DNA from: a virus | Taxonomy: Duplodnaviria; Heunggongvirae; Uroviricota; Caudoviricetes | IMG/VR virus record: IMGVR_UViG_3300031760_000015 | Location: 1 to 43,640 of that record | Length of the DNA stretch: 43,640 nt | Direction: 5' to 3' (one strand) | Part shown: positions 1-43,640 of the stretch, piece by piece | How the letters are laid out: each line of letters begins with the position of its first letter | Numbering within the stretch: position 1 is the stretch's first letter | Notes under the pieces: generated by a model | Databases searched by the model: none | The model's input: only the letters and a program-made list of their open reading frames with translations | Told to the model about the DNA's origin: nothing | Position numbers and translations under genes: made by a program

Positions 1-1
1 T

Positions 2-253
2 ATTTGTTTGGTTCTCATTCTCTCCGCGGCCCTCGCATTGACTGCTTGCCAAGTTGGCAATCGTCAAGTTGGTTGGGACACAACCCAAACCTTTACTTAC
101 GCCATTGTGGAACTCGGCAACGGTGAACTCGTTGAAGGCACAGTAACATCATGGCGCGACTTTGATGAATCTGATGTTGTTCAATTTACTATGAACGATG
201 TTACTTATCTTACTCACTACTCCAAAGTTATTCTTTGCACAAAGAAACCTTAA
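2..253 (+). CDS. Small predicted lipoprotein, 5' end outside window
   Basis: Frame open from window start; hydrophobic stretch plus lipobox-like LALTAC; hairpin terminator at 253-270. Confidence 0.7.
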   Translation: MCLVLILSAALALTACQVGNRQVGWDTTQTFTYAIVELGNGELVEGTVTSWRDFDESDVVQFTMNDVTYLTHYSKVILCTKKP

Positions 254-284
254 CGCGGGCAACCGCGTTTTATTTTGCTTTTCT

Positions 285-316
285 GTAAATTACATCAAAC
301 GTATAGTCTAATTAAT
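285..316. repeat. Palindromic site S1
   Basis: GTAAATTACA-TCAAACGTATAG-TCTAATTAAT. Confidence 0.85.
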
Positions 317-327
317 AATCATTTAAC

Positions 328-356
328 TTGACGCCCTTCTATATATATGATATACT
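328..356 (+). promoter_or_regulatory. sigmaA-type promoter, representative of the ~40 near-consensus promoters in the array
   Basis: TTGACG-N17-TATACT, preceded by TTAAC; the same architecture follows most sites. Confidence 0.8.
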
Positions 357-381
357 ATATACAATAAAAGCAAAGGAGATT

Positions 382-696
382 ATGAACATGACACCTATCT
401 ACAATGCCGCTACTCTTCGCAAAGTTTCCTCCGATGCCCGTCTTGCCGAATATAATCGTATTAAAAACGATTTTGTTCCTACGGTATTATGTAAAATGAA
501 CGAAGCAAACTTTGCCGCAGCTAATGCCGGCTATCAAAGCGCAGCCGATAACTTCAATCTTCTGTGTATGGGACTTTTTTCAGAAGAATCTCAAAATTAT
601 TTGAAAATAGGTCTAAAATCAGAGTTAGAAGAACTTGGTTTTTCGACCGTAATTAAAATAGAAAATGGGATGTTAAAAGTAATGTGTACATGGTAA
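382..696 (+). CDS. Hypothetical protein (family ending in L..LGF...I/C.W)
   Basis: AAGGAG RBS before ATG 382 (ORF-track TTG start lies in the -35 box); terminator 697-716. Confidence 0.8.
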   Translation: MNMTPIYNAATLRKVSSDARLAEYNRIKNDFVPTVLCKMNEANFAAANAGYQSAADNFNLLCMGLFSEESQNYLKIGLKSELEELGFSTVIKIENGMLKVMCTW

Positions 697-730
697 ATTG
701 CGGGAAACCGCAATTTCATTTTAATATTAT

Positions 731-762
731 GTAAATTACATTAAACGTAAATTCTATTTTAC
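731..762. repeat. Palindromic site S2
   Basis: GTAAATTACA-TTAAACGTAAAT-TCTATTTTAC. Confidence 0.85.
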
Positions 763-974
763 TTTCATTTAACTTTCCCAATTTCATTTTTATTTTATTT
801 TCCCAAAACTAACATACTATTTACTTCTAAAATCCTATTTTACTATTGACAATTTCATTTTAATATGATATAATATAATGATAGAAAAAATCTCAATTTC
901 ATTTCCTAAAATAAACTATCTAATTAACAACCTTTTAACTTGACACATCCTATATCTTATGCTATAATAGACTT

Positions 975-1152
975 GTCGAAAGGGAGAAAGGAGCGTTGAT
1001 AGGATGCCGCCCTATTAGAGCAAGGGGCAACAGTCCACTTGGCGGTGGAAAACTGACCCCACCATTACATTTGAAAACCGTTCCCCATTGACCACGGGCA
1101 AGTCAATGATGCTGGAAGCCCAACCGCGCGGAGTAGCTAACCGCGCGGCTTT
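975..1152 (+). ncRNA. Candidate ~180-nt structured small RNA cassette
   Basis: Promoter TTGACA 940/TATAAT 963; several hairpins; terminator at 1124-1152; no ORF longer than 25 codons. Confidence 0.5.
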
Positions 1153-1163
1153 ATTATACTAAT

Positions 1164-1195
1164 GTAAATTAGACTATACGTTTATTCTAATACAC
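1164..1195. repeat. Palindromic site S3
   Basis: GTAAATTAGA-CTATACGTTTAT-TCTAATACAC. Confidence 0.9.
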
Positions 1196-1265
1196 AAAAA
1201 CTTAATTTGACTTTTAAATCAACTTATGTTATAATGTTTACAGAATTAAGAAAGGGGTTGTTCCT

Positions 1266-1454
1266 ATGTGGCGTGTCTCTTACTCTCTCTATGGGCTTTC
1301 TTATACTTCTGTTTCATATTCTTCTTTGCAAGAGTGCATTGATGAACTCCATCGGCGTTGGTGTGATTTTAATTTTGACGCTATGGATTGGTTCAAAATC
1401 GAAGAAAAATATGACGGACTTTGGCATCAGCGCGGCTTTTATAAGAATGAGTGA
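1266..1454 (+). CDS. Hypothetical protein
   Basis: Own promoter and RBS AAGGGG; stop inside terminator loop. Confidence 0.8.
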   Translation: MWRVSYSLYGLSYTSVSYSSLQECIDELHRRWCDFNFDAMDWFKIEEKYDGLWHQRGFYKNE

Positions 1455-1480
1455 AATATCTCATTCTTTTTAAATTCTAT

Positions 1481-1512
1481 GTAAATTAGAGTAAACGTAG
1501 AGTCTAATTTAC
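1481..1512. repeat. Palindromic site S4
   Basis: GTAAATTAGA-GTAAACGTAGAG-TCTAATTTAC. Confidence 0.95.
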
Positions 1513-1590
1513 TAACACTTAATCATATCATGCTTACTTCTTAATACTGGAAATGGTATAATAATACATCAAATGAAGGAGGTAACTACC

Positions 1591-1839
1591 ATGAGTAAGT
1601 TCCTGTATGTCGTCTATGATAACCGCGAGGCCGATGTTGTTGTCATCTGTAAAGATATGGACAGCGCCATCAAAAACGCAATCCAATACGCGCACCATGC
1701 CGATTATGAAGTGACTGACTTCGCTTATGGTGAAGGCTATACCACCATCGAATACAAGGTCTTTGTCCCGCGCTTGTATTCTGAAAGCACCACTGAAACC
1801 GGCACCATCGTCATTACTGAATCAGAACTTGAAAACTAA
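1591..1839 (+). CDS. Hypothetical protein, paralog of 3741-3965
   Basis: GGAGG RBS; aligned motifs YV..N.. / F.Y.E..T.I.Y / I.E..L. Confidence 0.8.
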   Translation: MSKFLYVVYDNREADVVVICKDMDSAIKNAIQYAHHADYEVTDFAYGEGYTTIEYKVFVPRLYSESTTETGTIVITESELEN

Positions 1840-1870
1840 TGGGCACAAGCCCATTTTTTATTACCTTAAT

Positions 1871-1902
1871 GTAAATTAGACTATACGGAACTTCTAATTT
1901 AC
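1871..1902. repeat. Palindromic site S5
   Basis: GTAAATTAGA-CTATACGGAACT-TCTAATTTAC. Confidence 0.95.
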
Positions 1903-1972
1903 TAACTCTTAACTTGACAATTTATAAGATTCGATATATAATATATACATAAAAGCAAGGAGGTAACAAACA

Positions 1973-2218
1973 ATGAAGATTTGGACTGATGGTTGCGACA
2001 CCTTTGAGACTGAGGACGAAGCCCGCGAGGATGCTTATGAAAACATTACATGGGATGACATTGAAGAACATTTTCAGGACAATGTCAACTTTCACGACTT
2101 CTTTACCAAAGTGCGCGAAAACTTGCCGAACTTTTTCGAACTCTTTGAAGATGAATGCTGTGAAGCCGAAAATAATTATTTTGATAACCACTATTGGGAG
2201 GAAGGAGAAGAAGAATAG
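1973..2218 (+). CDS. Very acidic small protein
   Basis: GGAGG RBS; D/E-rich 81 aa; terminator follows. Confidence 0.85.
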   Translation: MKIWTDGCDTFETEDEAREDAYENITWDDIEEHFQDNVNFHDFFTKVRENLPNFFELFEDECCEAENNYFDNHYWEEGEEE

Positions 2219-2246
2219 CGGCAACGCTATTCTTTTTTAATCATAT

Positions 2247-2278
2247 GTTAATTAAACTAACCGTATCGTCTAATTTAC
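2247..2278. repeat. Palindromic site S6
   Basis: GTTAATTAAA-CTAACCGTATCG-TCTAATTTAC. Confidence 0.9.
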
Positions 2279-2349
2279 TAATATTTAACTTGACTTCTCA
2301 TATATCATATGCTATAATGTATACATCAAATGAAAGAGAGGTACTCCCC

Positions 2350-2616
2350 ATGAACAAGACTTTCGACTCCATCGCCGCCGATACCGCTACCATCGCCATG
2401 AACATGATGACCATTGAAGAACTTCGCGCAGTAATCAACGCGGCCGCCGACAAGATTGACGAAAAGGCCGAGCGCCACCGCATCGCCATCGAGCAGGCTA
2501 TTGCGGACGCCATCGAAGATGGTTTCGACATCTGCTTCTGGGTTGAGGGCAGGGACGGCGATTGCTTCATCAACCACGAAGAAACCGACCGCATCACGCA
2601 CGTATCCGTAAATTAG
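2350..2616 (+). CDS. Hypothetical protein (GC-rich codons)
   Basis: GAGAGG RBS before ATG 2350. Confidence 0.8.
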   Translation: MNKTFDSIAADTATIAMNMMTIEELRAVINAAADKIDEKAERHRIAIEQAIADAIEDGFDICFWVEGRDGDCFINHEETDRITHVSVN

Positions 2617-2645
2617 TGGGCAACCACTAATTTTTTTAAGCAAGT

Positions 2646-2677
2646 GTAAATTAGAAGGCACGGACCTTCTAATTAAC
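2646..2677. repeat. Palindromic site S7
   Basis: GTAAATTAGA-AGGCACGGACCT-TCTAATTAAC. Confidence 0.9.
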
Positions 2678-2748
2678 AAACAAATAACTTGACTTTTTTC
2701 TCTATTAGGTGTATAATAAATATACAAAAACGAAAGGGGATAACTACT

Positions 2749-2958
2749 ATGGCAATCACTATCAAGCATACCTATTCCGCAAGCGTTGACATTGTTTTTA
2801 CCTCTGAGGACGGCTACTGCTTTCATCAGAAAGTAACCGATACCATGGACGGAATTGCGGAACATGTTTGCGACATGTTCATCGCGCACAAGTTCACCGC
2901 CGCGGATGTTTGCGACGTTAACACTGGCGAACTTCTCATGACCTTGGAGCGGACGTAA
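2749..2958 (+). CDS. Hypothetical protein
   Basis: AAAGGGG RBS before ATG 2749. Confidence 0.8.
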   Translation: MAITIKHTYSASVDIVFTSEDGYCFHQKVTDTMDGIAEHVCDMFIAHKFTAADVCDVNTGELLMTLERT

Positions 2959-2975
2959 GTCCGCTTTAATTTTAT

Positions 2976-3007
2976 GTAAATTAGACTAAACGTAAATTCT
3001 AATTCAT
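2976..3007. repeat. Palindromic site S8
   Basis: GTAAATTAGA-CTAAACGTAAAT-TCTAATTCAT. Confidence 0.9.
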
Positions 3008-3077
3008 TTAAATTTAACTTGACTTCTTCTCTCTAAAATGATATAATTAATACATCAAAAGCAAGGAGGAATAAACC

Positions 3078-3263
3078 ATGAACCTGCCGCTGTACGTCAT
3101 TGATTACATCGTGAACTCTACCAACACTGTTTCCTATCAGTATTTCTATACTACCCGCGCCGCACGTGATTTTCTCTGGATTAATCGTGACAAAATCCAC
3201 GACCCAATTATCACACTCTTCGGAAGCAATATGGAAATCAGTGAAAAAGACTTGCGGGATTAA
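3078..3263 (+). CDS. Hypothetical protein
   Basis: Promoter, GGAGG RBS, terminator. Confidence 0.8.
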   Translation: MNLPLYVIDYIVNSTNTVSYQYFYTTRAARDFLWINRDKIHDPIITLFGSNMEISEKDLRD

Positions 3264-3287
3264 TCCCGCATTTCTTTTTAAGCATAT

Positions 3288-3319
3288 GTAAATTAGAATA
3301 TCCGTATTATCTAATTTTC
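3288..3319. repeat. Palindromic site S9
   Basis: GTAAATTAGA-ATATCCGTATTA-TCTAATTTTC. Confidence 0.9.
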
Positions 3320-3388
3320 AAACTTTTAACTTGACATATACTGATTTATAGATTATAATATATACAGAAATTGAGAGGAGGCAACCCC

Positions 3389-3604
3389 ATGAAACAGATT
3401 AACAAAGTTCAGGCCCGTAAACTTTACAGTGAAAAGAAGCCCTTTATCATTGTGCCTGCGAATATGCGACCTGATTCACAATTCGCCGTTCACATGAAAC
3501 CCGGCTGGATGTGGCGCAATTTCAACAACTTTTACAATGAGTTTTGCTACTATAACTGTAACAAAGAAACAGGCCGCTATCCGCGGTTTTACGTGGAGGA
3601 TTAA
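3389..3604 (+). CDS. Hypothetical protein
   Basis: AGGAGG RBS before ATG 3389. Confidence 0.8.
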   Translation: MKQINKVQARKLYSEKKPFIIVPANMRPDSQFAVHMKPGWMWRNFNNFYNEFCYYNCNKETGRYPRFYVED

Positions 3605-3628
3605 TCCTCCACTTTTTATTATAGCTAT

Positions 3629-3660
3629 GTAAATTAGACTTTCCGTTTAGTCTAATTTAC
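3629..3660. repeat. Palindromic site S10
   Basis: GTAAATTAGA-CTTTCCGTTTAG-TCTAATTTAC. Confidence 0.95.
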
Positions 3661-3740
3661 TCACATTTAACTTTATTATGCTTACTTCTTAATATTCAAA
3701 ATGGTATAATATATCCATCAAATGAAGGGGGTATAAACCT

Positions 3741-3965
3741 ATGAAGGCTATTTACGTCATCACTGAAAACAATGAAGTCATCACCGCCCGCGACACCATG
3801 AACAACGCCGTTGCTGCCGCAATGAACCGGATTGCTATTTGCGGCTATCTGTGTGAAGGGTTCGAATATGACGAATCCTTGACACTCATTGACTACCGCG
3901 ATACCAGCGCGCACGAAACGCGCACGATGCTCATTCAGGAAACGACCTTGCATGAAGGGGTTTAA
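3741..3965 (+). CDS. Hypothetical protein, paralog of 1591-1839
   Basis: Shared atypical promoter and protein motifs. Confidence 0.8.
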   Translation: MKAIYVITENNEVITARDTMNNAVAAAMNRIAICGYLCEGFEYDESLTLIDYRDTSAHETRTMLIQETTLHEGV

Positions 3966-3985
3966 CCCCTTCTTTTTAATTCTAT

Positions 3986-4017
3986 GTAAATTAGATAATC
4001 CGTATCTTCTAATTCAC
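3986..4017. repeat. Palindromic site S11
   Basis: GTAAATTAGA-TAATCCGTATCT-TCTAATTCAC. Confidence 0.9.
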
Positions 4018-4086
4018 ATACAATTAACTTGACAAAATATATCAATTCATGCTATAATAAATCATCAAATGAAGGGGGTTAATACC

Positions 4087-4305
4087 ATGAAGAAATACAG
4101 CATCACTACAAAGTTTGTTACCATGTACACCAAAGAAGAAGAAGTCAAAGTCGAATATACAAATGACTTTGAGGCCGCTTTAGGCGCGTACATCATTTAC
4201 ATTGAAAACCCTGAAGTTGTATTCTGCACTTTGGCACTTCTTAACGAAAATGACACAATTCGAGAAATTGTCGCCGCGTTTAATTCGCAGCATATAAGGG
4301 GTTAA
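4087..4305 (+). CDS. Hypothetical protein
   Basis: AAGGGGG RBS before ATG 4087. Confidence 0.8.
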   Translation: MKKYSITTKFVTMYTKEEEVKVEYTNDFEAALGAYIIYIENPEVVFCTLALLNENDTIREIVAAFNSQHIRG

Positions 4306-4327
4306 TCCCCTTATATGTTGACTATAT

Positions 4328-4359
4328 GTAAATTAGAGTATCCGGACACTCTAATATAC
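4328..4359. repeat. Palindromic site S12
   Basis: GTAAATTAGA-GTATCCGGACAC-TCTAATATAC. Confidence 0.9.
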
Positions 4360-4459
4360 AAAAACTTAATATAAAAAAACTATTGACAAATCAATTTTTT
4401 GTGGTATAATAAAATAAAAACGGTTCAACAACAACGACAACATGAGAGGAGATTTTACA

Positions 4460-4753
4460 ATGTTTTTTCAGATTCAGATTCGTCACGTTTTAGTCTATGG
4501 TTACATCTATGACAACGGCATGTTTGAGATTAACATGTGGGACTTTGACGCCGATGATTATTGGTTCAGGGACGGACGTAAAAAGACTGTTAAGGCCGCG
4601 TGGCGCATGATTTACCACATGGCCCGCGACATGGACAGGATTAACCACATCTTTGATGAAGATGGGGTTGAGGAATTGGAAGAGGCAATGGAACTGTTCT
4701 TTGACGAAGATTTAGAAATGTTAAATCTTGATGAAGATTGGGATTGGGAATAG
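4460..4753 (+). CDS. Acidic-tailed hypothetical protein
   Basis: GAGGAG RBS before ATG 4460; D/E-rich C-terminus. Confidence 0.8.
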   Translation: MFFQIQIRHVLVYGYIYDNGMFEINMWDFDADDYWFRDGRKKTVKAAWRMIYHMARDMDRINHIFDEDGVEELEEAMELFFDEDLEMLNLDEDWDWE

Positions 4754-4782
4754 GCCAACGGCCTATTCTTTTTTAAACTAAT

Positions 4783-4814
4783 GTAAATTAGACTATCCGG
4801 CTACTCTAATTTAC
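4783..4814. repeat. Palindromic site S13
   Basis: GTAAATTAGA-CTATCCGGCTAC-TCTAATTTAC. Confidence 0.95.
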
Positions 4815-5075
4815 GAACATTTAACTTGACAAATCTTGTAAAATTTGGTATAATTAACAATGGTGGAATATTATGAGAAAGGAGGCGATTGTTATGACTA
4901 TGTTAAGGAGTGATTGAGTTTTGGTTAAGACTATATTAAAATTAAGTAAAGTGGCCCGTGTATCGGGTCTGTTAGTGCTGCCTAATTTTAGCTAAACTTA
5001 ACCCATAATTAACTTGACTTACAAGCTGGAAGCTGGTATAATATATATAGAAAAAGAGAGGAGCTGGAGCTGGAT

Positions 5076-5261
5076 ATGAAGAAACTTACTACTGAACAAA
5101 CGGAAAAGCTGAAAGCTGCTATTCGCGCACTATATCAGCTGGAAGATGAGCTGTCAAGTGATTTTGAAGGTAATCGTCAAGATGCCTGGGATGTTCATTC
5201 TATCTTAAAAGTAGCAGACCATCTTACCGTATTGTATGAAAAATGGAAGGAGAATAAGTAA
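5076..5261 (+). CDS. Hypothetical protein
   Basis: Own promoter at 5014; GGAG RBS. Confidence 0.75.
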   Translation: MKKLTTEQTEKLKAAIRALYQLEDELSSDFEGNRQDAWDVHSILKVADHLTVLYEKWKENK

Positions 5262-5262
5262 T

Positions 5263-5457
5263 ATGTTCAAGCCTAATGCAGAACACATCGAAGAACTGAT
5301 GCGTGCAAAAGAGATTTGCGATTCTCTGATTGATGAAATCCATCAAGATGATGATTACCTTTTTCTAATGAATAGAGCAAGACTTAGTAGCGCCGCCGCA
5401 GCCATTGAGAATGTTCTTAATAGTTTTACTAATACCATTGAAGCACTCACACCATGA
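5263..5457 (+). CDS. Hypothetical protein
   Basis: AAGGAG RBS; coupled to the previous gene; terminator at the stop. Confidence 0.75.
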   Translation: MFKPNAEHIEELMRAKEICDSLIDEIHQDDDYLFLMNRARLSSAAAAIENVLNSFTNTIEALTP

Positions 5458-5472
5458 GTGCTTTACTTTTAT

Positions 5473-5504
5473 GTTAATTAAACCGCACGTACAATTTATA
5501 TAAC
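5473..5504. repeat. Palindromic site S14
   Basis: GTTAATTAAA-CCGCACGTACAA-TTTATATAAC. Confidence 0.8.
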
Positions 5505-5574
5505 AATCTTTTAACTTGACATTTTATTCTAAATGATATATAATATATACATCAAGTGAAGGGAGATACAAACT

Positions 5575-5946
5575 ATGCGCGAAGTTACTATGTATTATGC
5601 CTATGATGACAAGGAATTTGACAACTATGAAGCGTGCTTGGTTTATGAAAATAAAGGTTATGGACTAATGCGTAGCATAGAAAAGAAGTATTCTTTCTAT
5701 GATAAGAATATGAAGGAAATGATTCCTCCATATGAATCATCTAATGTTGAAGATTGGTTAACTTGGTTAGATGATGCTTATTCTTACTGCACTTACATTA
5801 GGAAGATGGGCAGTCTGACTGACGATGAAGCAGAAATCATTCGGGAGAATATTGGTGTTTGTATTTTCGAGGAAGATTTCAATTGTGCGGTTGGCCTATT
5901 TAGATATGATACTCGCACAATGGAATGGGTTAAAGTGGATGAATAA
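5575..5946 (+). CDS. Hypothetical protein
   Basis: Promoter, GGGAG RBS, terminator. Confidence 0.8.
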   Translation: MREVTMYYAYDDKEFDNYEACLVYENKGYGLMRSIEKKYSFYDKNMKEMIPPYESSNVEDWLTWLDDAYSYCTYIRKMGSLTDDEAEIIRENIGVCIFEEDFNCAVGLFRYDTRTMEWVKVDE

Positions 5947-5968
5947 TCCACTTTAATTTTAATTATAT

Positions 5969-6000
5969 GTAAATTAAATAATCCGTATATCCTAATTTAC
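5969..6000. repeat. Palindromic site S15
   Basis: GTAAATTAAA-TAATCCGTATAT-CCTAATTTAC. Confidence 0.9.
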
Positions 6001-6069
6001 AAACAATTAACTTGACTTCTTAAATTATATATGCTATACTGTATACATCAAATGAAGGGAGCATAGAAC

Positions 6070-6507
6070 ATGAAGATAGTTTGGGACATGGACGGCACGA
6101 TTGCCGATTTGTATGGTGTGGAGAATTGGCTTACTTACTTGCGTGCTTTTGACCCCACGCCTTATCTTGCGGCGAAACCTCTTGTTAATATGTCAAGATT
6201 GGCATATTGGCTAAACAGATTACAAGAAAAAGGGCACAAACTTGTTATTGTAAGTTGGTTAAGTAAAGAATCAAATCCAGATTATGACAAATTGGTTACT
6301 GATGCCAAAATTAAATGGCTCAACCAACATTTGCCAAGCGTCAAATGGGATGAAATTCATATTGTAGCCTATGGCCGCAATAAATGGGAAATAGCAAAAG
6401 ATGGAATTTTGTTTGATGATGATATGAGAAATCACGAAGCATGGAAAAATGGAAATAGCTATTTCCCCAATGATATATTCGATGTTCTTAAAAAGATGGC
6501 GGCTTGA
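6070..6507 (+). CDS. HAD-superfamily 5'(3')-deoxyribonucleotidase-like phosphatase
   Basis: N-terminal DMDGT (DxDxT) motif and C-terminal LFDDD motif. Confidence 0.8.
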   Translation: MKIVWDMDGTIADLYGVENWLTYLRAFDPTPYLAAKPLVNMSRLAYWLNRLQEKGHKLVIVSWLSKESNPDYDKLVTDAKIKWLNQHLPSVKWDEIHIVAYGRNKWEIAKDGILFDDDMRNHEAWKNGNSYFPNDIFDVLKKMAA

Positions 6508-6530
6508 CCGCCATCTTTTATAAATTATAT

Positions 6531-6562
6531 GTTAATTAAAACGCACGGATAATGTATTTAAC
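6531..6562. repeat. Palindromic site S16
   Basis: GTTAATTAAA-ACGCACGGATAA-TGTATTTAAC. Confidence 0.8.
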
Positions 6563-6630
6563 AAAAAATTTACTTGACTTTTTATAGAAATTATGTTATA
6601 ATAATTATAGAAAACGAAAGGAGAAAGCAA

Positions 6631-6699
6631 ATGTTTATTTGGTTAGTTTTTGCTATCGACATTCTGATTATTTCTGCAATTCTCGTAACAATCATTTAA
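6631..6699 (+). CDS. 22-aa hydrophobic membrane peptide (MFIWLVFAIDILIISAILVTII)
   Basis: Own promoter (6574) and AAGGAG RBS; below ORF-track cutoff. Confidence 0.6.
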   Translation: MFIWLVFAIDILIISAILVTII

Positions 6700-6776
6700 C
6701 TTGACTTTCTCGCCTCAACATGTTATAATGTATCTACAAAGTGAAGGAAAACACTAAACCAGAGAGGAGTTAATCT

Positions 6777-7238
6777 ATGGCTAACATGAGTAAGGCAGCC
6801 CTCGAAACCGCTATCCGCAATGACATTCTTTCCGCTATGACTGCTTTCCTGTCTGAACACTTTGAAGCCGATGTAATGGACGTTAGCGCAAGCGAACTGG
6901 CTATGCCTGTTGTCGATGCCGAAGGCAACGAAAAGTTCGCACTGATTAAGGTATCTATTCCGCGTGGTTCTCGCAATGGCGATGGCGGTTATGATGCCTA
7001 TGACGGTTACGCAGCCCATGATGAATGGGAACTTGTCAAGGCAGACAAAGCAGACAAAGAAGCAAAGCGCAAGGAAAAGGCAGAACGCGCAGAGAAGGAA
7101 AAAGAGCGCAAGCGCGCCGCAAAGAAAACTATTAAGAAACTGAATACCGAAGGGCTTCAGGCGATGATTCACGCGCCTGACCCCGAAGAAGAAAAAGATG
7201 ACGATAACCAATTCCTGCCCCAAGAAGTGACGGTTTAA
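6777..7238 (+). CDS. Hypothetical protein with K/A/E-rich tail (family with 8201-8515 and 12459-12797)
   Basis: Promoter, conserved leader, GAGGAG RBS. Confidence 0.85.
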   Translation: MANMSKAALETAIRNDILSAMTAFLSEHFEADVMDVSASELAMPVVDAEGNEKFALIKVSIPRGSRNGDGGYDAYDGYAAHDEWELVKADKADKEAKRKEKAERAEKEKERKRAAKKTIKKLNTEGLQAMIHAPDPEEEKDDDNQFLPQEVTV

Positions 7239-7261
7239 CCGTCACTTTATTTTATATCTAT

Positions 7262-7293
7262 GTTAATTATATTGTACGTTCAATCTATATTAC
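7262..7293. repeat. Palindromic site S17
   Basis: GTTAATTATA-TTGTACGTTCAA-TCTATATTAC. Confidence 0.8.
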
Positions 7294-7363
7294 AAACAAT
7301 TAACTTGACTTCTATGCGCGAATCATGTATAATTATATCAGAAAACGAAAGGAGAATTGCCAA

Positions 7364-7504
7364 ATGATTATTACTGTAACTATTGATACTGATGATATGA
7401 CCTTCTGCGCTTCTGATGAGAATGATGAAATATATGTAGATTATACCAAATGTGACCCCGAAGATATTACAATAAAAGAAATAATTAACGATTTCTTAAC
7501 TTGA
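7364..7504 (+). CDS. 46-aa acidic protein
   Basis: AAGGAG RBS; TGA stop overlaps the next -35 box. Confidence 0.65.
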   Translation: MIITVTIDTDDMTFCASDENDEIYVDYTKCDPEDITIKEIINDFLT

Positions 7505-7554
7505 CTTCTACTCTTCAATATGCTATAATAATTCCAGAAAGTGAGGGAAAGCAA

Positions 7555-7710
7555 ATGAAATACACAGTTGATATTTATTTTTCTTCTGGATATAATGGAA
7601 ATTGGCGAAATTGTGGTTATACCTTTCCAACTTATATTGACGCATATCTGTGGGTATGTCTCAATTATCCTAATCTTATTTCTAAAGATTATAGATTTAG
7701 AGAGGTTTAA
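7555..7710 (+). CDS. Hypothetical protein
   Basis: GAGGG RBS before ATG 7555. Confidence 0.7.
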   Translation: MKYTVDIYFSSGYNGNWRNCGYTFPTYIDAYLWVCLNYPNLISKDYRFREV

Positions 7711-7713
7711 AAA

Positions 7714-7935
7714 ATGAGTAAAAAGAATAATTCTACTTATGAAGTTATCCGCAAAATACGCGGTGATTGGGGTAGTATCAATCCAGTAACCAAAGTAATT
7801 CCAAATAAGAAAAAGAATTATCAGTTTGATGATGATTATTATAGTATGGACGATTGTAATTATGATTTAGAGCATCTTAGAGCAGACCATTATGAAGAAG
7901 ATGATTATTATTTTGAAGATTGGAGCGATTATTAA
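7714..7935 (+). CDS. Hypothetical protein with D/Y-rich tail
   Basis: GAGG RBS; operonic. Confidence 0.7.
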   Translation: MSKKNNSTYEVIRKIRGDWGSINPVTKVIPNKKKNYQFDDDYYSMDDCNYDLEHLRADHYEEDDYYFEDWSDY

Positions 7936-8126
7936 TGATTGTAGCAGGACTTATCCGCGCAGCCCAAACCAAAGTTATTATTAACAGTGTTATAATTTGG
8001 AATCCAAATACCAGCCGCGCTTTATATGTTGGTTCAGTAAGTGAAATCCCCGAAAAACTTAAATATAAAGAAGTAAATTCCTATCGTTATAGCAAAGAAA
8101 AAGAAAGAATAATAATAAGGATTTAA
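7935..8126 (+). CDS. Hypothetical protein
   Basis: TAATG overlap with upstream stop; terminator at the stop. Confidence 0.7.
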   Translation: MIVAGLIRAAQTKVIINSVIIWNPNTSRALYVGSVSEIPEKLKYKEVNSYRYSKEKERIIIRI

Positions 8127-8148
8127 TCCTTATTATTTTTAATTATAT

Positions 8149-8180
8149 GTAAAATACATTATACGTTCACTCTAATTTAC
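8149..8180. repeat. Palindromic site S18 (terminator on both sides; left end of inversion 1)
   Basis: GTAAAATACA-TTATACGTTCAC-TCTAATTTAC; no adjacent promoter. Confidence 0.9.
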
Positions 8181-8188
8181 ACTAAATT

Positions 8189-8213
8189 AAAAAAGAAGGC
8201 TTACGCCTTCTTT
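8189..8213 (-). terminator. Intrinsic terminator of the inverted gene, facing site S18
   Basis: Minus strand AAGAAGGC-GTAA-GCCTTCTTTTTT. Confidence 0.8.
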
Positions 8214-8515
8214 TCCTTCGCCGCAATCTTAGCAGCCTTTTCAGCTTCCTTGGCAGCCTTATTATCAGCCTTAATCTGACGTTCGGCTTCCCATTCCTGC
8301 GCAGCCTCATAGGGGTCAAATGCCTTGGATACCTTGGTATCCTTGTAAGCCTTGGACTTCACAGAAACTTCTGTCCAAACTTCCTGACCGTCCACAGTCT
8401 GGAGAATGGCGAAAGAGCCATCCGCAAACTTTACGGCATCATTTTCCTGAAGTGACGGCATGATAGCGGCAATGGTCATCTGACGAGCGGTAGCCTTAAT
8501 CTCATTAGCGTTCAT
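8201..8515 (-). CDS. Inverted cassette gene, K/A-rich tail family
   Basis: Minus-strand promoter TTGACA 8597-8592/TATAAT, leader, AAAGGG RBS, terminator 8189-8213. Confidence 0.85.
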   Translation of the reverse strand: MNANEIKATARQMTIAAIMPSLQENDAVKFADGSFAILQTVDGQEVWTEVSVKSKAYKDTKVSKAFDPYEAAQEWEAERQIKADNKAAKEAEKAAKIAAKEKKA

Positions 8516-8619
8516 GTATTTCCCTTTCTGGTTTTTAGGACTTGTTCCTTGTCCTCTTGACAGTTATTATTATAGCAGAATTTCATTTCCTTGTCAATAC
8601 TTTTCTATGTTAATTTCAT

Positions 8620-8651
8620 TTTAATTAGAAGTCCCGTAATTTCTAATTTTT
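8620..8651. repeat. Palindromic site S19 (promoter on both sides; right end of inversion 1)
   Basis: TTTAATTAGA-AGTCCCGTAATT-TCTAATTTTT; divergent TTGACA boxes 22 bp away on each side. Confidence 0.8.
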
Positions 8652-8743
8652 CAAATCTTAACTATCCTAATACTTGACATTTCATTCTAATTCTGCTATA
8701 ATAATTACAGTTGAGGGAGAGGAAAGGAACTCCCAAAACACAT

Positions 8744-8818
8744 GAGGGTGTAGCCAAGTGGTATGGCAATGGACTTTTAATCCATGTATCGCGGGTTCGA
8801 TTCCCGCCACCCTCACCA
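8744..8818 (+). tRNA. trnK: tRNA-Lys(UUU)
   Basis: Acceptor GAGGGTG/CACCCTC-A-CCA; anticodon arm ATGGA-CTTTTAA-TCCAT; T-loop GGTTCGATTCC; own promoter 8674-8702. Confidence 0.95.
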
Positions 8819-8871
8819 ACTTCACGAAATCTTAACTTGACAAAGTTGGGGAATCGTGATATAATGAAAAT

Positions 8872-8942
8872 GTTGAAGGGCGAGGGTGGAAACCACCGCA
8901 AAGCACTGCTACGCAAAAGCCACAATTCCCGAACCCTTTAAC
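8872..8942 (+). ncRNA. Candidate ~70-nt small RNA
   Basis: Promoter TTGACA 8837/TATAAT 8860; closing stem GTTGAAGGG/CCCTTTAAC; internal GGTGG-AAA-CCACC hairpin; no ORF. Confidence 0.55.
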
Positions 8943-9033
8943 AAACTCTTAACTTGACATTATAGCCAATCGGTGCTATAATAAATACATCAAAGGGAAC
9001 GACACCCTACAAACGAGAAAGGAATTAACCACT

Positions 9034-9381
9034 ATGAAGAAGTCTACTCTTGAGATGATGAAGAACTATCTGAACGGCGACAACACTGTTGACCTGTCCG
9101 TTCTGCGCGACGAGGTTAATGCCGAGTGGGAACGCACTACCTCAAAGTCCCGCGCTAATAAGGAACTGTATGATGCGGCGCATGATGCTCTGATGGCTTA
9201 CGAAGCATGGAACAAGCCCATGACAAGCAAGGAACTGTGGGAAGTTGTGGGCGCGGATATGCCCGAAGGCTTCACTGAAAGCAAGATGCGCTACGGTTGC
9301 CTTAACTACTGGACTGATGAGGTTCAGAAGAACGACAACGGCAAGAACCCTGCTACCTACGAGCGCAAGCCGCAGGATTAA
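9034..9381 (+). CDS. Hypothetical protein (possible winged-helix-like fold)
   Basis: Promoter, AAAGGA RBS, terminator 9388-9412; fold is a guess from the MTSKELWE..YCL pattern. Confidence 0.8.
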   Translation: MKKSTLEMMKNYLNGDNTVDLSVLRDEVNAEWERTTSKSRANKELYDAAHDALMAYEAWNKPMTSKELWEVVGADMPEGFTESKMRYGCLNYWTDEVQKNDNGKNPATYERKPQD

Positions 9382-9423
9382 AATAAGAAAAGCACCCACA
9401 GGGTGCTTTTCTTTTACGTTTAT

Positions 9424-9455
9424 GTAAATTAAATTGCACGTACATTCTATATAAC
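9424..9455. repeat. Palindromic site S20
   Basis: GTAAATTAAA-TTGCACGTACAT-TCTATATAAC. Confidence 0.85.
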
Positions 9456-9527
9456 ATAGTTTTAACTTGACTTCTCAAACATAGTATGCTATAATAAATA
9501 CATCAAATGAAGGGAGATTAAATCAAT

Positions 9528-9821
9528 ATGAATAATGTATACTCTAAAGTTTTTAGTTGCCTTCCCGAACTTAGCGAAATTGAGCTTGAAGCTCTTGCAG
9601 AAGCATGTCAAGAAAGAGCAGAAGGGAAAAGAAAAGCACGCCGTGAAGTATTGCGGCAAGAATTAATGGAGAATCTTCAAAAAGTCATTGGGGATATTCT
9701 TCATAATGGTTTTAATCTCGCTATTAAAAATACTGGATGCAATCCTGAATACGATGATTATGTTGAAGTTTTTTTTGAACCCGGAGATATTTATTCAATA
9801 GTAATGGTAGATAATAAGTAG
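9528..9821 (+). CDS. Hypothetical protein
   Basis: Promoter, GGGAG RBS, terminator. Confidence 0.8.
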   Translation: MNNVYSKVFSCLPELSEIELEALAEACQERAEGKRKARREVLRQELMENLQKVIGDILHNGFNLAIKNTGCNPEYDDYVEVFFEPGDIYSIVMVDNK

Positions 9822-9848
9822 CGGCAACGCTACTTTTTTTAATTTCAA

Positions 9849-9880
9849 GTAAATTAAATTGCACGTACACTCTAATTCAT
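9849..9880. repeat. Palindromic site S21
   Basis: GTAAATTAAA-TTGCACGTACAC-TCTAATTCAT. Confidence 0.9.
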
Positions 9881-9981
9881 CAACACTTAACATAAAAAAG
9901 TATTGACAAATAGATATAGAGGGTGTATAATATATCCAGAAAGTGAAGGAAAACACTTGACAAACCAGAAAGGGATTGAAC

Positions 9982-11022
9982 ATGCAGTTTAAGAAAGAGC
10001 GTAATTTCATCGTGGCGTATGACGGCGTTATCAAGTTGGGCGCGTGGGACATTTCCAACGGTTCTTTCATTGGCAAGAGCGGCAAGCCTGTTAAGAATGT
10101 TCCTTCTTGCTTTACCTATCGTAATTTGCCTTCATGGCGTAGTGGCGCGAATGACCTTGCCTATGCTATTTATTGGTATCGGACAAACCTTTCCGATAAT
10201 TATACGGAAGTTATGGGCGCACACTTTGAACAGCTTTTGAGTTTGGGGCTTTTCCCGAACAGCACCAACAGTCTTTACGATAAACCCAATCTTAACAAAA
10301 AGATTGTGGAGTATCTCAAAGAAGAAAATCAGAGTTATTATGATTCTATTAAGGTAGCGCGTTACCTTGCCTTAATCCAGCATGAACAGTATATTAACAC
10401 TTTGCCTGATTGGGCAAAAGAAGTTTTTAGTAGCCTTTTGAGATCTAATATTCCCATTGATTATATTAAGACTGCGTTAAATCGTGTTATCCATGAACAT
10501 GTTGACGCTTTTATTAAAGATAGCTATTACATTTCTGGAAAAATCTTTGAAATGTTGAAAGATTATTATAATATTTCCATGAAGTTGTTTAACAAAGTGG
10601 AAATAGAAAAAAATTTCCTGACTAAATACGCAATTTTGAAATATCTTGCGGAAGAATACAAGAATAAGCACTATAATGAAGAATTGGCAAAGAATAACGA
10701 TAAATCATGGCTTTACTACGAAAACGAAACCTTTATTGTAAAGCCGATTTTGACCAAAGAGGATTTCCATATAGAGGGCGAAGCGCAGCGAAATTGCGTT
10801 GAAAGAATGTATATGGAAAAAGTATACAAAGGCGAAACTCACGTTGTAACTATTCGCCGCAAGTCTGACCCTAATAAATCTTATATAACTTGTGAAGTTA
10901 GCAACGATGGTAGGATTTGGCAGTATTTGGCACGTTGTAACGAAACGCCCAAAGAACAGGACGCAAGGAACTTCAAAGTAGAATATACACAGCATCTTAA
11001 CAGAAACTACAAAAAGGATTAA
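9982..11022 (+). CDS. PcfJ-like domain protein
   Basis: C-terminal EGEAQRNCVE..Y.....IRRK....YITCEV...G.I.QY....N..P pattern typical of PcfJ. Confidence 0.75.
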   Translation: MQFKKERNFIVAYDGVIKLGAWDISNGSFIGKSGKPVKNVPSCFTYRNLPSWRSGANDLAYAIYWYRTNLSDNYTEVMGAHFEQLLSLGLFPNSTNSLYDKPNLNKKIVEYLKEENQSYYDSIKVARYLALIQHEQYINTLPDWAKEVFSSLLRSNIPIDYIKTALNRVIHEHVDAFIKDSYYISGKIFEMLKDYYNISMKLFNKVEIEKNFLTKYAILKYLAEEYKNKHYNEELAKNNDKSWLYYENETFIVKPILTKEDFHIEGEAQRNCVERMYMEKVYKGETHVVTIRRKSDPNKSYITCEVSNDGRIWQYLARCNETPKEQDARNFKVEYTQHLNRNYKKD

Positions 11023-11054
11023 CCCGAAAGGGTTAATCTCTTTTTTAAGGCTAT

Positions 11055-11086
11055 GTAAATTAAACAGTCCGGACACTCTAATTTAC
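11055..11086. repeat. Palindromic site S22
   Basis: GTAAATTAAA-CAGTCCGGACAC-TCTAATTTAC. Confidence 0.92.
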
Positions 11087-11172
11087 GCACATTTAACTTG
11101 CGTTTCTTCCCTGACTGTGCTATAATATATCCAGAGTTGAAGGAAAACAACACAAACCAGAAAGGCTTTATT

Positions 11173-12186
11173 ATGGCGAATAAGACCAAGCGTTATCTGA
11201 TGTTGGATTGTGAAACTGCTACCTTGCCATTTGCGGATGAAATCGCGGGTGACAATCCCGAGCGCAAAAAGCGTATAGCCATTGCCAAGCCCTTGATTTA
11301 TGATATTGGTTGGACTATTACCAATCGCAAGGGCGACATTCTGGAAAGCAAGCAATTTTTGATTGCGGAAACTTTCGCCGTTCCTGCTGTATTCAATACT
11401 GCGTATTACGCAGAAAAGCGCCCCATTTATCTTGAAATGCTCAAGAAAAATGAAACCAGCATAAAGCCGTGGAATGAAGTTATGGATGTGTTAATTGCCG
11501 ATATGGGCATTGTCGATGGTGTCGGCGCGTTTAATTCAATGTTTGATTTTAAGAAAGCTATTCCTTTTACTGAACTTTACATTCAGGAATTGTATAGCCC
11601 CACTTATTATCAATGGGAACAGTTACAGCGCAGAAGCGCGGCGCGCATTGCCGATGGAGAACGCAATCAACCGAACCCCGATTTTGAAGCCGATATTTTC
11701 CGCTTCCGTGGAAAAAAATATTCACTTTTCGATATGTGGGGACTTGCCACGACTTACCTTTTGAATAATACTACTTATAAGAATAAGTGTTTGGAACATT
11801 CAATGCTTACTAATTCAGGAACATTCTTTAAAACAAGTGCAGAAAGCACTTTCCGTTATCTCTGTGATAAATATGATTTTATGGAAAGCCATACCGCGCT
11901 TGATGATGCTATCATAGAAAGTTTCATACTTTCCAAGGTTGCTCAAAAGCATAGTATAACAATGGGAATTAAATTCTTCCCTTTCCGTGATTTGGGCGCT
12001 ACTGATGAATTTTGTATGAGAAGGAAAAAAGCAAACAAGCGCGAATGTGAAACTGTGTATTGTGCTATGGCAGATTACATAAACGCAAAATTAGATGAAG
12101 CGGATGAATTATCTAATTATGCGGTAGGATTAGTCCGCAGGATGCGCAGACTTGCCGAGTATGCGGGATTTGAATGTAATTATTAA
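11173..12186 (+). CDS. DEDDh (DnaQ-like) 3'-5' exonuclease
   Basis: ExoI LDCETA, ExoII FNSMFD, ExoIII HTALDD. Confidence 0.85.
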   Translation: MANKTKRYLMLDCETATLPFADEIAGDNPERKKRIAIAKPLIYDIGWTITNRKGDILESKQFLIAETFAVPAVFNTAYYAEKRPIYLEMLKKNETSIKPWNEVMDVLIADMGIVDGVGAFNSMFDFKKAIPFTELYIQELYSPTYYQWEQLQRRSAARIADGERNQPNPDFEADIFRFRGKKYSLFDMWGLATTYLLNNTTYKNKCLEHSMLTNSGTFFKTSAESTFRYLCDKYDFMESHTALDDAIIESFILSKVAQKHSITMGIKFFPFRDLGATDEFCMRRKKANKRECETVYCAMADYINAKLDEADELSNYAVGLVRRMRRLAEYAGFECNY

Positions 12187-12223
12187 GTTAAGAGCCACGA
12201 GGCTCTTTTCTTATTAAGCAAAT

Positions 12224-12255
12224 GTAAATTAAAGTGTACGTACACTCTAATTTAC
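12224..12255. repeat. Palindromic site S23
   Basis: GTAAATTAAA-GTGTACGTACAC-TCTAATTTAC (spacer is itself a perfect palindrome). Confidence 0.95.
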
Positions 12256-12301
12256 TTTCTTTTAACTTGACATTTGTGGGATTTTCTGATATACTATATT
12301 T

Positions 12302-12366
12302 GTTGAAAGGGAGAGGGCAACACTCCTGCTCCATAAGAACCAGTCAAGAGCCAACTCCCTTTTAAC
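12302..12366 (+). ncRNA. Candidate ~65-nt small RNA
   Basis: Promoter TTGACA 12267/TATACT 12290; 12-bp closing stem GTTGAAAGGGAG/CTCCCTTTTAAC; no ORF. Confidence 0.55.
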
Positions 12367-12458
12367 AAACTCTTAACTTGACATTTAGCACATAACGTGC
12401 TATAATGAATACATCAAGTGAAGGAAAACACTTAAAAACCAGAAAGGATTTCACTACT

Positions 12459-12797
12459 ATGGCGAAGATTTCTAAGGCTGTCGTTGATTCCAACATCCGT
12501 ACCGCTATCTTCAACACCCTGCACATTGCCGACATTGAAGGTATCCACAAGATTAATGATCGTCAGTATGGTTGCCTTGTGACCGATTCCAACGGCGTTG
12601 AGCGTTACGCGCGTATCGGCGTAATCGTTGCCGAAGAACGCGAGGACATGACCGCCGCCGAACTCATGGCCGCCGAAATTGCGGACTATGAGGACAAGCA
12701 GGCGAAGAAGGCCGCGAAGGCCGCCGAGCGTGCCGAAAAGGCCGCAAAGGACAAGGCCAAGCGTGAAGCCGCGAAAAAGGAAAAAGAAGGGGAGTAA
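12459..12797 (+). CDS. Hypothetical protein, K/A-rich tail family
   Basis: AAAGGA RBS before ATG 12459. Confidence 0.85.
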   Translation: MAKISKAVVDSNIRTAIFNTLHIADIEGIHKINDRQYGCLVTDSNGVERYARIGVIVAEEREDMTAAELMAAEIADYEDKQAKKAAKAAERAEKAAKDKAKREAAKKEKEGE

Positions 12798-12819
12798 CCC
12801 CTTCTTTTTTTAAGTTAAT

Positions 12820-12851
12820 GTAAATTAAAGTGTACGGACATTCTAATTTAC
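12820..12851. repeat. Palindromic site S24
   Basis: GTAAATTAAA-GTGTACGGACAT-TCTAATTTAC. Confidence 0.92.
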
Positions 12852-12941
12852 CAACTCTTAATTTGACAAATAGCCAAGCCCATGCTATAATATATACATC
12901 AAGTGAGGGAAAACACTTAAAAACCAGAGAGGACAATATTT

Positions 12942-13109
12942 ATGTATCAGATTCATTTTCTTCTTCTCAATGGTGAACATGCTATTATTGCAAATTGGGT
13001 AAACTCGAACAGGTTTCCTACTAAAGAAGATGCAATGAGATTTGCGCAGAATACTGCAAAAAGTTTCAATGGAAGTTGCTACAATATCTTTTATCGAGTT
13101 GTAGGATAA
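12942..13109 (+). CDS. 55-aa hypothetical protein (MYQIHFLLLNGEHA...)
   Basis: Promoter 12863, conserved leader, GAGAGG RBS; below ORF-track cutoff. Confidence 0.7.
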   Translation: MYQIHFLLLNGEHAIIANWVNSNRFPTKEDAMRFAQNTAKSFNGSCYNIFYRVVG

Positions 13110-13205
13110 CAAAACCTTAACTTGACAAACTCCACTTCATCTGATATAATATAATCAATCAAGTGAAGGAAAACACTAACAAACCCAAGAGAGAAAGGAA
13201 TCAAT

Positions 13206-13616
13206 ATGAATATGAACTCTAACATCAAGTGCGGCACTTCCATCAATGGCGGCGTGGTTCTGACTGATATGCCCATCAAGGCTCTGGTTGCCCTGCGTGA
13301 TGCGGTAGACGATGCTATCCGCAATTCCCGTAAGGATGATTCTGACCGCCTTCTGACCGACATTATTTCCGCGATTGATGCGGCAAATGATGAGGGCTAT
13401 ATGGTTAATCTGAATGGCAAGCCCATTTGTCCTGACCTTCTGACCGTAGATTATGATGAAGATAATGACTATTGGGATGACGATGAAGACGAGGACGAAG
13501 ATGATGATGATTGGGATGACGATTGGGATGATGATGACGAGGATGAGGACAATGAGGATAGCCCATGTGATGGTTGCGAAGATGATTGTTTCTATTGTCC
13601 CCATTGTGATTGTTAA
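13206..13616 (+). CDS. Extremely acidic protein with C-terminal Cys cluster
   Basis: Poly-D/E tract followed by CDGCEDDCFYCPHCDC. Confidence 0.85.
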   Translation: MNMNSNIKCGTSINGGVVLTDMPIKALVALRDAVDDAIRNSRKDDSDRLLTDIISAIDAANDEGYMVNLNGKPICPDLLTVDYDEDNDYWDDDEDEDEDDDDWDDDWDDDDEDEDNEDSPCDGCEDDCFYCPHCDC

Positions 13617-13651
13617 GAAAAGGGCGTAAGCCCTTTTCTTTTTAAGCATAT

Positions 13652-13683
13652 GTAAATTAGATAGCACGTTCAATTTAATTTAC
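13652..13683. repeat. Palindromic site S25
   Basis: GTAAATTAGA-TAGCACGTTCAA-TTTAATTTAC. Confidence 0.92.
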
Positions 13684-13754
13684 TTACAATTAACTTGACT
13701 TCCATTCCGTTCTATGCTATAATATATTCAAGAAAACGAAAGGGGATTCAAATT

Positions 13755-13907
13755 ATGAATTATCTTGATGCCTTGAATTATGTCTTGTCAATGTCTGGAG
13801 AATTGGAAGAGTTAGGCATGACTAAAGAATGTCATACTCAACTTTGCCTTCTTAGAGACAAAGTTTATAAAGAAATGCAGCAAGAGAAAAGAAAGGAGCA
13901 TAACTAA
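13755..13907 (+). CDS. Hypothetical protein
   Basis: AAAGGGG RBS before ATG 13755. Confidence 0.7.
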   Translation: MNYLDALNYVLSMSGELEELGMTKECHTQLCLLRDKVYKEMQQEKRKEHN

Positions 13908-13909
13908 TT

Positions 13910-14098
13910 ATGGATTACATTTGCCCTCATTGCGACACTGAACTTGAACTGACCGAAGTCGAAACCTATCAGGATTATAGTGGTTCGCGCATACTAACCG
14001 AGTATAATACTTGGTATTGCCCTACTTGCGGCCGCACGTATCAGAATGAGACTAACTATGTCTATGTTGATGAAACTGAATTGAAGGAGATTAAGTAA
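13910..14098 (+). CDS. Zinc-ribbon protein
   Basis: CPHC...CPTC. Confidence 0.8.
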   Translation: MDYICPHCDTELELTEVETYQDYSGSRILTEYNTWYCPTCGRTYQNETNYVYVDETELKEIK

Positions 14099-14129
14099 GG
14101 CGCGAAAGCGCCTTTTATTTTATACATAT

Positions 14130-14161
14130 GTAAATTATAGTGTACGTACAATTTAATTCAT
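14130..14161. repeat. Palindromic site S26
   Basis: GTAAATTATA-GTGTACGTACAA-TTTAATTCAT. Confidence 0.85.
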
Positions 14162-14233
14162 ATACTTTTAACTTGACTTTTCACGCAGAATATATTATAA
14201 TAAATACATCAAATGAAAGGGGAATAAAACATT

Positions 14234-14608
14234 ATGTTGAAGATGAATTATTCAGATCTCAAAGAAAAGAACTATCGCCAGCTTATCAAAGAGTGCGAGC
14301 GTCGCGGAATTGATACTTCTGATTATAGAGGTTGTATGCCTCCAAATGATCTTATTGGAAAGATTATCGCGCATGATGCCTACTATGAAGGGCGCGATGA
14401 TGCTCTTAATGGGCGTCCCTCCAAGGTAGAAATGAACCGCAAAAATGAGCGCACTCGCTATCGTTTTCGGGAATGTGATGGAACTGAGCATTATGTTATG
14501 CTTACGCGTGAGCAAGAGCGTTTTATGCGTTGGAATTACGATAATGCTATTGATTATGATAATATGGATATAGATGTTATTGAAGACATTAATTGGGAAA
14601 CTCCATAA
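14234..14608 (+). CDS. Hypothetical protein (N-terminus resembles a Rho-N/SAP-like helical motif)
   Basis: LKEKNYRQLIKECERRGI pattern; promoter, RBS and terminator. Confidence 0.75.
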   Translation: MLKMNYSDLKEKNYRQLIKECERRGIDTSDYRGCMPPNDLIGKIIAHDAYYEGRDDALNGRPSKVEMNRKNERTRYRFRECDGTEHYVMLTREQERFMRWNYDNAIDYDNMDIDVIEDINWETP

Positions 14609-14630
14609 AGAGTTTCCTTTTTAATTTCAA

Positions 14631-14662
14631 GTTAATTAAACTGTCCGTGCAGTCTAATTCAT
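14631..14662. repeat. Palindromic site S27
   Basis: GTTAATTAAA-CTGTCCGTGCAG-TCTAATTCAT. Confidence 0.85.
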
Positions 14663-14734
14663 ATACATTTAACTTGACTTTTCTTCCTATCTTGTGTATA
14701 CTATATACATCAAATGAAAGAGAGGACAGTTCAC

Positions 14735-15451
14735 ATGGTTGATAAGCGTATTCATTACTATTTGGTGTTGGATGTAGAGACAGCTAACGGTTTGGATGAC
14801 CCATTGGTTTATGATATTGGTGGCGCGATAACCGACAAACAAGGTAGGATTTACGAAACATTTTCTTTCGTAATTCGAGACATTTTCATCTATGAGCGTT
14901 TTCTCATGGAAACGGCATACTATGCTAACAAGGTTCCCGATTATATTCAAGACTTGGAAAATGATAATCGTATTCTCATTGATTTCCACAATGCGCGAAA
15001 ATATATTCTTGCGCTAATGGAAAAATACAACATAACAGATGTTGCCGCTTATAACGCACATTTTGACCGCAACGCATTGAATACAACGCAGCGTTGGTTA
15101 ACCAAATCTAAATATAGATACTTTTTCCCCTATGGCACAAACTTCATCTGTATTTGGAATATGGCTTGCCAAACCCTATGCCAACGCAAAACATATAAAG
15201 AATTTTGTGAAAAGAATAATTTCACAAGCAATCGCAAGGGAGAACCAAACGCAAAGAATTACAGCACGAGCGCAGAAACAGTTTACAGATACTTAATACT
15301 AAACGCAAATTATGAGGAAGAACATAAAGGTTTAGAAGATGTTAAGATTGAAACATATATTATGAAAAGATGCTTTTCCTCAAAAAAGAAAATGCCATAT
15401 GGTAAAGGAATTAAAAGAAATTGTTGGATGTTGGTTAAGAGAACGGTTTAA
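14735..15451 (+). CDS. Second DEDDh 3'-5' exonuclease
   Basis: LDVETA, YNAHFD, HKGLED motifs; homologous to 11173-12186. Confidence 0.85.
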   Translation: MVDKRIHYYLVLDVETANGLDDPLVYDIGGAITDKQGRIYETFSFVIRDIFIYERFLMETAYYANKVPDYIQDLENDNRILIDFHNARKYILALMEKYNITDVAAYNAHFDRNALNTTQRWLTKSKYRYFFPYGTNFICIWNMACQTLCQRKTYKEFCEKNNFTSNRKGEPNAKNYSTSAETVYRYLILNANYEEEHKGLEDVKIETYIMKRCFSSKKKMPYGKGIKRNCWMLVKRTV

Positions 15452-15472
15452 CCGTTCTTTTTTTGATTTTAT

Positions 15473-15504
15473 GTTAAATAGATTGTACGTACCATTTAAT
15501 TTAC
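15473..15504. repeat. Palindromic site S28 (terminator on both sides; left end of inversion 2)
   Basis: GTTAAATAGA-TTGTACGTACCA-TTTAATTTAC; no adjacent promoter. Confidence 0.88.
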
Positions 15505-15537
15505 ACATAATTAAAAAAAATAGCGGTTTTGCCGCTA

Positions 15538-15714
15538 TTACATATCCTCCAATTCATGAATTTTAGTTATGGTTCCGTAATAACTGCCATCATCATAATT
15601 AAACCAAAATTGAAAATCTTCGGTATCAATTATCCAAAATCCATCTTCTGCTTTATAGGTGTGATGAATATTCAAGCGGTCAAGAAGATACAGAGCCATT
15701 GCAAAATTAGACAT
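15538..15714 (-). CDS. 58-aa hypothetical protein in inversion 2 (MSNFAMALYLLDRL...)
   Basis: Minus-strand AAAGGA RBS; terminator 15513-15540 faces S28; below ORF-track cutoff. Confidence 0.7.
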   Translation of the reverse strand: MSNFAMALYLLDRLNIHHTYKAEDGFWIIDTEDFQFWFNYDDGSYYGTITKIHELEDM

Positions 15715-15732
15715 TTGATTTCGTTCCTTTCA

Positions 15733-16005
15733 TTATTTAATATTAAGCATTTCAAAAACTTTTTTTATTCGTCGCTTATTTAGTATATCTTCATAGGCAT
15801 TTTGTTTTTCAATCAATTCAATTATTTTTTCATCTCCCTGTTCATCGCATAAAGCCGCGATAGTTAAACGAATATAAGGAAATTCTTCATCACCAGTATT
15901 AAAAATCAATTCACGATTATTAAAATTGGCAGAGATTAATTCTTCATTAAGCCAATCTTTTACAAATTTTTCACGAACTTTATTTTGCTTTTCCATCAAT
16001 GTCAT
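15733..16005 (-). CDS. Hypothetical protein in inversion 2
   Basis: Minus-strand promoter next to S29, ATCAAATGAAGGGAG leader. Confidence 0.8.
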   Translation of the reverse strand: MTLMEKQNKVREKFVKDWLNEELISANFNNRELIFNTGDEEFPYIRLTIAALCDEQGDEKIIELIEKQNAYEDILNKRRIKKVFEMLNIK

Positions 16006-16075
16006 ATGCTTGCGCTCCCTTCATTTGATACATCAATTATAGCAGATAGTATGTAATATGTCAAGTTAAAGTATA

Positions 16076-16107
16076 GTAAAATAGACTGTACGCGCAATTT
16101 AATTAAC
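16076..16107. repeat. Palindromic site S29 (inside inversion 2; canonical context on the minus strand)
   Basis: GTAAAATAGA-CTGTACGCGCAA-TTTAATTAAC; minus-strand -35 box 11 bp away. Confidence 0.88.
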
Positions 16108-16138
16108 ATAAAATAAAAATGGCACTTTAAGTGCCATA

Positions 16139-16354
16139 TTATATTACCTCCACAATCTTAACGCTATCTTCATCATAACCGATAATATCATAAAGTTCTT
16201 CCGCAGAGAATGAAACTTTACAATTATTACAGGTACAAAAAACTATCTTGCTATAACAATTATAGTTATAGTTCCAGCCAAGTGCAGAATCCGCGACAAT
16301 CTCAAAACTTCCAGCAGTCCCGCATTTAGGACACTTAATCGTCTTGTAAGGCAT
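16139..16354 (-). CDS. Zinc-ribbon protein in inversion 2
   Basis: CPKC...CNNC; minus-strand promoter next to S30; terminator 16120-16137. Confidence 0.8.
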   Translation of the reverse strand: MPYKTIKCPKCGTAGSFEIVADSALGWNYNYNCYSKIVFCTCNNCKVSFSAEELYDIIGYDEDSVKIVEVI

Positions 16355-16424
16355 ATTGTAAATCTCCCTTCATTTGATGATATAAGTATAGCAGAAAATG
16401 GGAAAGAAGTCAAGTTAAACCTAC

Positions 16425-16456
16425 GTAAATTAGACTAAACGGCCATTCTAATTTAC
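16425..16456. repeat. Palindromic site S30 (right end of inversion 2 and last site of the array)
   Basis: GTAAATTAGA-CTAAACGGCCAT-TCTAATTTAC; minus-strand promoter to the left, plus-strand promoter further right. Confidence 0.95.
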
Positions 16457-16776
16457 AAACCCATAACAATACTTCACTCTGCTAAAGTGCTACCATACTA
16501 CCATACTAAAACCTACCTCTTGACTTAGATATAAAATTATGTTATAATAGTATTAGAAAAAGGGGGAGGGAAGTTGTGTGTATGAGCTGGATTTTCGCGC
16601 GTATAATTTCCCTATAAGGAGCTGGAAATAAGCTGGAAGAGGAGCTGGAAATTTTTTCACAACTAACAAGAAAAAAGCTGGAATTGTCAAATATTTGACA
16701 AAATAATTTAAAATATTTTAAAAATAAATAAAATACTTTAATTTTGAAAGAAAAAATTCAAAAAAGGAGTAAAAAA

Positions 16777-18018
16777 ATGAGAGAAGGATTACATTTATCC
16801 GAAGCACTTAATTTAGAGTACCCGCGTTACGAACGAGGTAGATTAAATTTAATTGTCGCGCAAACTGGTCAAGGCAAAACTACCGCCGCAATAAATACTA
16901 TACCAAAGCAATTAGGCGTCGCGCCGCAGCGATGTCTTATTTTAATTGATACTACAATGGGTGAAGAAGAGAAAATAGCCCTTGATGAATGTCAAATGTG
17001 GGGCGAAAAGCTGGATAAACCCTATATATTAAATTATCAAAAATTCGGCGCAATGGTTAAACGTGGAGAGCTAGTAGCTGAAATGTTTGACTATATATGC
17101 TGTGATGAAATTCATAATTTAATTAAGTATGTAAGAATAGATGAAGCTAATATATGGAAGCGCAACCCAGAAAGCTCACGAGAAGTTATTTGCCTTATAC
17201 TCTCGCAAGAATCATTTTCCTACATAGCCATAGACACTTTACTCCATTGGGCTGAGCTGAAAGGAGTATGGTGGTTTGGCTTAACTGCAACCGCAGATAA
17301 CCTAGAAAAATGGACACGTTTAAAATCATATATAAATGAAATTCAAATTCAAGAACAATTAATAGCCTATGAAGTATTCCAGAAATATGAATACTCAGAT
17401 GTTCACGTCTTACTTCGCGCAAATCCAGAAGTTAAACGTTTAATATTTGTTCCTAAAATAGAACAAGGTGAACAGTTTGCGCGCGAAATTCAAGAAAATA
17501 CAGGACGCAAAGTTGTTTGTTTATGGTCTAAACGAGCTTTAAAACCAATGACAAATAATCAGCTAGACATTGTCAATCACTTGCAACATAACCATAAGTA
17601 TCCAGATGATATAGATGATATAATACTTACAGAAGCTTATGCTACAGGCTGGAATTTAATTGATGACAATGTGCAAATTGTAATTGTGCATAGTGGAAAT
17701 AAGGATATACAAATTCAATTTCCTGGAAGGAAACGTGGAGATTGGCAAGTACAATATAATTATAATAGTCAATTAGCTGCTAATGAAAAACGTTTAAATA
17801 GGAAACAAGCTGCAAGAGCTGATATATCAAACACTCAATGGATTATACCAGATAATTATTTAAATCGTAAATTAGGGAAAGAAGATAAAGAACAATTAAT
17901 TCAAGAAATTGGTTATCCTAAAAAATGGACTTCTTTTAAAAAAGATATTTCTAAAAATTATAATATCGAACAAGCTGGAACTGGTGCTTATTATGGACAT
18001 ATAATTTCTAAAAGGTAG
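16777..18018 (+). CDS. SF2 (DExH) helicase-like protein, possible origin-binding/replication protein
   Basis: Walker A AQTGQGKT, Walker B DEIH, motif III TAT; AAGGAG RBS before ATG 16777. Confidence 0.8.
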   Translation: MREGLHLSEALNLEYPRYERGRLNLIVAQTGQGKTTAAINTIPKQLGVAPQRCLILIDTTMGEEEKIALDECQMWGEKLDKPYILNYQKFGAMVKRGELVAEMFDYICCDEIHNLIKYVRIDEANIWKRNPESSREVICLILSQESFSYIAIDTLLHWAELKGVWWFGLTATADNLEKWTRLKSYINEIQIQEQLIAYEVFQKYEYSDVHVLLRANPEVKRLIFVPKIEQGEQFAREIQENTGRKVVCLWSKRALKPMTNNQLDIVNHLQHNHKYPDDIDDIILTEAYATGWNLIDDNVQIVIVHSGNKDIQIQFPGRKRGDWQVQYNYNSQLAANEKRLNRKQAARADISNTQWIIPDNYLNRKLGKEDKEQLIQEIGYPKKWTSFKKDISKNYNIEQAGTGAYYGHIISKR

Positions 18019-18034
18019 AAAATCGACAAAATTT

Positions 18035-18285
18035 GGGTCCGGGGTTCTATATAGACAACCCCGGACTCATTTTTTTTCGGTAAAAATTACTACAAGTCAA
18101 ATATTTGACTTTTTCTAAAATACTGACGTAAAATTACCCCCACCTATTTATAAGAGATGGGGGTAAAACTTTGTCAGGAAAATATTTGAATACATAAATT
18201 TCATAGAAAAAAACGGGTCCGGGGTTCTATATAGACAACCCCGAATAAAAATTTTTTCGAAATTACTACAAGTCAAGTATTTGAC
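18035..18285. repeat. Two direct repeat units 180 bp apart; candidate origin iterons
   Basis: GGGTCCGGGGTTCTATATAGACAACCCCG at 18035-18063 and 18215-18243, each followed by AAATTACTACAAGTCAARTATTTGAC. Confidence 0.85.
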
Positions 18286-18609
18286 ATCTTATAAATTATA
18301 TATAATATAAATTATAAAATTTTAATAATTTCTATTGAGTCAAATGTTTGACAAAAGTTGAAATTTGGCGCACTACCATAAACCCTACACCCCAAAAATT
18401 CCCTAACTCTTAAATCAACCCTTCCCTCCAAAATTTCCAACTTCCCTATCCTTTCCCTATATTTCATTTTATATACTCTCAAAATTCATTACTTCTTCAT
18501 TTCTTTACAACAAGGATGTATCCTTTATTAAATATTCAAAATGCCATATTTTTCCTTTTCTTACAACCGCGCGAAATCGCGCGAAAACCTTATGTCCCCC
18601 TTCCCGTTC

Positions 18610-18657
18610 CTCAAAAAGCGCTTCGCGCTTTTTGAGTCACCGGTCCCCAAGGGGACC
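18610..18657. terminator. Paired hairpins ending the non-coding block
   Basis: CTCAAAAAGCGC-TTC-GCGCTTTTTGAG and GGTCCCC-AA-GGGGACC. Confidence 0.6.
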
Positions 18658-18664
18658 CGATTGT

Positions 18665-18693
18665 TTGACTTTGTAAAAGTTTTAGTGTATAAT
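18665..18693 (+). promoter_or_regulatory. sigmaA promoter
   Basis: TTGACT-N17-TATAAT; equivalent promoters at 20305, 23451, 24800, 36650, 40894, 41556 and 43237. Confidence 0.8.
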
Positions 18694-18723
18694 ATAAATA
18701 TAAAGTAAGAGAGGTTGAGTTGA

Positions 18724-19119
18724 ATGAAGAAAGGTAATGAATTGGTTATTCATAAAGAAGAAAATTTTGAAATTGTGCGCTATAACTATTATTTTGAAAA
18801 TAAAAAAGAAATGGAGCAATTTAAATTAAAGAAAGACGAAAAACTTGTTGCGCGTGTTTTTTATACTGGGGATGAATATTATCCTTGTAAGATACAAGTT
18901 GAAGCTATTCGCACAATTAAAACAAAATATATTTATGATACAGATGAATATGCGCCTTTTATTAAAAATTTACAAAAAACTCAATACAATTTTGGTTATA
19001 CCAGTGAATGGTATAATAATTGGATTGATTATGTAAATAAGATGCCATATGACGAGGCTTGCGCGCTTATTGAACTTTTAAATGAATTTTATGTAGCTGG
19101 AAAGGAGAATGTATGGTAA
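18724..19119 (+). CDS. Hypothetical protein
   Basis: ORF after promoter, GAGG RBS. Confidence 0.75.
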   Translation: MKKGNELVIHKEENFEIVRYNYYFENKKEMEQFKLKKDEKLVARVFYTGDEYYPCKIQVEAIRTIKTKYIYDTDEYAPFIKNLQKTQYNFGYTSEWYNNWIDYVNKMPYDEACALIELLNEFYVAGKENVW

Positions 19120-19343
19120 TGAAATTTATTGAGAAGATTAGAAAAATTACTAAAGAAGCCAATGATATTGAACATATGTATCCTAATATAACTAAAACTA
19201 TTACAGAAGCTGCTTCAAAAGGTAAAGATTGGTGTTCTATAAATAGTTTAACTCCAACAGAAATTGAAGCTTTGCGCGCGGAAGGTTTTACAGTAAAAGA
19301 AGCTTCTTTTCTTTTTGATTTTGGATATGATATAGAATGGTAG
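19113..19343 (+). CDS. Hypothetical protein (L..xGF...I.W family)
   Basis: AAGGAG RBS. Confidence 0.75.
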   Translation: MVMKFIEKIRKITKEANDIEHMYPNITKTITEAASKGKDWCSINSLTPTEIEALRAEGFTVKEASFLFDFGYDIEW

Positions 19344-19352
19344 GTTTTTAAT

Positions 19353-19634
19353 ATGATTACTAGTTGGGAAGATATGTTAAATAATGAATTAAAGTATCAA
19401 AATTTTAGCGCGAATAGATGTAATGAGACTACGCATGAAGCAATAGCTAAACGAGAAAGACCACTTATTGTTGATACAATTTTAGAAGCAGTAAATAAAG
19501 GTTGCTTTTCTACTACATTACCAATAGTTAGTCAAGATACTAAGAATTGGTTAATTGATTTAAATTTTCGTATTTATTCTAATAACGATGAATTAAAAAT
19601 TTCTTGGGACGATGGAGTAATAAGAAATGAATGA
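19353..19634 (+). CDS. Hypothetical protein (same family)
   Basis: ILEAVNKG...LIDLNF...ISW. Confidence 0.7.
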   Translation: MITSWEDMLNNELKYQNFSANRCNETTHEAIAKRERPLIVDTILEAVNKGCFSTTLPIVSQDTKNWLIDLNFRIYSNNDELKISWDDGVIRNE

Positions 19635-19779
19635 AAATTTATTTGATAGAGTTATTAAAGGTTTAGATGCTTGTATTAGAGAAGATTGCGAAAATTGTGA
19701 GTATCATAAAAATTCTGTTCGCAGCTGTGATAGAATGCTTGTTGAAGCTAAGGAGTTAATTTTTAAAACAGCAGCATGA
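19627..19779 (+). CDS. 50-aa Cys-containing protein
   Basis: GGAG RBS; C..DCENC..C motif; below ORF-track cutoff. Confidence 0.55.
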   Translation: MNENLFDRVIKGLDACIREDCENCEYHKNSVRSCDRMLVEAKELIFKTAA

Positions 19780-19912
19780 TTTAAAAACTTTACAAAATTT
19801 TTATAATAAGTGAGAAGAATCTATTTGGGGTGATACTTGGGTTCCTCATGATGAATGTTGGTGATTTATAGTTTTAGAATTAAAAATCAACTATGTATGA
19901 GATGATTAAAGA

Positions 19913-20163
19913 ATGAAAGAAAAATTATTATATTGGATTAATAGAATTATTTATAAAAGTAATATGAATTATACTTACTCAAAAATTTATACAACTTTAA
20001 AAAAGGAGAACCTATTTGTTGTATTGAATATCCTAACGCTACTAAAAATGAAATAGATGATATTGTAGCTCGTTTAGAATATTTAGGTTATAATATATAC
20101 TTTACCTATATTTCTCCCATAGAACGAAATCCTTCTGAAATTAGAATTAAACTACACGAGTAA
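19913..20163 (+). pseudogene. Frameshifted ~83-codon gene, or programmed -1 frameshift
   Basis: 0-frame ORF from ATG 19913 reaches A_AAA_AAG (19999-20005); the -1 frame continues KGEPICCIEY...LEYLGY...IKLHE to TAA 20163. Confidence 0.5.
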
Positions 20164-20362
20164 TTTCATTTTGATTCGCGCGATTAAATCTCAATTTTAT
20201 TTTTAAATTCTATAACCCTTAAACCAACCCTCCAATTTCATTTTCATTTCTGGGATTATTTTCTCAGATTTTTTACTATATAAAAAATCCTAAAATCCTA
20301 CCCCTTGACTTTAATATAAAATTATAGTATAATATATACATAAAGGAAAAGGAGTATGTAAT

Positions 20363-21493
20363 ATGGAACTTGTAAAGTTTATGAATAAGTATGCGGATTG
20401 GGAAAAGCGTTTGCGCGAAAAGCCCTATTGTTTGGAGATTAAGTGGGACGGAGATTTTGTTATACTGAAGTATAACATGATTGAGTCTGACCTTAATTTA
20501 ACTATTTGTAAAGAAGCTCGCGGTTCCATATTTACCAATATCCATAATGAATGGTTTTGTGTTTGCCGCTCCTTAGATAAGTTTGGTAACTGGGGAGAGT
20601 CGTATGCCGATACTAAAAAGATAGATTGGACTAAGCCTGTTTCTGTACAAGAAAAAATTGATGGTTCCATCATTCGTTGCTGGTGTCATAAGGGATTATG
20701 GCATGTTTCTACTAATGGAACTATTGATGCATTTAAAGCTGAGTGCGGCGATTCCACTTATGGTGATGTATTTTATTCTATTATAGGAAAATACACTACT
20801 GTACGCAACTTCTTTGATGTTCTTGATACTCATTATACCTATTGGTTTGAAATGGTACATCCTCAATATAATCAAATTGTTGTTCATTATGATGAACCTG
20901 CGATTTATTATCTTGGTCGTCGTAATATGCTTACTATGCTCGAAAGTGTTTATTTTGAAACCTTTGATAAATGGGTTAAGCATCCGAAAATTTATAAATA
21001 TAATAATTTAGATGAAGTTCTTGAAGCTTGCCATAATATGGGAGAAGATGAAGAAGGTTATGTAGTTTGTGCTTATAACCAAATGGAAAATGATTCTTTC
21101 TTGCGCATTAAGTGTAAGGGAGACGAATATCTAAAGCGGCATAAGTTAAGGGGAAATGGGCCTTTAACTGCGGTTAAAGTCGTATCTCTATGGCAAGATG
21201 ATACTATAGATGATTTCCTTGCTTATTTCCCTGAACATACCACTTATGTAAATGAAGTAATTCATAAAATTCGTGATTTATATGAAAAGGCAGATATTGC
21301 TTATGATGTAGTGAAGGGAACTGGACCTCGTAAAGATTTTGCTATGCGCGTAAAGTCTTACATCAAGCCTATTCAATCCTACCTATTCGCGCGCTTAGAT
21401 AATAAAGTAGATTGCGCAAGCACTTATTTCAAGCAAATGAAAGCGCGCAATCTTGCTGAAATTTTAGATATTAAAGATATAGGAGTAAAATAA
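20363..21493 (+). CDS. rnl1: T4 Rnl1-like RNA ligase
   Basis: EKIDGS adenylation motif, FEMV, EEGYV, RIKCK motifs. Confidence 0.85.
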   Translation: MELVKFMNKYADWEKRLREKPYCLEIKWDGDFVILKYNMIESDLNLTICKEARGSIFTNIHNEWFCVCRSLDKFGNWGESYADTKKIDWTKPVSVQEKIDGSIIRCWCHKGLWHVSTNGTIDAFKAECGDSTYGDVFYSIIGKYTTVRNFFDVLDTHYTYWFEMVHPQYNQIVVHYDEPAIYYLGRRNMLTMLESVYFETFDKWVKHPKIYKYNNLDEVLEACHNMGEDEEGYVVCAYNQMENDSFLRIKCKGDEYLKRHKLRGNGPLTAVKVVSLWQDDTIDDFLAYFPEHTTYVNEVIHKIRDLYEKADIAYDVVKGTGPRKDFAMRVKSYIKPIQSYLFARLDNKVDCASTYFKQMKARNLAEILDIKDIGVK

Positions 21494-21798
21494 TGGCACA
21501 AATATTAAAATTAAATGAACTTAAACCCGGTATGGTTGTTTGGCTTCAACGTTCTCATATAGTTCGACCGCATGTAGTTGAGATTGTTAGTGTAAAGAAA
21601 GGCGAAAATTATTTCAATCAGAAATGTATGAAAGTCGATTTTAGTGAGCCTAATTCTCATTGTTTCACATTTCTTCCGCCCGGAGATCGATATGATGACT
21701 ATGGCAATACTTGGCTTTGTTGGGATACAAAGCCATCAAAGAAAGAAATGCGAGTGATGGAGAATTGGGATTCTTTTGATATATACGAGGAGAATTAA
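21493..21798 (+). CDS. Hypothetical protein
   Basis: TAATG coupling, GGAG RBS. Confidence 0.75.
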   Translation: MAQILKLNELKPGMVVWLQRSHIVRPHVVEIVSVKKGENYFNQKCMKVDFSEPNSHCFTFLPPGDRYDDYGNTWLCWDTKPSKKEMRVMENWDSFDIYEEN

Positions 21799-22005
21799 AT
21801 GAATACAGTAAATGATATTATTAATTTAATCGCGCGCAGAGATAACATTTCTGTTTTAGAAGCAACAAATATTGTTAGTGAGTGTATGAATGAAATGGAA
21901 GAAGCCGTCGCACAAGGATATTGGCAGGAAGCAGAAGATATTCTTATGGCTTATCTTGGCTTAGAACCTGATTATCTTGATATACTTATGACGGAGATGT
22001 TTTAA
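21799..22005 (+). CDS. Hypothetical phage protein
   Basis: GAGGAG RBS; LGLEPDY motif. Confidence 0.75.
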   Translation: MNTVNDIINLIARRDNISVLEATNIVSECMNEMEEAVAQGYWQEAEDILMAYLGLEPDYLDILMTEMF

Positions 22006-22006
22006 A

Positions 22007-22093
22007 ATGAATTTTTTCTTATGGGCTATTGGTTATATTATTGGAGTACTTTTAGCCGTAATACTTGGCATTTGGATGGCAGACAAGTTTTAA
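22007..22093 (+). CDS. 28-aa membrane peptide
   Basis: MNFFLWAIGYIIGVLLAVILGIWMADKF; operonic. Confidence 0.5.
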   Translation: MNFFLWAIGYIIGVLLAVILGIWMADKF

Positions 22094-22102
22094 GGAGATA
22101 AT

Positions 22103-22390
22103 ATGAAGAAAATTTTAATTTTTATTTTAATTTTAGGTATGCTTTTCGCGCTAACAGGCTGCACAAAACGAATTGCTCTTGATAATGGGCAAACAGTTGA
22201 AGTAGAAGCAAATTTTTATATAATTAAAACGCTTTATTCTGGGTCAGGCTATGATGTTAGACTTTGTTATGATCCAGATACAAAAGTTATGTATTATATG
22301 ATGGGCACTAATGGTTCTTATTGTTTTGGTGTTTCGCCTTATTATCTTTCTAATGGCGAACTTGGTATTTATGGTAAAAACTATCATTAG
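22103..22390 (+). CDS. Predicted lipoprotein
   Basis: Signal peptide with LFALTGC lipobox. Confidence 0.75.
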   Translation: MKKILIFILILGMLFALTGCTKRIALDNGQTVEVEANFYIIKTLYSGSGYDVRLCYDPDTKVMYYMMGTNGSYCFGVSPYYLSNGELGIYGKNYH

Positions 22391-22398
22391 GAGGCATT

Positions 22399-22548
22399 AT
22401 GGAACTTTTTAAAATTTTTATTCTTTTAGTTACAATTTTTATTTTTAGCAGTCTTTTACATCTTATAATTGAATTATGGCAACTTTCACCGCTAAAAGAA
22501 GAAAAAAGTGTACCTGTTTATATAACTAAAGAAATTAAGGAGAATTAG
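22399..22548 (+). CDS. Small membrane protein
   Basis: AGGAGG RBS; hydrophobic N-terminus. Confidence 0.55.
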   Translation: MELFKIFILLVTIFIFSSLLHLIIELWQLSPLKEEKSVPVYITKEIKEN

Positions 22549-22549
22549 T

Positions 22550-22798
22550 ATGAAGTTTGTAAAGAAACCTATTCCAATTGATGCGGTACAATGGACTGGA
22601 TATAATTTTGATGAAATTGCTAATTTTATGGGAGATAATCACCCAGTTATTGCTGGCACAAATAGTCTTCTTATCTCTACTTTAGAAGGAGAAATGAAAG
22701 CTATTCCTGGTAGTTGGATTATTCGCGGCCCGAAGGGCGAATATTATCCTTGTAGAAAAGATATTTTTGAAGAAACTTACATGAGGATTGATAATTAA
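22550..22798 (+). CDS. PGDYG-like phage protein
   Basis: TLEG....PG.WII.G..GEYYPC...IF..TY pattern. Confidence 0.75.
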   Translation: MKFVKKPIPIDAVQWTGYNFDEIANFMGDNHPVIAGTNSLLISTLEGEMKAIPGSWIIRGPKGEYYPCRKDIFEETYMRIDN

Positions 22799-23093
22799 AA
22801 TGATTGCTTTAAATAGAAAAATGCCACAAAATTGCCTTGATTGTCCTTGTTTGGCAACATTTGCTATAGATAAGGAAAACATTCAAAATATTCAATACTT
22901 AATTCGTTATTGTCAGGCCGCAAGACAAGATATGGTGTTTATTGAATGGGACACTTCGAAAATAACTCCTGATATATGGATGAATTGGAATAAACCAAAA
23001 TGGTGTCCTTGGCAAACTGTTTATGAAGATATAGATGATGAAGAAAGTGCTTGGCATATGTCAATGGCTGGATTAGGAGGTTCGTATGATTAA
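22788..23093 (+). CDS. Cys-containing hypothetical protein
   Basis: MPQNCLDCPC...PKWCP. Confidence 0.7.
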   Translation: MIIKMIALNRKMPQNCLDCPCLATFAIDKENIQNIQYLIRYCQAARQDMVFIEWDTSKITPDIWMNWNKPKWCPWQTVYEDIDDEESAWHMSMAGLGGSYD

Positions 23094-23301
23094 GTGCCCG
23101 AAGTGCGGCAAAAGCTATTATATGGAAAAATATACTACTTGTACTGCAATGTATTATCCTCCCGTTTATAAAGATGGAGTAAATATTAACCCTGATAGAA
23201 ATATATCTACAACTGTTTGTTTATGTTTAGAATGTCAAAATATTTTTAGTTATCAAATGCGCGGTGGAGAATTAATATGCGAAGCGTCAACGAGCAATTA
23301 A
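23086..23301 (+). CDS. Zinc-ribbon protein
   Basis: CPKC...CLEC. Confidence 0.75.
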   Translation: MIKCPKCGKSYYMEKYTTCTAMYYPPVYKDGVNINPDRNISTTVCLCLECQNIFSYQMRGGELICEASTSN

Positions 23302-23465
23302 GCGCGCGAAAATGGCTGGAAGAATATGCTAATTCTCCTATTAAAGTTTCTACGCGCGAAGAAGCCATTAAAAATCTTACTAGACTTGGTATTTTAGATG
23401 AAAATGGAGAAATAAAATCGGAATGGCGAGATTTAATTGTTAAAAAAAGATTGACTTCAACTTAA
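23277..23465 (+). CDS. Hypothetical protein
   Basis: Operonic ORF with GGAG RBS. Confidence 0.6.
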   Translation: MRSVNEQLSARKWLEEYANSPIKVSTREEAIKNLTRLGILDENGEIKSEWRDLIVKKRLTST

Positions 23466-23506
23466 ATTTCTGGTATAATATATACATAAGAAAGGAGAGG
23501 AAATAC

Positions 23507-24037
23507 TTGATTAAGTGGGAAGATGCTTTTGAGCGCAATCTTCATTATCACATTGGTATGTATGGCGGGAAATTTATACCTTTTCATAAAGGTCATTTCT
23601 TTTGTTTGAATACCGCGGCTTTACTATGTGATAAAGTATATTGTATTCTATTCTATGGCGGCGACCAAGAATTAGAAATTCTTAAAAATGATACAACTCT
23701 TGATAGAAAATACTTGAACATAGAAGCAAGAAAAGAAGAACTTAGGCGTATCTGTTCTAAATTTTCTCATGTAGAGCCAGTTTTTATTGATGTTACAAAT
23801 TGTAAAACTCCTGATGGTAAAGAAGATTGGGACGCAGAAACTCCACTTGTTCTCAATGCTTGCGGCAAACTTAATGCGGCTTTCAGTAGTGAAATTTCAT
23901 ATGATGAATACTTTAAGCGCGCTTATCCTTGGGCAGAGCATGTATTAGTTGATCCTCCAAGAGAGAATTTCCCTATTAGTGCCACAATGCTTCGTGGTAT
24001 GACTGAAGAAGAAGCAAGAAAATGGTTTTGTAAATAA
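23507..24037 (+). CDS. nadR: NadR-type nicotinamide-nucleotide adenylyltransferase (no kinase domain)
   Basis: GGKFIPFHKGH (HxGH) motif, ISAT motif, next to pnuC; TTG start with GAGG RBS. Confidence 0.8.
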   Translation: MIKWEDAFERNLHYHIGMYGGKFIPFHKGHFFCLNTAALLCDKVYCILFYGGDQELEILKNDTTLDRKYLNIEARKEELRRICSKFSHVEPVFIDVTNCKTPDGKEDWDAETPLVLNACGKLNAAFSSEISYDEYFKRAYPWAEHVLVDPPRENFPISATMLRGMTEEEARKWFCK

Positions 24038-24057
24038 TAGAAAGGAATATATTTATT

Positions 24058-24777
24058 ATGAAGATTGAAAATCTAAAGAAGTCCCTGGCAGCGATGAAGT
24101 GGTACGAATGGCTTATGGCCGCAATTATGATTTTTATTGCGGCACGAGCTATGATTCTTGGATTTATAAATCCAGCAGAAAGTATGAACCCGCCTTGGCT
24201 TACGGTAATTAACTTTATTAGTGCAATTGCTGGTGTATTTTGTGTTTTTCTGTGCGCAAAAGGCTCAATTTCGAATTTCCCATTTGCCTGTGTAAATACT
24301 CTGGTTTACATTATCTATCTTTGGTATTGGAAGATTTATGGCACAATGTGTCTTGAAATTTTCTTCTATGCCCCAATGAATATCATTTCTTGGTGGTATT
24401 GGACGCGCCATAGAGATGAACAGCAGAATGAGCTTACTAAGAGCCGGAAGATGAATTGGTGGCAGAACGCTCTTGTCGCAGGTGTTATTGCCGCAGGCAC
24501 GGTAATTTATCATGCTATTCTAGTTAAAGTTGGCGGTAATGTAGCTTGGCTTGATGCTGCGACACTAGCAATTGGTATTGTAGCTGTTGTTCTTGAACTA
24601 TTCCGTTTCCGCGAGCAGTATGTATGGTGGATTATTACTGATATTGTAGCGGTAGCTATGTATATTCAGCACTTTGATCCCGTTTATCTTACTAAGAAGT
24701 CTATTTACTTAATTATGGCTATCATTGGTCTAATTAACTGGATTAAGCTAAATAAGAGAAATGTAACAAATGAGTAG
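24058..24777 (+). CDS. pnuC: Nicotinamide riboside transporter PnuC
   Basis: Multi-TM protein with LDAAT, EQYVWWIITD motifs. Confidence 0.9.
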   Translation: MKIENLKKSLAAMKWYEWLMAAIMIFIAARAMILGFINPAESMNPPWLTVINFISAIAGVFCVFLCAKGSISNFPFACVNTLVYIIYLWYWKIYGTMCLEIFFYAPMNIISWWYWTRHRDEQQNELTKSRKMNWWQNALVAGVIAAGTVIYHAILVKVGGNVAWLDAATLAIGIVAVVLELFRFREQYVWWIITDIVAVAMYIQHFDPVYLTKKSIYLIMAIIGLINWIKLNKRNVTNE

Positions 24778-24857
24778 GAGAAATCCTACTCTTTTTTATT
24801 TGACTTTTCGCGCGAGTTCTGATATAATTGTTATAGTAAGAAAAGGAGTAAATAATT

Positions 24858-25313
24858 ATGAGATGTGAATATTATAAACTTAATGGCCCAAATAGCTCTC
24901 CTATCTGTTTTGGAACGAAAGAGTGTGAGCCATGTTCATGTAATGGAGATAAAAGTAAGTGTAATTTTAATTATTTTCTAAAAGAACAAAGTGAATTTAG
25001 AACTCTTTTAGAAAATTATAATAAGCTTAATACTCAATGTATTATGGCAAAAATTAAATTAGAAGAAGCAACAAAAGAACATAGAAGAATAAATAATGAA
25101 TATGTAAAAGCTAGTCAAGCTATTAAAGATTTTAAAGAAAAAATTGATTATGATAAACTTAGAAAAGCAGTTATTAATTCTATTTTTAATTCTGTTCCAT
25201 CTCTTTTGTTTGATTTAATTAGTGATAAGATTTATGAATTATGCAAAGATGAAATTTTTAATTTAGCACTTCAAATGGAAATAGATTGTTCTGATTTTAT
25301 TAAAGGAGAATAA
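24858..25313 (+). CDS. Hypothetical protein (Cys-rich N-terminus, coiled coil)
   Basis: Promoter and AAGGAG RBS. Confidence 0.7.
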   Translation: MRCEYYKLNGPNSSPICFGTKECEPCSCNGDKSKCNFNYFLKEQSEFRTLLENYNKLNTQCIMAKIKLEEATKEHRRINNEYVKASQAIKDFKEKIDYDKLRKAVINSIFNSVPSLLFDLISDKIYELCKDEIFNLALQMEIDCSDFIKGE

Positions 25314-25460
25314 ATATATGATTATAGAAGGAATTATTTGTTTTCTTATAATAGGAATAGGTATTTTAGACATTATTACTGGAGAAGGTATGAAAGGATT
25401 TTCCGAAATTGGTATAGCAGTTTTTGTTTTTGTTTTTTCTATAATGAGGTATTTTTATAT

Positions 25461-25616
25461 ATGATAGCGAAATTAATTCATAAAAATGATTACTACTATT
25501 GTAGTGAATGTCGTATGAAGCAAGAATTACAACCTTATTGTGATTTTTGCGGAGCAGATTTTACCAATTATGAAGAAGAATTAATTAAAACTTTTAAAGA
25601 AAATGAGGATAATTAA
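25461..25616 (+). CDS. Zinc-ribbon protein
   Basis: CSEC...CDFCG; GAGG RBS before ATG 25461. Confidence 0.65.
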   Translation: MIAKLIHKNDYYYCSECRMKQELQPYCDFCGADFTNYEEELIKTFKENEDN

Positions 25617-25989
25617 GATGGAAAAAATGTATCAAGGGATTATTTGGACAGTTAAACATTGCGGACATTCGCGCGAGGCTATTATAGATTTTTTACATAA
25701 GTATACTTCTACTCCAAAAGAATACTATACTAATGGTATTATTGATCGGATTATGGAACAAACTATATTAGAAGCTGTCCGCTATAATTTAAATCCTGTT
25801 TCTATTCTTTTTGAATATTTTAGCTGGATGAGAGACCCTTGGAATTATTCTCATTTTGAAGCAATGTGTGCGGCCTTAGGCAGCATACAAGTTCGTGAAA
25901 AAAATAAAGATACAGATAATTACTGTTATATTAATGGTTTTACTTCTATTATGGATGAATTTGAAGGAGAAAATTATGAGTTTATTTAA
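25603..25989 (+). CDS. Hypothetical protein
   Basis: Operonic ORF. Confidence 0.7.
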   Translation: MRIIKMEKMYQGIIWTVKHCGHSREAIIDFLHKYTSTPKEYYTNGIIDRIMEQTILEAVRYNLNPVSILFEYFSWMRDPWNYSHFEAMCAALGSIQVREKNKDTDNYCYINGFTSIMDEFEGENYEFI

Positions 25990-26191
25990 AAAGAAAAATA
26001 ACATACCCGCACTTTTTATTTTACTTGATGATGAAGTAGAGCGTGCGAAAGAAAAAGAAAAACGTTATTTTTTTTATTCATTATATGATAATGAAAAAGA
26101 CTTAGCTCAAAAATGGTGTAAAAAAAATAATGTTTATATGGAAGTAGACCATCAGACTGATGGAAATATTATCTATAAATTTAAATTTTAA
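25976..26191 (+). CDS. Hypothetical protein
   Basis: AAGGAG RBS before ATG 25976. Confidence 0.7.
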   Translation: MSLFKKKNNIPALFILLDDEVERAKEKEKRYFFYSLYDNEKDLAQKWCKKNNVYMEVDHQTDGNIIYKFKF

Positions 26192-26427
26192 TGAATCAAA
26201 CCGTTTTTATTTTAGATTTATATGATAAATTTTCTCCTGATAAAATAATTTCTAAATTTAGAATAAATGACCGATGGTGGGCAATAAAAGAAGTACCTTT
26301 AGAATGGGGTAAACCTAAATTATCCAAAATTGAAGAAGATTCTGTGCCATATCGTCTTTATGAAACTAAAGAAGAAGCACAAGATTTTATAAGAAAAATC
26401 AAACATTCAGAAGGAGTGAATTTATGA
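26191..26427 (+). CDS. Hypothetical protein
   Basis: TAATG coupling. Confidence 0.7.
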   Translation: MNQTVFILDLYDKFSPDKIISKFRINDRWWAIKEVPLEWGKPKLSKIEEDSVPYRLYETKEEAQDFIRKIKHSEGVNL

Positions 26428-26960
26428 ATTTAAATGTATTTGAATGGCCTTATACTACTCATTATTATTTAACACATCCTTGGAAATGGTTTTCTCAATT
26501 ATGGAGAAATATAAAAGCAGCTTATCATCGAATACGATATGGTTGGTGCTCTCGGGATGTTTGGGATTGGGATTCTTGGTTTTGTTCTGTAACACCGTTG
26601 ATGCTTCGACATATGGCAGATTATGGTAGTGCTTATCCAGGTGGAGAACCATTTGAAACCCCTGAAAAATGGCATGATTGGCTATATAAAATGGCTAATA
26701 CAATTGAACGATTACAATATGATAATTGGATGGAAGATTGTAACGAATATAGTAAAGATTATGAAAAAACTTTTGAAGATGATCTTTATGAAGAAGAGCA
26801 TCCAAATGGACCATTTTTGACAACTTCTGGTTCTTCAACTAAAAAAGAAATAAGAGAACAATATTATAAACGATGCGAAGAAATTCATAAAACGCGCGAA
26901 CAAGTTTTAAAAAATTTTGGCGAAGAATTTTTTAAATATTTTGATTGTTTATGGGATTAA
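26424..26960 (+). CDS. Conserved phage hypothetical protein (Trp-rich)
   Basis: RYGW...DVWDWD...F..LW pattern; terminator 26961-26988. Confidence 0.75.
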   Translation: MNLNVFEWPYTTHYYLTHPWKWFSQLWRNIKAAYHRIRYGWCSRDVWDWDSWFCSVTPLMLRHMADYGSAYPGGEPFETPEKWHDWLYKMANTIERLQYDNWMEDCNEYSKDYEKTFEDDLYEEEHPNGPFLTTSGSSTKKEIREQYYKRCEEIHKTREQVLKNFGEEFFKYFDCLWD

Positions 26961-27063
26961 GAAGAAGAAAATAATCTTCTTCTTTTTTGTTATAAAATAT
27001 TAAAATTATTTTAAAGTATTAATACTTATTTTAAGAAGAATATCCTTATAAAGGAGGGATAAT

Positions 27064-27327
27064 ATGTTACCAATTTTAATTCAAACTTCTGAAGAATTAA
27101 CAAATAATATTAAATTAGTTCAAGGTATAACTTCTTTATTTTGGATTATTGAATATAGTCCTGAAGAATTAGGTTATAATAAAAAAGATAATAATTATTC
27201 TTCAGATTTAAACAGATATTCATTTTTAAGAACAGAATGCCTTAAAAATCCAACTACCTATCAAAAAAGATTAGACCAACATAAATACAGAATTTGGACT
27301 GTCGTCCCACAAGATTATGAATGGTAA
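27064..27327 (+). CDS. Hypothetical protein
   Basis: AAAGGAGG RBS. Confidence 0.7.
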   Translation: MLPILIQTSEELTNNIKLVQGITSLFWIIEYSPEELGYNKKDNNYSSDLNRYSFLRTECLKNPTTYQKRLDQHKYRIWTVVPQDYEW

Positions 27328-27355
27328 GAATTTTCTTTACTTTGTATAAGGAGGG

Positions 27356-30300
27356 ATGATAATGGATAATGAAACTAATGATTTAATGAATCAAGATGGA
27401 TATAATGTCAATATTAATTCTGAAAATTCTGAGCAAAGTTATTTTACTGCTACTACTAGTAATGGTAATTTACGTTATGTTCCTAAAAAATGGGAAAGCA
27501 ATGAATTGATAGAAACTATTGAAATGAATAATATTGAACAAGGTGTCCAAATTGCTTTAGCTCAAACTGATACAATACAACAAACTGCTAATCAAGCAGT
27601 AGAAAATGTGCGCTCACAGATACAAACTTTTAATACAAGAGCTAATGAAATAGAAAATGAATTAAACTTAGCAAAAAGTAGCATTGAAAATGATGTAAAT
27701 TCTAAATTAGATGCTCAAAACACTAATCTTCTGAATGCTTTAACTAAATTATTAGGCTCTTATTATACTTTAGGAACAATTACTGATAATTTAGATTCAA
27801 ATAAATCTACAGTTGATGCACGTATTACTCTATTATATGATGAAATATTTGGAGAAGGTTCTAATGGAAGTACTTCTTCCAATTCTTTAAATGACCGTCT
27901 GAAGACATTAACAGATAATGTTTCCGATTTAACAACTACTTGGTCGAATAATTATACTAATATTGATACTAGAATTACTGATATTGATACTAGAATTACT
28001 AAAATTTATAATGATATTTTTGGAAATAATAGCTCTGGCTCTAATAAAACTATTATTGAGCAAATAGCAGATTTAAATACTGCGATTTTTGGGTCTAGCG
28101 ATGGAGAAGATTCAAGTGGCTCACTCATTGATAAAATTGTCGCAGTATTAGGACGAGGACTCCCTGACGCAGAAGATATTCCAGAATCAGGTGTTTTAGA
28201 GGATTCTTTAACTTCTAAAATTGATACTTTAAATGATTTAATTTCTAATATTTTAGAAACTTTAGGAATGTCTGAAGAATCTACAAATGATTATACTTTT
28301 TCTGATGTATTAACTGATTTATATGGAGCATTAATTCAAAAAGAAGACGGCACTTATTCGCGCGATGAACATCCATTAATAGAAACTTTAATAAATGTTC
28401 CAGGAGAAATTTATACTTTAAATACTAAAGTTACTTCTGTTGAAAAAGCAAACGAAGAACTTTCAGGACGTATTACTACTGTAGAAGGGTGGAAAAACAC
28501 TATTGATGATGTTTATACAGACGCAGATATTATTGATCATCTAGAAGATGATGAAAATACTTATTTACGTTTAAAACGTAAAGAAACCGAAAAACCAAAA
28601 AATATTGAGGAAATGAGAGCGGATATTGAAAATACTTATATAACATTACCTAAAGGTGGTGGAGGTGGAGGAGCTACTGCTAGTGGTACTGCTAGTATAA
28701 TTCGTATTACTGAAGCTTCTATACAAATTTTAACTGGGAAACCTTGTTTTATAGAATATAAATTAGATGCAAGAGATTCCAGTGGAGAATTAGTTGGAGG
28801 TGGTACTGCAACATGGTTCGTAGGAGGAGTTCAGGTTGCGACAAGTATTGCGAAAAATATAAAGTCTGATACTGACACTACTACTGTTAATAATGATTTT
28901 GATATATCGCCTTATCTATCTGTTGGAACAAATAATATTATTTTACAAGTTTCTGTAAGTACTGGTGGAGAATATAATATTATTGTAAGAAAAACTTGGA
29001 CGATTAATGTTGTTAATTTTTCTTTTATTTGGGATTATAATGAAGAAACTATTTTTAATACTGGAGTAATTACTTTAGAATGGATTCCTTATGGTGCCAA
29101 TCTTAATAAAACTACACATATTTATATTGATAGAGGAACAGATCACGAAATCTATTTAACAAGAACAACATTACAATCTGGTATTACACAAACATATACT
29201 TTTGAACATAATCTATCTCACGGAATTCATATTTGTGAAATATTTTTAACTGCAGTTATTGATGGCAAAAATGAAACTACTGATTCTCAGTTCCATGACA
29301 TAATAATATTAGAGCCTTCAAATATAACTCCTATTATTTCTAGTTCGCCTTTAATTGAAATTATGAAAAAAGATCAAGAAGGTAATTTTATTAAAGATGA
29401 AGATGGTATTTTCATTCAAGAAATGGAACAATATGATACAGTTGCTCTTCCAATTGTTATTTATACTCCAAATTCTACTTTAACTAATAATATTATTCTA
29501 AAAGTAAATGGAGAAATTGTTGATACTTGGAATAATATTAATAGAACAGTTCAATATTGGAATTATTCTCCTACAACAACTGGAGAAAAAATTTTAACAA
29601 TTTCTGTTGATTCTGCAGTAAAAAAAATTCATATTTCTGTTAAAAGTGTTGAAATAGAAAATGAAGAAGTTAGTGATTATAATTTTAAAATTAAAGCAAG
29701 CGATATTATCAGTAATACAGACTTACAAAATATACAAATTGAAGGCCAGCCTTTAATATTTTCTTCTAATTTTGACTGGGTAAATGGTGGTTTAAAAACT
29801 GAACGAGACTTTAATAATAATATCCAACAATATATTTGCGTTAAAGCCGGGACTACTTTAACAATTCCTTATCAGTTATTTAAAAATAATAACCCAGCAT
29901 TAACATCTACCGGTTTTAATTTTAAAATTATTTTTAAAATTACTAATTGTTCTGATTATAATGCAGAATTTTTAGATTGTTTTTTAAATAACATTGGTAT
30001 TAAAATGTTCGCGCATGAAGCATATTTATCATCAAATACTTTTTACACTGCTGATGCACGTTTAACCACTCAATATAGCGAAGATTCTTATATTGAATTA
30101 GAATTTGATATCTATCCTCAAAATACAGATGATGAAGGGAAAACAATTACTTTTTCTTTTGCAGATTGTTGGGTAGATGGAATTTTAAGTAGTATTAAAT
30201 TATATGATGCATCTACTAGTTTTGACCAATCAGGAACATTAGAAAACCCATACAAGAATATTGTTATTGGTTCAGAAAATTGTGATGTATATTTATATTT

Positions 30301-33300
30301 AATTAAATCTTACAACAAAAGATTAAGTTTTAATGATCATATTGCGAATTTTATTGCTGACGCACCTAATGCTACTCAAATGAAGGCTCGTTATAATAGA
30401 AATGATATATTAGATAATGATGAAATTAATTATGAAAGATTAATTGAAAAAAATGGTGATTGTCGTGTTTGGTTATATGAAATTCCTTATATGACAATCG
30501 GAAAAAAAGATAAAGTATTAAATTGCACTTTCCAACAAAAATGGGGAAATGGTAATAGCTATTTTAACGATTTGCGAGGAAAAGGTACTATGACTGTACA
30601 AGGTACTAGTTCAGTAAAATATATTAAAGGAGCAGCAAACACAGATATTAATTTTACAGAATTAGTTGATGGTAATGGTAATAATTTAATGGTAAATGGC
30701 ACAGAAGATGAAACTTATGGAAATAACTGGTATGTAGCAGACCCAGACAATCCAGGCCATGCTAAAATTTATACTGTCCAAGAAGGAGAACAATTAGGAC
30801 CAGAATGTATTGCTGTTGCGCGCGATTCAAATAATCAAGTAACTCAATATATTAAAGCTTTAGGTTATAAAATTAGTGAAAATTCTTCTCCTATTACTTA
30901 TTCAAATACTAAAGTTAATTTTGCCTCTTGTGAACAAGTAAATAATATGTGCAACGCCGCTTGGTATCAAAAATTTAATCCTTATCCAAGCCTTACCCCA
31001 AGAGATTGTATGGAATTCTCTATAGGAGTGCAGTTTATTAAAGACTTAGGAGTCCAATTACCCGACGCAGATCACTTTAGATTATTCCCAAATGATAATA
31101 AATTCCATTTTTATTCTATTGCTAATATGGGTAATAGTAAGAAAAACGTTCATGTATTCCATGATTTAAGTAATCCAAATGAAGTTTGTATTGAAGTTAA
31201 TGATAATGATAAAGATCAAATGGTTATGGTAAATGATGATTTAAGTGTAGAAGATTGGTCTGGAGATGTCTATTTTAGTATGAGATATCCAGATACTAAA
31301 AATCCATCCCAAGAAATTAGAAATGCTTGGCAGCGTTTAGTAAGTTGGATGGCGGCAAATAATCCTAACGCAGCAACTAATAATCCTTTAGGAAAAACAG
31401 TTCATTTTGATCCATATACTTTTAAAGGACACAATCGTGCGGGCGCTCAAGTATTAAAAGGGACAACAGTTAATCAATATGCAGGCGATTATACAACTGA
31501 TAGCTTTGAATATAGAATGGCTAAAATGCTATCTGAATGCGAAGATTATATGGTAATGGATTCTTTTGTTTATCATTTTCTTTATTTAGAGCGTCACACA
31601 ATGGTAGATAATGTTAGTAAAAACAACTTCTGGTCTTCTACTGACTTAATTCATTGGGATTTATCAAAAGCTTATGATATGGATACTTCAGATGGTAATA
31701 ATAATCAAGGAGCTTTTGAATTTGACTATGGTAATGAATATAATGATGATCGTACTGGTGGCGGTGGTAAAGTATTTAATGGAGCAAGATCAGTATGGTT
31801 TGTATTTATTGCCAATTTAAAGGAAGCTTGCAGCACAATGTTTACAAATAGAGAAGCGTTAGGTGCCTGGTCTTCTATTGCTTATCAAAATTTCTTAAAT
31901 ACCGAACAGCAAAAAATTCCAGAAAGAATTTGGAATGCTTGTTATAAATATGATTATATTAGAACATATCCAGAAAATGACTGGATTAATTTCTTAGCGG
32001 GAGGTAAAAAGACCCATCAACGTAAGCATTATGAATATTTTGAAGAACTATATGATTCTTCTAAATATAGGGGCACTGTATCTACTTCTCAATCTGTTAA
32101 TTTCCGTGCATATACACCAACTCAATGGGCAGGAGTACCACCAAAGAAAGAAGTTACAATTACTATGTATAATAAAATGTATATTTCAATTGATGATGGT
32201 ACCACGCAACTTGCTACAATAAAAGCAGAACGTGGCGTACCAGTTACAATTGATTTCTCAGGCAGTAGTGAAACAGGAAATACTTTAATCGCTTTAAATA
32301 CTGCTTCTATGCTTCAATCTATTAGTGGTTTGGAACAATTATATAGTGATACTTGCAATTTCTCAGCAGCAATTAGATTAAAAGAATTAACTATTGGTTC
32401 TTTAGCTCCTGGTTATCAAAACGCATTATTTAATACATTATCTTTATCTAATAATGTTTTACTAGAACGTTTGTATGTTCAAAATTTAACTAATGCTAAT
32501 TTTTCATTAGATTTAAGTCATTGTCCTGCTTTAAAGTATTTAGACGCACGCGGTTCTGGATTTACAGGATATATTTTTGCTGATAGCGGAAAATTAGAAG
32601 AAGCTTATTTAAATGCTCCTTCTACTATTATGATGAATAATTTAAAATATATTACAGATGAAAATTTTCATATTATTAGCGATAAAAATTTACAGTATAT
32701 CACAATTAATAATTGCCCTCAAATTGATAGTTTTAATCGTTCTTTAATACTTAATAATTTACTAAAACTAGAATTATTAAATGTAAATTGGCGGGTTCAA
32801 GGCATTGATTTTAATACTTTCGTATCACATATTAAAACTATTCCTAATTATTTAATTACTGGTAAAGTAGAATTAACTCCTGAAATGGGAACTTTCAGCG
32901 TTGGCAAATTAGGAGATACTTTTACTAAAGATTTAAAATTTTATAATTATGATACAAATATAGAATTTTGGTCTGCGGAAAAAAATTATTTAAAAGATAA
33001 TAAAGTTCAGTATAATGAAAATATTTGGATTTCTAAAGGAGATAATAATATTGGTAATGAACCTGTAGAGAATAGTGATTATTGGACATTAGTAGGCCCA
33101 ATGGCTCAACCTTATTATACAGTATCTTTTTATGGATTATACCACGAATGGATAAGAAATCAATATATTGCCTCTGGCAATAATTTTATTCCTGATAATT
33201 TTTCAGATAAGTTTACAGAAACTTATATTAATGATTATAATATTCATAGAAATCCAAATTGGGTAAATGGCGCAGATTCTCGTAGAAGCTTTCAATCTTG

Positions 33301-34564
33301 GGATAAAGATTATTTAATACCTGTAACTAGTGATTTAGATGTTTTCGCGCAAGAAGGATGGGAATATAAATTAAATTATATTATGCATACCGAAGACCCA
33401 AATGTATTTATTACAAATGTTTTTCGTTATTATGCTGCAGGTTCACCAATTGAGAAAATGCTTACTAGTGAAATTCCAACATTTGTTCGTGATTATTATT
33501 TATATTCTGGTAATGGATGGACTAAAACAAATAATACTAATCAAGATCCTACTGCTTCACAAATATTAGTTCCAAGGGTTGCGATTAAAGAAGAAGGGCC
33601 AGAGACTTGGTATGCTGTTTATACTAAACAACCGAATAGTTATACAGTATCTGTATATAATACAGATATTTATGGAAAAAAACAAGGAGAACCGTTAATT
33701 ACTTTATCTAAAAAAGTATATTCAGATAATCAAGACGAAACTAGAGTTTTATTAAGTGAGCTTAATTCTTATAGACCTGGTTTAGGAAATTCTGCAAAAG
33801 ATAAAGCTATTTATATAGATGGCACTATGTATATAAATGATTTAAACCAGACAGATGAATCAAAACGTTTATATAGATTTTTGACTTGGCAGCCATATGT
33901 TCCAAATAATTTTATTGGTTTACCAGTAACTGGAGATATGGATATTTTAGCAAAATATTATAAAACAGACGATATATTTACAAATTATTTCTTAAATAAA
34001 ATTACTACTTGTACTTTAGATGATTCTATTACAAAATTGCCCGATGGAGCATTTTTACATAATTCTAATTTGCAAAAAATTACTACTAAAGCTCAACATC
34101 TTGGTAAAGGATGTTTTAGTTATTTTGCAAAAATTAATAATAATGAAAGCAGAAGAATATTTATTTTTACAGCTACAAATATTAATATTGGTGATTATTG
34201 TTTTTATAATTTAAGCGATAGTTTAATTATTTTTACTGGAACTGGAAGTATTTCAGTAGGAATTCAGGCTTTTTATGAATTAAAAAGATGTATTATTATA
34301 ATTTTAAATTCTAATGAACCTATTCATTCATCTTCTGTTTATACTAGTAATAATTTTCAAAATTTTTATACCATTTCAGAAAATCAAAATTATTTATATG
34401 TTACTCCAGAAGCTTATCAAAGATATATAAATAATGACATTAATGATAAAATACCATTTAATCTAAATGGTACAGAAGGTCCTCGAAATTTAATTCTTGA
34501 AATTAATAAAACTAATCCTACATTCCAAAATTTATTACAGGAGGCGGGAATAAATGATTATTAA
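27356..34564 (+). CDS. Giant 2402-aa probable virion/tail-fibre adhesin: N-terminal coiled coil, beta-rich domains, CotH-like segment, LRRs
   Basis: Heptad-like N-terminus, GGGGG linker, VDN..KN..YDMD CotH-like motif, LRR stretch (LERLYVQN, LKYLDARG), CBM-like W...Y...V.Y...W repeat, BspA-type LRR at the C-terminus. Confidence 0.65.
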   Translation: MIMDNETNDLMNQDGYNVNINSENSEQSYFTATTSNGNLRYVPKKWESNELIETIEMNNIEQGVQIALAQTDTIQQTANQAVENVRSQIQTFNTRANEIENELNLAKSSIENDVNSKLDAQNTNLLNALTKLLGSYYTLGTITDNLDSNKSTVDARITLLYDEIFGEGSNGSTSSNSLNDRLKTLTDNVSDLTTTWSNNYTNIDTRITDIDTRITKIYNDIFGNNSSGSNKTIIEQIADLNTAIFGSSDGEDSSGSLIDKIVAVLGRGLPDAEDIPESGVLEDSLTSKIDTLNDLISNILETLGMSEESTNDYTFSDVLTDLYGALIQKEDGTYSRDEHPLIETLINVPGEIYTLNTKVTSVEKANEELSGRITTVEGWKNTIDDVYTDADIIDHLEDDENTYLRLKRKETEKPKNIEEMRADIENTYITLPKGGGGGGATASGTASIIRITEASIQILTGKPCFIEYKLDARDSSGELVGGGTATWFVGGVQVATSIAKNIKSDTDTTTVNNDFDISPYLSVGTNNIILQVSVSTGGEYNIIVRKTWTINVVNFSFIWDYNEETIFNTGVITLEWIPYGANLNKTTHIYIDRGTDHEIYLTRTTLQSGITQTYTFEHNLSHGIHICEIFLTAVIDGKNETTDSQFHDIIILEPSNITPIISSSPLIEIMKKDQEGNFIKDEDGIFIQEMEQYDTVALPIVIYTPNSTLTNNIILKVNGEIVDTWNNINRTVQYWNYSPTTTGEKILTISVDSAVKKIHISVKSVEIENEEVSDYNFKIKASDIISNTDLQNIQIEGQPLIFSSNFDWVNGGLKTERDFNNNIQQYICVKAGTTLTIPYQLFKNNNPALTSTGFNFKIIFKITNCSDYNAEFLDCFLNNIGIKMFAHEAYLSSNTFYTADARLTTQYSEDSYIELEFDIYPQNTDDEGKTITFSFADCWVDGILSSIKLYDASTSFDQSGTLENPYKNIVIGSENCDVYLYLIKSYNKRLSFNDHIANFIADAPNATQMKARYNRNDILDNDEINYERLIEKNGDCRVWLYEIPYMTIGKKDKVLNCTFQQKWGNGNSYFNDLRGKGTMTVQGTSSVKYIKGAANTDINFTELVDGNGNNLMVNGTEDETYGNNWYVADPDNPGHAKIYTVQEGEQLGPECIAVARDSNNQVTQYIKALGYKISENSSPITYSNTKVNFASCEQVNNMCNAAWYQKFNPYPSLTPRDCMEFSIGVQFIKDLGVQLPDADHFRLFPNDNKFHFYSIANMGNSKKNVHVFHDLSNPNEVCIEVNDNDKDQMVMVNDDLSVEDWSGDVYFSMRYPDTKNPSQEIRNAWQRLVSWMAANNPNAATNNPLGKTVHFDPYTFKGHNRAGAQVLKGTTVNQYAGDYTTDSFEYRMAKMLSECEDYMVMDSFVYHFLYLERHTMVDNVSKNNFWSSTDLIHWDLSKAYDMDTSDGNNNQGAFEFDYGNEYNDDRTGGGGKVFNGARSVWFVFIANLKEACSTMFTNREALGAWSSIAYQNFLNTEQQKIPERIWNACYKYDYIRTYPENDWINFLAGGKKTHQRKHYEYFEELYDSSKYRGTVSTSQSVNFRAYTPTQWAGVPPKKEVTITMYNKMYISIDDGTTQLATIKAERGVPVTIDFSGSSETGNTLIALNTASMLQSISGLEQLYSDTCNFSAAIRLKELTIGSLAPGYQNALFNTLSLSNNVLLERLYVQNLTNANFSLDLSHCPALKYLDARGSGFTGYIFADSGKLEEAYLNAPSTIMMNNLKYITDENFHIISDKNLQYITINNCPQIDSFNRSLILNNLLKLELLNVNWRVQGIDFNTFVSHIKTIPNYLITGKVELTPEMGTFSVGKLGDTFTKDLKFYNYDTNIEFWSAEKNYLKDNKVQYNENIWISKGDNNIGNEPVENSDYWTLVGPMAQPYYTVSFYGLYHEWIRNQYIASGNNFIPDNFSDKFTETYINDYNIHRNPNWVNGADSRRSFQSWDKDYLIPVTSDLDVFAQEGWEYKLNYIMHTEDPNVFITNVFRYYAAGSPIEKMLTSEIPTFVRDYYLYSGNGWTKTNNTNQDPTASQILVPRVAIKEEGPETWYAVYTKQPNSYTVSVYNTDIYGKKQGEPLITLSKKVYSDNQDETRVLLSELNSYRPGLGNSAKDKAIYIDGTMYINDLNQTDESKRLYRFLTWQPYVPNNFIGLPVTGDMDILAKYYKTDDIFTNYFLNKITTCTLDDSITKLPDGAFLHNSNLQKITTKAQHLGKGCFSYFAKINNNESRRIFIFTATNINIGDYCFYNLSDSLIIFTGTGSISVGIQAFYELKRCIIIILNSNEPIHSSSVYTSNNFQNFYTISENQNYLYVTPEAYQRYINNDINDKIPFNLNGTEGPRNLILEINKTNPTFQNLLQEAGINDY

Positions 34565-36014
34565 TCCAGAAGAAAGTATGAACCAACTTAAAAATTTTTT
34601 TATAGATACTCTTCCTGATAATAAATTAGAAATTCCAGATTTAGTATCAATAGATACTCTAACTAATCAATCTTATTGGAATCCTCTTATTATTAATAAT
34701 CCTAATATAGAAGAAATAAATTTTCCGAACTTAATACAATCTCCCCTTATTATAAAAGGGGAGAATTTAAGACGAGTTAATTTAGAGTCTTTATCGCGCG
34801 TAGAATTTGGAGTATCTAGTCTTGATAATTATAACTTTCTTCCATTAAGTATTTTACAAAATACTAAAATACAGACATTAAATTTACCAAATTTTATAGG
34901 TACTGGTGCAGAAGTTCCTCCATCTGGTATGCAAATTTCTGAATCAAATCAAATGAGTTTTCTTAATAATTATTGGTTAAACACAGTTTTCATGGGTAAT
35001 AGTCTTATGAAACAAAGTGATTATCCAAATTTTATATTTAATGGTTTCTGGTTTAGAAATAATTATTCTTTAGTAGCTTTATGCTTAAATTACCCTTATG
35101 TTATTCCTTTAGACCGTACAGAAGGTTTTAATACAACTCCTATTAAAAAAGGTAATGGTCATATATATGTTCCAGAAAATTTATTAGAGGAATATCGAGC
35201 AGCAGATTATTGGAAAATTTTTCCTGCTGAAAAATTTAAATCTTTAAATGAATATGAAAATAATATGAAATCTTATTTTTCTGATAGTATAGAAGAATCT
35301 TGGGAACGAATTATAGCTAATTGTGATAATAATAGTTATGGTAATTATCAAGTTGGAGATACTAAAACTTTGTATTGGAATGGTATTCCAATACAAATGG
35401 TAATTGTTGAAAAAAATAAAGATACTAGTCCAACAAAAGGAGTTGTCCCTTTAACTTGGATGATGAAAACTATTTCTATATTTAATCGTTATAATTTAGG
35501 AAGTATTTTTAATAATAATCCAATTAATTTTGCTAATGCTAATGGAACTGAATCATATCCAGGTTATAGAAAATTATTTACAGAAACTATTTATAATGGT
35601 ATTAGTAGCAATCCTATTACAAAAGATAATGTTATTATTAATGGAATTAAGCCAGTAACTAAATATTCAGTAGGAACTAATAATTCAGGAGTTATTACAA
35701 ATGCTTTGTCTTCTACTGAAACTATTTGGCCACCTTCAGCTTCCGAATTGAATCTCCGAGATTATACTACTCCTTATAGTTATTTTACAAAGTTACCAAC
35801 TATCGAAGAAGCAGAAAAACGTCCAAATTATAGTTTAGGTTTAACTACACTTGTAACAGATGAAACAAATAAATTTATTACTATTGGAACAAGAGATTAT
35901 TCTACTTCTAGTACAACTCCTGATTTATTAAGAGCAACTGGAGAAAATAGTAAAATGGAATTAATTCAAGGAGATAATACAAATTCTTATATTATTTTTG
36001 GTTTTTGTACTTAA
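34554..36014 (+). CDS. LRR plus DUF6273-like (C-type-lectin-like) domain protein
   Basis: LRR N-half, Y..A..W linker, YQVGDTK...PPS..EL...YF...FGFC C-terminal pattern. Confidence 0.6.
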   Translation: MIINPEESMNQLKNFFIDTLPDNKLEIPDLVSIDTLTNQSYWNPLIINNPNIEEINFPNLIQSPLIIKGENLRRVNLESLSRVEFGVSSLDNYNFLPLSILQNTKIQTLNLPNFIGTGAEVPPSGMQISESNQMSFLNNYWLNTVFMGNSLMKQSDYPNFIFNGFWFRNNYSLVALCLNYPYVIPLDRTEGFNTTPIKKGNGHIYVPENLLEEYRAADYWKIFPAEKFKSLNEYENNMKSYFSDSIEESWERIIANCDNNSYGNYQVGDTKTLYWNGIPIQMVIVEKNKDTSPTKGVVPLTWMMKTISIFNRYNLGSIFNNNPINFANANGTESYPGYRKLFTETIYNGISSNPITKDNVIINGIKPVTKYSVGTNNSGVITNALSSTETIWPPSASELNLRDYTTPYSYFTKLPTIEEAEKRPNYSLGLTTLVTDETNKFITIGTRDYSTSSTTPDLLRATGENSKMELIQGDNTNSYIIFGFCT

Positions 36015-36028
36015 AAGGAGGCTTATTT

Positions 36029-36646
36029 ATGATTGTGAGTGAAATATATGAAAGAGAAAATGCAACTCCATTGCTACATATTTACTCTGATGAGCGATTT
36101 TTTTTACGATTAAAAAACCAATTAGTTAAAGATGGATATGTAGATAATGAGCAAGAAATTCAAAATTATATTGAAACAAATATTCCTCTTCCATCTATTA
36201 AAGCTAATAATGATTTTATTTGCTCGATTTTAATTCATGATGATGAATTAACTGAAGACCAAATACTTAAAGCAAAACCTGTTTTAAATAAAGCTTTAAA
36301 TTTAATAGAAGAAGAAAAAAGTTATTATCTTAAATTTCTTTATCCTCCTTTGAATATTGAATATCAATATAAAGAAGGAGAGCGTTTTCAATATAATAAT
36401 AATATTTATGTTACTATTCAAGAAGCTTATGGGAAAAAATTATTAGATTCTGATAATTCAACATATTTTAAAAAAATAAATTGTCCAATAGATTTTCTTG
36501 AAGAATGGAAAACTATGCAAGAATATAACTTAAATGATAGAATTAAATATGGTAGTCATATTTATGTATCTTTAATAGACCATAATACTTGGTCTCCACA
36601 AGATTTTCCTGCTGCATGGCAATTAGAAGAAAGAAGTCAAGATTAA
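36029..36646 (+). CDS. Carbohydrate-binding-module (CBM5/12-like) phage protein
   Basis: Y..G.R..Y...IY repeats and WSPQDFPAAW C-terminus; AAAGGAGG RBS. Confidence 0.65.
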   Translation: MIVSEIYERENATPLLHIYSDERFFLRLKNQLVKDGYVDNEQEIQNYIETNIPLPSIKANNDFICSILIHDDELTEDQILKAKPVLNKALNLIEEEKSYYLKFLYPPLNIEYQYKEGERFQYNNNIYVTIQEAYGKKLLDSDNSTYFKKINCPIDFLEEWKTMQEYNLNDRIKYGSHIYVSLIDHNTWSPQDFPAAWQLEERSQD

Positions 36647-36707
36647 TTCTTGACTTCTTTCTTTTTTTATGCTATAATATTTTTAGAAAGAAAAGAGAGG
36701 TAACTTT

Positions 36708-37061
36708 ATGGAAAAATATTGTTATGTCTGCGGTAAAAAAATTAGGGAAAAAGATTTTTATTATAATATAAGTTCAAATAGTTATATTTGTGATAATGAA
36801 AAATGTTATAATTTCTATTTTTGGGATAATTTCGCCACAAGAGCAATTCATGACCATAATCACGAATATGTTATTGTAGACCGAAAAGTTTATCAAATTG
36901 GTAATCCACAAGATGAAGTTAAAGGAATGGGTGGCAGACATTGGGCTATTCAATTTAATGATGGGCATTATATTGAAACTGATTCTTTATGGTTTCTTGG
37001 CGACTTACCGCAAAGATTACTTCATGATTTTCCCGACAATGCTAAATTTATTACTCATTAA
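36708..37061 (+). CDS. Hypothetical protein with N-terminal Zn finger
   Basis: CYVC...C...C; own promoter. Confidence 0.75.
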   Translation: MEKYCYVCGKKIREKDFYYNISSNSYICDNEKCYNFYFWDNFATRAIHDHNHEYVIVDRKVYQIGNPQDEVKGMGGRHWAIQFNDGHYIETDSLWFLGDLPQRLLHDFPDNAKFITH

Positions 37062-37075
37062 AGAAAGGAGAACTT

Positions 37076-37951
37076 ATGGTAGAAATTGTATTTTGTGTAG
37101 GTATCGCGGCTTCTGGTAAGACTACTTGGGCTTATAAGCAAGAAGGCTATGTTGTATTAGATTCTGATGCTGTGCGCGAAGAGCTTTATGGCGATGCTAC
37201 CTGCCAAGATAACCCTGATAAGGTTTTTAATCTTATCTATAAGCGCGCGAAGAATGCTTTGCGTGAAGATAAATCTGTAATTTTTTGTTCTACCAATCTT
37301 ACTATGAAATATCGTATACATGCTATTCGTCAAATGAAGCAAGTGCGGCCTGATGCTATTATTCGCGCAGTTGTCTTTAATACTCCGCTAGAAGTATGCG
37401 AAAAGCAGAATAAGATGCGTGAGCGTCAGGTCCCTGACTGGCTTTTTATGAAACAGCTTAAAACTTTACAACTTCCTGTTTATAACGAGGGGTTTGATGT
37501 TATTGATGTAATTCATAATTATACTCATGAAGAAAGTCAAAAAGTTTATCACGAAATTTTAGAAAAAGTTTTAAATTTTGGTAGTCAAAAAAATGAGCAT
37601 CATACTTTAACTTTATTTGAACATTGTGTTAATGCTTATATTTATGCTTGTGATAATAATTTTAATCCCTATATTTGTGGTGCAGCTTTAGCGCATGATT
37701 TTGGTAAGGCTTGGACGCAAGAATACTGGAAGAAAGATAATGGTAAAAATGCGCACTATCCTTGTCATGAAAATGTTGGGGCTTATCTTTCTTTAAATTT
37801 AGGTAATTCTTATCATTGCGCTCAATTAATAAATTACCATATGCTTCTTTATATGGATTCGCGCGCACAGGCTACTTGGCGTGAGCGTTTAGGTGAAGAA
37901 TTTTGGCGTGAGTTAGAGCTTCTTCATGAAGCAGATTTAGCAGCACATTAA
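37076..37951 (+). CDS. pnk: Polynucleotide kinase (AAA_33 P-loop) fused to an HD phosphohydrolase
   Basis: GIAASGKT, DSDAVR, STNL; C-terminal H...HDFGK...H..D. Confidence 0.85.
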   Translation: MVEIVFCVGIAASGKTTWAYKQEGYVVLDSDAVREELYGDATCQDNPDKVFNLIYKRAKNALREDKSVIFCSTNLTMKYRIHAIRQMKQVRPDAIIRAVVFNTPLEVCEKQNKMRERQVPDWLFMKQLKTLQLPVYNEGFDVIDVIHNYTHEESQKVYHEILEKVLNFGSQKNEHHTLTLFEHCVNAYIYACDNNFNPYICGAALAHDFGKAWTQEYWKKDNGKNAHYPCHENVGAYLSLNLGNSYHCAQLINYHMLLYMDSRAQATWRERLGEEFWRELELLHEADLAAH

Positions 37952-37956
37952 GGAGA

Positions 37957-38280
37957 ATGACATTGAAATACTATAGTAGAGAAATTTTAGAACAGTATTT
38001 AAAAGATACTCGTTTAAATAAAATTTTAGATATAATTGATGATATTGAACCAGAAATTACAGAAGATAAAACTGTACCAGCACAAATAAATGTGCGACTT
38101 TGCCGCAATTGTCCTTATTTTGAACAAGAACATCCTACTATAGAAACCAATGAAGATTTTGGCTATTGTTCATATAAAACTGATTTTGCTGTTCTTGATG
38201 ATGAACCAATTCATTGGTATTTTACAAATAGGAATAGTTTTTGTGATGAAAATACATTAGGTGATGAAGATGCATATTAG
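37957..38280 (+). CDS. Cys-motif hypothetical protein
   Basis: CRNCPYF...C...FC. Confidence 0.7.
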   Translation: MTLKYYSREILEQYLKDTRLNKILDIIDDIEPEITEDKTVPAQINVRLCRNCPYFEQEHPTIETNEDFGYCSYKTDFAVLDDEPIHWYFTNRNSFCDENTLGDEDAY

Positions 38281-38349
38281 TTTAATTTTAGTTGCTTTAT
38301 TACTAACTATCTTCTTTTTTAAAGATGATAATGGAAGTGGTTTTGTTTA

Positions 38350-38535
38350 ATGAAAGTATTATCTACCAAGCATCCTGGTTTATGGTTTATTTGCGAACAA
38401 TGTAGCGCTGTTATTATAGATGTTCAAGATAATGAAATTTATAATGGGCGAGATGTATATTGTCCAATTTGTAAATTTAAAAATGAGATTTTATTTGATA
38501 AAAATTATGATGGAGTAATTCAGAAAGAGAGTTAA
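38350..38535 (+). CDS. Zinc-ribbon protein
   Basis: CEQC...CPIC. Confidence 0.7.
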   Translation: MKVLSTKHPGLWFICEQCSAVIIDVQDNEIYNGRDVYCPICKFKNEILFDKNYDGVIQKES

Positions 38536-38536
38536 T

Positions 38537-38917
38537 ATGTTAATTTTTCTTGTTTGTTTAAATATTTTAGCATTAGGTATTTTTTTATTACTATATGATA
38601 AAAAAGAAGGAGAATTATATTTTATTGGGTCTACAGTTTCTATTCTTTCTGGTATAGCATTATTTATTCTAATAATGGTATTGCTCGCGCAAGGAAGCGT
38701 GAATCGAGAAAAGGCAAATCAATTAAATATTGATTGTGCAAATTTGAATTATTATGTACATCATTTAGAAGATTATAAAGAAAGAACTTTAGTTGAAGCT
38801 ATAAATAGATATAATGTAGAATTAAAAGATTTTCGCGCAAAACAATCTTCTCCTTGGTTAAATTGGTTTTATCCTGGAGATGTAAGTAGATGTGAATATA
38901 TAATTTGGAGGAATTAA
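38537..38917 (+). CDS. Two-TM membrane protein, paralog of 40489-40884
   Basis: Two hydrophobic helices followed by YN..L...W..F.P. Confidence 0.75.
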   Translation: MLIFLVCLNILALGIFLLLYDKKEGELYFIGSTVSILSGIALFILIMVLLAQGSVNREKANQLNIDCANLNYYVHHLEDYKERTLVEAINRYNVELKDFRAKQSSPWLNWFYPGDVSRCEYIIWRN

Positions 38918-38922
38918 ATTAT

Positions 38923-39168
38923 ATGTCTGAAAATGTAAATCATCCTGCTCATTATAATGTCGGAGCGATAGAAGTAATTGATATTATAGAAAATCAAGGT
39001 TGGGGAGTAGGTTTTAATCGCGGAAACGCTGTAAAATATATCTTGCGCGCAGGTCATAAGGATAAAAATAAAGAAATTGAAGATTTAAAGAAAGCTATGT
39101 GGTATCTTAATCGAGAAATAGAAAGACTTCAAACTATTAGAGAAGTAGAAAGGTTTGAAAATGGATAA
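38923..39168 (+). CDS. DUF3310 (SaV-like) protein
   Basis: VNHPAHY...IEVID...GNAVKY..RAG.K...EDLKKA.WY. Confidence 0.9.
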   Translation: MSENVNHPAHYNVGAIEVIDIIENQGWGVGFNRGNAVKYILRAGHKDKNKEIEDLKKAMWYLNREIERLQTIREVERFENG

Positions 39169-39364
39169 TAATTGTATTGTTATGTGCCCATGTTGCGGGA
39201 CAATATTACAAGTTACAAGCAATATATTGGGTTCAAATGCTTACCCATTTCATTCTAATATGCAAATGTGTTTGCGCGATATGATACAAAATAATCAAAT
39301 AGCACAACCAAATTATGCTCAAATGTGTTGTGCAATAAGTCAGGAGGATAATAATAATGTATAA
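39155..39364 (+). CDS. Cys-rich hypothetical protein
   Basis: CPCCG; operonic. Confidence 0.6.
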   Translation: MKMDNNCIVMCPCCGTILQVTSNILGSNAYPFHSNMQMCLRDMIQNNQIAQPNYAQMCCAISQEDNNNV

Positions 39365-39671
39365 TCCAAATTATCAAAATTGGGGTCCTCAAGGATGGCG
39401 TTGCCCTGAATGCGGACGAATATATAGCCCTACTACATTTATGTGTTTTTATTGTGGTAATAAAGAAACTACAATTCAAACAGATAAAACAACTGTAATA
39501 CCATTTGATGATAAAGGATGGTGGGATGATTATCAAAAGAGAACTACTGGTGATGTAGAAGCAATAAATCAACTTTGGAAACAATTTACTGTTAGCTCTG
39601 GAACGAATGTAGAAATTACACCAAGCGGCGCAATACTTTATCATGGTCCTACAATGGAGTGTTATTTATAA
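39357..39671 (+). CDS. Zinc-ribbon protein
   Basis: GWRCPECGR.YSP....C.YC. Confidence 0.75.
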   Translation: MYNPNYQNWGPQGWRCPECGRIYSPTTFMCFYCGNKETTIQTDKTTVIPFDDKGWWDDYQKRTTGDVEAINQLWKQFTVSSGTNVEITPSGAILYHGPTMECYL

Positions 39672-39910
39672 TGGATAAGAAAAGAATGGAAGATGCTATA
39701 TCTAAGTTTGATAAAGCTTATGCTAATGATGATATAAGAGAAGAATATCTTCAATTTAGTCGTTTTATTCAAGGTGCTTTTATTTCTCCTACAGGGTGGA
39801 TTATAGATACTGGTAATTATCAGACTGTAAATAGAGAGCTTATTGAGGATATTTATTATAAAATTAGGAAGCATCCATTAATTTGGAAATTATTTTTTAG
39901 GGTGGCTTAA
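39671..39910 (+). CDS. Hypothetical protein
   Basis: TAATG coupling. Confidence 0.65.
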   Translation: MDKKRMEDAISKFDKAYANDDIREEYLQFSRFIQGAFISPTGWIIDTGNYQTVNRELIEDIYYKIRKHPLIWKLFFRVA

Positions 39911-39911
39911 T

Positions 39912-40202
39912 ATGAATATAGTAGATTTTACTAAACAATTTCAAATTAATAAAGAATTTTTAGATACTATTGACTTTATCCCTTTCTTAAAGCAATTTAC
40001 TTTATTAGGCGATATGATGGTAGCTGTAGAAGAAAAATATCGTGATATTGATATGCCAAGTGAATTAGAAGGTGAAATTTTTAATTATTATACAACATGG
40101 GAATTTGAAAAATATCTAGAAGAACGTTACTCAAATCAAATACAGTTTTATCCATATGAAGATTATTTAATTAATTTTATAGGAGAACAAAATGATTATT
40201 AG
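39912..40202 (+). CDS. Hypothetical protein
   Basis: Operonic ORF. Confidence 0.7.
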   Translation: MNIVDFTKQFQINKEFLDTIDFIPFLKQFTLLGDMMVAVEEKYRDIDMPSELEGEIFNYYTTWEFEKYLEERYSNQIQFYPYEDYLINFIGEQNDY

Positions 40203-40467
40203 TGCAGCTTGCCGCGCGGTTGTTAATGATGAAGAAAATGTATTTAAAGTTCATCGTCATGGTGATTTTTTCCTTTGGATGAAACAACTTCATTGTGATT
40301 ATGATAAATCAAAAGTTGAAAGTGGCTTTATAAATTGGGATATGCACAAAGAGCGTTTTGTTTCGCGTGCAGAAGCAGCTAAAATCGCGGTGGAATGTAA
40401 TCAAATTTTGCCACATATGAAAGAACAATTTAATCCAAATTGTTTATATTCTGAAGATATTTATTAA
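40192..40467 (+). CDS. Conserved phage protein
   Basis: RH.D...GF......FV.R.EA..IA...Q...LYSED pattern common in large phages. Confidence 0.75.
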   Translation: MIISAACRAVVNDEENVFKVHRHGDFFLWMKQLHCDYDKSKVESGFINWDMHKERFVSRAEAAKIAVECNQILPHMKEQFNPNCLYSEDIY

Positions 40468-40488
40468 AATAAAAGGAGATTTAAAATT

Positions 40489-40884
40489 ATGATTTTTATT
40501 ATTTGTTTAATCGTTGCTATTATTACAGTTATTGCCGCATTTATGTTTGAAAAAAATGACTGCGATTTTGCTAGTTTAATTTCTGGTATTATTGCTTTAC
40601 CAACTGCTGGTGGAGCCGCAATTATGCTAATTGTATTAGCAATAACTTATATAGGTTGTCCGCGCACAGAAGCAATATGGCAAGAACGATATGCTTCTTT
40701 AAATACTCGTATTGAAAATCATATGTATTCTTTTTTAGATAAATCAAAATTAATTGAAGAAGTGCAGAAATGGAATGAAGATTTTTCTGCACAAGAAAAG
40801 GCACAAAAGAATATTTGGGTAGCTATTTTTAATCCTGAATCTATTGAAGGATTAGATAAAATTGATTTAGAAAAAATAAAGTAA
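40489..40884 (+). CDS. Two-TM membrane protein, paralog of 38537-38917
   Basis: AAGGAG RBS; same layout. Confidence 0.75.
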   Translation: MIFIICLIVAIITVIAAFMFEKNDCDFASLISGIIALPTAGGAAIMLIVLAITYIGCPRTEAIWQERYASLNTRIENHMYSFLDKSKLIEEVQKWNEDFSAQEKAQKNIWVAIFNPESIEGLDKIDLEKIK

Positions 40885-40944
40885 GAAAGTCTCTTGACTT
40901 TCTTTTTATTTTATGTTATAATAAAAGAAAAAAGGAGAATAAAT

Positions 40945-41256
40945 ATGGCAGAAGTGTTTGAAGGGCAACTTATAGATTGGAATAAATTTACTGCTAAAGA
41001 CGCTTTAAAATATACAAAAGAAGGTCAAGAACGTATTCAAAAAAAAGAATATATTGATGTTATTAAAGAAATAGCATATGTCGCCACATCAGGCCAATCT
41101 AATCTAACTTTAACTAAAAAATTAACTGATTATACTATTTCTAAATTAGAAGCTAATGGTTTTAATGTAACAATAGAACAAGATCAATGTTATACTATGA
41201 CTTCTGGAGGTTCAAGTATTATAAATGATTATTGGACTACAACTATTAAATGGTGA
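40945..41256 (+). CDS. Hypothetical protein (L..xGF...I.W family)
   Basis: AGGAG RBS before ATG 40945. Confidence 0.75.
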   Translation: MAEVFEGQLIDWNKFTAKDALKYTKEGQERIQKKEYIDVIKEIAYVATSGQSNLTLTKKLTDYTISKLEANGFNVTIEQDQCYTMTSGGSSIINDYWTTTIKW

Positions 41257-41261
41257 TTAAT

Positions 41262-41537
41262 ATGGAATATCCAATGACTTTAACTATTCGTCCTGATTAT
41301 AATGACCCATATTATACAGGTTCCCATAATTTACAATGGAATTATGATAATTTTAAAGGTGACTTCACTGTTTGGAATTTAAGTGATTGTCCTGAAGATG
41401 CAATAATAGGTCGAGATTTATTTGACGCTTATGATTTTGTTCGTGCAGTTGAATTTGGTATGAGTCTCGCACGAAAAGGTTATACAAAAATTAAGCTTAC
41501 AGAAATAAGAGAAAACGAGGATGAGGATGAAGAATAA
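41262..41537 (+). CDS. Hypothetical protein
   Basis: SDCPEDA...RDL motif seen in phage proteins. Confidence 0.7.
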   Translation: MEYPMTLTIRPDYNDPYYTGSHNLQWNYDNFKGDFTVWNLSDCPEDAIIGRDLFDAYDFVRAVEFGMSLARKGYTKIKLTEIRENEDEDEE

Positions 41538-41611
41538 ATTCTTCAATAAAATAATTGACTTCAATTAAAAATTGTGCTATAATTATTCCAGAAAGTGAAA
41601 AGGAGATAATT

Positions 41612-42388
41612 ATGAATAAAAAAGCTATTTTCCATCATTTTTCTGATATTATCGACAATATGCTCTCTGAATCATTTTTTTGGGATACATATTTCCAAGA
41701 GCCTTTTATGTTAGAAGATACTGTTGAAGGAAATGATACAGACCCTTCTGTGCCTGAAAACATCTCTCTTCATTTTGGCGTTAGCCGTGGATGTATTGTT
41801 GATGAAGATTATGATTGGGTAGTAAAATTTGATTTAGATGGCGATTATTTATATGATAGTCTTTGTGCGCGCGAAGTAGATGTTTTCCGTATGGCACAAG
41901 AAAACAATTTGGATAAGTATTTTACGGAAGCAATTTATCTTGGCACTTATACTCGTGAAATTAATTTTTATGATAAAGAGAAAATAGAACAAAATTTAAA
42001 TTGGTATGATTATGATCCTATTGCTTTCGAGCGAGACTTTTTAGAAAAAGAGGATGATTTTGGTCCTGTTCTTCCTATTGTTATTTCTATTCCTCTTTAT
42101 GCTTATCCGCGCGCAAATATTTATAAATACCATAATTTTATGAATGATAGCGATTATGCAGATCAAGCAAAAACAGTAAATAGTCCTTTAAGGAAACGTA
42201 ATCTACAAATTGCAATGGAGTTTATCTATAAGTATGGTATAAAAGAATATCGACGTTTTAGTGATTTTCTTTCTGAAAATTATGTAAATGACATTCATCA
42301 CGGTAATGTTATGGAGCTTAATGGAGAATTAGTTTTGAGTGATTATTGTGGATTTCACAGTAGTTGTGATACAAGTGAAGATTGGTAA
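41612..42388 (+). CDS. Protein-kinase-like (PKL fold) protein
   Basis: GVSR..., VVKF, C..E, DIHHGN catalytic loop, LSDY; own promoter; AAGGAG RBS before ATG 41612. Confidence 0.65.
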   Translation: MNKKAIFHHFSDIIDNMLSESFFWDTYFQEPFMLEDTVEGNDTDPSVPENISLHFGVSRGCIVDEDYDWVVKFDLDGDYLYDSLCAREVDVFRMAQENNLDKYFTEAIYLGTYTREINFYDKEKIEQNLNWYDYDPIAFERDFLEKEDDFGPVLPIVISIPLYAYPRANIYKYHNFMNDSDYADQAKTVNSPLRKRNLQIAMEFIYKYGIKEYRRFSDFLSENYVNDIHHGNVMELNGELVLSDYCGFHSSCDTSEDW

Positions 42389-42403
42389 GAAAGGATTTTA
42401 AAT

Positions 42404-43240
42404 ATGTTTAAAGATGCTATTGGCGATAGAATGAAGCAATATGAGAATTGTTATCGTATTTACATGCCTCGACGTTCAGCAGTAGTTGCTCGTTTAGATG
42501 GCCGGAGTTTTCATAATTTTACTAAGGGCTTTGAGCGCCCATACGATAAGTTATTTGCTTCTTGTATGTGGGAAACCGCGAAAGAATTATGTGAAAATGT
42601 AGGCGGTTGCCGCTTTGGTTATACACAAAGCGATGAAATCACTCTTGTTCTCGCAGATTGGGAGAATCCTAAAACCGAACCTTGGTTTGGCAATAATTTA
42701 CAAAAAATTGTAAGTATTTCCGCGAGTATGGCTACTTTGTTCTTTAATAAGAATTTTGTTAATTTATATGCTAAAGAAGTTAGTCATTTTTATGATTCAA
42801 ATGGAAATTATGAAAGTGATGAATTTAAATTACTTCAAACGCATAGCAATGCTTTTGATAATAAAATGGCTCTTTTCGATTCACGCGCGTTTATTATTCC
42901 GCGAGAGGAAATTTTTAATGTCTTGTATTGGCGACAACTTGATTGTAAGAGAAATAGTATTCAACTATTAGGTCAAGCTAATTTCTCTCATAGCCAACTT
43001 CAAAATAAAAATAGTAATGAAATTCAAGAAATGCTTTTTCAAGAAAAAGGTATTAATTGGGCAAATGAGCCTGAGTGGTTTAAGAATGGAGTTGCTATTT
43101 ATAAGAAGCCTACTAAAGTAGAATATTATAATGAATTTGATGGTAGTTCTGGCGTAGTATATCGTAATAAATGGTATGCTGATTTAGCAACTCCTGTTTT
43201 TACGAAAGATAAACAGTATATTGAAAAATATTTTATTTGA
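42404..43240 (+). CDS. thg1: tRNA-His guanylyltransferase Thg1-like (3'-5' polymerase)
   Basis: RLDGRSFH, YTQSDEI, FDSR, WRQ.D..RNS motifs. Confidence 0.92.
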   Translation: MFKDAIGDRMKQYENCYRIYMPRRSAVVARLDGRSFHNFTKGFERPYDKLFASCMWETAKELCENVGGCRFGYTQSDEITLVLADWENPKTEPWFGNNLQKIVSISASMATLFFNKNFVNLYAKEVSHFYDSNGNYESDEFKLLQTHSNAFDNKMALFDSRAFIIPREEIFNVLYWRQLDCKRNSIQLLGQANFSHSQLQNKNSNEIQEMLFQEKGINWANEPEWFKNGVAIYKKPTKVEYYNEFDGSSGVVYRNKWYADLATPVFTKDKQYIEKYFI

Positions 43241-43297
43241 CTCTTTTCTTAAATTATAGTATAATAAATATGTAAAGAAGGAAAGGGGATATTTGAA

Positions 43298-43640
43298 GTG
43301 AACGAGAGGTTTTTTAAATTCGCACGCGAAGCATCTAAGAAAGCCGATTATAAAAACAAAGGCACTAGCAATTCTCCTGCTATTGGCGCGGTTGCGGTAT
43401 ATAAAGGTAGCATTGTAGCAGAAGCGTGGAATACTGATAAAACCTCTCCACTTCAAGCTCGTTATAATATTTATCGTTATAATAATCCTGATTTACCTCC
43501 TAAAACTCATTGTGAAACTTCTCTGGTTCAGCGATTGCGTTGGAAGTTTGGTGATAATTTAGATTGGGCAAAAGTAGATATTTATTTGTATAGAGAATAT
43601 AAAGATGGTTCTTTGGCAAATAGCAGGTGTTGTGAATCCT
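43298..43640 (+). CDS. Zinc-dependent cytidine/dCMP-deaminase-like protein, runs off the window
   Basis: GTG start after AAAGGGG; IGAV...G.N; HCE motif; SRCC at the window end. Confidence 0.7.
   Translation, partial: MNERFFKFAREASKKADYKNKGTSNSPAIGAVAVYKGSIVAEAWNTDKTSPLQARYNIYRYNNPDLPPKTHCETSLVQRLRWKFGDNLDWAKVDIYLYREYKDGSLANSRCCES

Follow-up and report, generated by a model that had tools for sequence, protein, structure and literature searches.

Helically phased palindromes at the cassette junctions of a cattle-gut phage early region, a probable shared operator

What does a 32-bp palindrome do when it recurs 30 times among the small early genes of an uncultured cattle-gut phage? The palindromes lie at the left end of a 107,640-bp contig, of which a stretch of 43,640 nucleotides (the window) was the starting point of this work. 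A sequence-only reading of the window had proposed an integron-like organisation in which the palindromes are recombination points. We compared the array with those of related phages and consider it probable that the palindromes are the shared operator of an early-gene regulon, with the cassette junctions doubling as passive substrates for homologous shuffling.

Architecture of the array

A first pattern search gave 23 palindrome matches at ≤3 mismatches, and 100 shuffles gave none. The full set is 30 ungapped copies of GTAAATTAGA-N5-CG-N5-TCTAATTTAC within 285–16456, 29 strong and one weak, confirming the 10+12+10 geometry described earlier. A PWM derived from the 30 scored sites gives 28–44 bits for 29 of them and 17 bits for the site at 8620, a separation that is partly circular because the PWM was built from the same sites. 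The highest-scoring position elsewhere in the contig is 25993 at 16 bits and the following one reaches 3.5 bits. The same scan of the whole contig found no sites in bases 16457–107640, so the reported end of the array at 16456 holds to the contig end.

The array is cut at its left end because the contig begins inside it. As had been proposed, the sites split these 16 kb into small-gene and RNA modules, and nearly all cassettes have their own consensus promoter and terminator. Terminator-like hairpins number 43 in the 17 kb holding the array, whereas shuffles give 12 ± 3.3, and 33 promoters there match the consensus at 11 or more of 12 positions. The position of the sites between a terminator and a near-consensus promoter was borne out for most of them; 8149 and 15473 have no promoter. 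A right-hand promoter stands at a gap of 11 nt at 20 of the 30 sites and at 22/23 nt at two; two more (16076 and 16425) have a left-hand promoter at 11 nt, and weaker or extended −10 promoters are found at three (1481, 3629 and 11055). The features are listed below, with a strand where one applies; gap is the distance in nt from palindrome to −35 box.

1–16456, early-gene cassette array: 30 palindromes bounding about 30 cassettes, each of 1–4 small genes or RNAs
285–316, palindrome S1: right promoter, gap 11
731–762, palindrome S2: no −35 box at gap 11; followed by palindrome-less promoters at 846 and 940
940–968, plus strand: internal promoter without full palindrome, one example of nine
1164–1195, palindrome S3: right promoter, gap 11
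1481–1512, palindrome S4: 44 nt upstream of the −10 box of an extended −10 promoter
1871–1902, palindrome S5: right promoter, gap 11
2247–2278, palindrome S6: right promoter, gap 11
2646–2677, palindrome S7: right promoter, gap 11
2976–3007, palindrome S8: right promoter, gap 11
3288–3319, palindrome S9: right promoter, gap 11, driving the conserved 71-aa gene
3389–3604, plus strand: 71-aa basic protein P0001 (pI 9.6), the most conserved cargo
3629–3660, palindrome S10: 44 nt upstream of the −10 box of an extended −10 promoter
3986–4017, palindrome S11: right promoter, gap 11 (18-nt spacer)
4328–4359, palindrome S12: right promoter, gap 23, 16-nt spacer bringing the −10 box in phase
4783–4814, palindrome S13: right promoter, gap 11
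5473–5504, palindrome S14: right promoter, gap 11
5969–6000, palindrome S15: right promoter, gap 11
6531–6562, palindrome S16: right promoter, gap 11
7262–7293, palindrome S17: right promoter, gap 11
8149–8180, palindrome S18: orphan flanked by convergent terminators, promoterless on both sides
8181–8619, minus strand: cassette (gene 8201–8515) in the order terminator-gene-promoter between S18 and S19
8620–8651, palindrome S19 (weak, 17 bits): common to divergent promoters, gap 22 on both sides
9424–9455, palindrome S20: right promoter, gap 11
9849–9880, palindrome S21: right promoter, gap 22
11055–11086, palindrome S22: weak −35 box (TTGCGT) at gap 11 with TGcTATAAT
12224–12255, palindrome S23: best score; right promoter, gap 11
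12820–12851, palindrome S24: right promoter, gap 11
13652–13683, palindrome S25: right promoter, gap 11
14130–14161, palindrome S26: right promoter, gap 11
14631–14662, palindrome S27: right promoter, gap 11
15473–15504, palindrome S28: orphan flanked by convergent terminators, promoterless on both sides
15505–16424, minus strand: two cassettes (genes 15538–15714, 15733–16005 and 16139–16354)
16076–16107, palindrome S29: left (minus-strand) promoter, gap 11
16425–16456, palindrome S30: left promoter, gap 11; right end of the array

Nine internal array promoters, including that at 940–968, retain only (T)TAAC-N6-TTAAC before the −35 box; the −35 boxes of the other eight are at 846, 5014, 6701, 7501, 8837, 8954, 12378 and 13122. 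Pfam-type domain searches agreed that the cargo is heterogeneous and mostly of no known family: it consists largely of small acidic proteins without known relatives, together with one tRNA-Lys, a PcfJ-like protein, an NT5C-like protein and two zinc-ribbon proteins.

The central CG is unchanged in 60 of 60 half-sites, and the palindrome core extends to 52 bp as TTAA-N6-GTAAATTAGA-N5-CG-N5-TCTAATTTAC-N6-TTAA, the flanking TTAA at +7 to +10 being 64–100% conserved on promoter and non-promoter sides alike. Conserved outer arms, a variable inner part and a self-complementary invariant centre are also the anatomy of a serine-recombinase crossover site. The ten-base arms are able to pair, and a few copies are almost perfect 32-bp palindromes, such as S23 at 12224, which would suit a DNA cruciform or an RNA hairpin working as a second terminator or processing site. 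However, 213 sites showed no covariation between left and right halves beyond the consensus (complementary N5 pairs 2.26 vs 2.21 ± 0.06 expected, z = 0.8) and hence no compensatory changes, which largely refutes a structural role, and Rfam gave no match. The site is also mostly untranscribed, since an intrinsic terminator precedes it and the next start comes after it. We therefore regard a structural role as extremely unlikely and the element as two half-sites on duplex DNA.

Relationship of the palindrome to promoters

The comparison set was six genomes (G000–G005, with two of G000–G003 complete). Among 180 promoters in these genomes, 148 have a gap of 11 nt between palindrome and −35 box, 25 a gap of 22 nt, five a gap of 23 nt and one a gap of 33 nt, making 179 at phased gaps and leaving one doubtful outlier. 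All five promoters at 23 nt have a 16-nt spacer, and the distance to the −10 box comes to 34/35, 45/46 or 56 nt. At 10 sites a single palindrome symmetrically serves two divergent promoters, as at 8620 (22/22). The arms are also polarised: T occupies position 3 in 55% of the arms distal to the promoter vs 27% of the proximal ones (Fisher p = 6e-6), and the asymmetry reverses where the promoter stands on the left. Since the site is locked to the promoter in whole helical turns and its polarity follows the promoter, transcription control appears to be its primary role. Both properties had been overlooked in the earlier reading. The 11-nt and 22-nt classes are two promoter subtypes, and part of the phasing could therefore reflect shared descent. 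Elsewhere in the contig, 26 consensus promoters have no palindrome. Orphan sites without a promoter (8149, 15473 and the first array site in G002, G003 and G004) are as well conserved as promoter-linked ones, and a purely promoter-bound role leaves them unexplained.

These orphans also bear on whether any extra factor is involved, as the palindrome could be an unusually long UP-like AT-rich element touched directly by the alpha C-terminal domains of RNA polymerase. The site is AT-rich, lies at about −47 to −78 with fixed spacing to the −35 box, and is reduced at the internal promoters to a remnant of the proximal arm plus TTAAC, all of which would suit such an element. It would not account for a central CG that never varies, for strict two-fold symmetry extending some 100 bp upstream or for promoterless copies that are conserved, and we know of no UP elements with any of these. 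We consider this explanation improbable.

Under the shared-operator reading, the 32-bp palindrome would be the core of a 52-bp two-fold symmetric putative binding site, most likely occupied by a dimeric or higher-order DNA-binding protein. The site sits on one helix face, its centre lying about 62.5, 73.5 or 84.5 bp upstream from the start of near-consensus primary-sigma promoters. That one-face position at fixed distances would mark about 30 early ‘host-takeover’ promoters (32–43 in relatives) as one regulon. Our committed guess is that the factor is phage-encoded and contacts RNA polymerase from upstream; at such strong promoters the contact would restrain polymerase and shut off the early genes, as phi29 p4 does at A2c, with activation as the alternative sign of regulation. 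At A2c and A3, upstream-bound p4 works via polymerase contact, and where the promoter is strong the effect of this contact is repression, promoter clearance being blocked (review PMC6524683). As at p4-like or class I promoters, the palindrome stands upstream of the −35 box at helically phased distances (179/180 promoters), but phi29 has only a few p4 sites compared with about 30 phased sites here. If one factor reads 30–43 phased operators, it would act as the master switch of the entire early programme (host takeover or anti-defence) in a widespread clade of uncultured, ~180-kb cattle-gut phages, and identifying it would give a new mechanism of early-gene control.

Rearrangement at the cassette junctions

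Between related genomes, whole cassettes are present or absent, relocated or inverted, and most rearrangement junctions fall within the inter-cassette regulatory segments. Comparing order, content and orientation thus bore out the expectation that cassettes are gained, lost, reordered and flipped. We then considered the reading in which a dedicated site-specific recombinase excises, inserts and flips cassettes by serine-recombinase-like exchange at the central CG. The palindrome shares dyad symmetry, conserved outer arms and a central dinucleotide with the sites of such enzymes (res site I, hix/gix, att), its self-complementary CG being invariant (60/60 half-sites) between variable inner spacers. 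In addition, the minus-strand cassettes, which meet an orphan site where the junction is convergent and one shared site where it is divergent, have the S-T′-gene′-P′-S order that exchange between palindromes predicts, and relatives are separated by cassette-level rearrangements.

Crossovers were mapped in nine clean parent/recombinant/parent triplets. The best interval lies left of the centre in five, right of it in three and includes the centre in one. Several fall inside the palindrome, with five of the nine in the left arm or N5; overall they are scattered over the left arm, right arm and promoter spacer, and some are outside the palindrome. The best intervals thus miss the predicted central CG in eight of nine triplets, but forcing the crossover to the centre costs only 0–4 informative positions, so that central exchange is disfavoured rather than refuted. 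In run X4, from Logan contigs, whose short-sided joints at repeats are unreliable, a cassette deletion (14183–14695) joins inside the promoter, just after the −35 box, and some gene-level indels are distant from any site, such as 13748–13907. The proposed search for a serine or tyrosine recombinase found no Resolvase (PF00239) or Phage_integrase (PF00589, E ≤ 0.1) domain in G000–G003, two of them complete, although a serine recombinase may be supplied by the host; ParB_N domains are likewise absent from these four genomes. A pure recombination site would also have no need of helical phasing or promoter polarity. The earlier view of the sites as recombination points thus stands as far as whole-cassette differences and junctions between cassettes are concerned, but central exchange is not supported and no recognisable enzyme was found in G000–G003; we judge a dedicated serine-type recombinase to be a poor prospect.

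The integron comparison did not survive. The picture of arrayed cassettes is common to both, but integron cassettes are promoterless and read from one common promoter whereas nearly all of those here have their own promoter and terminator, no IntI-type PF00589 domain (E ≤ 0.1) is found beside the array or elsewhere in G000–G003, and the attC-like single-strand folding signature is absent in 213 sites. A long shot is that the palindromes serve as operators and also as the substrates of a dedicated recombinase unrecognisable by sequence, which would make the system an integron analogue based on a new enzyme and on symmetric, double-stranded sites. Such a recombinase would be a phage ‘cassette exchanger’, trading self-expressing early, anti-host genes at defined sites.

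As for the shared operator with passive junctions, each junction is about 100 bp of near-identical sequence (terminator, operator and promoter). With junctions this alike, and an operator that is its own inverted repeat, general homologous recombination could delete, insert, move and flip cassettes, which would arrive whole and self-expressing, as shown for the PeSLs (promoter-early stem-loops) of T4-type phages.

Candidate factors and distribution

Five related rumen or gut phage contigs have 32–43 palindrome copies each. The centre is ACGT in 31 of 32 sites of G001 and mostly CCGG in G003 and G005; in a more distant relative ACGT is retained at 25 nt from the −35 box, between arms that differ. 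Such differences between related phages fit co-evolution with a phage factor, or different hosts. No array was found in 185,579 species genomes except in two probably mis-binned phage fragments, the degenerate pattern otherwise giving chance-level single matches only. There was no near match among 50,697 phage records, and a helicase matched a Clostridioides phage at only 27% identity.

These data bear on whether a host transcription factor or nucleoid protein reads the site, tying the early genes to host state. A factor required at time zero must pre-exist in the cell, and the array offers no evident phage DNA-binding candidate, and no recognisable DNA-binding domain was found among its proteins. 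Against a host factor are the chance-level matches in the species genomes and the variable centre consensus, and we consider it possible but rather unlikely. For a phage-encoded binder, P0001 (80–94% identity in all six genomes) is a weak candidate. Judged by their predicted domains, an 82-aa HTH_3 open frame at G000:107505–107615 and a 254-aa HTH open frame at G000:87962–88051 are further candidates.

Comparison with known systems

A close likeness is to PeSLs (Arbiol et al. 2010, PMC2839356; Comeau et al. 2014, PMC4122927), where the motifs delimit the indels and replacements that separate relatives, and homologous recombination is given as their cause. Both systems have dozens of composites of a terminator with a strong host-type promoter beside small orphan genes in plastic regions; here the composite recurs (43 terminators vs 12 in shuffles, 33 promoters), with variable orphan genes nearby and motif-bounded indels between relatives. 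PeSLs as described have no separate conserved palindromic protein site, their stem-loop is variably placed within or around the promoter, and their phages infect Gram-negative hosts. Mini-circles have been shown for PeSLs, whereas the present array is known from contig comparison. The array shows, apparently outside the T4 group, repeated regulatory junctions making an early region a shuffling deck of self-expressing small genes, and it should be useful for mining anti-host proteins and building portable expression cassettes.

A known phage early-gene block, going by its summary, resembles the array in spanning 12–16 kb and in dividing its early genes, which are small and for the most part uncharacterised, among numerous short operons whose host-type promoters and ribosome-binding sites are strong; that summary mentions no palindrome phased upstream of every promoter. 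Protein similarity between the two was not detected by Pfam searches.

The stoperators found in Cluster A mycobacteriophages are asymmetric 13-bp sites within transcribed DNA, where the immunity repressor of these temperate phages binds and blocks elongation. Neither an integrase nor an immunity repressor was seen here (Phage_integrase PF00589 searched in G000–G003). Both systems spread about 30 copies of one protein site, putative in our case, over a set of transcription units, but the palindrome is symmetric, lies in untranscribed gaps after terminators and is phased to promoters.

The palindrome array and its cargo

Searching for GTAAATTAGA-N5-CG-N5-TCTAATTTAC with at most three mismatches gave 23 matches and none in 100 dinucleotide-preserving shuffles, and loosening the pattern to six mismatches recovered the same 30 ungapped 32-bp sites, between 285 and 16456, that a sequence-only reading had described as the recombination points of an integron-like cassette array. 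The central CG is invariant among the 30. A symmetrised PWM scores 29 of the 30 sites at 28–44 bits and the site starting at 8620 at 17 bits, while the best non-site positions in the whole 107,640-bp IMG/VR contig reach 16 bits (25993) and then 3.5 bits; since those same sites went into the matrix, this separation is in part circular. Since the window is the first 43.6 kb of the contig, the array is truncated at its left end.

An independent scan of positions 1–17000 counted 43 intrinsic-terminator-like hairpins where shuffles give 12 ± 3.3; it also located 33 promoters that match the consensus at 11 or more of 12 positions. The usual order at a junction is hairpin, T-run, about 8 nt, palindrome, 11 nt, TTGACW, 17 nt, TATAAT, GGAGG and a small gene. 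Cassettes on the minus strand read site-terminator-gene-promoter-site, with an orphan site at the convergent end and a shared one at the divergent end, exactly as exchange between two palindromes predicts, and the layouts of the two inversions proposed earlier are real. The right border (16600–16702), upstream of a helicase-like gene (16777–18018), has AGCTGGAA in four copies together with the 18-bp palindrome TTGTCAAATATTTGACAA. Repeats of the AGCTGGAA type are also present in two relatives (L010 and L028), and the border could represent another operator or an origin-like segment.

Calling by ribosome-binding site gave 35 small genes, the products of which are mostly acidic (pI 4–5) and without a Pfam family. 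The exceptions are two zinc-ribbon proteins and the first two features below; an Rfam search found nothing beyond the tRNA.

6070–6507, NT5C-like nucleotidase, array cargo
9976–11022, PcfJ-like protein, array cargo
8744–8818, tRNA-Lys(UUU), in an early cassette, downstream of the promoter at 8674

Two further promoters without a palindrome follow the tRNA, at 8837 and 8954. The cassette at 763–1163 has no open reading frame longer than 31 aa; its two promoters, both perfect (−35 boxes at 846 and 940), are followed by a GC-rich, terminator-ended stretch of about 180 nt (975–1160, starting GUCGAAAGGGAG) with a fold z-score of −2.4. Its DNA is 86–93% conserved in two of the related contigs (G001 and G004), and its product is probably a small promoter-driven RNA. 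A leader of the type ACATCAARTGAAGGRAAACAC...CCAGARAGGA recurs in many cassette transcripts, lying between the −10 box and the ribosome-binding site (e.g., 12895–12940 and 13150–13205).

Related phages and distribution

An exact-pattern scan found the same palindrome in six other IMG/VR contigs. The arrays of five of these, rumen and gut phage contigs G001–G005, were compared with that of the source contig (G000) and hold 32–43 sites per genome within 17–21 kb; two are rated complete, namely G001 (184 kb, with direct terminal repeats) and G003 (181 kb). The consensus differs by lineage, with an ACGT centre in 31 of the 32 G001 sites, mostly CCGG in G003 and G005 and a mixture in the window phage, and a distal arm of GTTAA in G001 and G005. 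A distant relative, L028, which was located through a homologue of the array's conserved 71-aa protein, has (G)TTAA-N8-ACGT-N8-TTAAC-N11 ahead of its −35 box, placing the CG 25 nt from that box as opposed to 26 nt in sites of the window type.

The phage DNA is near-identical to bovine gut metagenome contigs, and the nearest cultured relative is a Clostridioides phage with a helicase match of 27% identity. A near-identity search of the array and 20–43.6 kb against 50,697 phage records returned no match. Genes downstream of the array include an RNA ligase, PnuC, an AAA/HD protein and a Thg1-like protein. Based on the cargo, these downstream genes, the bovine gut matches and the nearest cultured relative, the array is an early region, host-takeover-like in character, in an uncultured phage of roughly 180 kb, the host of which is probably one of the gut Firmicutes. 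Scanning 185,579 species genomes gave no host clue, only chance-level single matches and two contigs in bacterial MAGs: L032 (2.2 kb, binned in an Acetobacter MAG), with six sites, and L035 (Eggerthellaceae MAG), with one strong site. Both are probably mis-binned fragments of related phages. A literal search of the literature for the motif found unrelated matches only.

The palindrome as a probable protein site linked to promoters

Complementarity between the left and right N5 is 2.26 pairs within a site and 2.21 ± 0.06 between sites of the same genome (z = 0.8, 213 sites), so there are no compensatory changes between the halves. The palindrome is a pair of independently conserved half-sites on duplex DNA, not a hairpin or cruciform. 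TTAA is found at +7 to +10 from either palindrome end (T.64–1.0, T.90–1.0, A.84–.95, A.99–1.0) and is conserved alike on promoter and terminator sides, which makes this a 52-bp element with a symmetry wider than had been noted.

Among 180 promoters in the six genomes, the gap between the palindrome and the −35 box is 11 nt in 148 cases, 22 nt in 25 and 33 nt in one, with another five at 23 nt that each have a 16-nt spacer, so that the −10 box stays in place; the one exception is a doubtful promoter. Measured to the −10 box, the gap comes to 34/35, 45/46 or 56 nt, and the site centre lies near −62.5, −73.5 or −84.5. As these steps are whole helical turns, the site would always meet the polymerase from the same side. 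Spacer sequences in the 22-nt class are varied and the class is found in all six genomes, so it does not come from one recent duplication; it is a promoter subtype, though, and shared descent may have contributed to the phasing. Ten sites serve divergent promoters on both sides. The arms differ slightly according to promoter side: 55% of distal arms but 27% of proximal arms have T at position 3 (p = 6e-6), and sites with a left-hand promoter show the reverse.

Nine promoters inside the array retain just TTAAC and what is left of the proximal arm, and 26 consensus promoters of equal quality in the rest of the contig lack both the palindrome and this remnant with TTAAC; the palindrome therefore marks one promoter class. 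The other 26 are a second class using the same host sigma factor. In these (TTGACT-17-TATAAT, G000 18665–104284) the −35 box is mostly preceded by AT (TAT or AATAT) rather than TTAAC.

The palindrome is thus predicted to be a shared operator, at which a symmetric DNA-binding factor would influence the neighbouring promoter while bound upstream in helical phase with it. Such a factor could activate the early genes or shut them off in a co-ordinated manner. We favour shut-off, since the promoters are already near consensus and upstream contact can repress strong promoters, as phi29 p4 does by blocking clearance (PMC6524683).

Cassette rearrangement and the position of exchange

We compared cassette families at the protein and DNA levels. 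Except for the cassettes that it lacks, G002 is collinear with the window throughout, and G004 has one cassette (14234) elsewhere. In G001, cassette 2749 has moved and 5575 has moved and inverted to lie beside 8201, while G005 has its small-cassette half reshuffled. Order and orientation are therefore not fixed among relatives, in agreement with the rearrangement proposed earlier.

That proposal also expected breakpoints at the central CG. Using N5 as a parental marker over all genome pairs was confounded by divergence, and we replaced it with triplets among the closest genomes, where the genomes keeping the old neighbours served as "parents" and informative positions were scored. In nine clean triplets, the best crossover interval was in the left arm or N5 in five, right of centre (up to the promoter) in three, and included the centre in one; forcing the crossover to the centre cost 0–4 positions. 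Exchange at the CG is thereby disfavoured. Strain deletions were read from long contigs of another sequencing run (X4) only; joints in Logan contigs of the source sample (X1), which have 20–30-nt sides at repeats, were left out as signs of circular or inverted forms. A related X4 strain (7-kb contig) is missing 14183–14695. Its palindrome there is that of the upstream side and its promoter spacer that of the downstream side, which places the joint within the 15 nt common to both promoters around the −35 box. The same strain is without cassettes 1164–1480 and 9424–9848; those joints lie at the left arm or to the left of it. The gene at 13755–13907 is missing in several strains with no site involved. 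The high-identity blocks between G002 and G004 end in some cases near a site (−35 to +49) and in others within a cassette (+110 to +350). The recombinase that exchange at the sites called for was sought in G000–G003, and no Resolvase or Phage_integrase domain was found.

The best-supported reading has two parts: the predicted operator, and repeated junctions of about 100 bp, in each of which the operator is its own inverted repeat, that would be passive substrates for homologous exchange. The sites and cassette rearrangement of the sequence-only reading are retained here, with exchange at the CG disfavoured. Similarly, the PeSLs of T4-type phages are terminator-promoter motifs, about 50 per genome, that bound indels and form mini-circles (PMC2839356, PMC4122927), and in both systems repeated terminator-promoter junctions would serve passively in homologous exchange. 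A PeSL- or host-takeover-like cassette array is the known part of this system, and the long, phased palindromic operator is what the present prediction adds.

Candidate binding proteins and orphan sites

The factor predicted to bind these sites is more likely phage-encoded, because the pattern is absent from species genomes (apart from chance or probably mis-binned matches) and the consensus differs from lineage to lineage. No other gene of the array is nearly as well conserved as the one for P0001 (3389–3604), a basic 71-aa protein (pI 9.6) that is 80–94% identical across the six genomes and has matches in 32 metagenome clusters at ≥55% identity. Its AlphaFold2 model (pLDDT 95.7) is beta-alpha-beta-beta-alpha-beta and has neither a Pfam family nor a PDB fold match, suggesting a confidently modelled new small fold. 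Neither comparison supports DNA binding, and P0001 is a candidate at most, as are small HTH proteins elsewhere in the genome, such as an 82-aa HTH_3 protein (G000:107505–107615) and a 254-aa HTH protein (G000:87962–88051). Two other types of binder were rejected: an HU/TF1-like protein, as the weak PF00216 match at 21811–21918 is a 68-aa acidic helical ORF without beta-arms, and a ParB/KorB-like protein, suggested by the ACGT/CCGG centre, as no ParB_N domain is found in G000–G003.

Orphan sites without a promoter (8149, 15473 and the first site of the array in relatives) are conserved as well as the other sites. It is possible that they are kept through co-operation of bound factors along the array or through a block to read-through. 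Alternatively, they may hint at a role beyond promoters, which leaves the recombination-site reading a slim chance. The orphan first site lies at the left border of the array, seen in relatives beyond the window (oriented-piece positions 4750 in G002, 22487 in G003 and 7240/7308 in G004). Its sequence is the same in G002 and G003. A conserved AACATAGTAGTTAGTCACCACTAAC element precedes it, an extra proximal half-site comes after, and G004 has two palindromes there, 36 bp apart.

Follow-up and report, generated by a model that had tools for sequence, protein, structure and literature searches.

Promoter-early stem-loop (PeSL) cassettes have been described in the hyperplastic regions of T4-type phages (Arbiol et al. 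2010, PMC2839356; Comeau et al. 2014, PMC4122927). Their exchange was ascribed to homologous recombination between repeats with no dedicated recombinase, and excised mini-circles were attributed to recombination between neighboring modules (PMC2839356, PMC4122927); the word "inversion" is absent from the main text of the 2010 paper (PMC2839356). A second system of repeated intergenic elements is that of the stoperators of Cluster A mycobacteriophages (with a repressor of the L5 gp71 type), which work away from promoters by blocking elongation (PMC9283540, PMC6550527). Stoperators are asymmetric, orientation-dependent motifs of 13-14 bp that belong to a monomeric immunity repressor of temperate phages; they function without a promoter, and their sequence changes from lineage to lineage along with that of the repressor. 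The locus described here is closest to PeSL cassettes in its modular shuffling and to stoperator arrays in its sites.

The window, i.e., the whole stretch of DNA that was analyzed, comprises the first 43,640 bases of an IMG/VR record of 107,640 bases (107.6 kb, about 61% complete), and is the early-gene region of a large virulent phage of cattle gut or rumen. Related phages from cattle gut or rumen metagenomes have sizes of 165-184 kb; the present record is designated G000, five complete relatives are designated G001-G005, and further relatives carry L-numbers. A blastn search of INPHARED for the nearest annotated phages gave a tRNA as the sole match. Thirty copies of one 32-bp palindrome, with the consensus GTAAATTAGA-N5-CG-N5-TCTAATTTAC and the central CG in every copy, are found between positions 285 and 16456; their PWM scores range from 13 to 41, and 20 shuffles peak at 11.9. 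About 30 self-contained units make up the array, each running from a terminator through the 32-bp palindrome and a host-type promoter to a leader and a small gene, in a stereotyped context. On the terminator side, a hairpin and T run are followed by TTAA-N4-ATG and then the site; on the promoter side, the site is followed by C-A-N5-TTAAC, TTGACA, 17 nt, TATAAT, the leader, and the small gene. As the flanks (TTAA) are symmetric too, the whole element forms a palindrome of about 54 bp. Each unit carries a consensus promoter of its own, and 27 of the 30 units in the present record are encoded on the plus strand.

Like PeSL cassettes, these units are small accessory early genes framed by a repeated terminator hairpin and a strong sigma-70-type promoter, about 30 times in the present phage. 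Relatives gain, lose, and replace units, with homology breaking in the repeated modules; the breaks, found in the promoter spacer and at the terminator/site edge, agree with the homology breaks by which PeSL cassettes are recognized. The likeness to stoperators lies in a single motif that recurs about 30 times in short gaps between genes, with a sequence that differs by lineage; unlike stoperators, however, the sites are symmetric, 32 bp long (19 bp in some relatives), and phased to promoters, and no integrase is present. What differs from PeSL cassettes and stoperators is a separate 32-bp palindrome, promoter-phased and lineage-specific, that is placed between terminator and promoter. In contrast to the PeSL modules, this palindrome provides inverted homology, which makes flips possible, and it persists at junctions that have no promoter.

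Sequence conservation is seen in the arms of the palindrome; the inner 5+5 nt are variable and not necessarily complementary, and folding of the 18th site of the array (S18) revealed no hairpin potential (0 kcal/mol). Because conservation concerns sequence and not complementarity, and S18 stays unfolded, the site is not a hairpin element and is read as a double-strand protein site. In addition, the distances from site to -35 box are quantized at 11, 21-22, or 33 nt in G000, G001, and G003, and in G005, whose 19-bp palindrome is unrelated, distances of 9 and 20 nt are the two most frequent. The 22-nt class is characterized by a conserved A-rich insert of 11 nt just upstream of the -35 box. Steps of about 11 nt correspond to one helical turn and suggest a bound protein in contact with the transcription machinery on a single face of the helix; the helical phasing thus points to a transcription role of the sites. 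Protein p4 of phage phi29 acts in a comparable setting: its sites, located upstream of both early and late promoters, are inverted repeats spaced by about two helical turns, p4 contacts RNA polymerase from one helix face, and a single site can serve divergent promoters. The palindromes of the array would similarly be dimer-type sites with arm centers about 21 bp apart, located upstream of the -35 box of strong host-type promoters, but phi29 has a handful of sites instead of an array of 30, and the sequences are unrelated.

Each of the related phages has its own palindrome family of the same architecture, with 30-39 copies per genome in an array of 16-22 kb. Distinct consensus sequences were observed in G000, in G001 (CCGG core), in G003 (ACGT core), in G002 and G004 (GTTAA-N6-GGCCGGCC-N6-TTAAC), and in G005 (the 19-bp TTGGATGTAnTACATCCAA), and the site of L031-L035 is TTAGATGTTnAACATCTAA. 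The occurrence of a separate palindrome in each lineage points to a putative co-evolving protein. Site family and backbone are discordant: the backbone of G003 is nearer to that of G004 (median protein identity of 85%) than to that of G001 (66%), whereas its site type is that of G001 and not that of G004. We read the sites as operator or boundary sites of a putative lineage-specific dimeric phage protein. The search for such a binder covered four complete genomes and the present record: all ORFs of G003, which has ACGT-core sites, were compared with those of G000, G001, G004, and G005, and Pfam analysis of the proteins correlated with site class revealed no DNA-binding or recombinase candidate. 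The proteins that followed the site class were a permease, a deoxyribosyltransferase, a cREC receiver domain, an HNH nuclease, a DUF2726 protein, a Thg1-like protein, and small unknowns, none of which is credible as a specific binder.

Within this array, S18 and the 19th site (S19) enclose a unit that runs against the majority. The upstream neighbor is a small AT-rich plus-strand gene (7935..8126; 63 aa from the ATG at 7935), homologues of which were found in three IMG/VR relatives only, every one flipped likewise. Its plus-strand terminator (8111..8137) has a 12-bp AU-rich stem followed by a U run (-10.5 kcal/mol, z -2.3), is kept in L022, L023, and L009, and faces S18 (8149..8180, center CG at 8164/8165), orthologous sites of which are present in L022, L023, L009, and L015. 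On the other side, at the canonical distance of 13 nt, S18 is faced by the minus-strand terminator of the reversed gene (8189..8216; -15.9 kcal/mol, z -4.2), which is 100% conserved in four relatives; S18 is therefore a convergent terminator/terminator junction. The reversed cargo gene itself (8201..8515, minus strand) encodes a protein of 104 aa, here called p104. Its leader (8516..8568, minus strand) contains a small hairpin and a conserved AAAACCAGAAAGGG ribosome-binding region and recurs in 27 relatives, and its promoter (8569..8597, minus strand) matches the consensus at 12/12 positions (TTGACA at 8597-8592, TATAAT at 8574-8569), with TG. Further upstream, a minus-strand module (8598..8619) composed of an 11-nt A-rich spacer, TTAAC, and a 6-nt flank gives the 22-nt spacing; from TTAAC through the -35 box, it resembles the module after S21 (about 9880-9905), with two differences by eye.

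S19 (8620..8651, center CG at 8635/8636) is a divergent promoter/promoter junction and the weakest site of the array (PWM score of 21.2 with the 30-bp model and 13.5 with the 32-bp model), and 22 nt separates it from the minus promoter and from the plus promoter alike. To its right, the plus-strand flank and promoter of the next unit (8652..8702; TTAAC at 8658-8662, an 11-nt spacer, and a 12/12 promoter at 8674-8702) are followed by tRNA-Lys(UUU) (8744..8818, plus strand) as first product, and this unit is orthologous in G001-G004. The p104 unit is thus complete in reverse, with its own promoter, leader, and terminator. The first-pass annotation had described S18 as lying between two terminators without a promoter, S19 as having a promoter on either side, and the minus-strand gene as carrying all of its own signals; these elements were located at exactly those coordinates, the two terminators at S18 fold, and both promoters at S19 are perfect. 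No promoter-like site of at least 10/12 was found on either strand within 8100-8560. The predicted effect of a flip between the central CGs was also reproduced: in-silico inversion of 8165-8635 gave the order terminator-site-promoter, with 22-nt spacing, at both junctions.

The p104 protein is predicted to fold into a helix, three strands, and a long Lys/Ala/Glu-rich helix (AlphaFold, pLDDT 92), and is a paralogue of the product of the plus-strand gene at 6777-7238 (30% identity). Pfam and PHROGs searches with p104 and its neighbors assigned no family and gave one weak PHROG match of unknown function, and a Foldseek comparison of the p104 model with PDB and AFDB clusters gave nothing at E <= 0.001. 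An HU-like assignment was represented by weak rows only (E 0.24, TM 0.2), which were not taken as evidence. As a binder of the sites, p104 was rejected because it is 91% identical in G004, whose site type differs.

The convergent junction deserves separate consideration. As the first-pass annotation had pointed out, S18 keeps near-consensus arms and the central CG: its right arm equals the consensus, its left arm has two mismatches, and its PWM score is 28.5 with the 30-bp model and 37.9 with the 32-bp model. Eleven promoterless convergent-junction sites at full PWM strength are present in G000, G001, G003, and G005. These sites are not weaker than others, with a mean within-genome PWM percentile of 0.64 versus 0.49 for the rest (Mann-Whitney p = 0.08). 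Their sequences also follow the lineage, as the core of the site that follows p245 is ACGT in G000 and G003 and CCGG in G001, and the S18 orthologue in L015 has the CCGG core of the other sites of that lineage. In addition, the minus terminator beside the S18 orthologues is identical in all five aligned sequences. S18-type sites are thus maintained, or at least homogenized, without a promoter. The earlier argument that a pure operator would be purposeless at S18 did not survive comparison with stoperators, which are a precedent for repressor sites that act without a promoter by blocking elongation. As a stoperator-like purpose is conceivable, S18 alone is no argument for a recombination site. 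By this analogy, S18 may act as a boundary or roadblock between converging units, which would be a sufficient purpose.

The relationship between sites and orientation was examined by a census in which every site was classed by what flanks each side. All 24 orientation switches in G000, G001, G003, and G005 (11 convergent and 13 divergent) have exactly one site each, although many of these junctions are orthologous across genomes, so that independent events are far fewer, perhaps 6-8. If sites travelled with promoters, zero sites per convergent junction and two per divergent junction would be expected. Convergent junctions are located at 8149 and 15473 in G000; at 44491, 59238, and 62365 in G001; at 24457, 35469, 37474, and 39374 in G003; and at 161379 and 167847 in G005. 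The divergent ones lie at 8620 and 16425 in G000; at 44810, 61518, and 63183 in G001; at 23910, 24777, 36505, 38527, and 39932 in G003; and at 156441, 161880, and 168690 in G005. Among these assignments, the classes of S18 (AU-rich left terminator), G001 61518, G003 38527, and S30 were completed by hand, and other incompletely classed sites were assigned by analogy from their position in the array. An automatic census of promoter pairs was noisy, with false antisense promoter matches 54-57 nt apart, and was set aside. The exception to the rule is a divergent junction common to G002 and G004, which has two weak tandem sites 34 bp apart.

Spacing is canonical on all four flanks of S18 and S19. 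Normal spacing at both ends after a flip implies that the breakpoints lay at equal offsets from the two site centers, which is the outcome expected of recombination between two palindrome copies, and their location at matching positions inside the palindromic elements of about 54 bp is supported. The first-pass proposal that the inversion occurred within the sites holds to this extent, but its choice of the central CG as the crossover point does not, as any offset between 0 (the CG) and about 27 bp, the limit of the symmetry, fits the data. When the inner 5+5 nt of the half-sites were used as barcodes, the rebuilt pre-flip sites were no more symmetric or consensus-like than the present ones, and a comparison by eye of the inner half-sites with orthologous sites in G001 and G003 gave no discrimination.

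A different placement of the breakpoints is suggested by comparison between lineages. Homology of the p104 unit to G001-G005 extends from the S18/terminator edge (8148-8191) to the promoter spacer (8577-8585) and then stops. It follows that the piece exchanged between lineages reaches from the -10 box to the terminator, and that the join on the S19 side is secondary. Breakpoints of relatives had been expected at the sites themselves; the single site at each switch agrees with this expectation, but the end of homology in the promoter spacer, outside S19, does not. It is conceivable, although unlikely in our view, that the promoter-gene-terminator segment alone was turned around, or entered in reverse, through illegitimate or promoter/terminator-based recombination, while the resident sites stayed for their own function and the spacing was tuned later. 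Inversion of just the segment between the sites would also leave one site per junction, cassette homology does end in the promoter spacer and at the terminator edge, and the two-site divergent junction of G002 and G004 implies that there the block boundary lay between sites. This scenario, however, needs either chance equal offsets or repeated tuning to explain canonical spacing at S18/S19 and at 22 other switches, and only the palindrome and its symmetric flanks are shared in inverted form between co-oriented intergenic modules. Breakpoints inside the palindromic elements are accordingly retained as the supported location.

The flip is real but old and fixed, and it is not a working switch. 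The 24 public runs consisted of assembled contigs, in which a rare second orientation could escape detection. Run X1 contains error-free contigs across S18 (8107-8351) and across S19 (8523-8770), and diverged strains in X2 and X3 show the same joins; the contigs of these runs, from three studies, span both junctions in the orientation of the window, and no strand-changing joint was listed. A misoriented assembly of the segment between inverted repeats would be plausible if the repeats exceeded the word size of the assembler and left the orientation ambiguous; since the sequence common to S18 and S19 is limited to arms of about 10 bp, below any usual assembly word, and the X1 contigs, the diverged X2 and X3 strains, and 14 JGI contigs all give one order, an artefact is practically out of the question. 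Similarly, the pattern of the flipped junction (terminator of the upstream gene plus terminator of p104) was found in three IMG/VR and 14 JGI contigs from at least nine metagenomes, and the predicted pattern of the unflipped junction in none of the IMG/VR and JGI contigs. The alternative orientation that the first-pass annotation had proposed to look for across both junctions is therefore absent from the assembled contigs.

The locus does resemble the Hin/hix and Gin/gix systems in that two imperfect palindromes with a conserved central dinucleotide flank the flipped segment. An active switch, in which a Hin/Gin-like or other invertase would flip 8165-8635 during infection and toggle p104 or its neighbors, could draw on this arrangement, as the two sites share an identical central CG and enclose a complete transcription unit. 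It is nevertheless very improbable. The central CG is common to all 30 sites and hence unspecific; unlike hix and gix, the sites are present in 30 copies and are linked to promoters. Resolvase (PF00239) had no match in the present record (about 61% complete) and the five complete relatives, with 12 of 14 control genomes positive, and Phage_integrase (PF00589) had no match in the same six records, with all 14 control genomes positive, so neither an invertase nor an integrase gene was found there. Contigs of four runs from four studies and the 17 public contigs have one orientation only, and diverged relatives (85-93% protein identity) have inherited an identical arrangement. Moreover, the unit has its own promoter and terminator either way, so that flipping leaves the pairing of promoter and gene unchanged and would toggle nothing obvious.

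A related possibility is a dedicated recombination system, in which the palindromes would be crossover sites of a putative phage recombinase or nuclease by which units are excised, inserted, and flipped, giving an integron-like array without IntI or attC, with the CG as the point of exchange and S18 kept as a recombination site. Crossover sites of serine recombinases have conserved outer arms, a variable inner part, and an invariant central dinucleotide, and the layout of the palindromes resembles this organization. The one-site-per-junction rule with its symmetric geometry, the full strength and lineage tracking of promoterless sites, and the shuffled order of units between genomes would also be accounted for. 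Yet this explanation is rather improbable, because no Resolvase or Phage_integrase domain is encoded in the six records and because palindromes that are blind to orientation would be expected to randomize it, whereas orientation is both strongly biased (27 of the 30 units point the same way) and stable (p104 is antisense in 21 of 22 close homologues). The phasing of sites to promoters by helical turns favors a role in transcription, exchange across lineages took place in the promoter and at the terminator edge and not in the sites, and the alternative junction was seen in none of the 17 contigs. Integrons (attC/IntI) are likewise arrays of small single-gene units, heterogeneous and exchangeable, with imperfect palindromes between them. 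However, attC sites are folded single-strand hairpins and integron cassettes are mostly promoterless, whereas the sites described here are sequence-conserved double-strand motifs (S18 having no hairpin potential), each unit has a promoter and a terminator, and no tyrosine recombinase is present.

The history of the reversed unit was traced through its homologues. In all six genomes examined (G000-G005), p104 is antisense to the array majority, but the size of the reversed block varies: G000 and G005 have a single reversed unit, G003 has two, G001 has four, and G002 and G004 have at least three. The neighbor on the promoter side of p104 varies as well, being the p115 unit in G000, G002, and G004, p245 in G001 and G003, and p153 in G005, and unit order and content are shuffled among the six genomes. 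A single site separates the promoter end of the p104 block from the facing p245 promoter in G001 and G003. The exact arrangement of the window is present in L022, L023, L009, and L015 (85-93% protein identity). A check of the orientation of this gene family in relatives, as the first-pass annotation had recommended, showed that 21 of 22 close homologues are antisense, and that p104 is co-oriented with its neighbors in the distant homologues of L031-L035 and in L026, where the order is p104, terminator, site, promoter, p245. The p104 tree indicates at least two to three orientation changes, a soft count given that the tree is based on 107 columns and that units move laterally.

No relative with the same two neighbors and the opposite orientation was found among IMG/VR or JGI contigs, and for this reason an in-situ flip, a reverse insertion, and the shrinkage of a larger block are indistinguishable. 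The view of a single cassette flipped between S18 and S19 is thus correct in that the unit is reversed relative to the array; flipping in situ is not established, since p104 is antisense in all six genomes within varied blocks and beside varied neighbors. Judged from these comparisons, re-insertion in reverse would fit as well as an in-situ flip, and so would a trimmed larger block.

Taken as a whole, the locus is probably best explained by palindromes that serve as protein-bound unit boundaries together with an old and rare recombination between two of the elements. The palindrome would be the binding site of a putative lineage-specific dimeric phage protein, which may act on the adjacent promoter from one helix face and may also mark or insulate the boundaries of units. 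The p104 unit (8189-8619) would have been reversed when two palindromic elements recombined: a palindrome is its own inverted repeat, and exchange between two co-oriented elements therefore flips the intervening DNA. Alternatively, an excised unit might re-enter in either orientation; both routes would leave one intact site per junction and normal spacing on the four sides. The exchange itself might be homologous or driven by microhomology, carried out by phage or host functions, as proposed for PeSL cassettes. In the present phage, each arm contributes only about 10 bp to the inverted homology between the two sites, a short stretch for ordinary homologous recombination. The event is an old rearrangement and not a new mechanism.

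A more far-reaching idea, that the palindromes are crossover sites of putative phage-encoded machinery moving and flipping early-gene units, is quite improbable. If true, it would constitute a phage counterpart of the integron that operates on double-strand palindromes without a tyrosine or serine recombinase; S18 would be maintained for recombination, and the phasing to transcription would be a second use of the bound protein.

With boundary palindromes as the favored reading, the flip represents a natural experiment on the role of the palindrome, as sites without a promoter arise from it (S18, and ten more in relatives). Because these sites are at full strength and track the lineage, the palindromes are not mere accessories of promoters but would mark the unit boundaries themselves. 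In comparison with the directional modules of PeSL cassettes, a palindromic operator means that units can turn around, in addition to being gained and lost. The presence of one site per junction with spacing kept provides a rule for tracing the shuffling of early genes in a large group of uncultured rumen phages, and the putative binding protein is a testable target for the joint control of about 30 strong early promoters.

Many proteins of two complete relatives of this large cattle-gut/rumen phage, G003 and G004, are 85-99% identical (L040-L064), and despite such close backbones their early arrays carry different palindrome families between the gene units. The palindrome of the G003 array is an ACGT-core 32-mer, whereas that of the G004 array reads GTTAA-N6-GGCCGGCC-N6-TTAAC. 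The site family is swapped independently of the remaining genome, and presumably the same holds for the putative phage protein that binds it. In the arrays of G002 (62218-78339) and G004 (135627-157489), GGCCGGCC, the 8-bp target of FseI-type enzymes, is repeated about 30 times, and part of these arrays contains a second arm type, ACTAAC/GTTAGT, together with hybrid sites; the two arm types may reflect two related binding specificities per genome. Both phages appeared AT-rich.

The spacing between site and promoter was compared across the early arrays of the window (285-16456), G001 (42487-63214), G003 (22738-39963), G004 (the array located above) and G005 (152892-171821). Distances of 11, 21-22 and 33 nt were found, corresponding to a step of about 11 nt, and those in G005, whose sites are an unrelated 19-bp palindrome, were mostly 9 and 20 nt. 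In the 22-nt spacing class, a conserved A-rich insert of 11 nt lies immediately 5' of the -35 box and looks like a proximal UP element. Short promoter-driven non-coding units of approximately 70-80 nt, beginning with GTTGAAGGG or GTTCCAAGGG, were detected at 8837-8950 and in relatives, where they follow a site-linked promoter and precede a second promoter. In most relatives (L010-L030), such a unit is placed directly 5' of the promoter of p104, the reversed 104-aa gene (8201-8515, minus strand), but the p104 promoter of the window has none directly upstream.

The p104 protein is a paralogue of p153 (6777-7238, plus strand; 30% identity), and the two share a core of one helix and three strands as well as a C-terminal helix rich in Lys, Ala and Glu. 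In L035, the p104 homologue ends in the same acidic tail as p153. Structural matches were limited to weak HU-like ones (E 0.24). To the left of S18, the site at which the units converge beside p104, the markedly AT-rich block between S17 and S18 (7277-8130) contains four or five very small genes. In blastn searches against G001-G005 it gave promoter- or leader-like matches only, and for its final gene the three most closely related IMG/VR contigs were the sole source of homologues; this block looks like a recent acquisition beside the convergent junction.

The commonest neighbour unit of p104 in relatives is p245 (14714-15451), whose 245-aa product is a paralogue of another early protein, of 362 aa (11098-12186). 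Neither had a Pfam match, but at the N-terminus of each is an LVLDVETAN-type sequence reminiscent of the Exo I motif of DEDD 3'-5' exonucleases. Elsewhere, a 278-aa protein (42404-43240) bears a motif (RVDGRAFHSFTKG in its G003 orthologue) that is presumably that of tRNA-His guanylyltransferase (Thg1), an identity which, if true, would suit a phage rich in tRNA and RNA repair.

A second reversed block occupies 15473-16456; S28 is its convergent and S30 its divergent site, and S29 has the canonical layout on the minus strand. By position only, it appears orthologous to 62365-63214 of G001 and 39374-39963 of G003, immediately following p245 and ahead of a helicase-like 424-aa gene; in tblastn searches of G001 and G003, no match was obtained for the proteins that the block encodes (58, 90 and 71 aa). 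If this orthology is true, the second block would likewise be old and fixed.

Follow-up and report, generated by a model that had tools for sequence, protein, structure and literature searches.

The cassettes of T4-type phages known as PeSL combine a stem-loop, an AT-rich stretch, a sigma-70-like promoter and an SD sequence, and they give rise to indels, swaps and mini-circles via homologous recombination, the mini-circles having been detected by inverse PCR (Arbiol et al. 2010, PMC2839356; Comeau et al. 2014, PMC4122927). The paper of Arbiol et al. (2010) on PeSL makes no mention of inversions or palindromes (PMC2839356). The T4 PeSL model accounts for genes that are gained, lost or swapped without a change of orientation. 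Arrays of this kind house the fastest-evolving accessory genes of large phages, many of which are probably for host takeover or counter-defence.

The PeSL cassettes of T4-type phages are the closest described system to the array of small early genes that is analyzed here. In both cases, repeated composite modules are located in a hyperplastic region of small unknown (non-core) genes, and relatives differ by the insertion, deletion and replacement of open reading frames, with the breakpoints within the modules. There are several differences, however. In the array described here, the terminator and the promoter are separated by a defined 32-bp palindrome, whose distance to the -35 hexamer is fixed at 11 or 22 nt. 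One such site is found per boundary, including convergent and divergent boundaries, and the units are present in both orientations. Moreover, the style of the promoters and ribosome-binding sites looks Gram-positive. What this phage family adds to the T4 model is the symmetric boundary element, together with half-sites that travel with the neighboring unit.

Integrons are likewise built from small gene cassettes that have imperfect palindromes as their boundaries, and in both systems the content and order of the cassettes vary between relatives. In contrast to integrons, which have an IntI-type tyrosine recombinase with attI and Pc next to it and mostly promoterless cassettes, no such integrase was found here (no PF00589 match), the cassettes carry their own promoter and terminator, and they are arranged in both orientations in a large phage of the lytic type. 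The attC site of integrons is a folded single-strand hairpin, whereas the site here shows weak inner covariation and is not hairpin-like.

The Hin, Gin and Cin serine invertases, the Rci shufflon and the tyrosine-recombinase invertons resemble the array in another respect, as a promoter-carrying segment is reversed between two short symmetric sites; the shufflon also has several sites in series. No recombinase gene was found in this case, the contigs show no population heterogeneity, the orientation of gene families is conserved among relatives, and the site is phased to promoters.

A further comparison can be made with sites that serve regulation. The 'stoperators' of the L5 repressor are located in intergenic spaces and the p4 sites of phi29 upstream of divergent promoters, and in both cases a small phage protein recognizes the sites and thereby controls early transcription. 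As in these two phages, many copies of a short site are positioned here between transcription units or upstream of -35 hexamers. The L5 stoperators are asymmetric and orientation-dependent, whereas the site here, a putative protein target, is palindromic. We know of no described link of L5 stoperators or phi29 p4 sites to rearrangement breakpoints.

Genomic context of the array

The window, which is the whole stretch of 43,640 nucleotides that was analyzed, covers the initial 43.6 kb of an IMG/VR phage record of 107.6 kb with an estimated completeness of 61%. The owner of the array is a member of a ~180-kb cattle-gut (rumen-type) phage family with a hyperplastic early-gene array. The complete relatives are 181–184 kb in length (three are 100% complete), and direct terminal repeats are present in one of them. 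The record originates from cattle-gut metagenomes. Its sequence words point to one probable source run, with a small share in 23 other runs.

The array of small genes occupies bases 1–16456. On its 3′ side are genes for a ResIII-type helicase, an RNA ligase, a polynucleotide-kinase-like protein, Thg1 and PnuC, as well as a 2402-aa ORF. The gene for the ResIII/DEAD-like helicase (16777–18018, + strand; Pfam PF04851, E 7.8e-07) forms the right-hand limit of the array, and the helicase shows 74–97% identity across 46 related loci. A search of a phage database with bases 14000–18000 as the query returned nothing beyond one trivial 72-nt match. Relatives were collected as 5 loci through the 245-aa protein of the last rightward unit and 46 loci through the helicase, leaving ~38 after the removal of duplicates. 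The hundreds of junctions in public rumen metagenomes make this a tractable natural system for asking whether short palindromes are recombination joints, transcription insulators, or both.

The 32-bp site and its module

The site is an imperfect palindrome of 32 nt, with two AT-rich arms of 10 nt each (consensus GTAAATTAGA and its complement) and 12 nt between them, at the center of which is an invariant CG. A scan with a position weight matrix (PWM) finds 30 copies in bases 1–16456, compared to 0.05 expected per shuffled window, and no copy elsewhere in the 107.6-kb record. Complete relatives have 33 and 39 copies, in each case restricted to one region of 17–21 kb.

In 26 of the 30 copies, the site is flanked by a rightward terminator on its left and a rightward promoter on its right. 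The standard module, read on the + strand, begins with a rho-independent terminator, followed after ~10 nt by the site, a spacer, a promoter, a ribosome-binding site and a small ORF. The promoters are of the sigma-70 type and close to the consensus TTGACA-17-TATAAT. The distance from the site to the -35 hexamer is fixed at 11 nt, or sometimes 22 nt, on either side, and the spacings at shared divergent junctions are 11/11 or 22/22. The 32-bp palindrome is accompanied by an 11-nt spacer that contains TTAAC. Overall, the intergenic modules are repeats of ~100 nt with a mutual likeness of 60–80%, in repeat families of 20–28 copies. Variants of the site differ by lineage and are uniform inside one array. 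About nine strong predicted promoters of the array have no site, and the site is therefore not required for promoter activity.

A hairpin or cruciform was considered as the main feature of the site and rejected. The complementarity of the inner pairs is 3.75 of 7, compared to 3.12 of 7 in shuffled halves, and this excess mostly reflects differences between lineages, so that covariation between the inner positions is weak. This pattern suggests a protein target with two half-sites rather than a hairpin. A symmetric, dimeric protein most likely binds the site, either to act on early transcription or to insulate the units from each other, as indicated by the lineage-specific and array-uniform variants, the helical phasing to the -35 hexamer, and the use of the site from both sides. 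A role in transcription or insulation is suggested by the spacing of the sites and by their distribution in the sequence. At convergent junctions there is no promoter for the site to serve, but the sites there fit the consensus as well as the other copies do, which a pure promoter-operator role does not predict.

Junctions and strand switches

The same grammar is observed across the ~38 loci. Each side of a site has either an inward terminator or an outward promoter, the latter at 11 or 22 nt. A rightward terminator followed by a rightward promoter is found at 111 junctions and a leftward promoter followed by a leftward terminator at 46, while 48 junctions are convergent (two terminators) and 15 are divergent (two promoters). 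Transitions between neighboring junctions along the loci are consistent in 201 cases, versus 4 artefactual ones, which are due to a spurious terminator call or to gaps from a missed divergent site type.

Exactly one site is present between 67 of 73 opposite-strand gene neighbors, versus 135 of 226 same-strand neighbors (19 loci, Fisher p 6e-8), a contrast that is partly trivial because the same-strand pairs include genes within one operon. The six exceptions on the opposite-strand side involve doubtful ORFs of 42–60 aa. An earlier note on this DNA had asked how often strand switches coincide with the sites compared to chance, and had taken a lack of this association in relatives as evidence against its reading. 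The association is present in the relatives, where the switches fall at the 48 convergent and 15 divergent single-site junctions. It is not significant in the window alone (a site at 4 of 5 opposite-strand and 23 of 29 same-strand boundaries), because most unit boundaries carry sites anyway. The informative observation is that convergent junctions keep exactly one good site, and that divergent units share one site rather than having two. There is one copy of the site per transcription-unit boundary, whatever the orientation of the neighbors.

Organization of the leftward arm

Bases 15505–16424 are a leftward-transcribed arm that closes the right-hand end of the early-gene array. The last rightward unit, with the gene for the 245-aa protein, ends in a rho-independent terminator at 15437–15461 (+ strand), which has an 11-bp stem followed by a T run. 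The site S28 (15473–15504, PWM score 34.3) is located at the convergent junction between this terminator and that of leftward unit 2, a hairpin at 15519–15539 (- strand), and has no promoter on either side. The same hairpin closes different ORFs in two groups of relatives (L011/L013 and L025).

Leftward unit 2 contains two ORFs, both of which keep to the minus strand wherever they occur. One is of 58 aa (15538–15714, - strand; family F26; 7 of 7 loci), with 93% identity in the relative L005, and the other is of 90 aa (15733–16005, - strand; family F37; 6 of 6 loci), with 91% identity in L012. The promoter of this unit (16036–16064, - strand) is TTGACA-17-TATAAT with a TG, matching at all 12 of the 12 hexamer positions, and its -35 hexamer is 11 nt to the left of S29 (16076–16107, PWM score 32.4). 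S29 is the internal site of the arm, having this leftward promoter on its left and, on its right, the predicted terminator of leftward unit 1 (16119–16137, - strand).

Leftward unit 1 contains an ORF of 71 aa with four cysteines (16139–16354, - strand; family F21), which has the minus orientation in all 8 loci where it occurs. Its promoter, TTGACT-17-TATACT (16385–16413, - strand), places the -35 hexamer 11 nt to the left of S30 (16425–16456, PWM score 37.0). S30, which is identical in L011/L013, forms a divergent junction with the leader of the helicase gene. The rightward promoter of this leader, TTGACT-17-TATAAT (16520–16548, + strand), is kept in relatives and is 63 nt from S30, rather than the canonical 11 or 22 nt. 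A 'decayed promoter' immediately to the right of S30 was considered and rejected, as the -35 position matches just 2–3 of 6 bases. The contexts of S28, S29 and S30 are as the earlier note had read them.

The three minus-strand ORFs, each with a ribosome-binding site, together fill the block. The proteins of 58, 90 and 71 aa have no Pfam or PHROG family above threshold. The 71-aa protein is probably a zinc ribbon, with a weak, sub-threshold match to Zn_ribbon_recom (E 0.0036).

The reversed block is bounded at both ends by palindromes of one family, S28 and S30. Re-inversion of bases 15489–16440 in silico, corresponding to crossovers at 15488/15489 and 16440/16441, restores a uniform array, as had been claimed, and both inner junctions become terminator, site and promoter in this order. 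The quality of the sites is unchanged by this operation, with PWM scores for S28 and S30 of 34.3 and 37.0 before and 33.7 and 37.6 after. L005, the viral contig closest to the window, shares its S28 and S29 junctions. The order 71-90-58 facing 238-124 (protein lengths in aa) recurs in a 185-kb ENA contig and in a Logan contig, which are independent assemblies.

Conservation of the arm among relatives

All 19 relatives with the 32-nt site type have a leftward arm adjoining the helicase leader. The arm comprises one to five units, which vary individually among genomes with helicases of 93–97% identity. The orientation of the genes is also conserved. Among gene families found in at least four loci each, 84 of 87 show a single orientation. 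F21, F37 and F26 stay on the minus strand even where they are located elsewhere in the array. All 21 loci with the 245-aa gene have it on the plus strand, and the 104-aa gene, which belongs to what the earlier note had described as its first inversion, is on the minus strand in 17 of 17. No flipped form was found among 13 contigs (from JGI, ENA, Logan and NCBI) that encode an identical 71-aa protein, where the context exists.

Three families occur in both orientations. They were considered as markers of crossover and set aside, as the arrays compared carry different site types. Replacement of an ORF in an existing leftward slot explains these families without any inversion.

The block is therefore inherited architecture, not a fresh or switchable inversion, and the content of the arm has since changed unit by unit through orientation-preserving exchange of cassettes. 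The block had been taken for a second, independent inversion, in which two cassettes were flipped together. The reversed stretch itself, with both of its ends in palindromic sites, is confirmed. An independent event in this genome, or the joint flip of two units as one block, is not supported, given the presence of the arm in all 19 relatives and the variation of its units one at a time. The apparent 'inversion' is conserved architecture and is better regarded as part of the array as a whole than as a separate event. Cassettes inserted in reverse would lead to the same final arrangement as an inversion.

Probable exchange of cassettes at or beside the sites

The genes between the sites turn over among the relatives, in the manner of PeSL cassettes. 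Comparison of the window with L011 shows that S29, the promoter, the 5′UTR and the terminator hairpin are kept, while the ORFs between them are swapped. Gain, loss or replacement of ORFs with breakpoints in the motifs is observed between the window and L005, L011 and L012, and likewise between L025 and both L015 and L030, and between L018 and L043. For cassettes that are common to arrays of different site type, the homology spans only the region from the -35 or -10 hexamer to the terminator. The same limit applies to the three families that are seen in both orientations, and it corresponds to the pattern of PeSL exchange.

The F36 unit is found at differing positions in L025, L030 and the window. 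In L025, it is a rightward unit within the leftward arm, flanked by a divergent site and, at its opposite end, by a convergent one. It is missing at that place in L015, and it is located one position further left in L030. If this unit was inserted in L025 by homology, the crossover must fall inside the palindrome.

The two halves of a site can be followed separately. The left half of S28 is unusual, and in seven genomes it accompanies the terminator of the 245-aa gene. The right half varies with the right-hand neighbor, which can be a leftward terminator or either of two distinct rightward promoters, and the switch between the halves falls at the center of the site. Overall, the inner half-sites show about twice as much linkage to their own flank as to the other half, which is 8 nt away. 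On the other side of the arm, the homology between the window and L005 stops inside the left arm of S30, and a different helicase is located to the right of S30 in L005.

The breakpoints could be mapped in 24 clean three-way comparisons, not all of which are independent cases, and 12 of the intervals overlap the central 12 nt of the site. These 12 nt make up 21% of the span analyzed and are the least conserved part of the site. Among the other intervals, 7 are between the site and the -35 hexamer, and 5 are in the left arm or its flank. That breakpoints are in excess in this poorly conserved center, around an invariant CG, is better explained by a cut at the center of the site than by simple homology-driven crossover.

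A second site type in the relatives, which is shorter and has a GC-rich center, provides both states of the arm. Seven loci of this type have no arm, and the last rightward gene and its terminator are followed by one boundary element and the helicase leader. In five other loci, one or two leftward units are located between two boundary elements, and in these filled loci one site keeps the terminator-side half while the other element keeps the leader-side part. With half-sites that stay with their flanks and with empty and filled states of the arm, exchange is likely to occur at or near the sites.

Possible origins of the reversed block

With moderate confidence, we favor the explanation that the array is of the PeSL kind, with a symmetric boundary site that binds a protein, and that general recombination rearranges it rarely. 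The module would consist of the terminator, the 32-bp site and the sigma-70-type promoter, with the site bound by a symmetric, dimeric protein. Events that change the orientation, either inversions or inverted insertions of cassettes, would cross over within the palindrome, because it is the sole sequence that the modules share in inverted orientation. We infer that such rare events would be carried out by the general recombination of the phage or its host, with no dedicated invertase, and a site center that is bound by protein or fragile may help this process. A leftward unit could enter a rightward context via two ordinary crossovers, one on the side of the terminator and the site and the other on the side of the site and the promoter. 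As these two crossovers need no inverted exchange, they would explain the conserved orientation.

The arrangement could instead be due to a dedicated site-specific system, integron-, shufflon- or invertase-like, with crossover at the central CG and the block as one of its products. The 10+12+10 layout, with an invariant CG among variable positions and conserved outer arms, would suit such a system, as would the presence of exactly one site at each junction type, the half-site chimeras joined at the site center, the overlap of 12 of the 24 breakpoint intervals with the central 12 nt, and the empty and filled states of the arm. In serine integrases, a palindromic central dinucleotide would allow both deletion and inversion. 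However, searches with the serine and tyrosine recombinase profiles PF00239 and PF00589 gave no match at E ≤ 0.1 in the record, in the three 100%-complete relatives and in two partial ones, whereas the positive controls gave matches in 13 and 14 of 14 control genomes. A symmetric site with an invertase should also randomize the orientation. This is not observed, either in the gene families, nearly all of which keep a single orientation, or in near-identical contigs, as the 13 assembled contigs with the identical 71-aa gene do not include both orientations, and this counts against a dedicated recombinase. Many of the breakpoints are off the site, in the spacer to the -35 hexamer, in the -10 hexamer or 5′UTR, or in terminators, and the fixed phasing of 11 or 22 nt to the -35 hexamer suggests a role in transcription. 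A dedicated system is thus unlikely. The earlier suggestion that any pair of sites can recombine, taken as an active process, is contradicted by the lack of recombinase matches, the single orientation of 84 of 87 gene families and the lack of a flipped form among the 13 contigs. Quite unlikely as well is its narrower form, in which the site is the crossover point of an undescribed activity, neither of the serine nor of the tyrosine type, that cuts the central CG and is encoded by an early gene or supplied by the host. If it were true, a large lytic phage would possess integron-like insertion, removal and flipping of self-expressed gene cassettes.

The opposite explanation is that the site has no role in recombination and is a purely regulatory or insulating element kept by selection, the arm being an ancestral divergent unit. 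This agrees with the strict spacing of 11 or 22 nt to the -35 hexamer, including the 11/11 and 22/22 divergent junctions, with the conservation of the arm and of the minus orientation of the 104-aa gene across the phage family, and with sites that are homogeneous in each array and differ between lineages, as if they co-evolved with a binding protein. It does not account for the 48 convergent junctions that have a good site but no promoter, for the segregation of half-sites with their own flanks and the fall in linkage across the site center, for the seven relatives that lack the arm and have its two bounding half-sites around a single junction, or for the rightward unit in L025 inside the leftward arm with sites on both sides. 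We consider it doubtful for these reasons. Finally, the modules are repeats of ~100 nt and the record is a metagenome assembly, and the reversed block could in principle be an assembly artefact of the repeated intergenic modules. This is extremely improbable, as the modules are just 60–80% alike, the identical order and orientation are found in L005/L059 and in the ENA and Logan contigs from other samples and pipelines, and the ~38 loci follow one junction grammar.

Candidates for a putative site-binding protein

The leftward 104-aa protein was considered as the binder of the site. It is also found with the other site type and does not track the site specificity, and it was rejected as a candidate. 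The predicted model of this protein has a pLDDT of 72. A Foldseek comparison of the model with the PDB gave no match at E ≤ 0.001, the best being HU (E 0.54, TM 0.23–0.30), and a profile search against the PDB gave no relevant match. The presence of gene families in relation to the site type provides weak leads, with F14 and F7 accompanying the 32-nt type and F13 the other type.

A second type of boundary site in related arrays

A different boundary site is found in the arrays of several related loci that were fetched for comparison through the 245-aa protein or the helicase (L012/L014, L018, L031-L035, L040, L045, and L053). This site is about 29-30 nt long, with the form GTTAAG..(G)CCGG(C)..CTTAAC, and in arrays that carry it a composite element of about 62 nt adjoins the helicase leader. 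The helicases of these loci are 74-95% identical to that of the window. The type of site is a property of the whole array, and changes in it do not follow those of the core gene alongside.

Genes of the array

The 245-aa protein (14714-15451) is a paralogue of the 337-aa protein (11098-12186), with 26% identity between them. Their language-model neighbors (score 0.95-0.98) suggest a resemblance to DEDD/RNase T-type exonucleases, to be taken as a lead only. The 337-aa family is restricted to arrays with the 32-nt palindromic site, being present in 12 of 17 such loci compared to 0 of 7 with the other site type. The gene for a 104-aa protein (8201-8515) is on the minus strand in all 17 loci (17/17), some of which have arrays of the other site type. 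An alignment of 15 sequences gives 69-93% identity to the copy in the window, and the protein has a lysine/alanine-rich C-terminal helix. The fold model (pLDDT 72) has no significant match in the PDB, the best being HU (E 0.54).

The 123-aa gene (5575-5946, plus strand) is found in both orientations. It is rightward in the window and leftward in L033 and L058 (92-93% amino acid identity) as well as in L031 and L057 (72-73%). Between the window and L033, DNA homology at this gene is limited to the segment from the -10 hexamer through the terminator.

Promoters and repeats

Nine strong consensus promoters within the array lack an upstream palindromic site (846-874, 940-968, 5014-5042, 6701-6729, 7501-7529, 8837-8865, 8954-8982, 12378-12406, and 13122-13150). 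Most of them are not preceded by a terminator, and several may serve to express short RNAs instead of ORFs.

To the right of S30, the palindromic site at the junction with the helicase leader, short tandem units TACCATAC and GTAAAGTG-TACCAT are located at 16480-16515, and their copy number varies among the window, L013, L015, and L030. In the part of the leader that separates the helicase start from the rightward promoter (16570-16700), AGCTGGAA is repeated five or six times, together with GCTGGA variants. These leader repeats are kept in the relatives L011, L012/L014, and L040, and may function as iterons or as an array for a regulator.

Repeats are also found within a 136-aa ORF (13206-13616), where a run of D/E/W-rich units of 9-18 nt (13445-13555) gives rise to a highly acidic, low-complexity tail.
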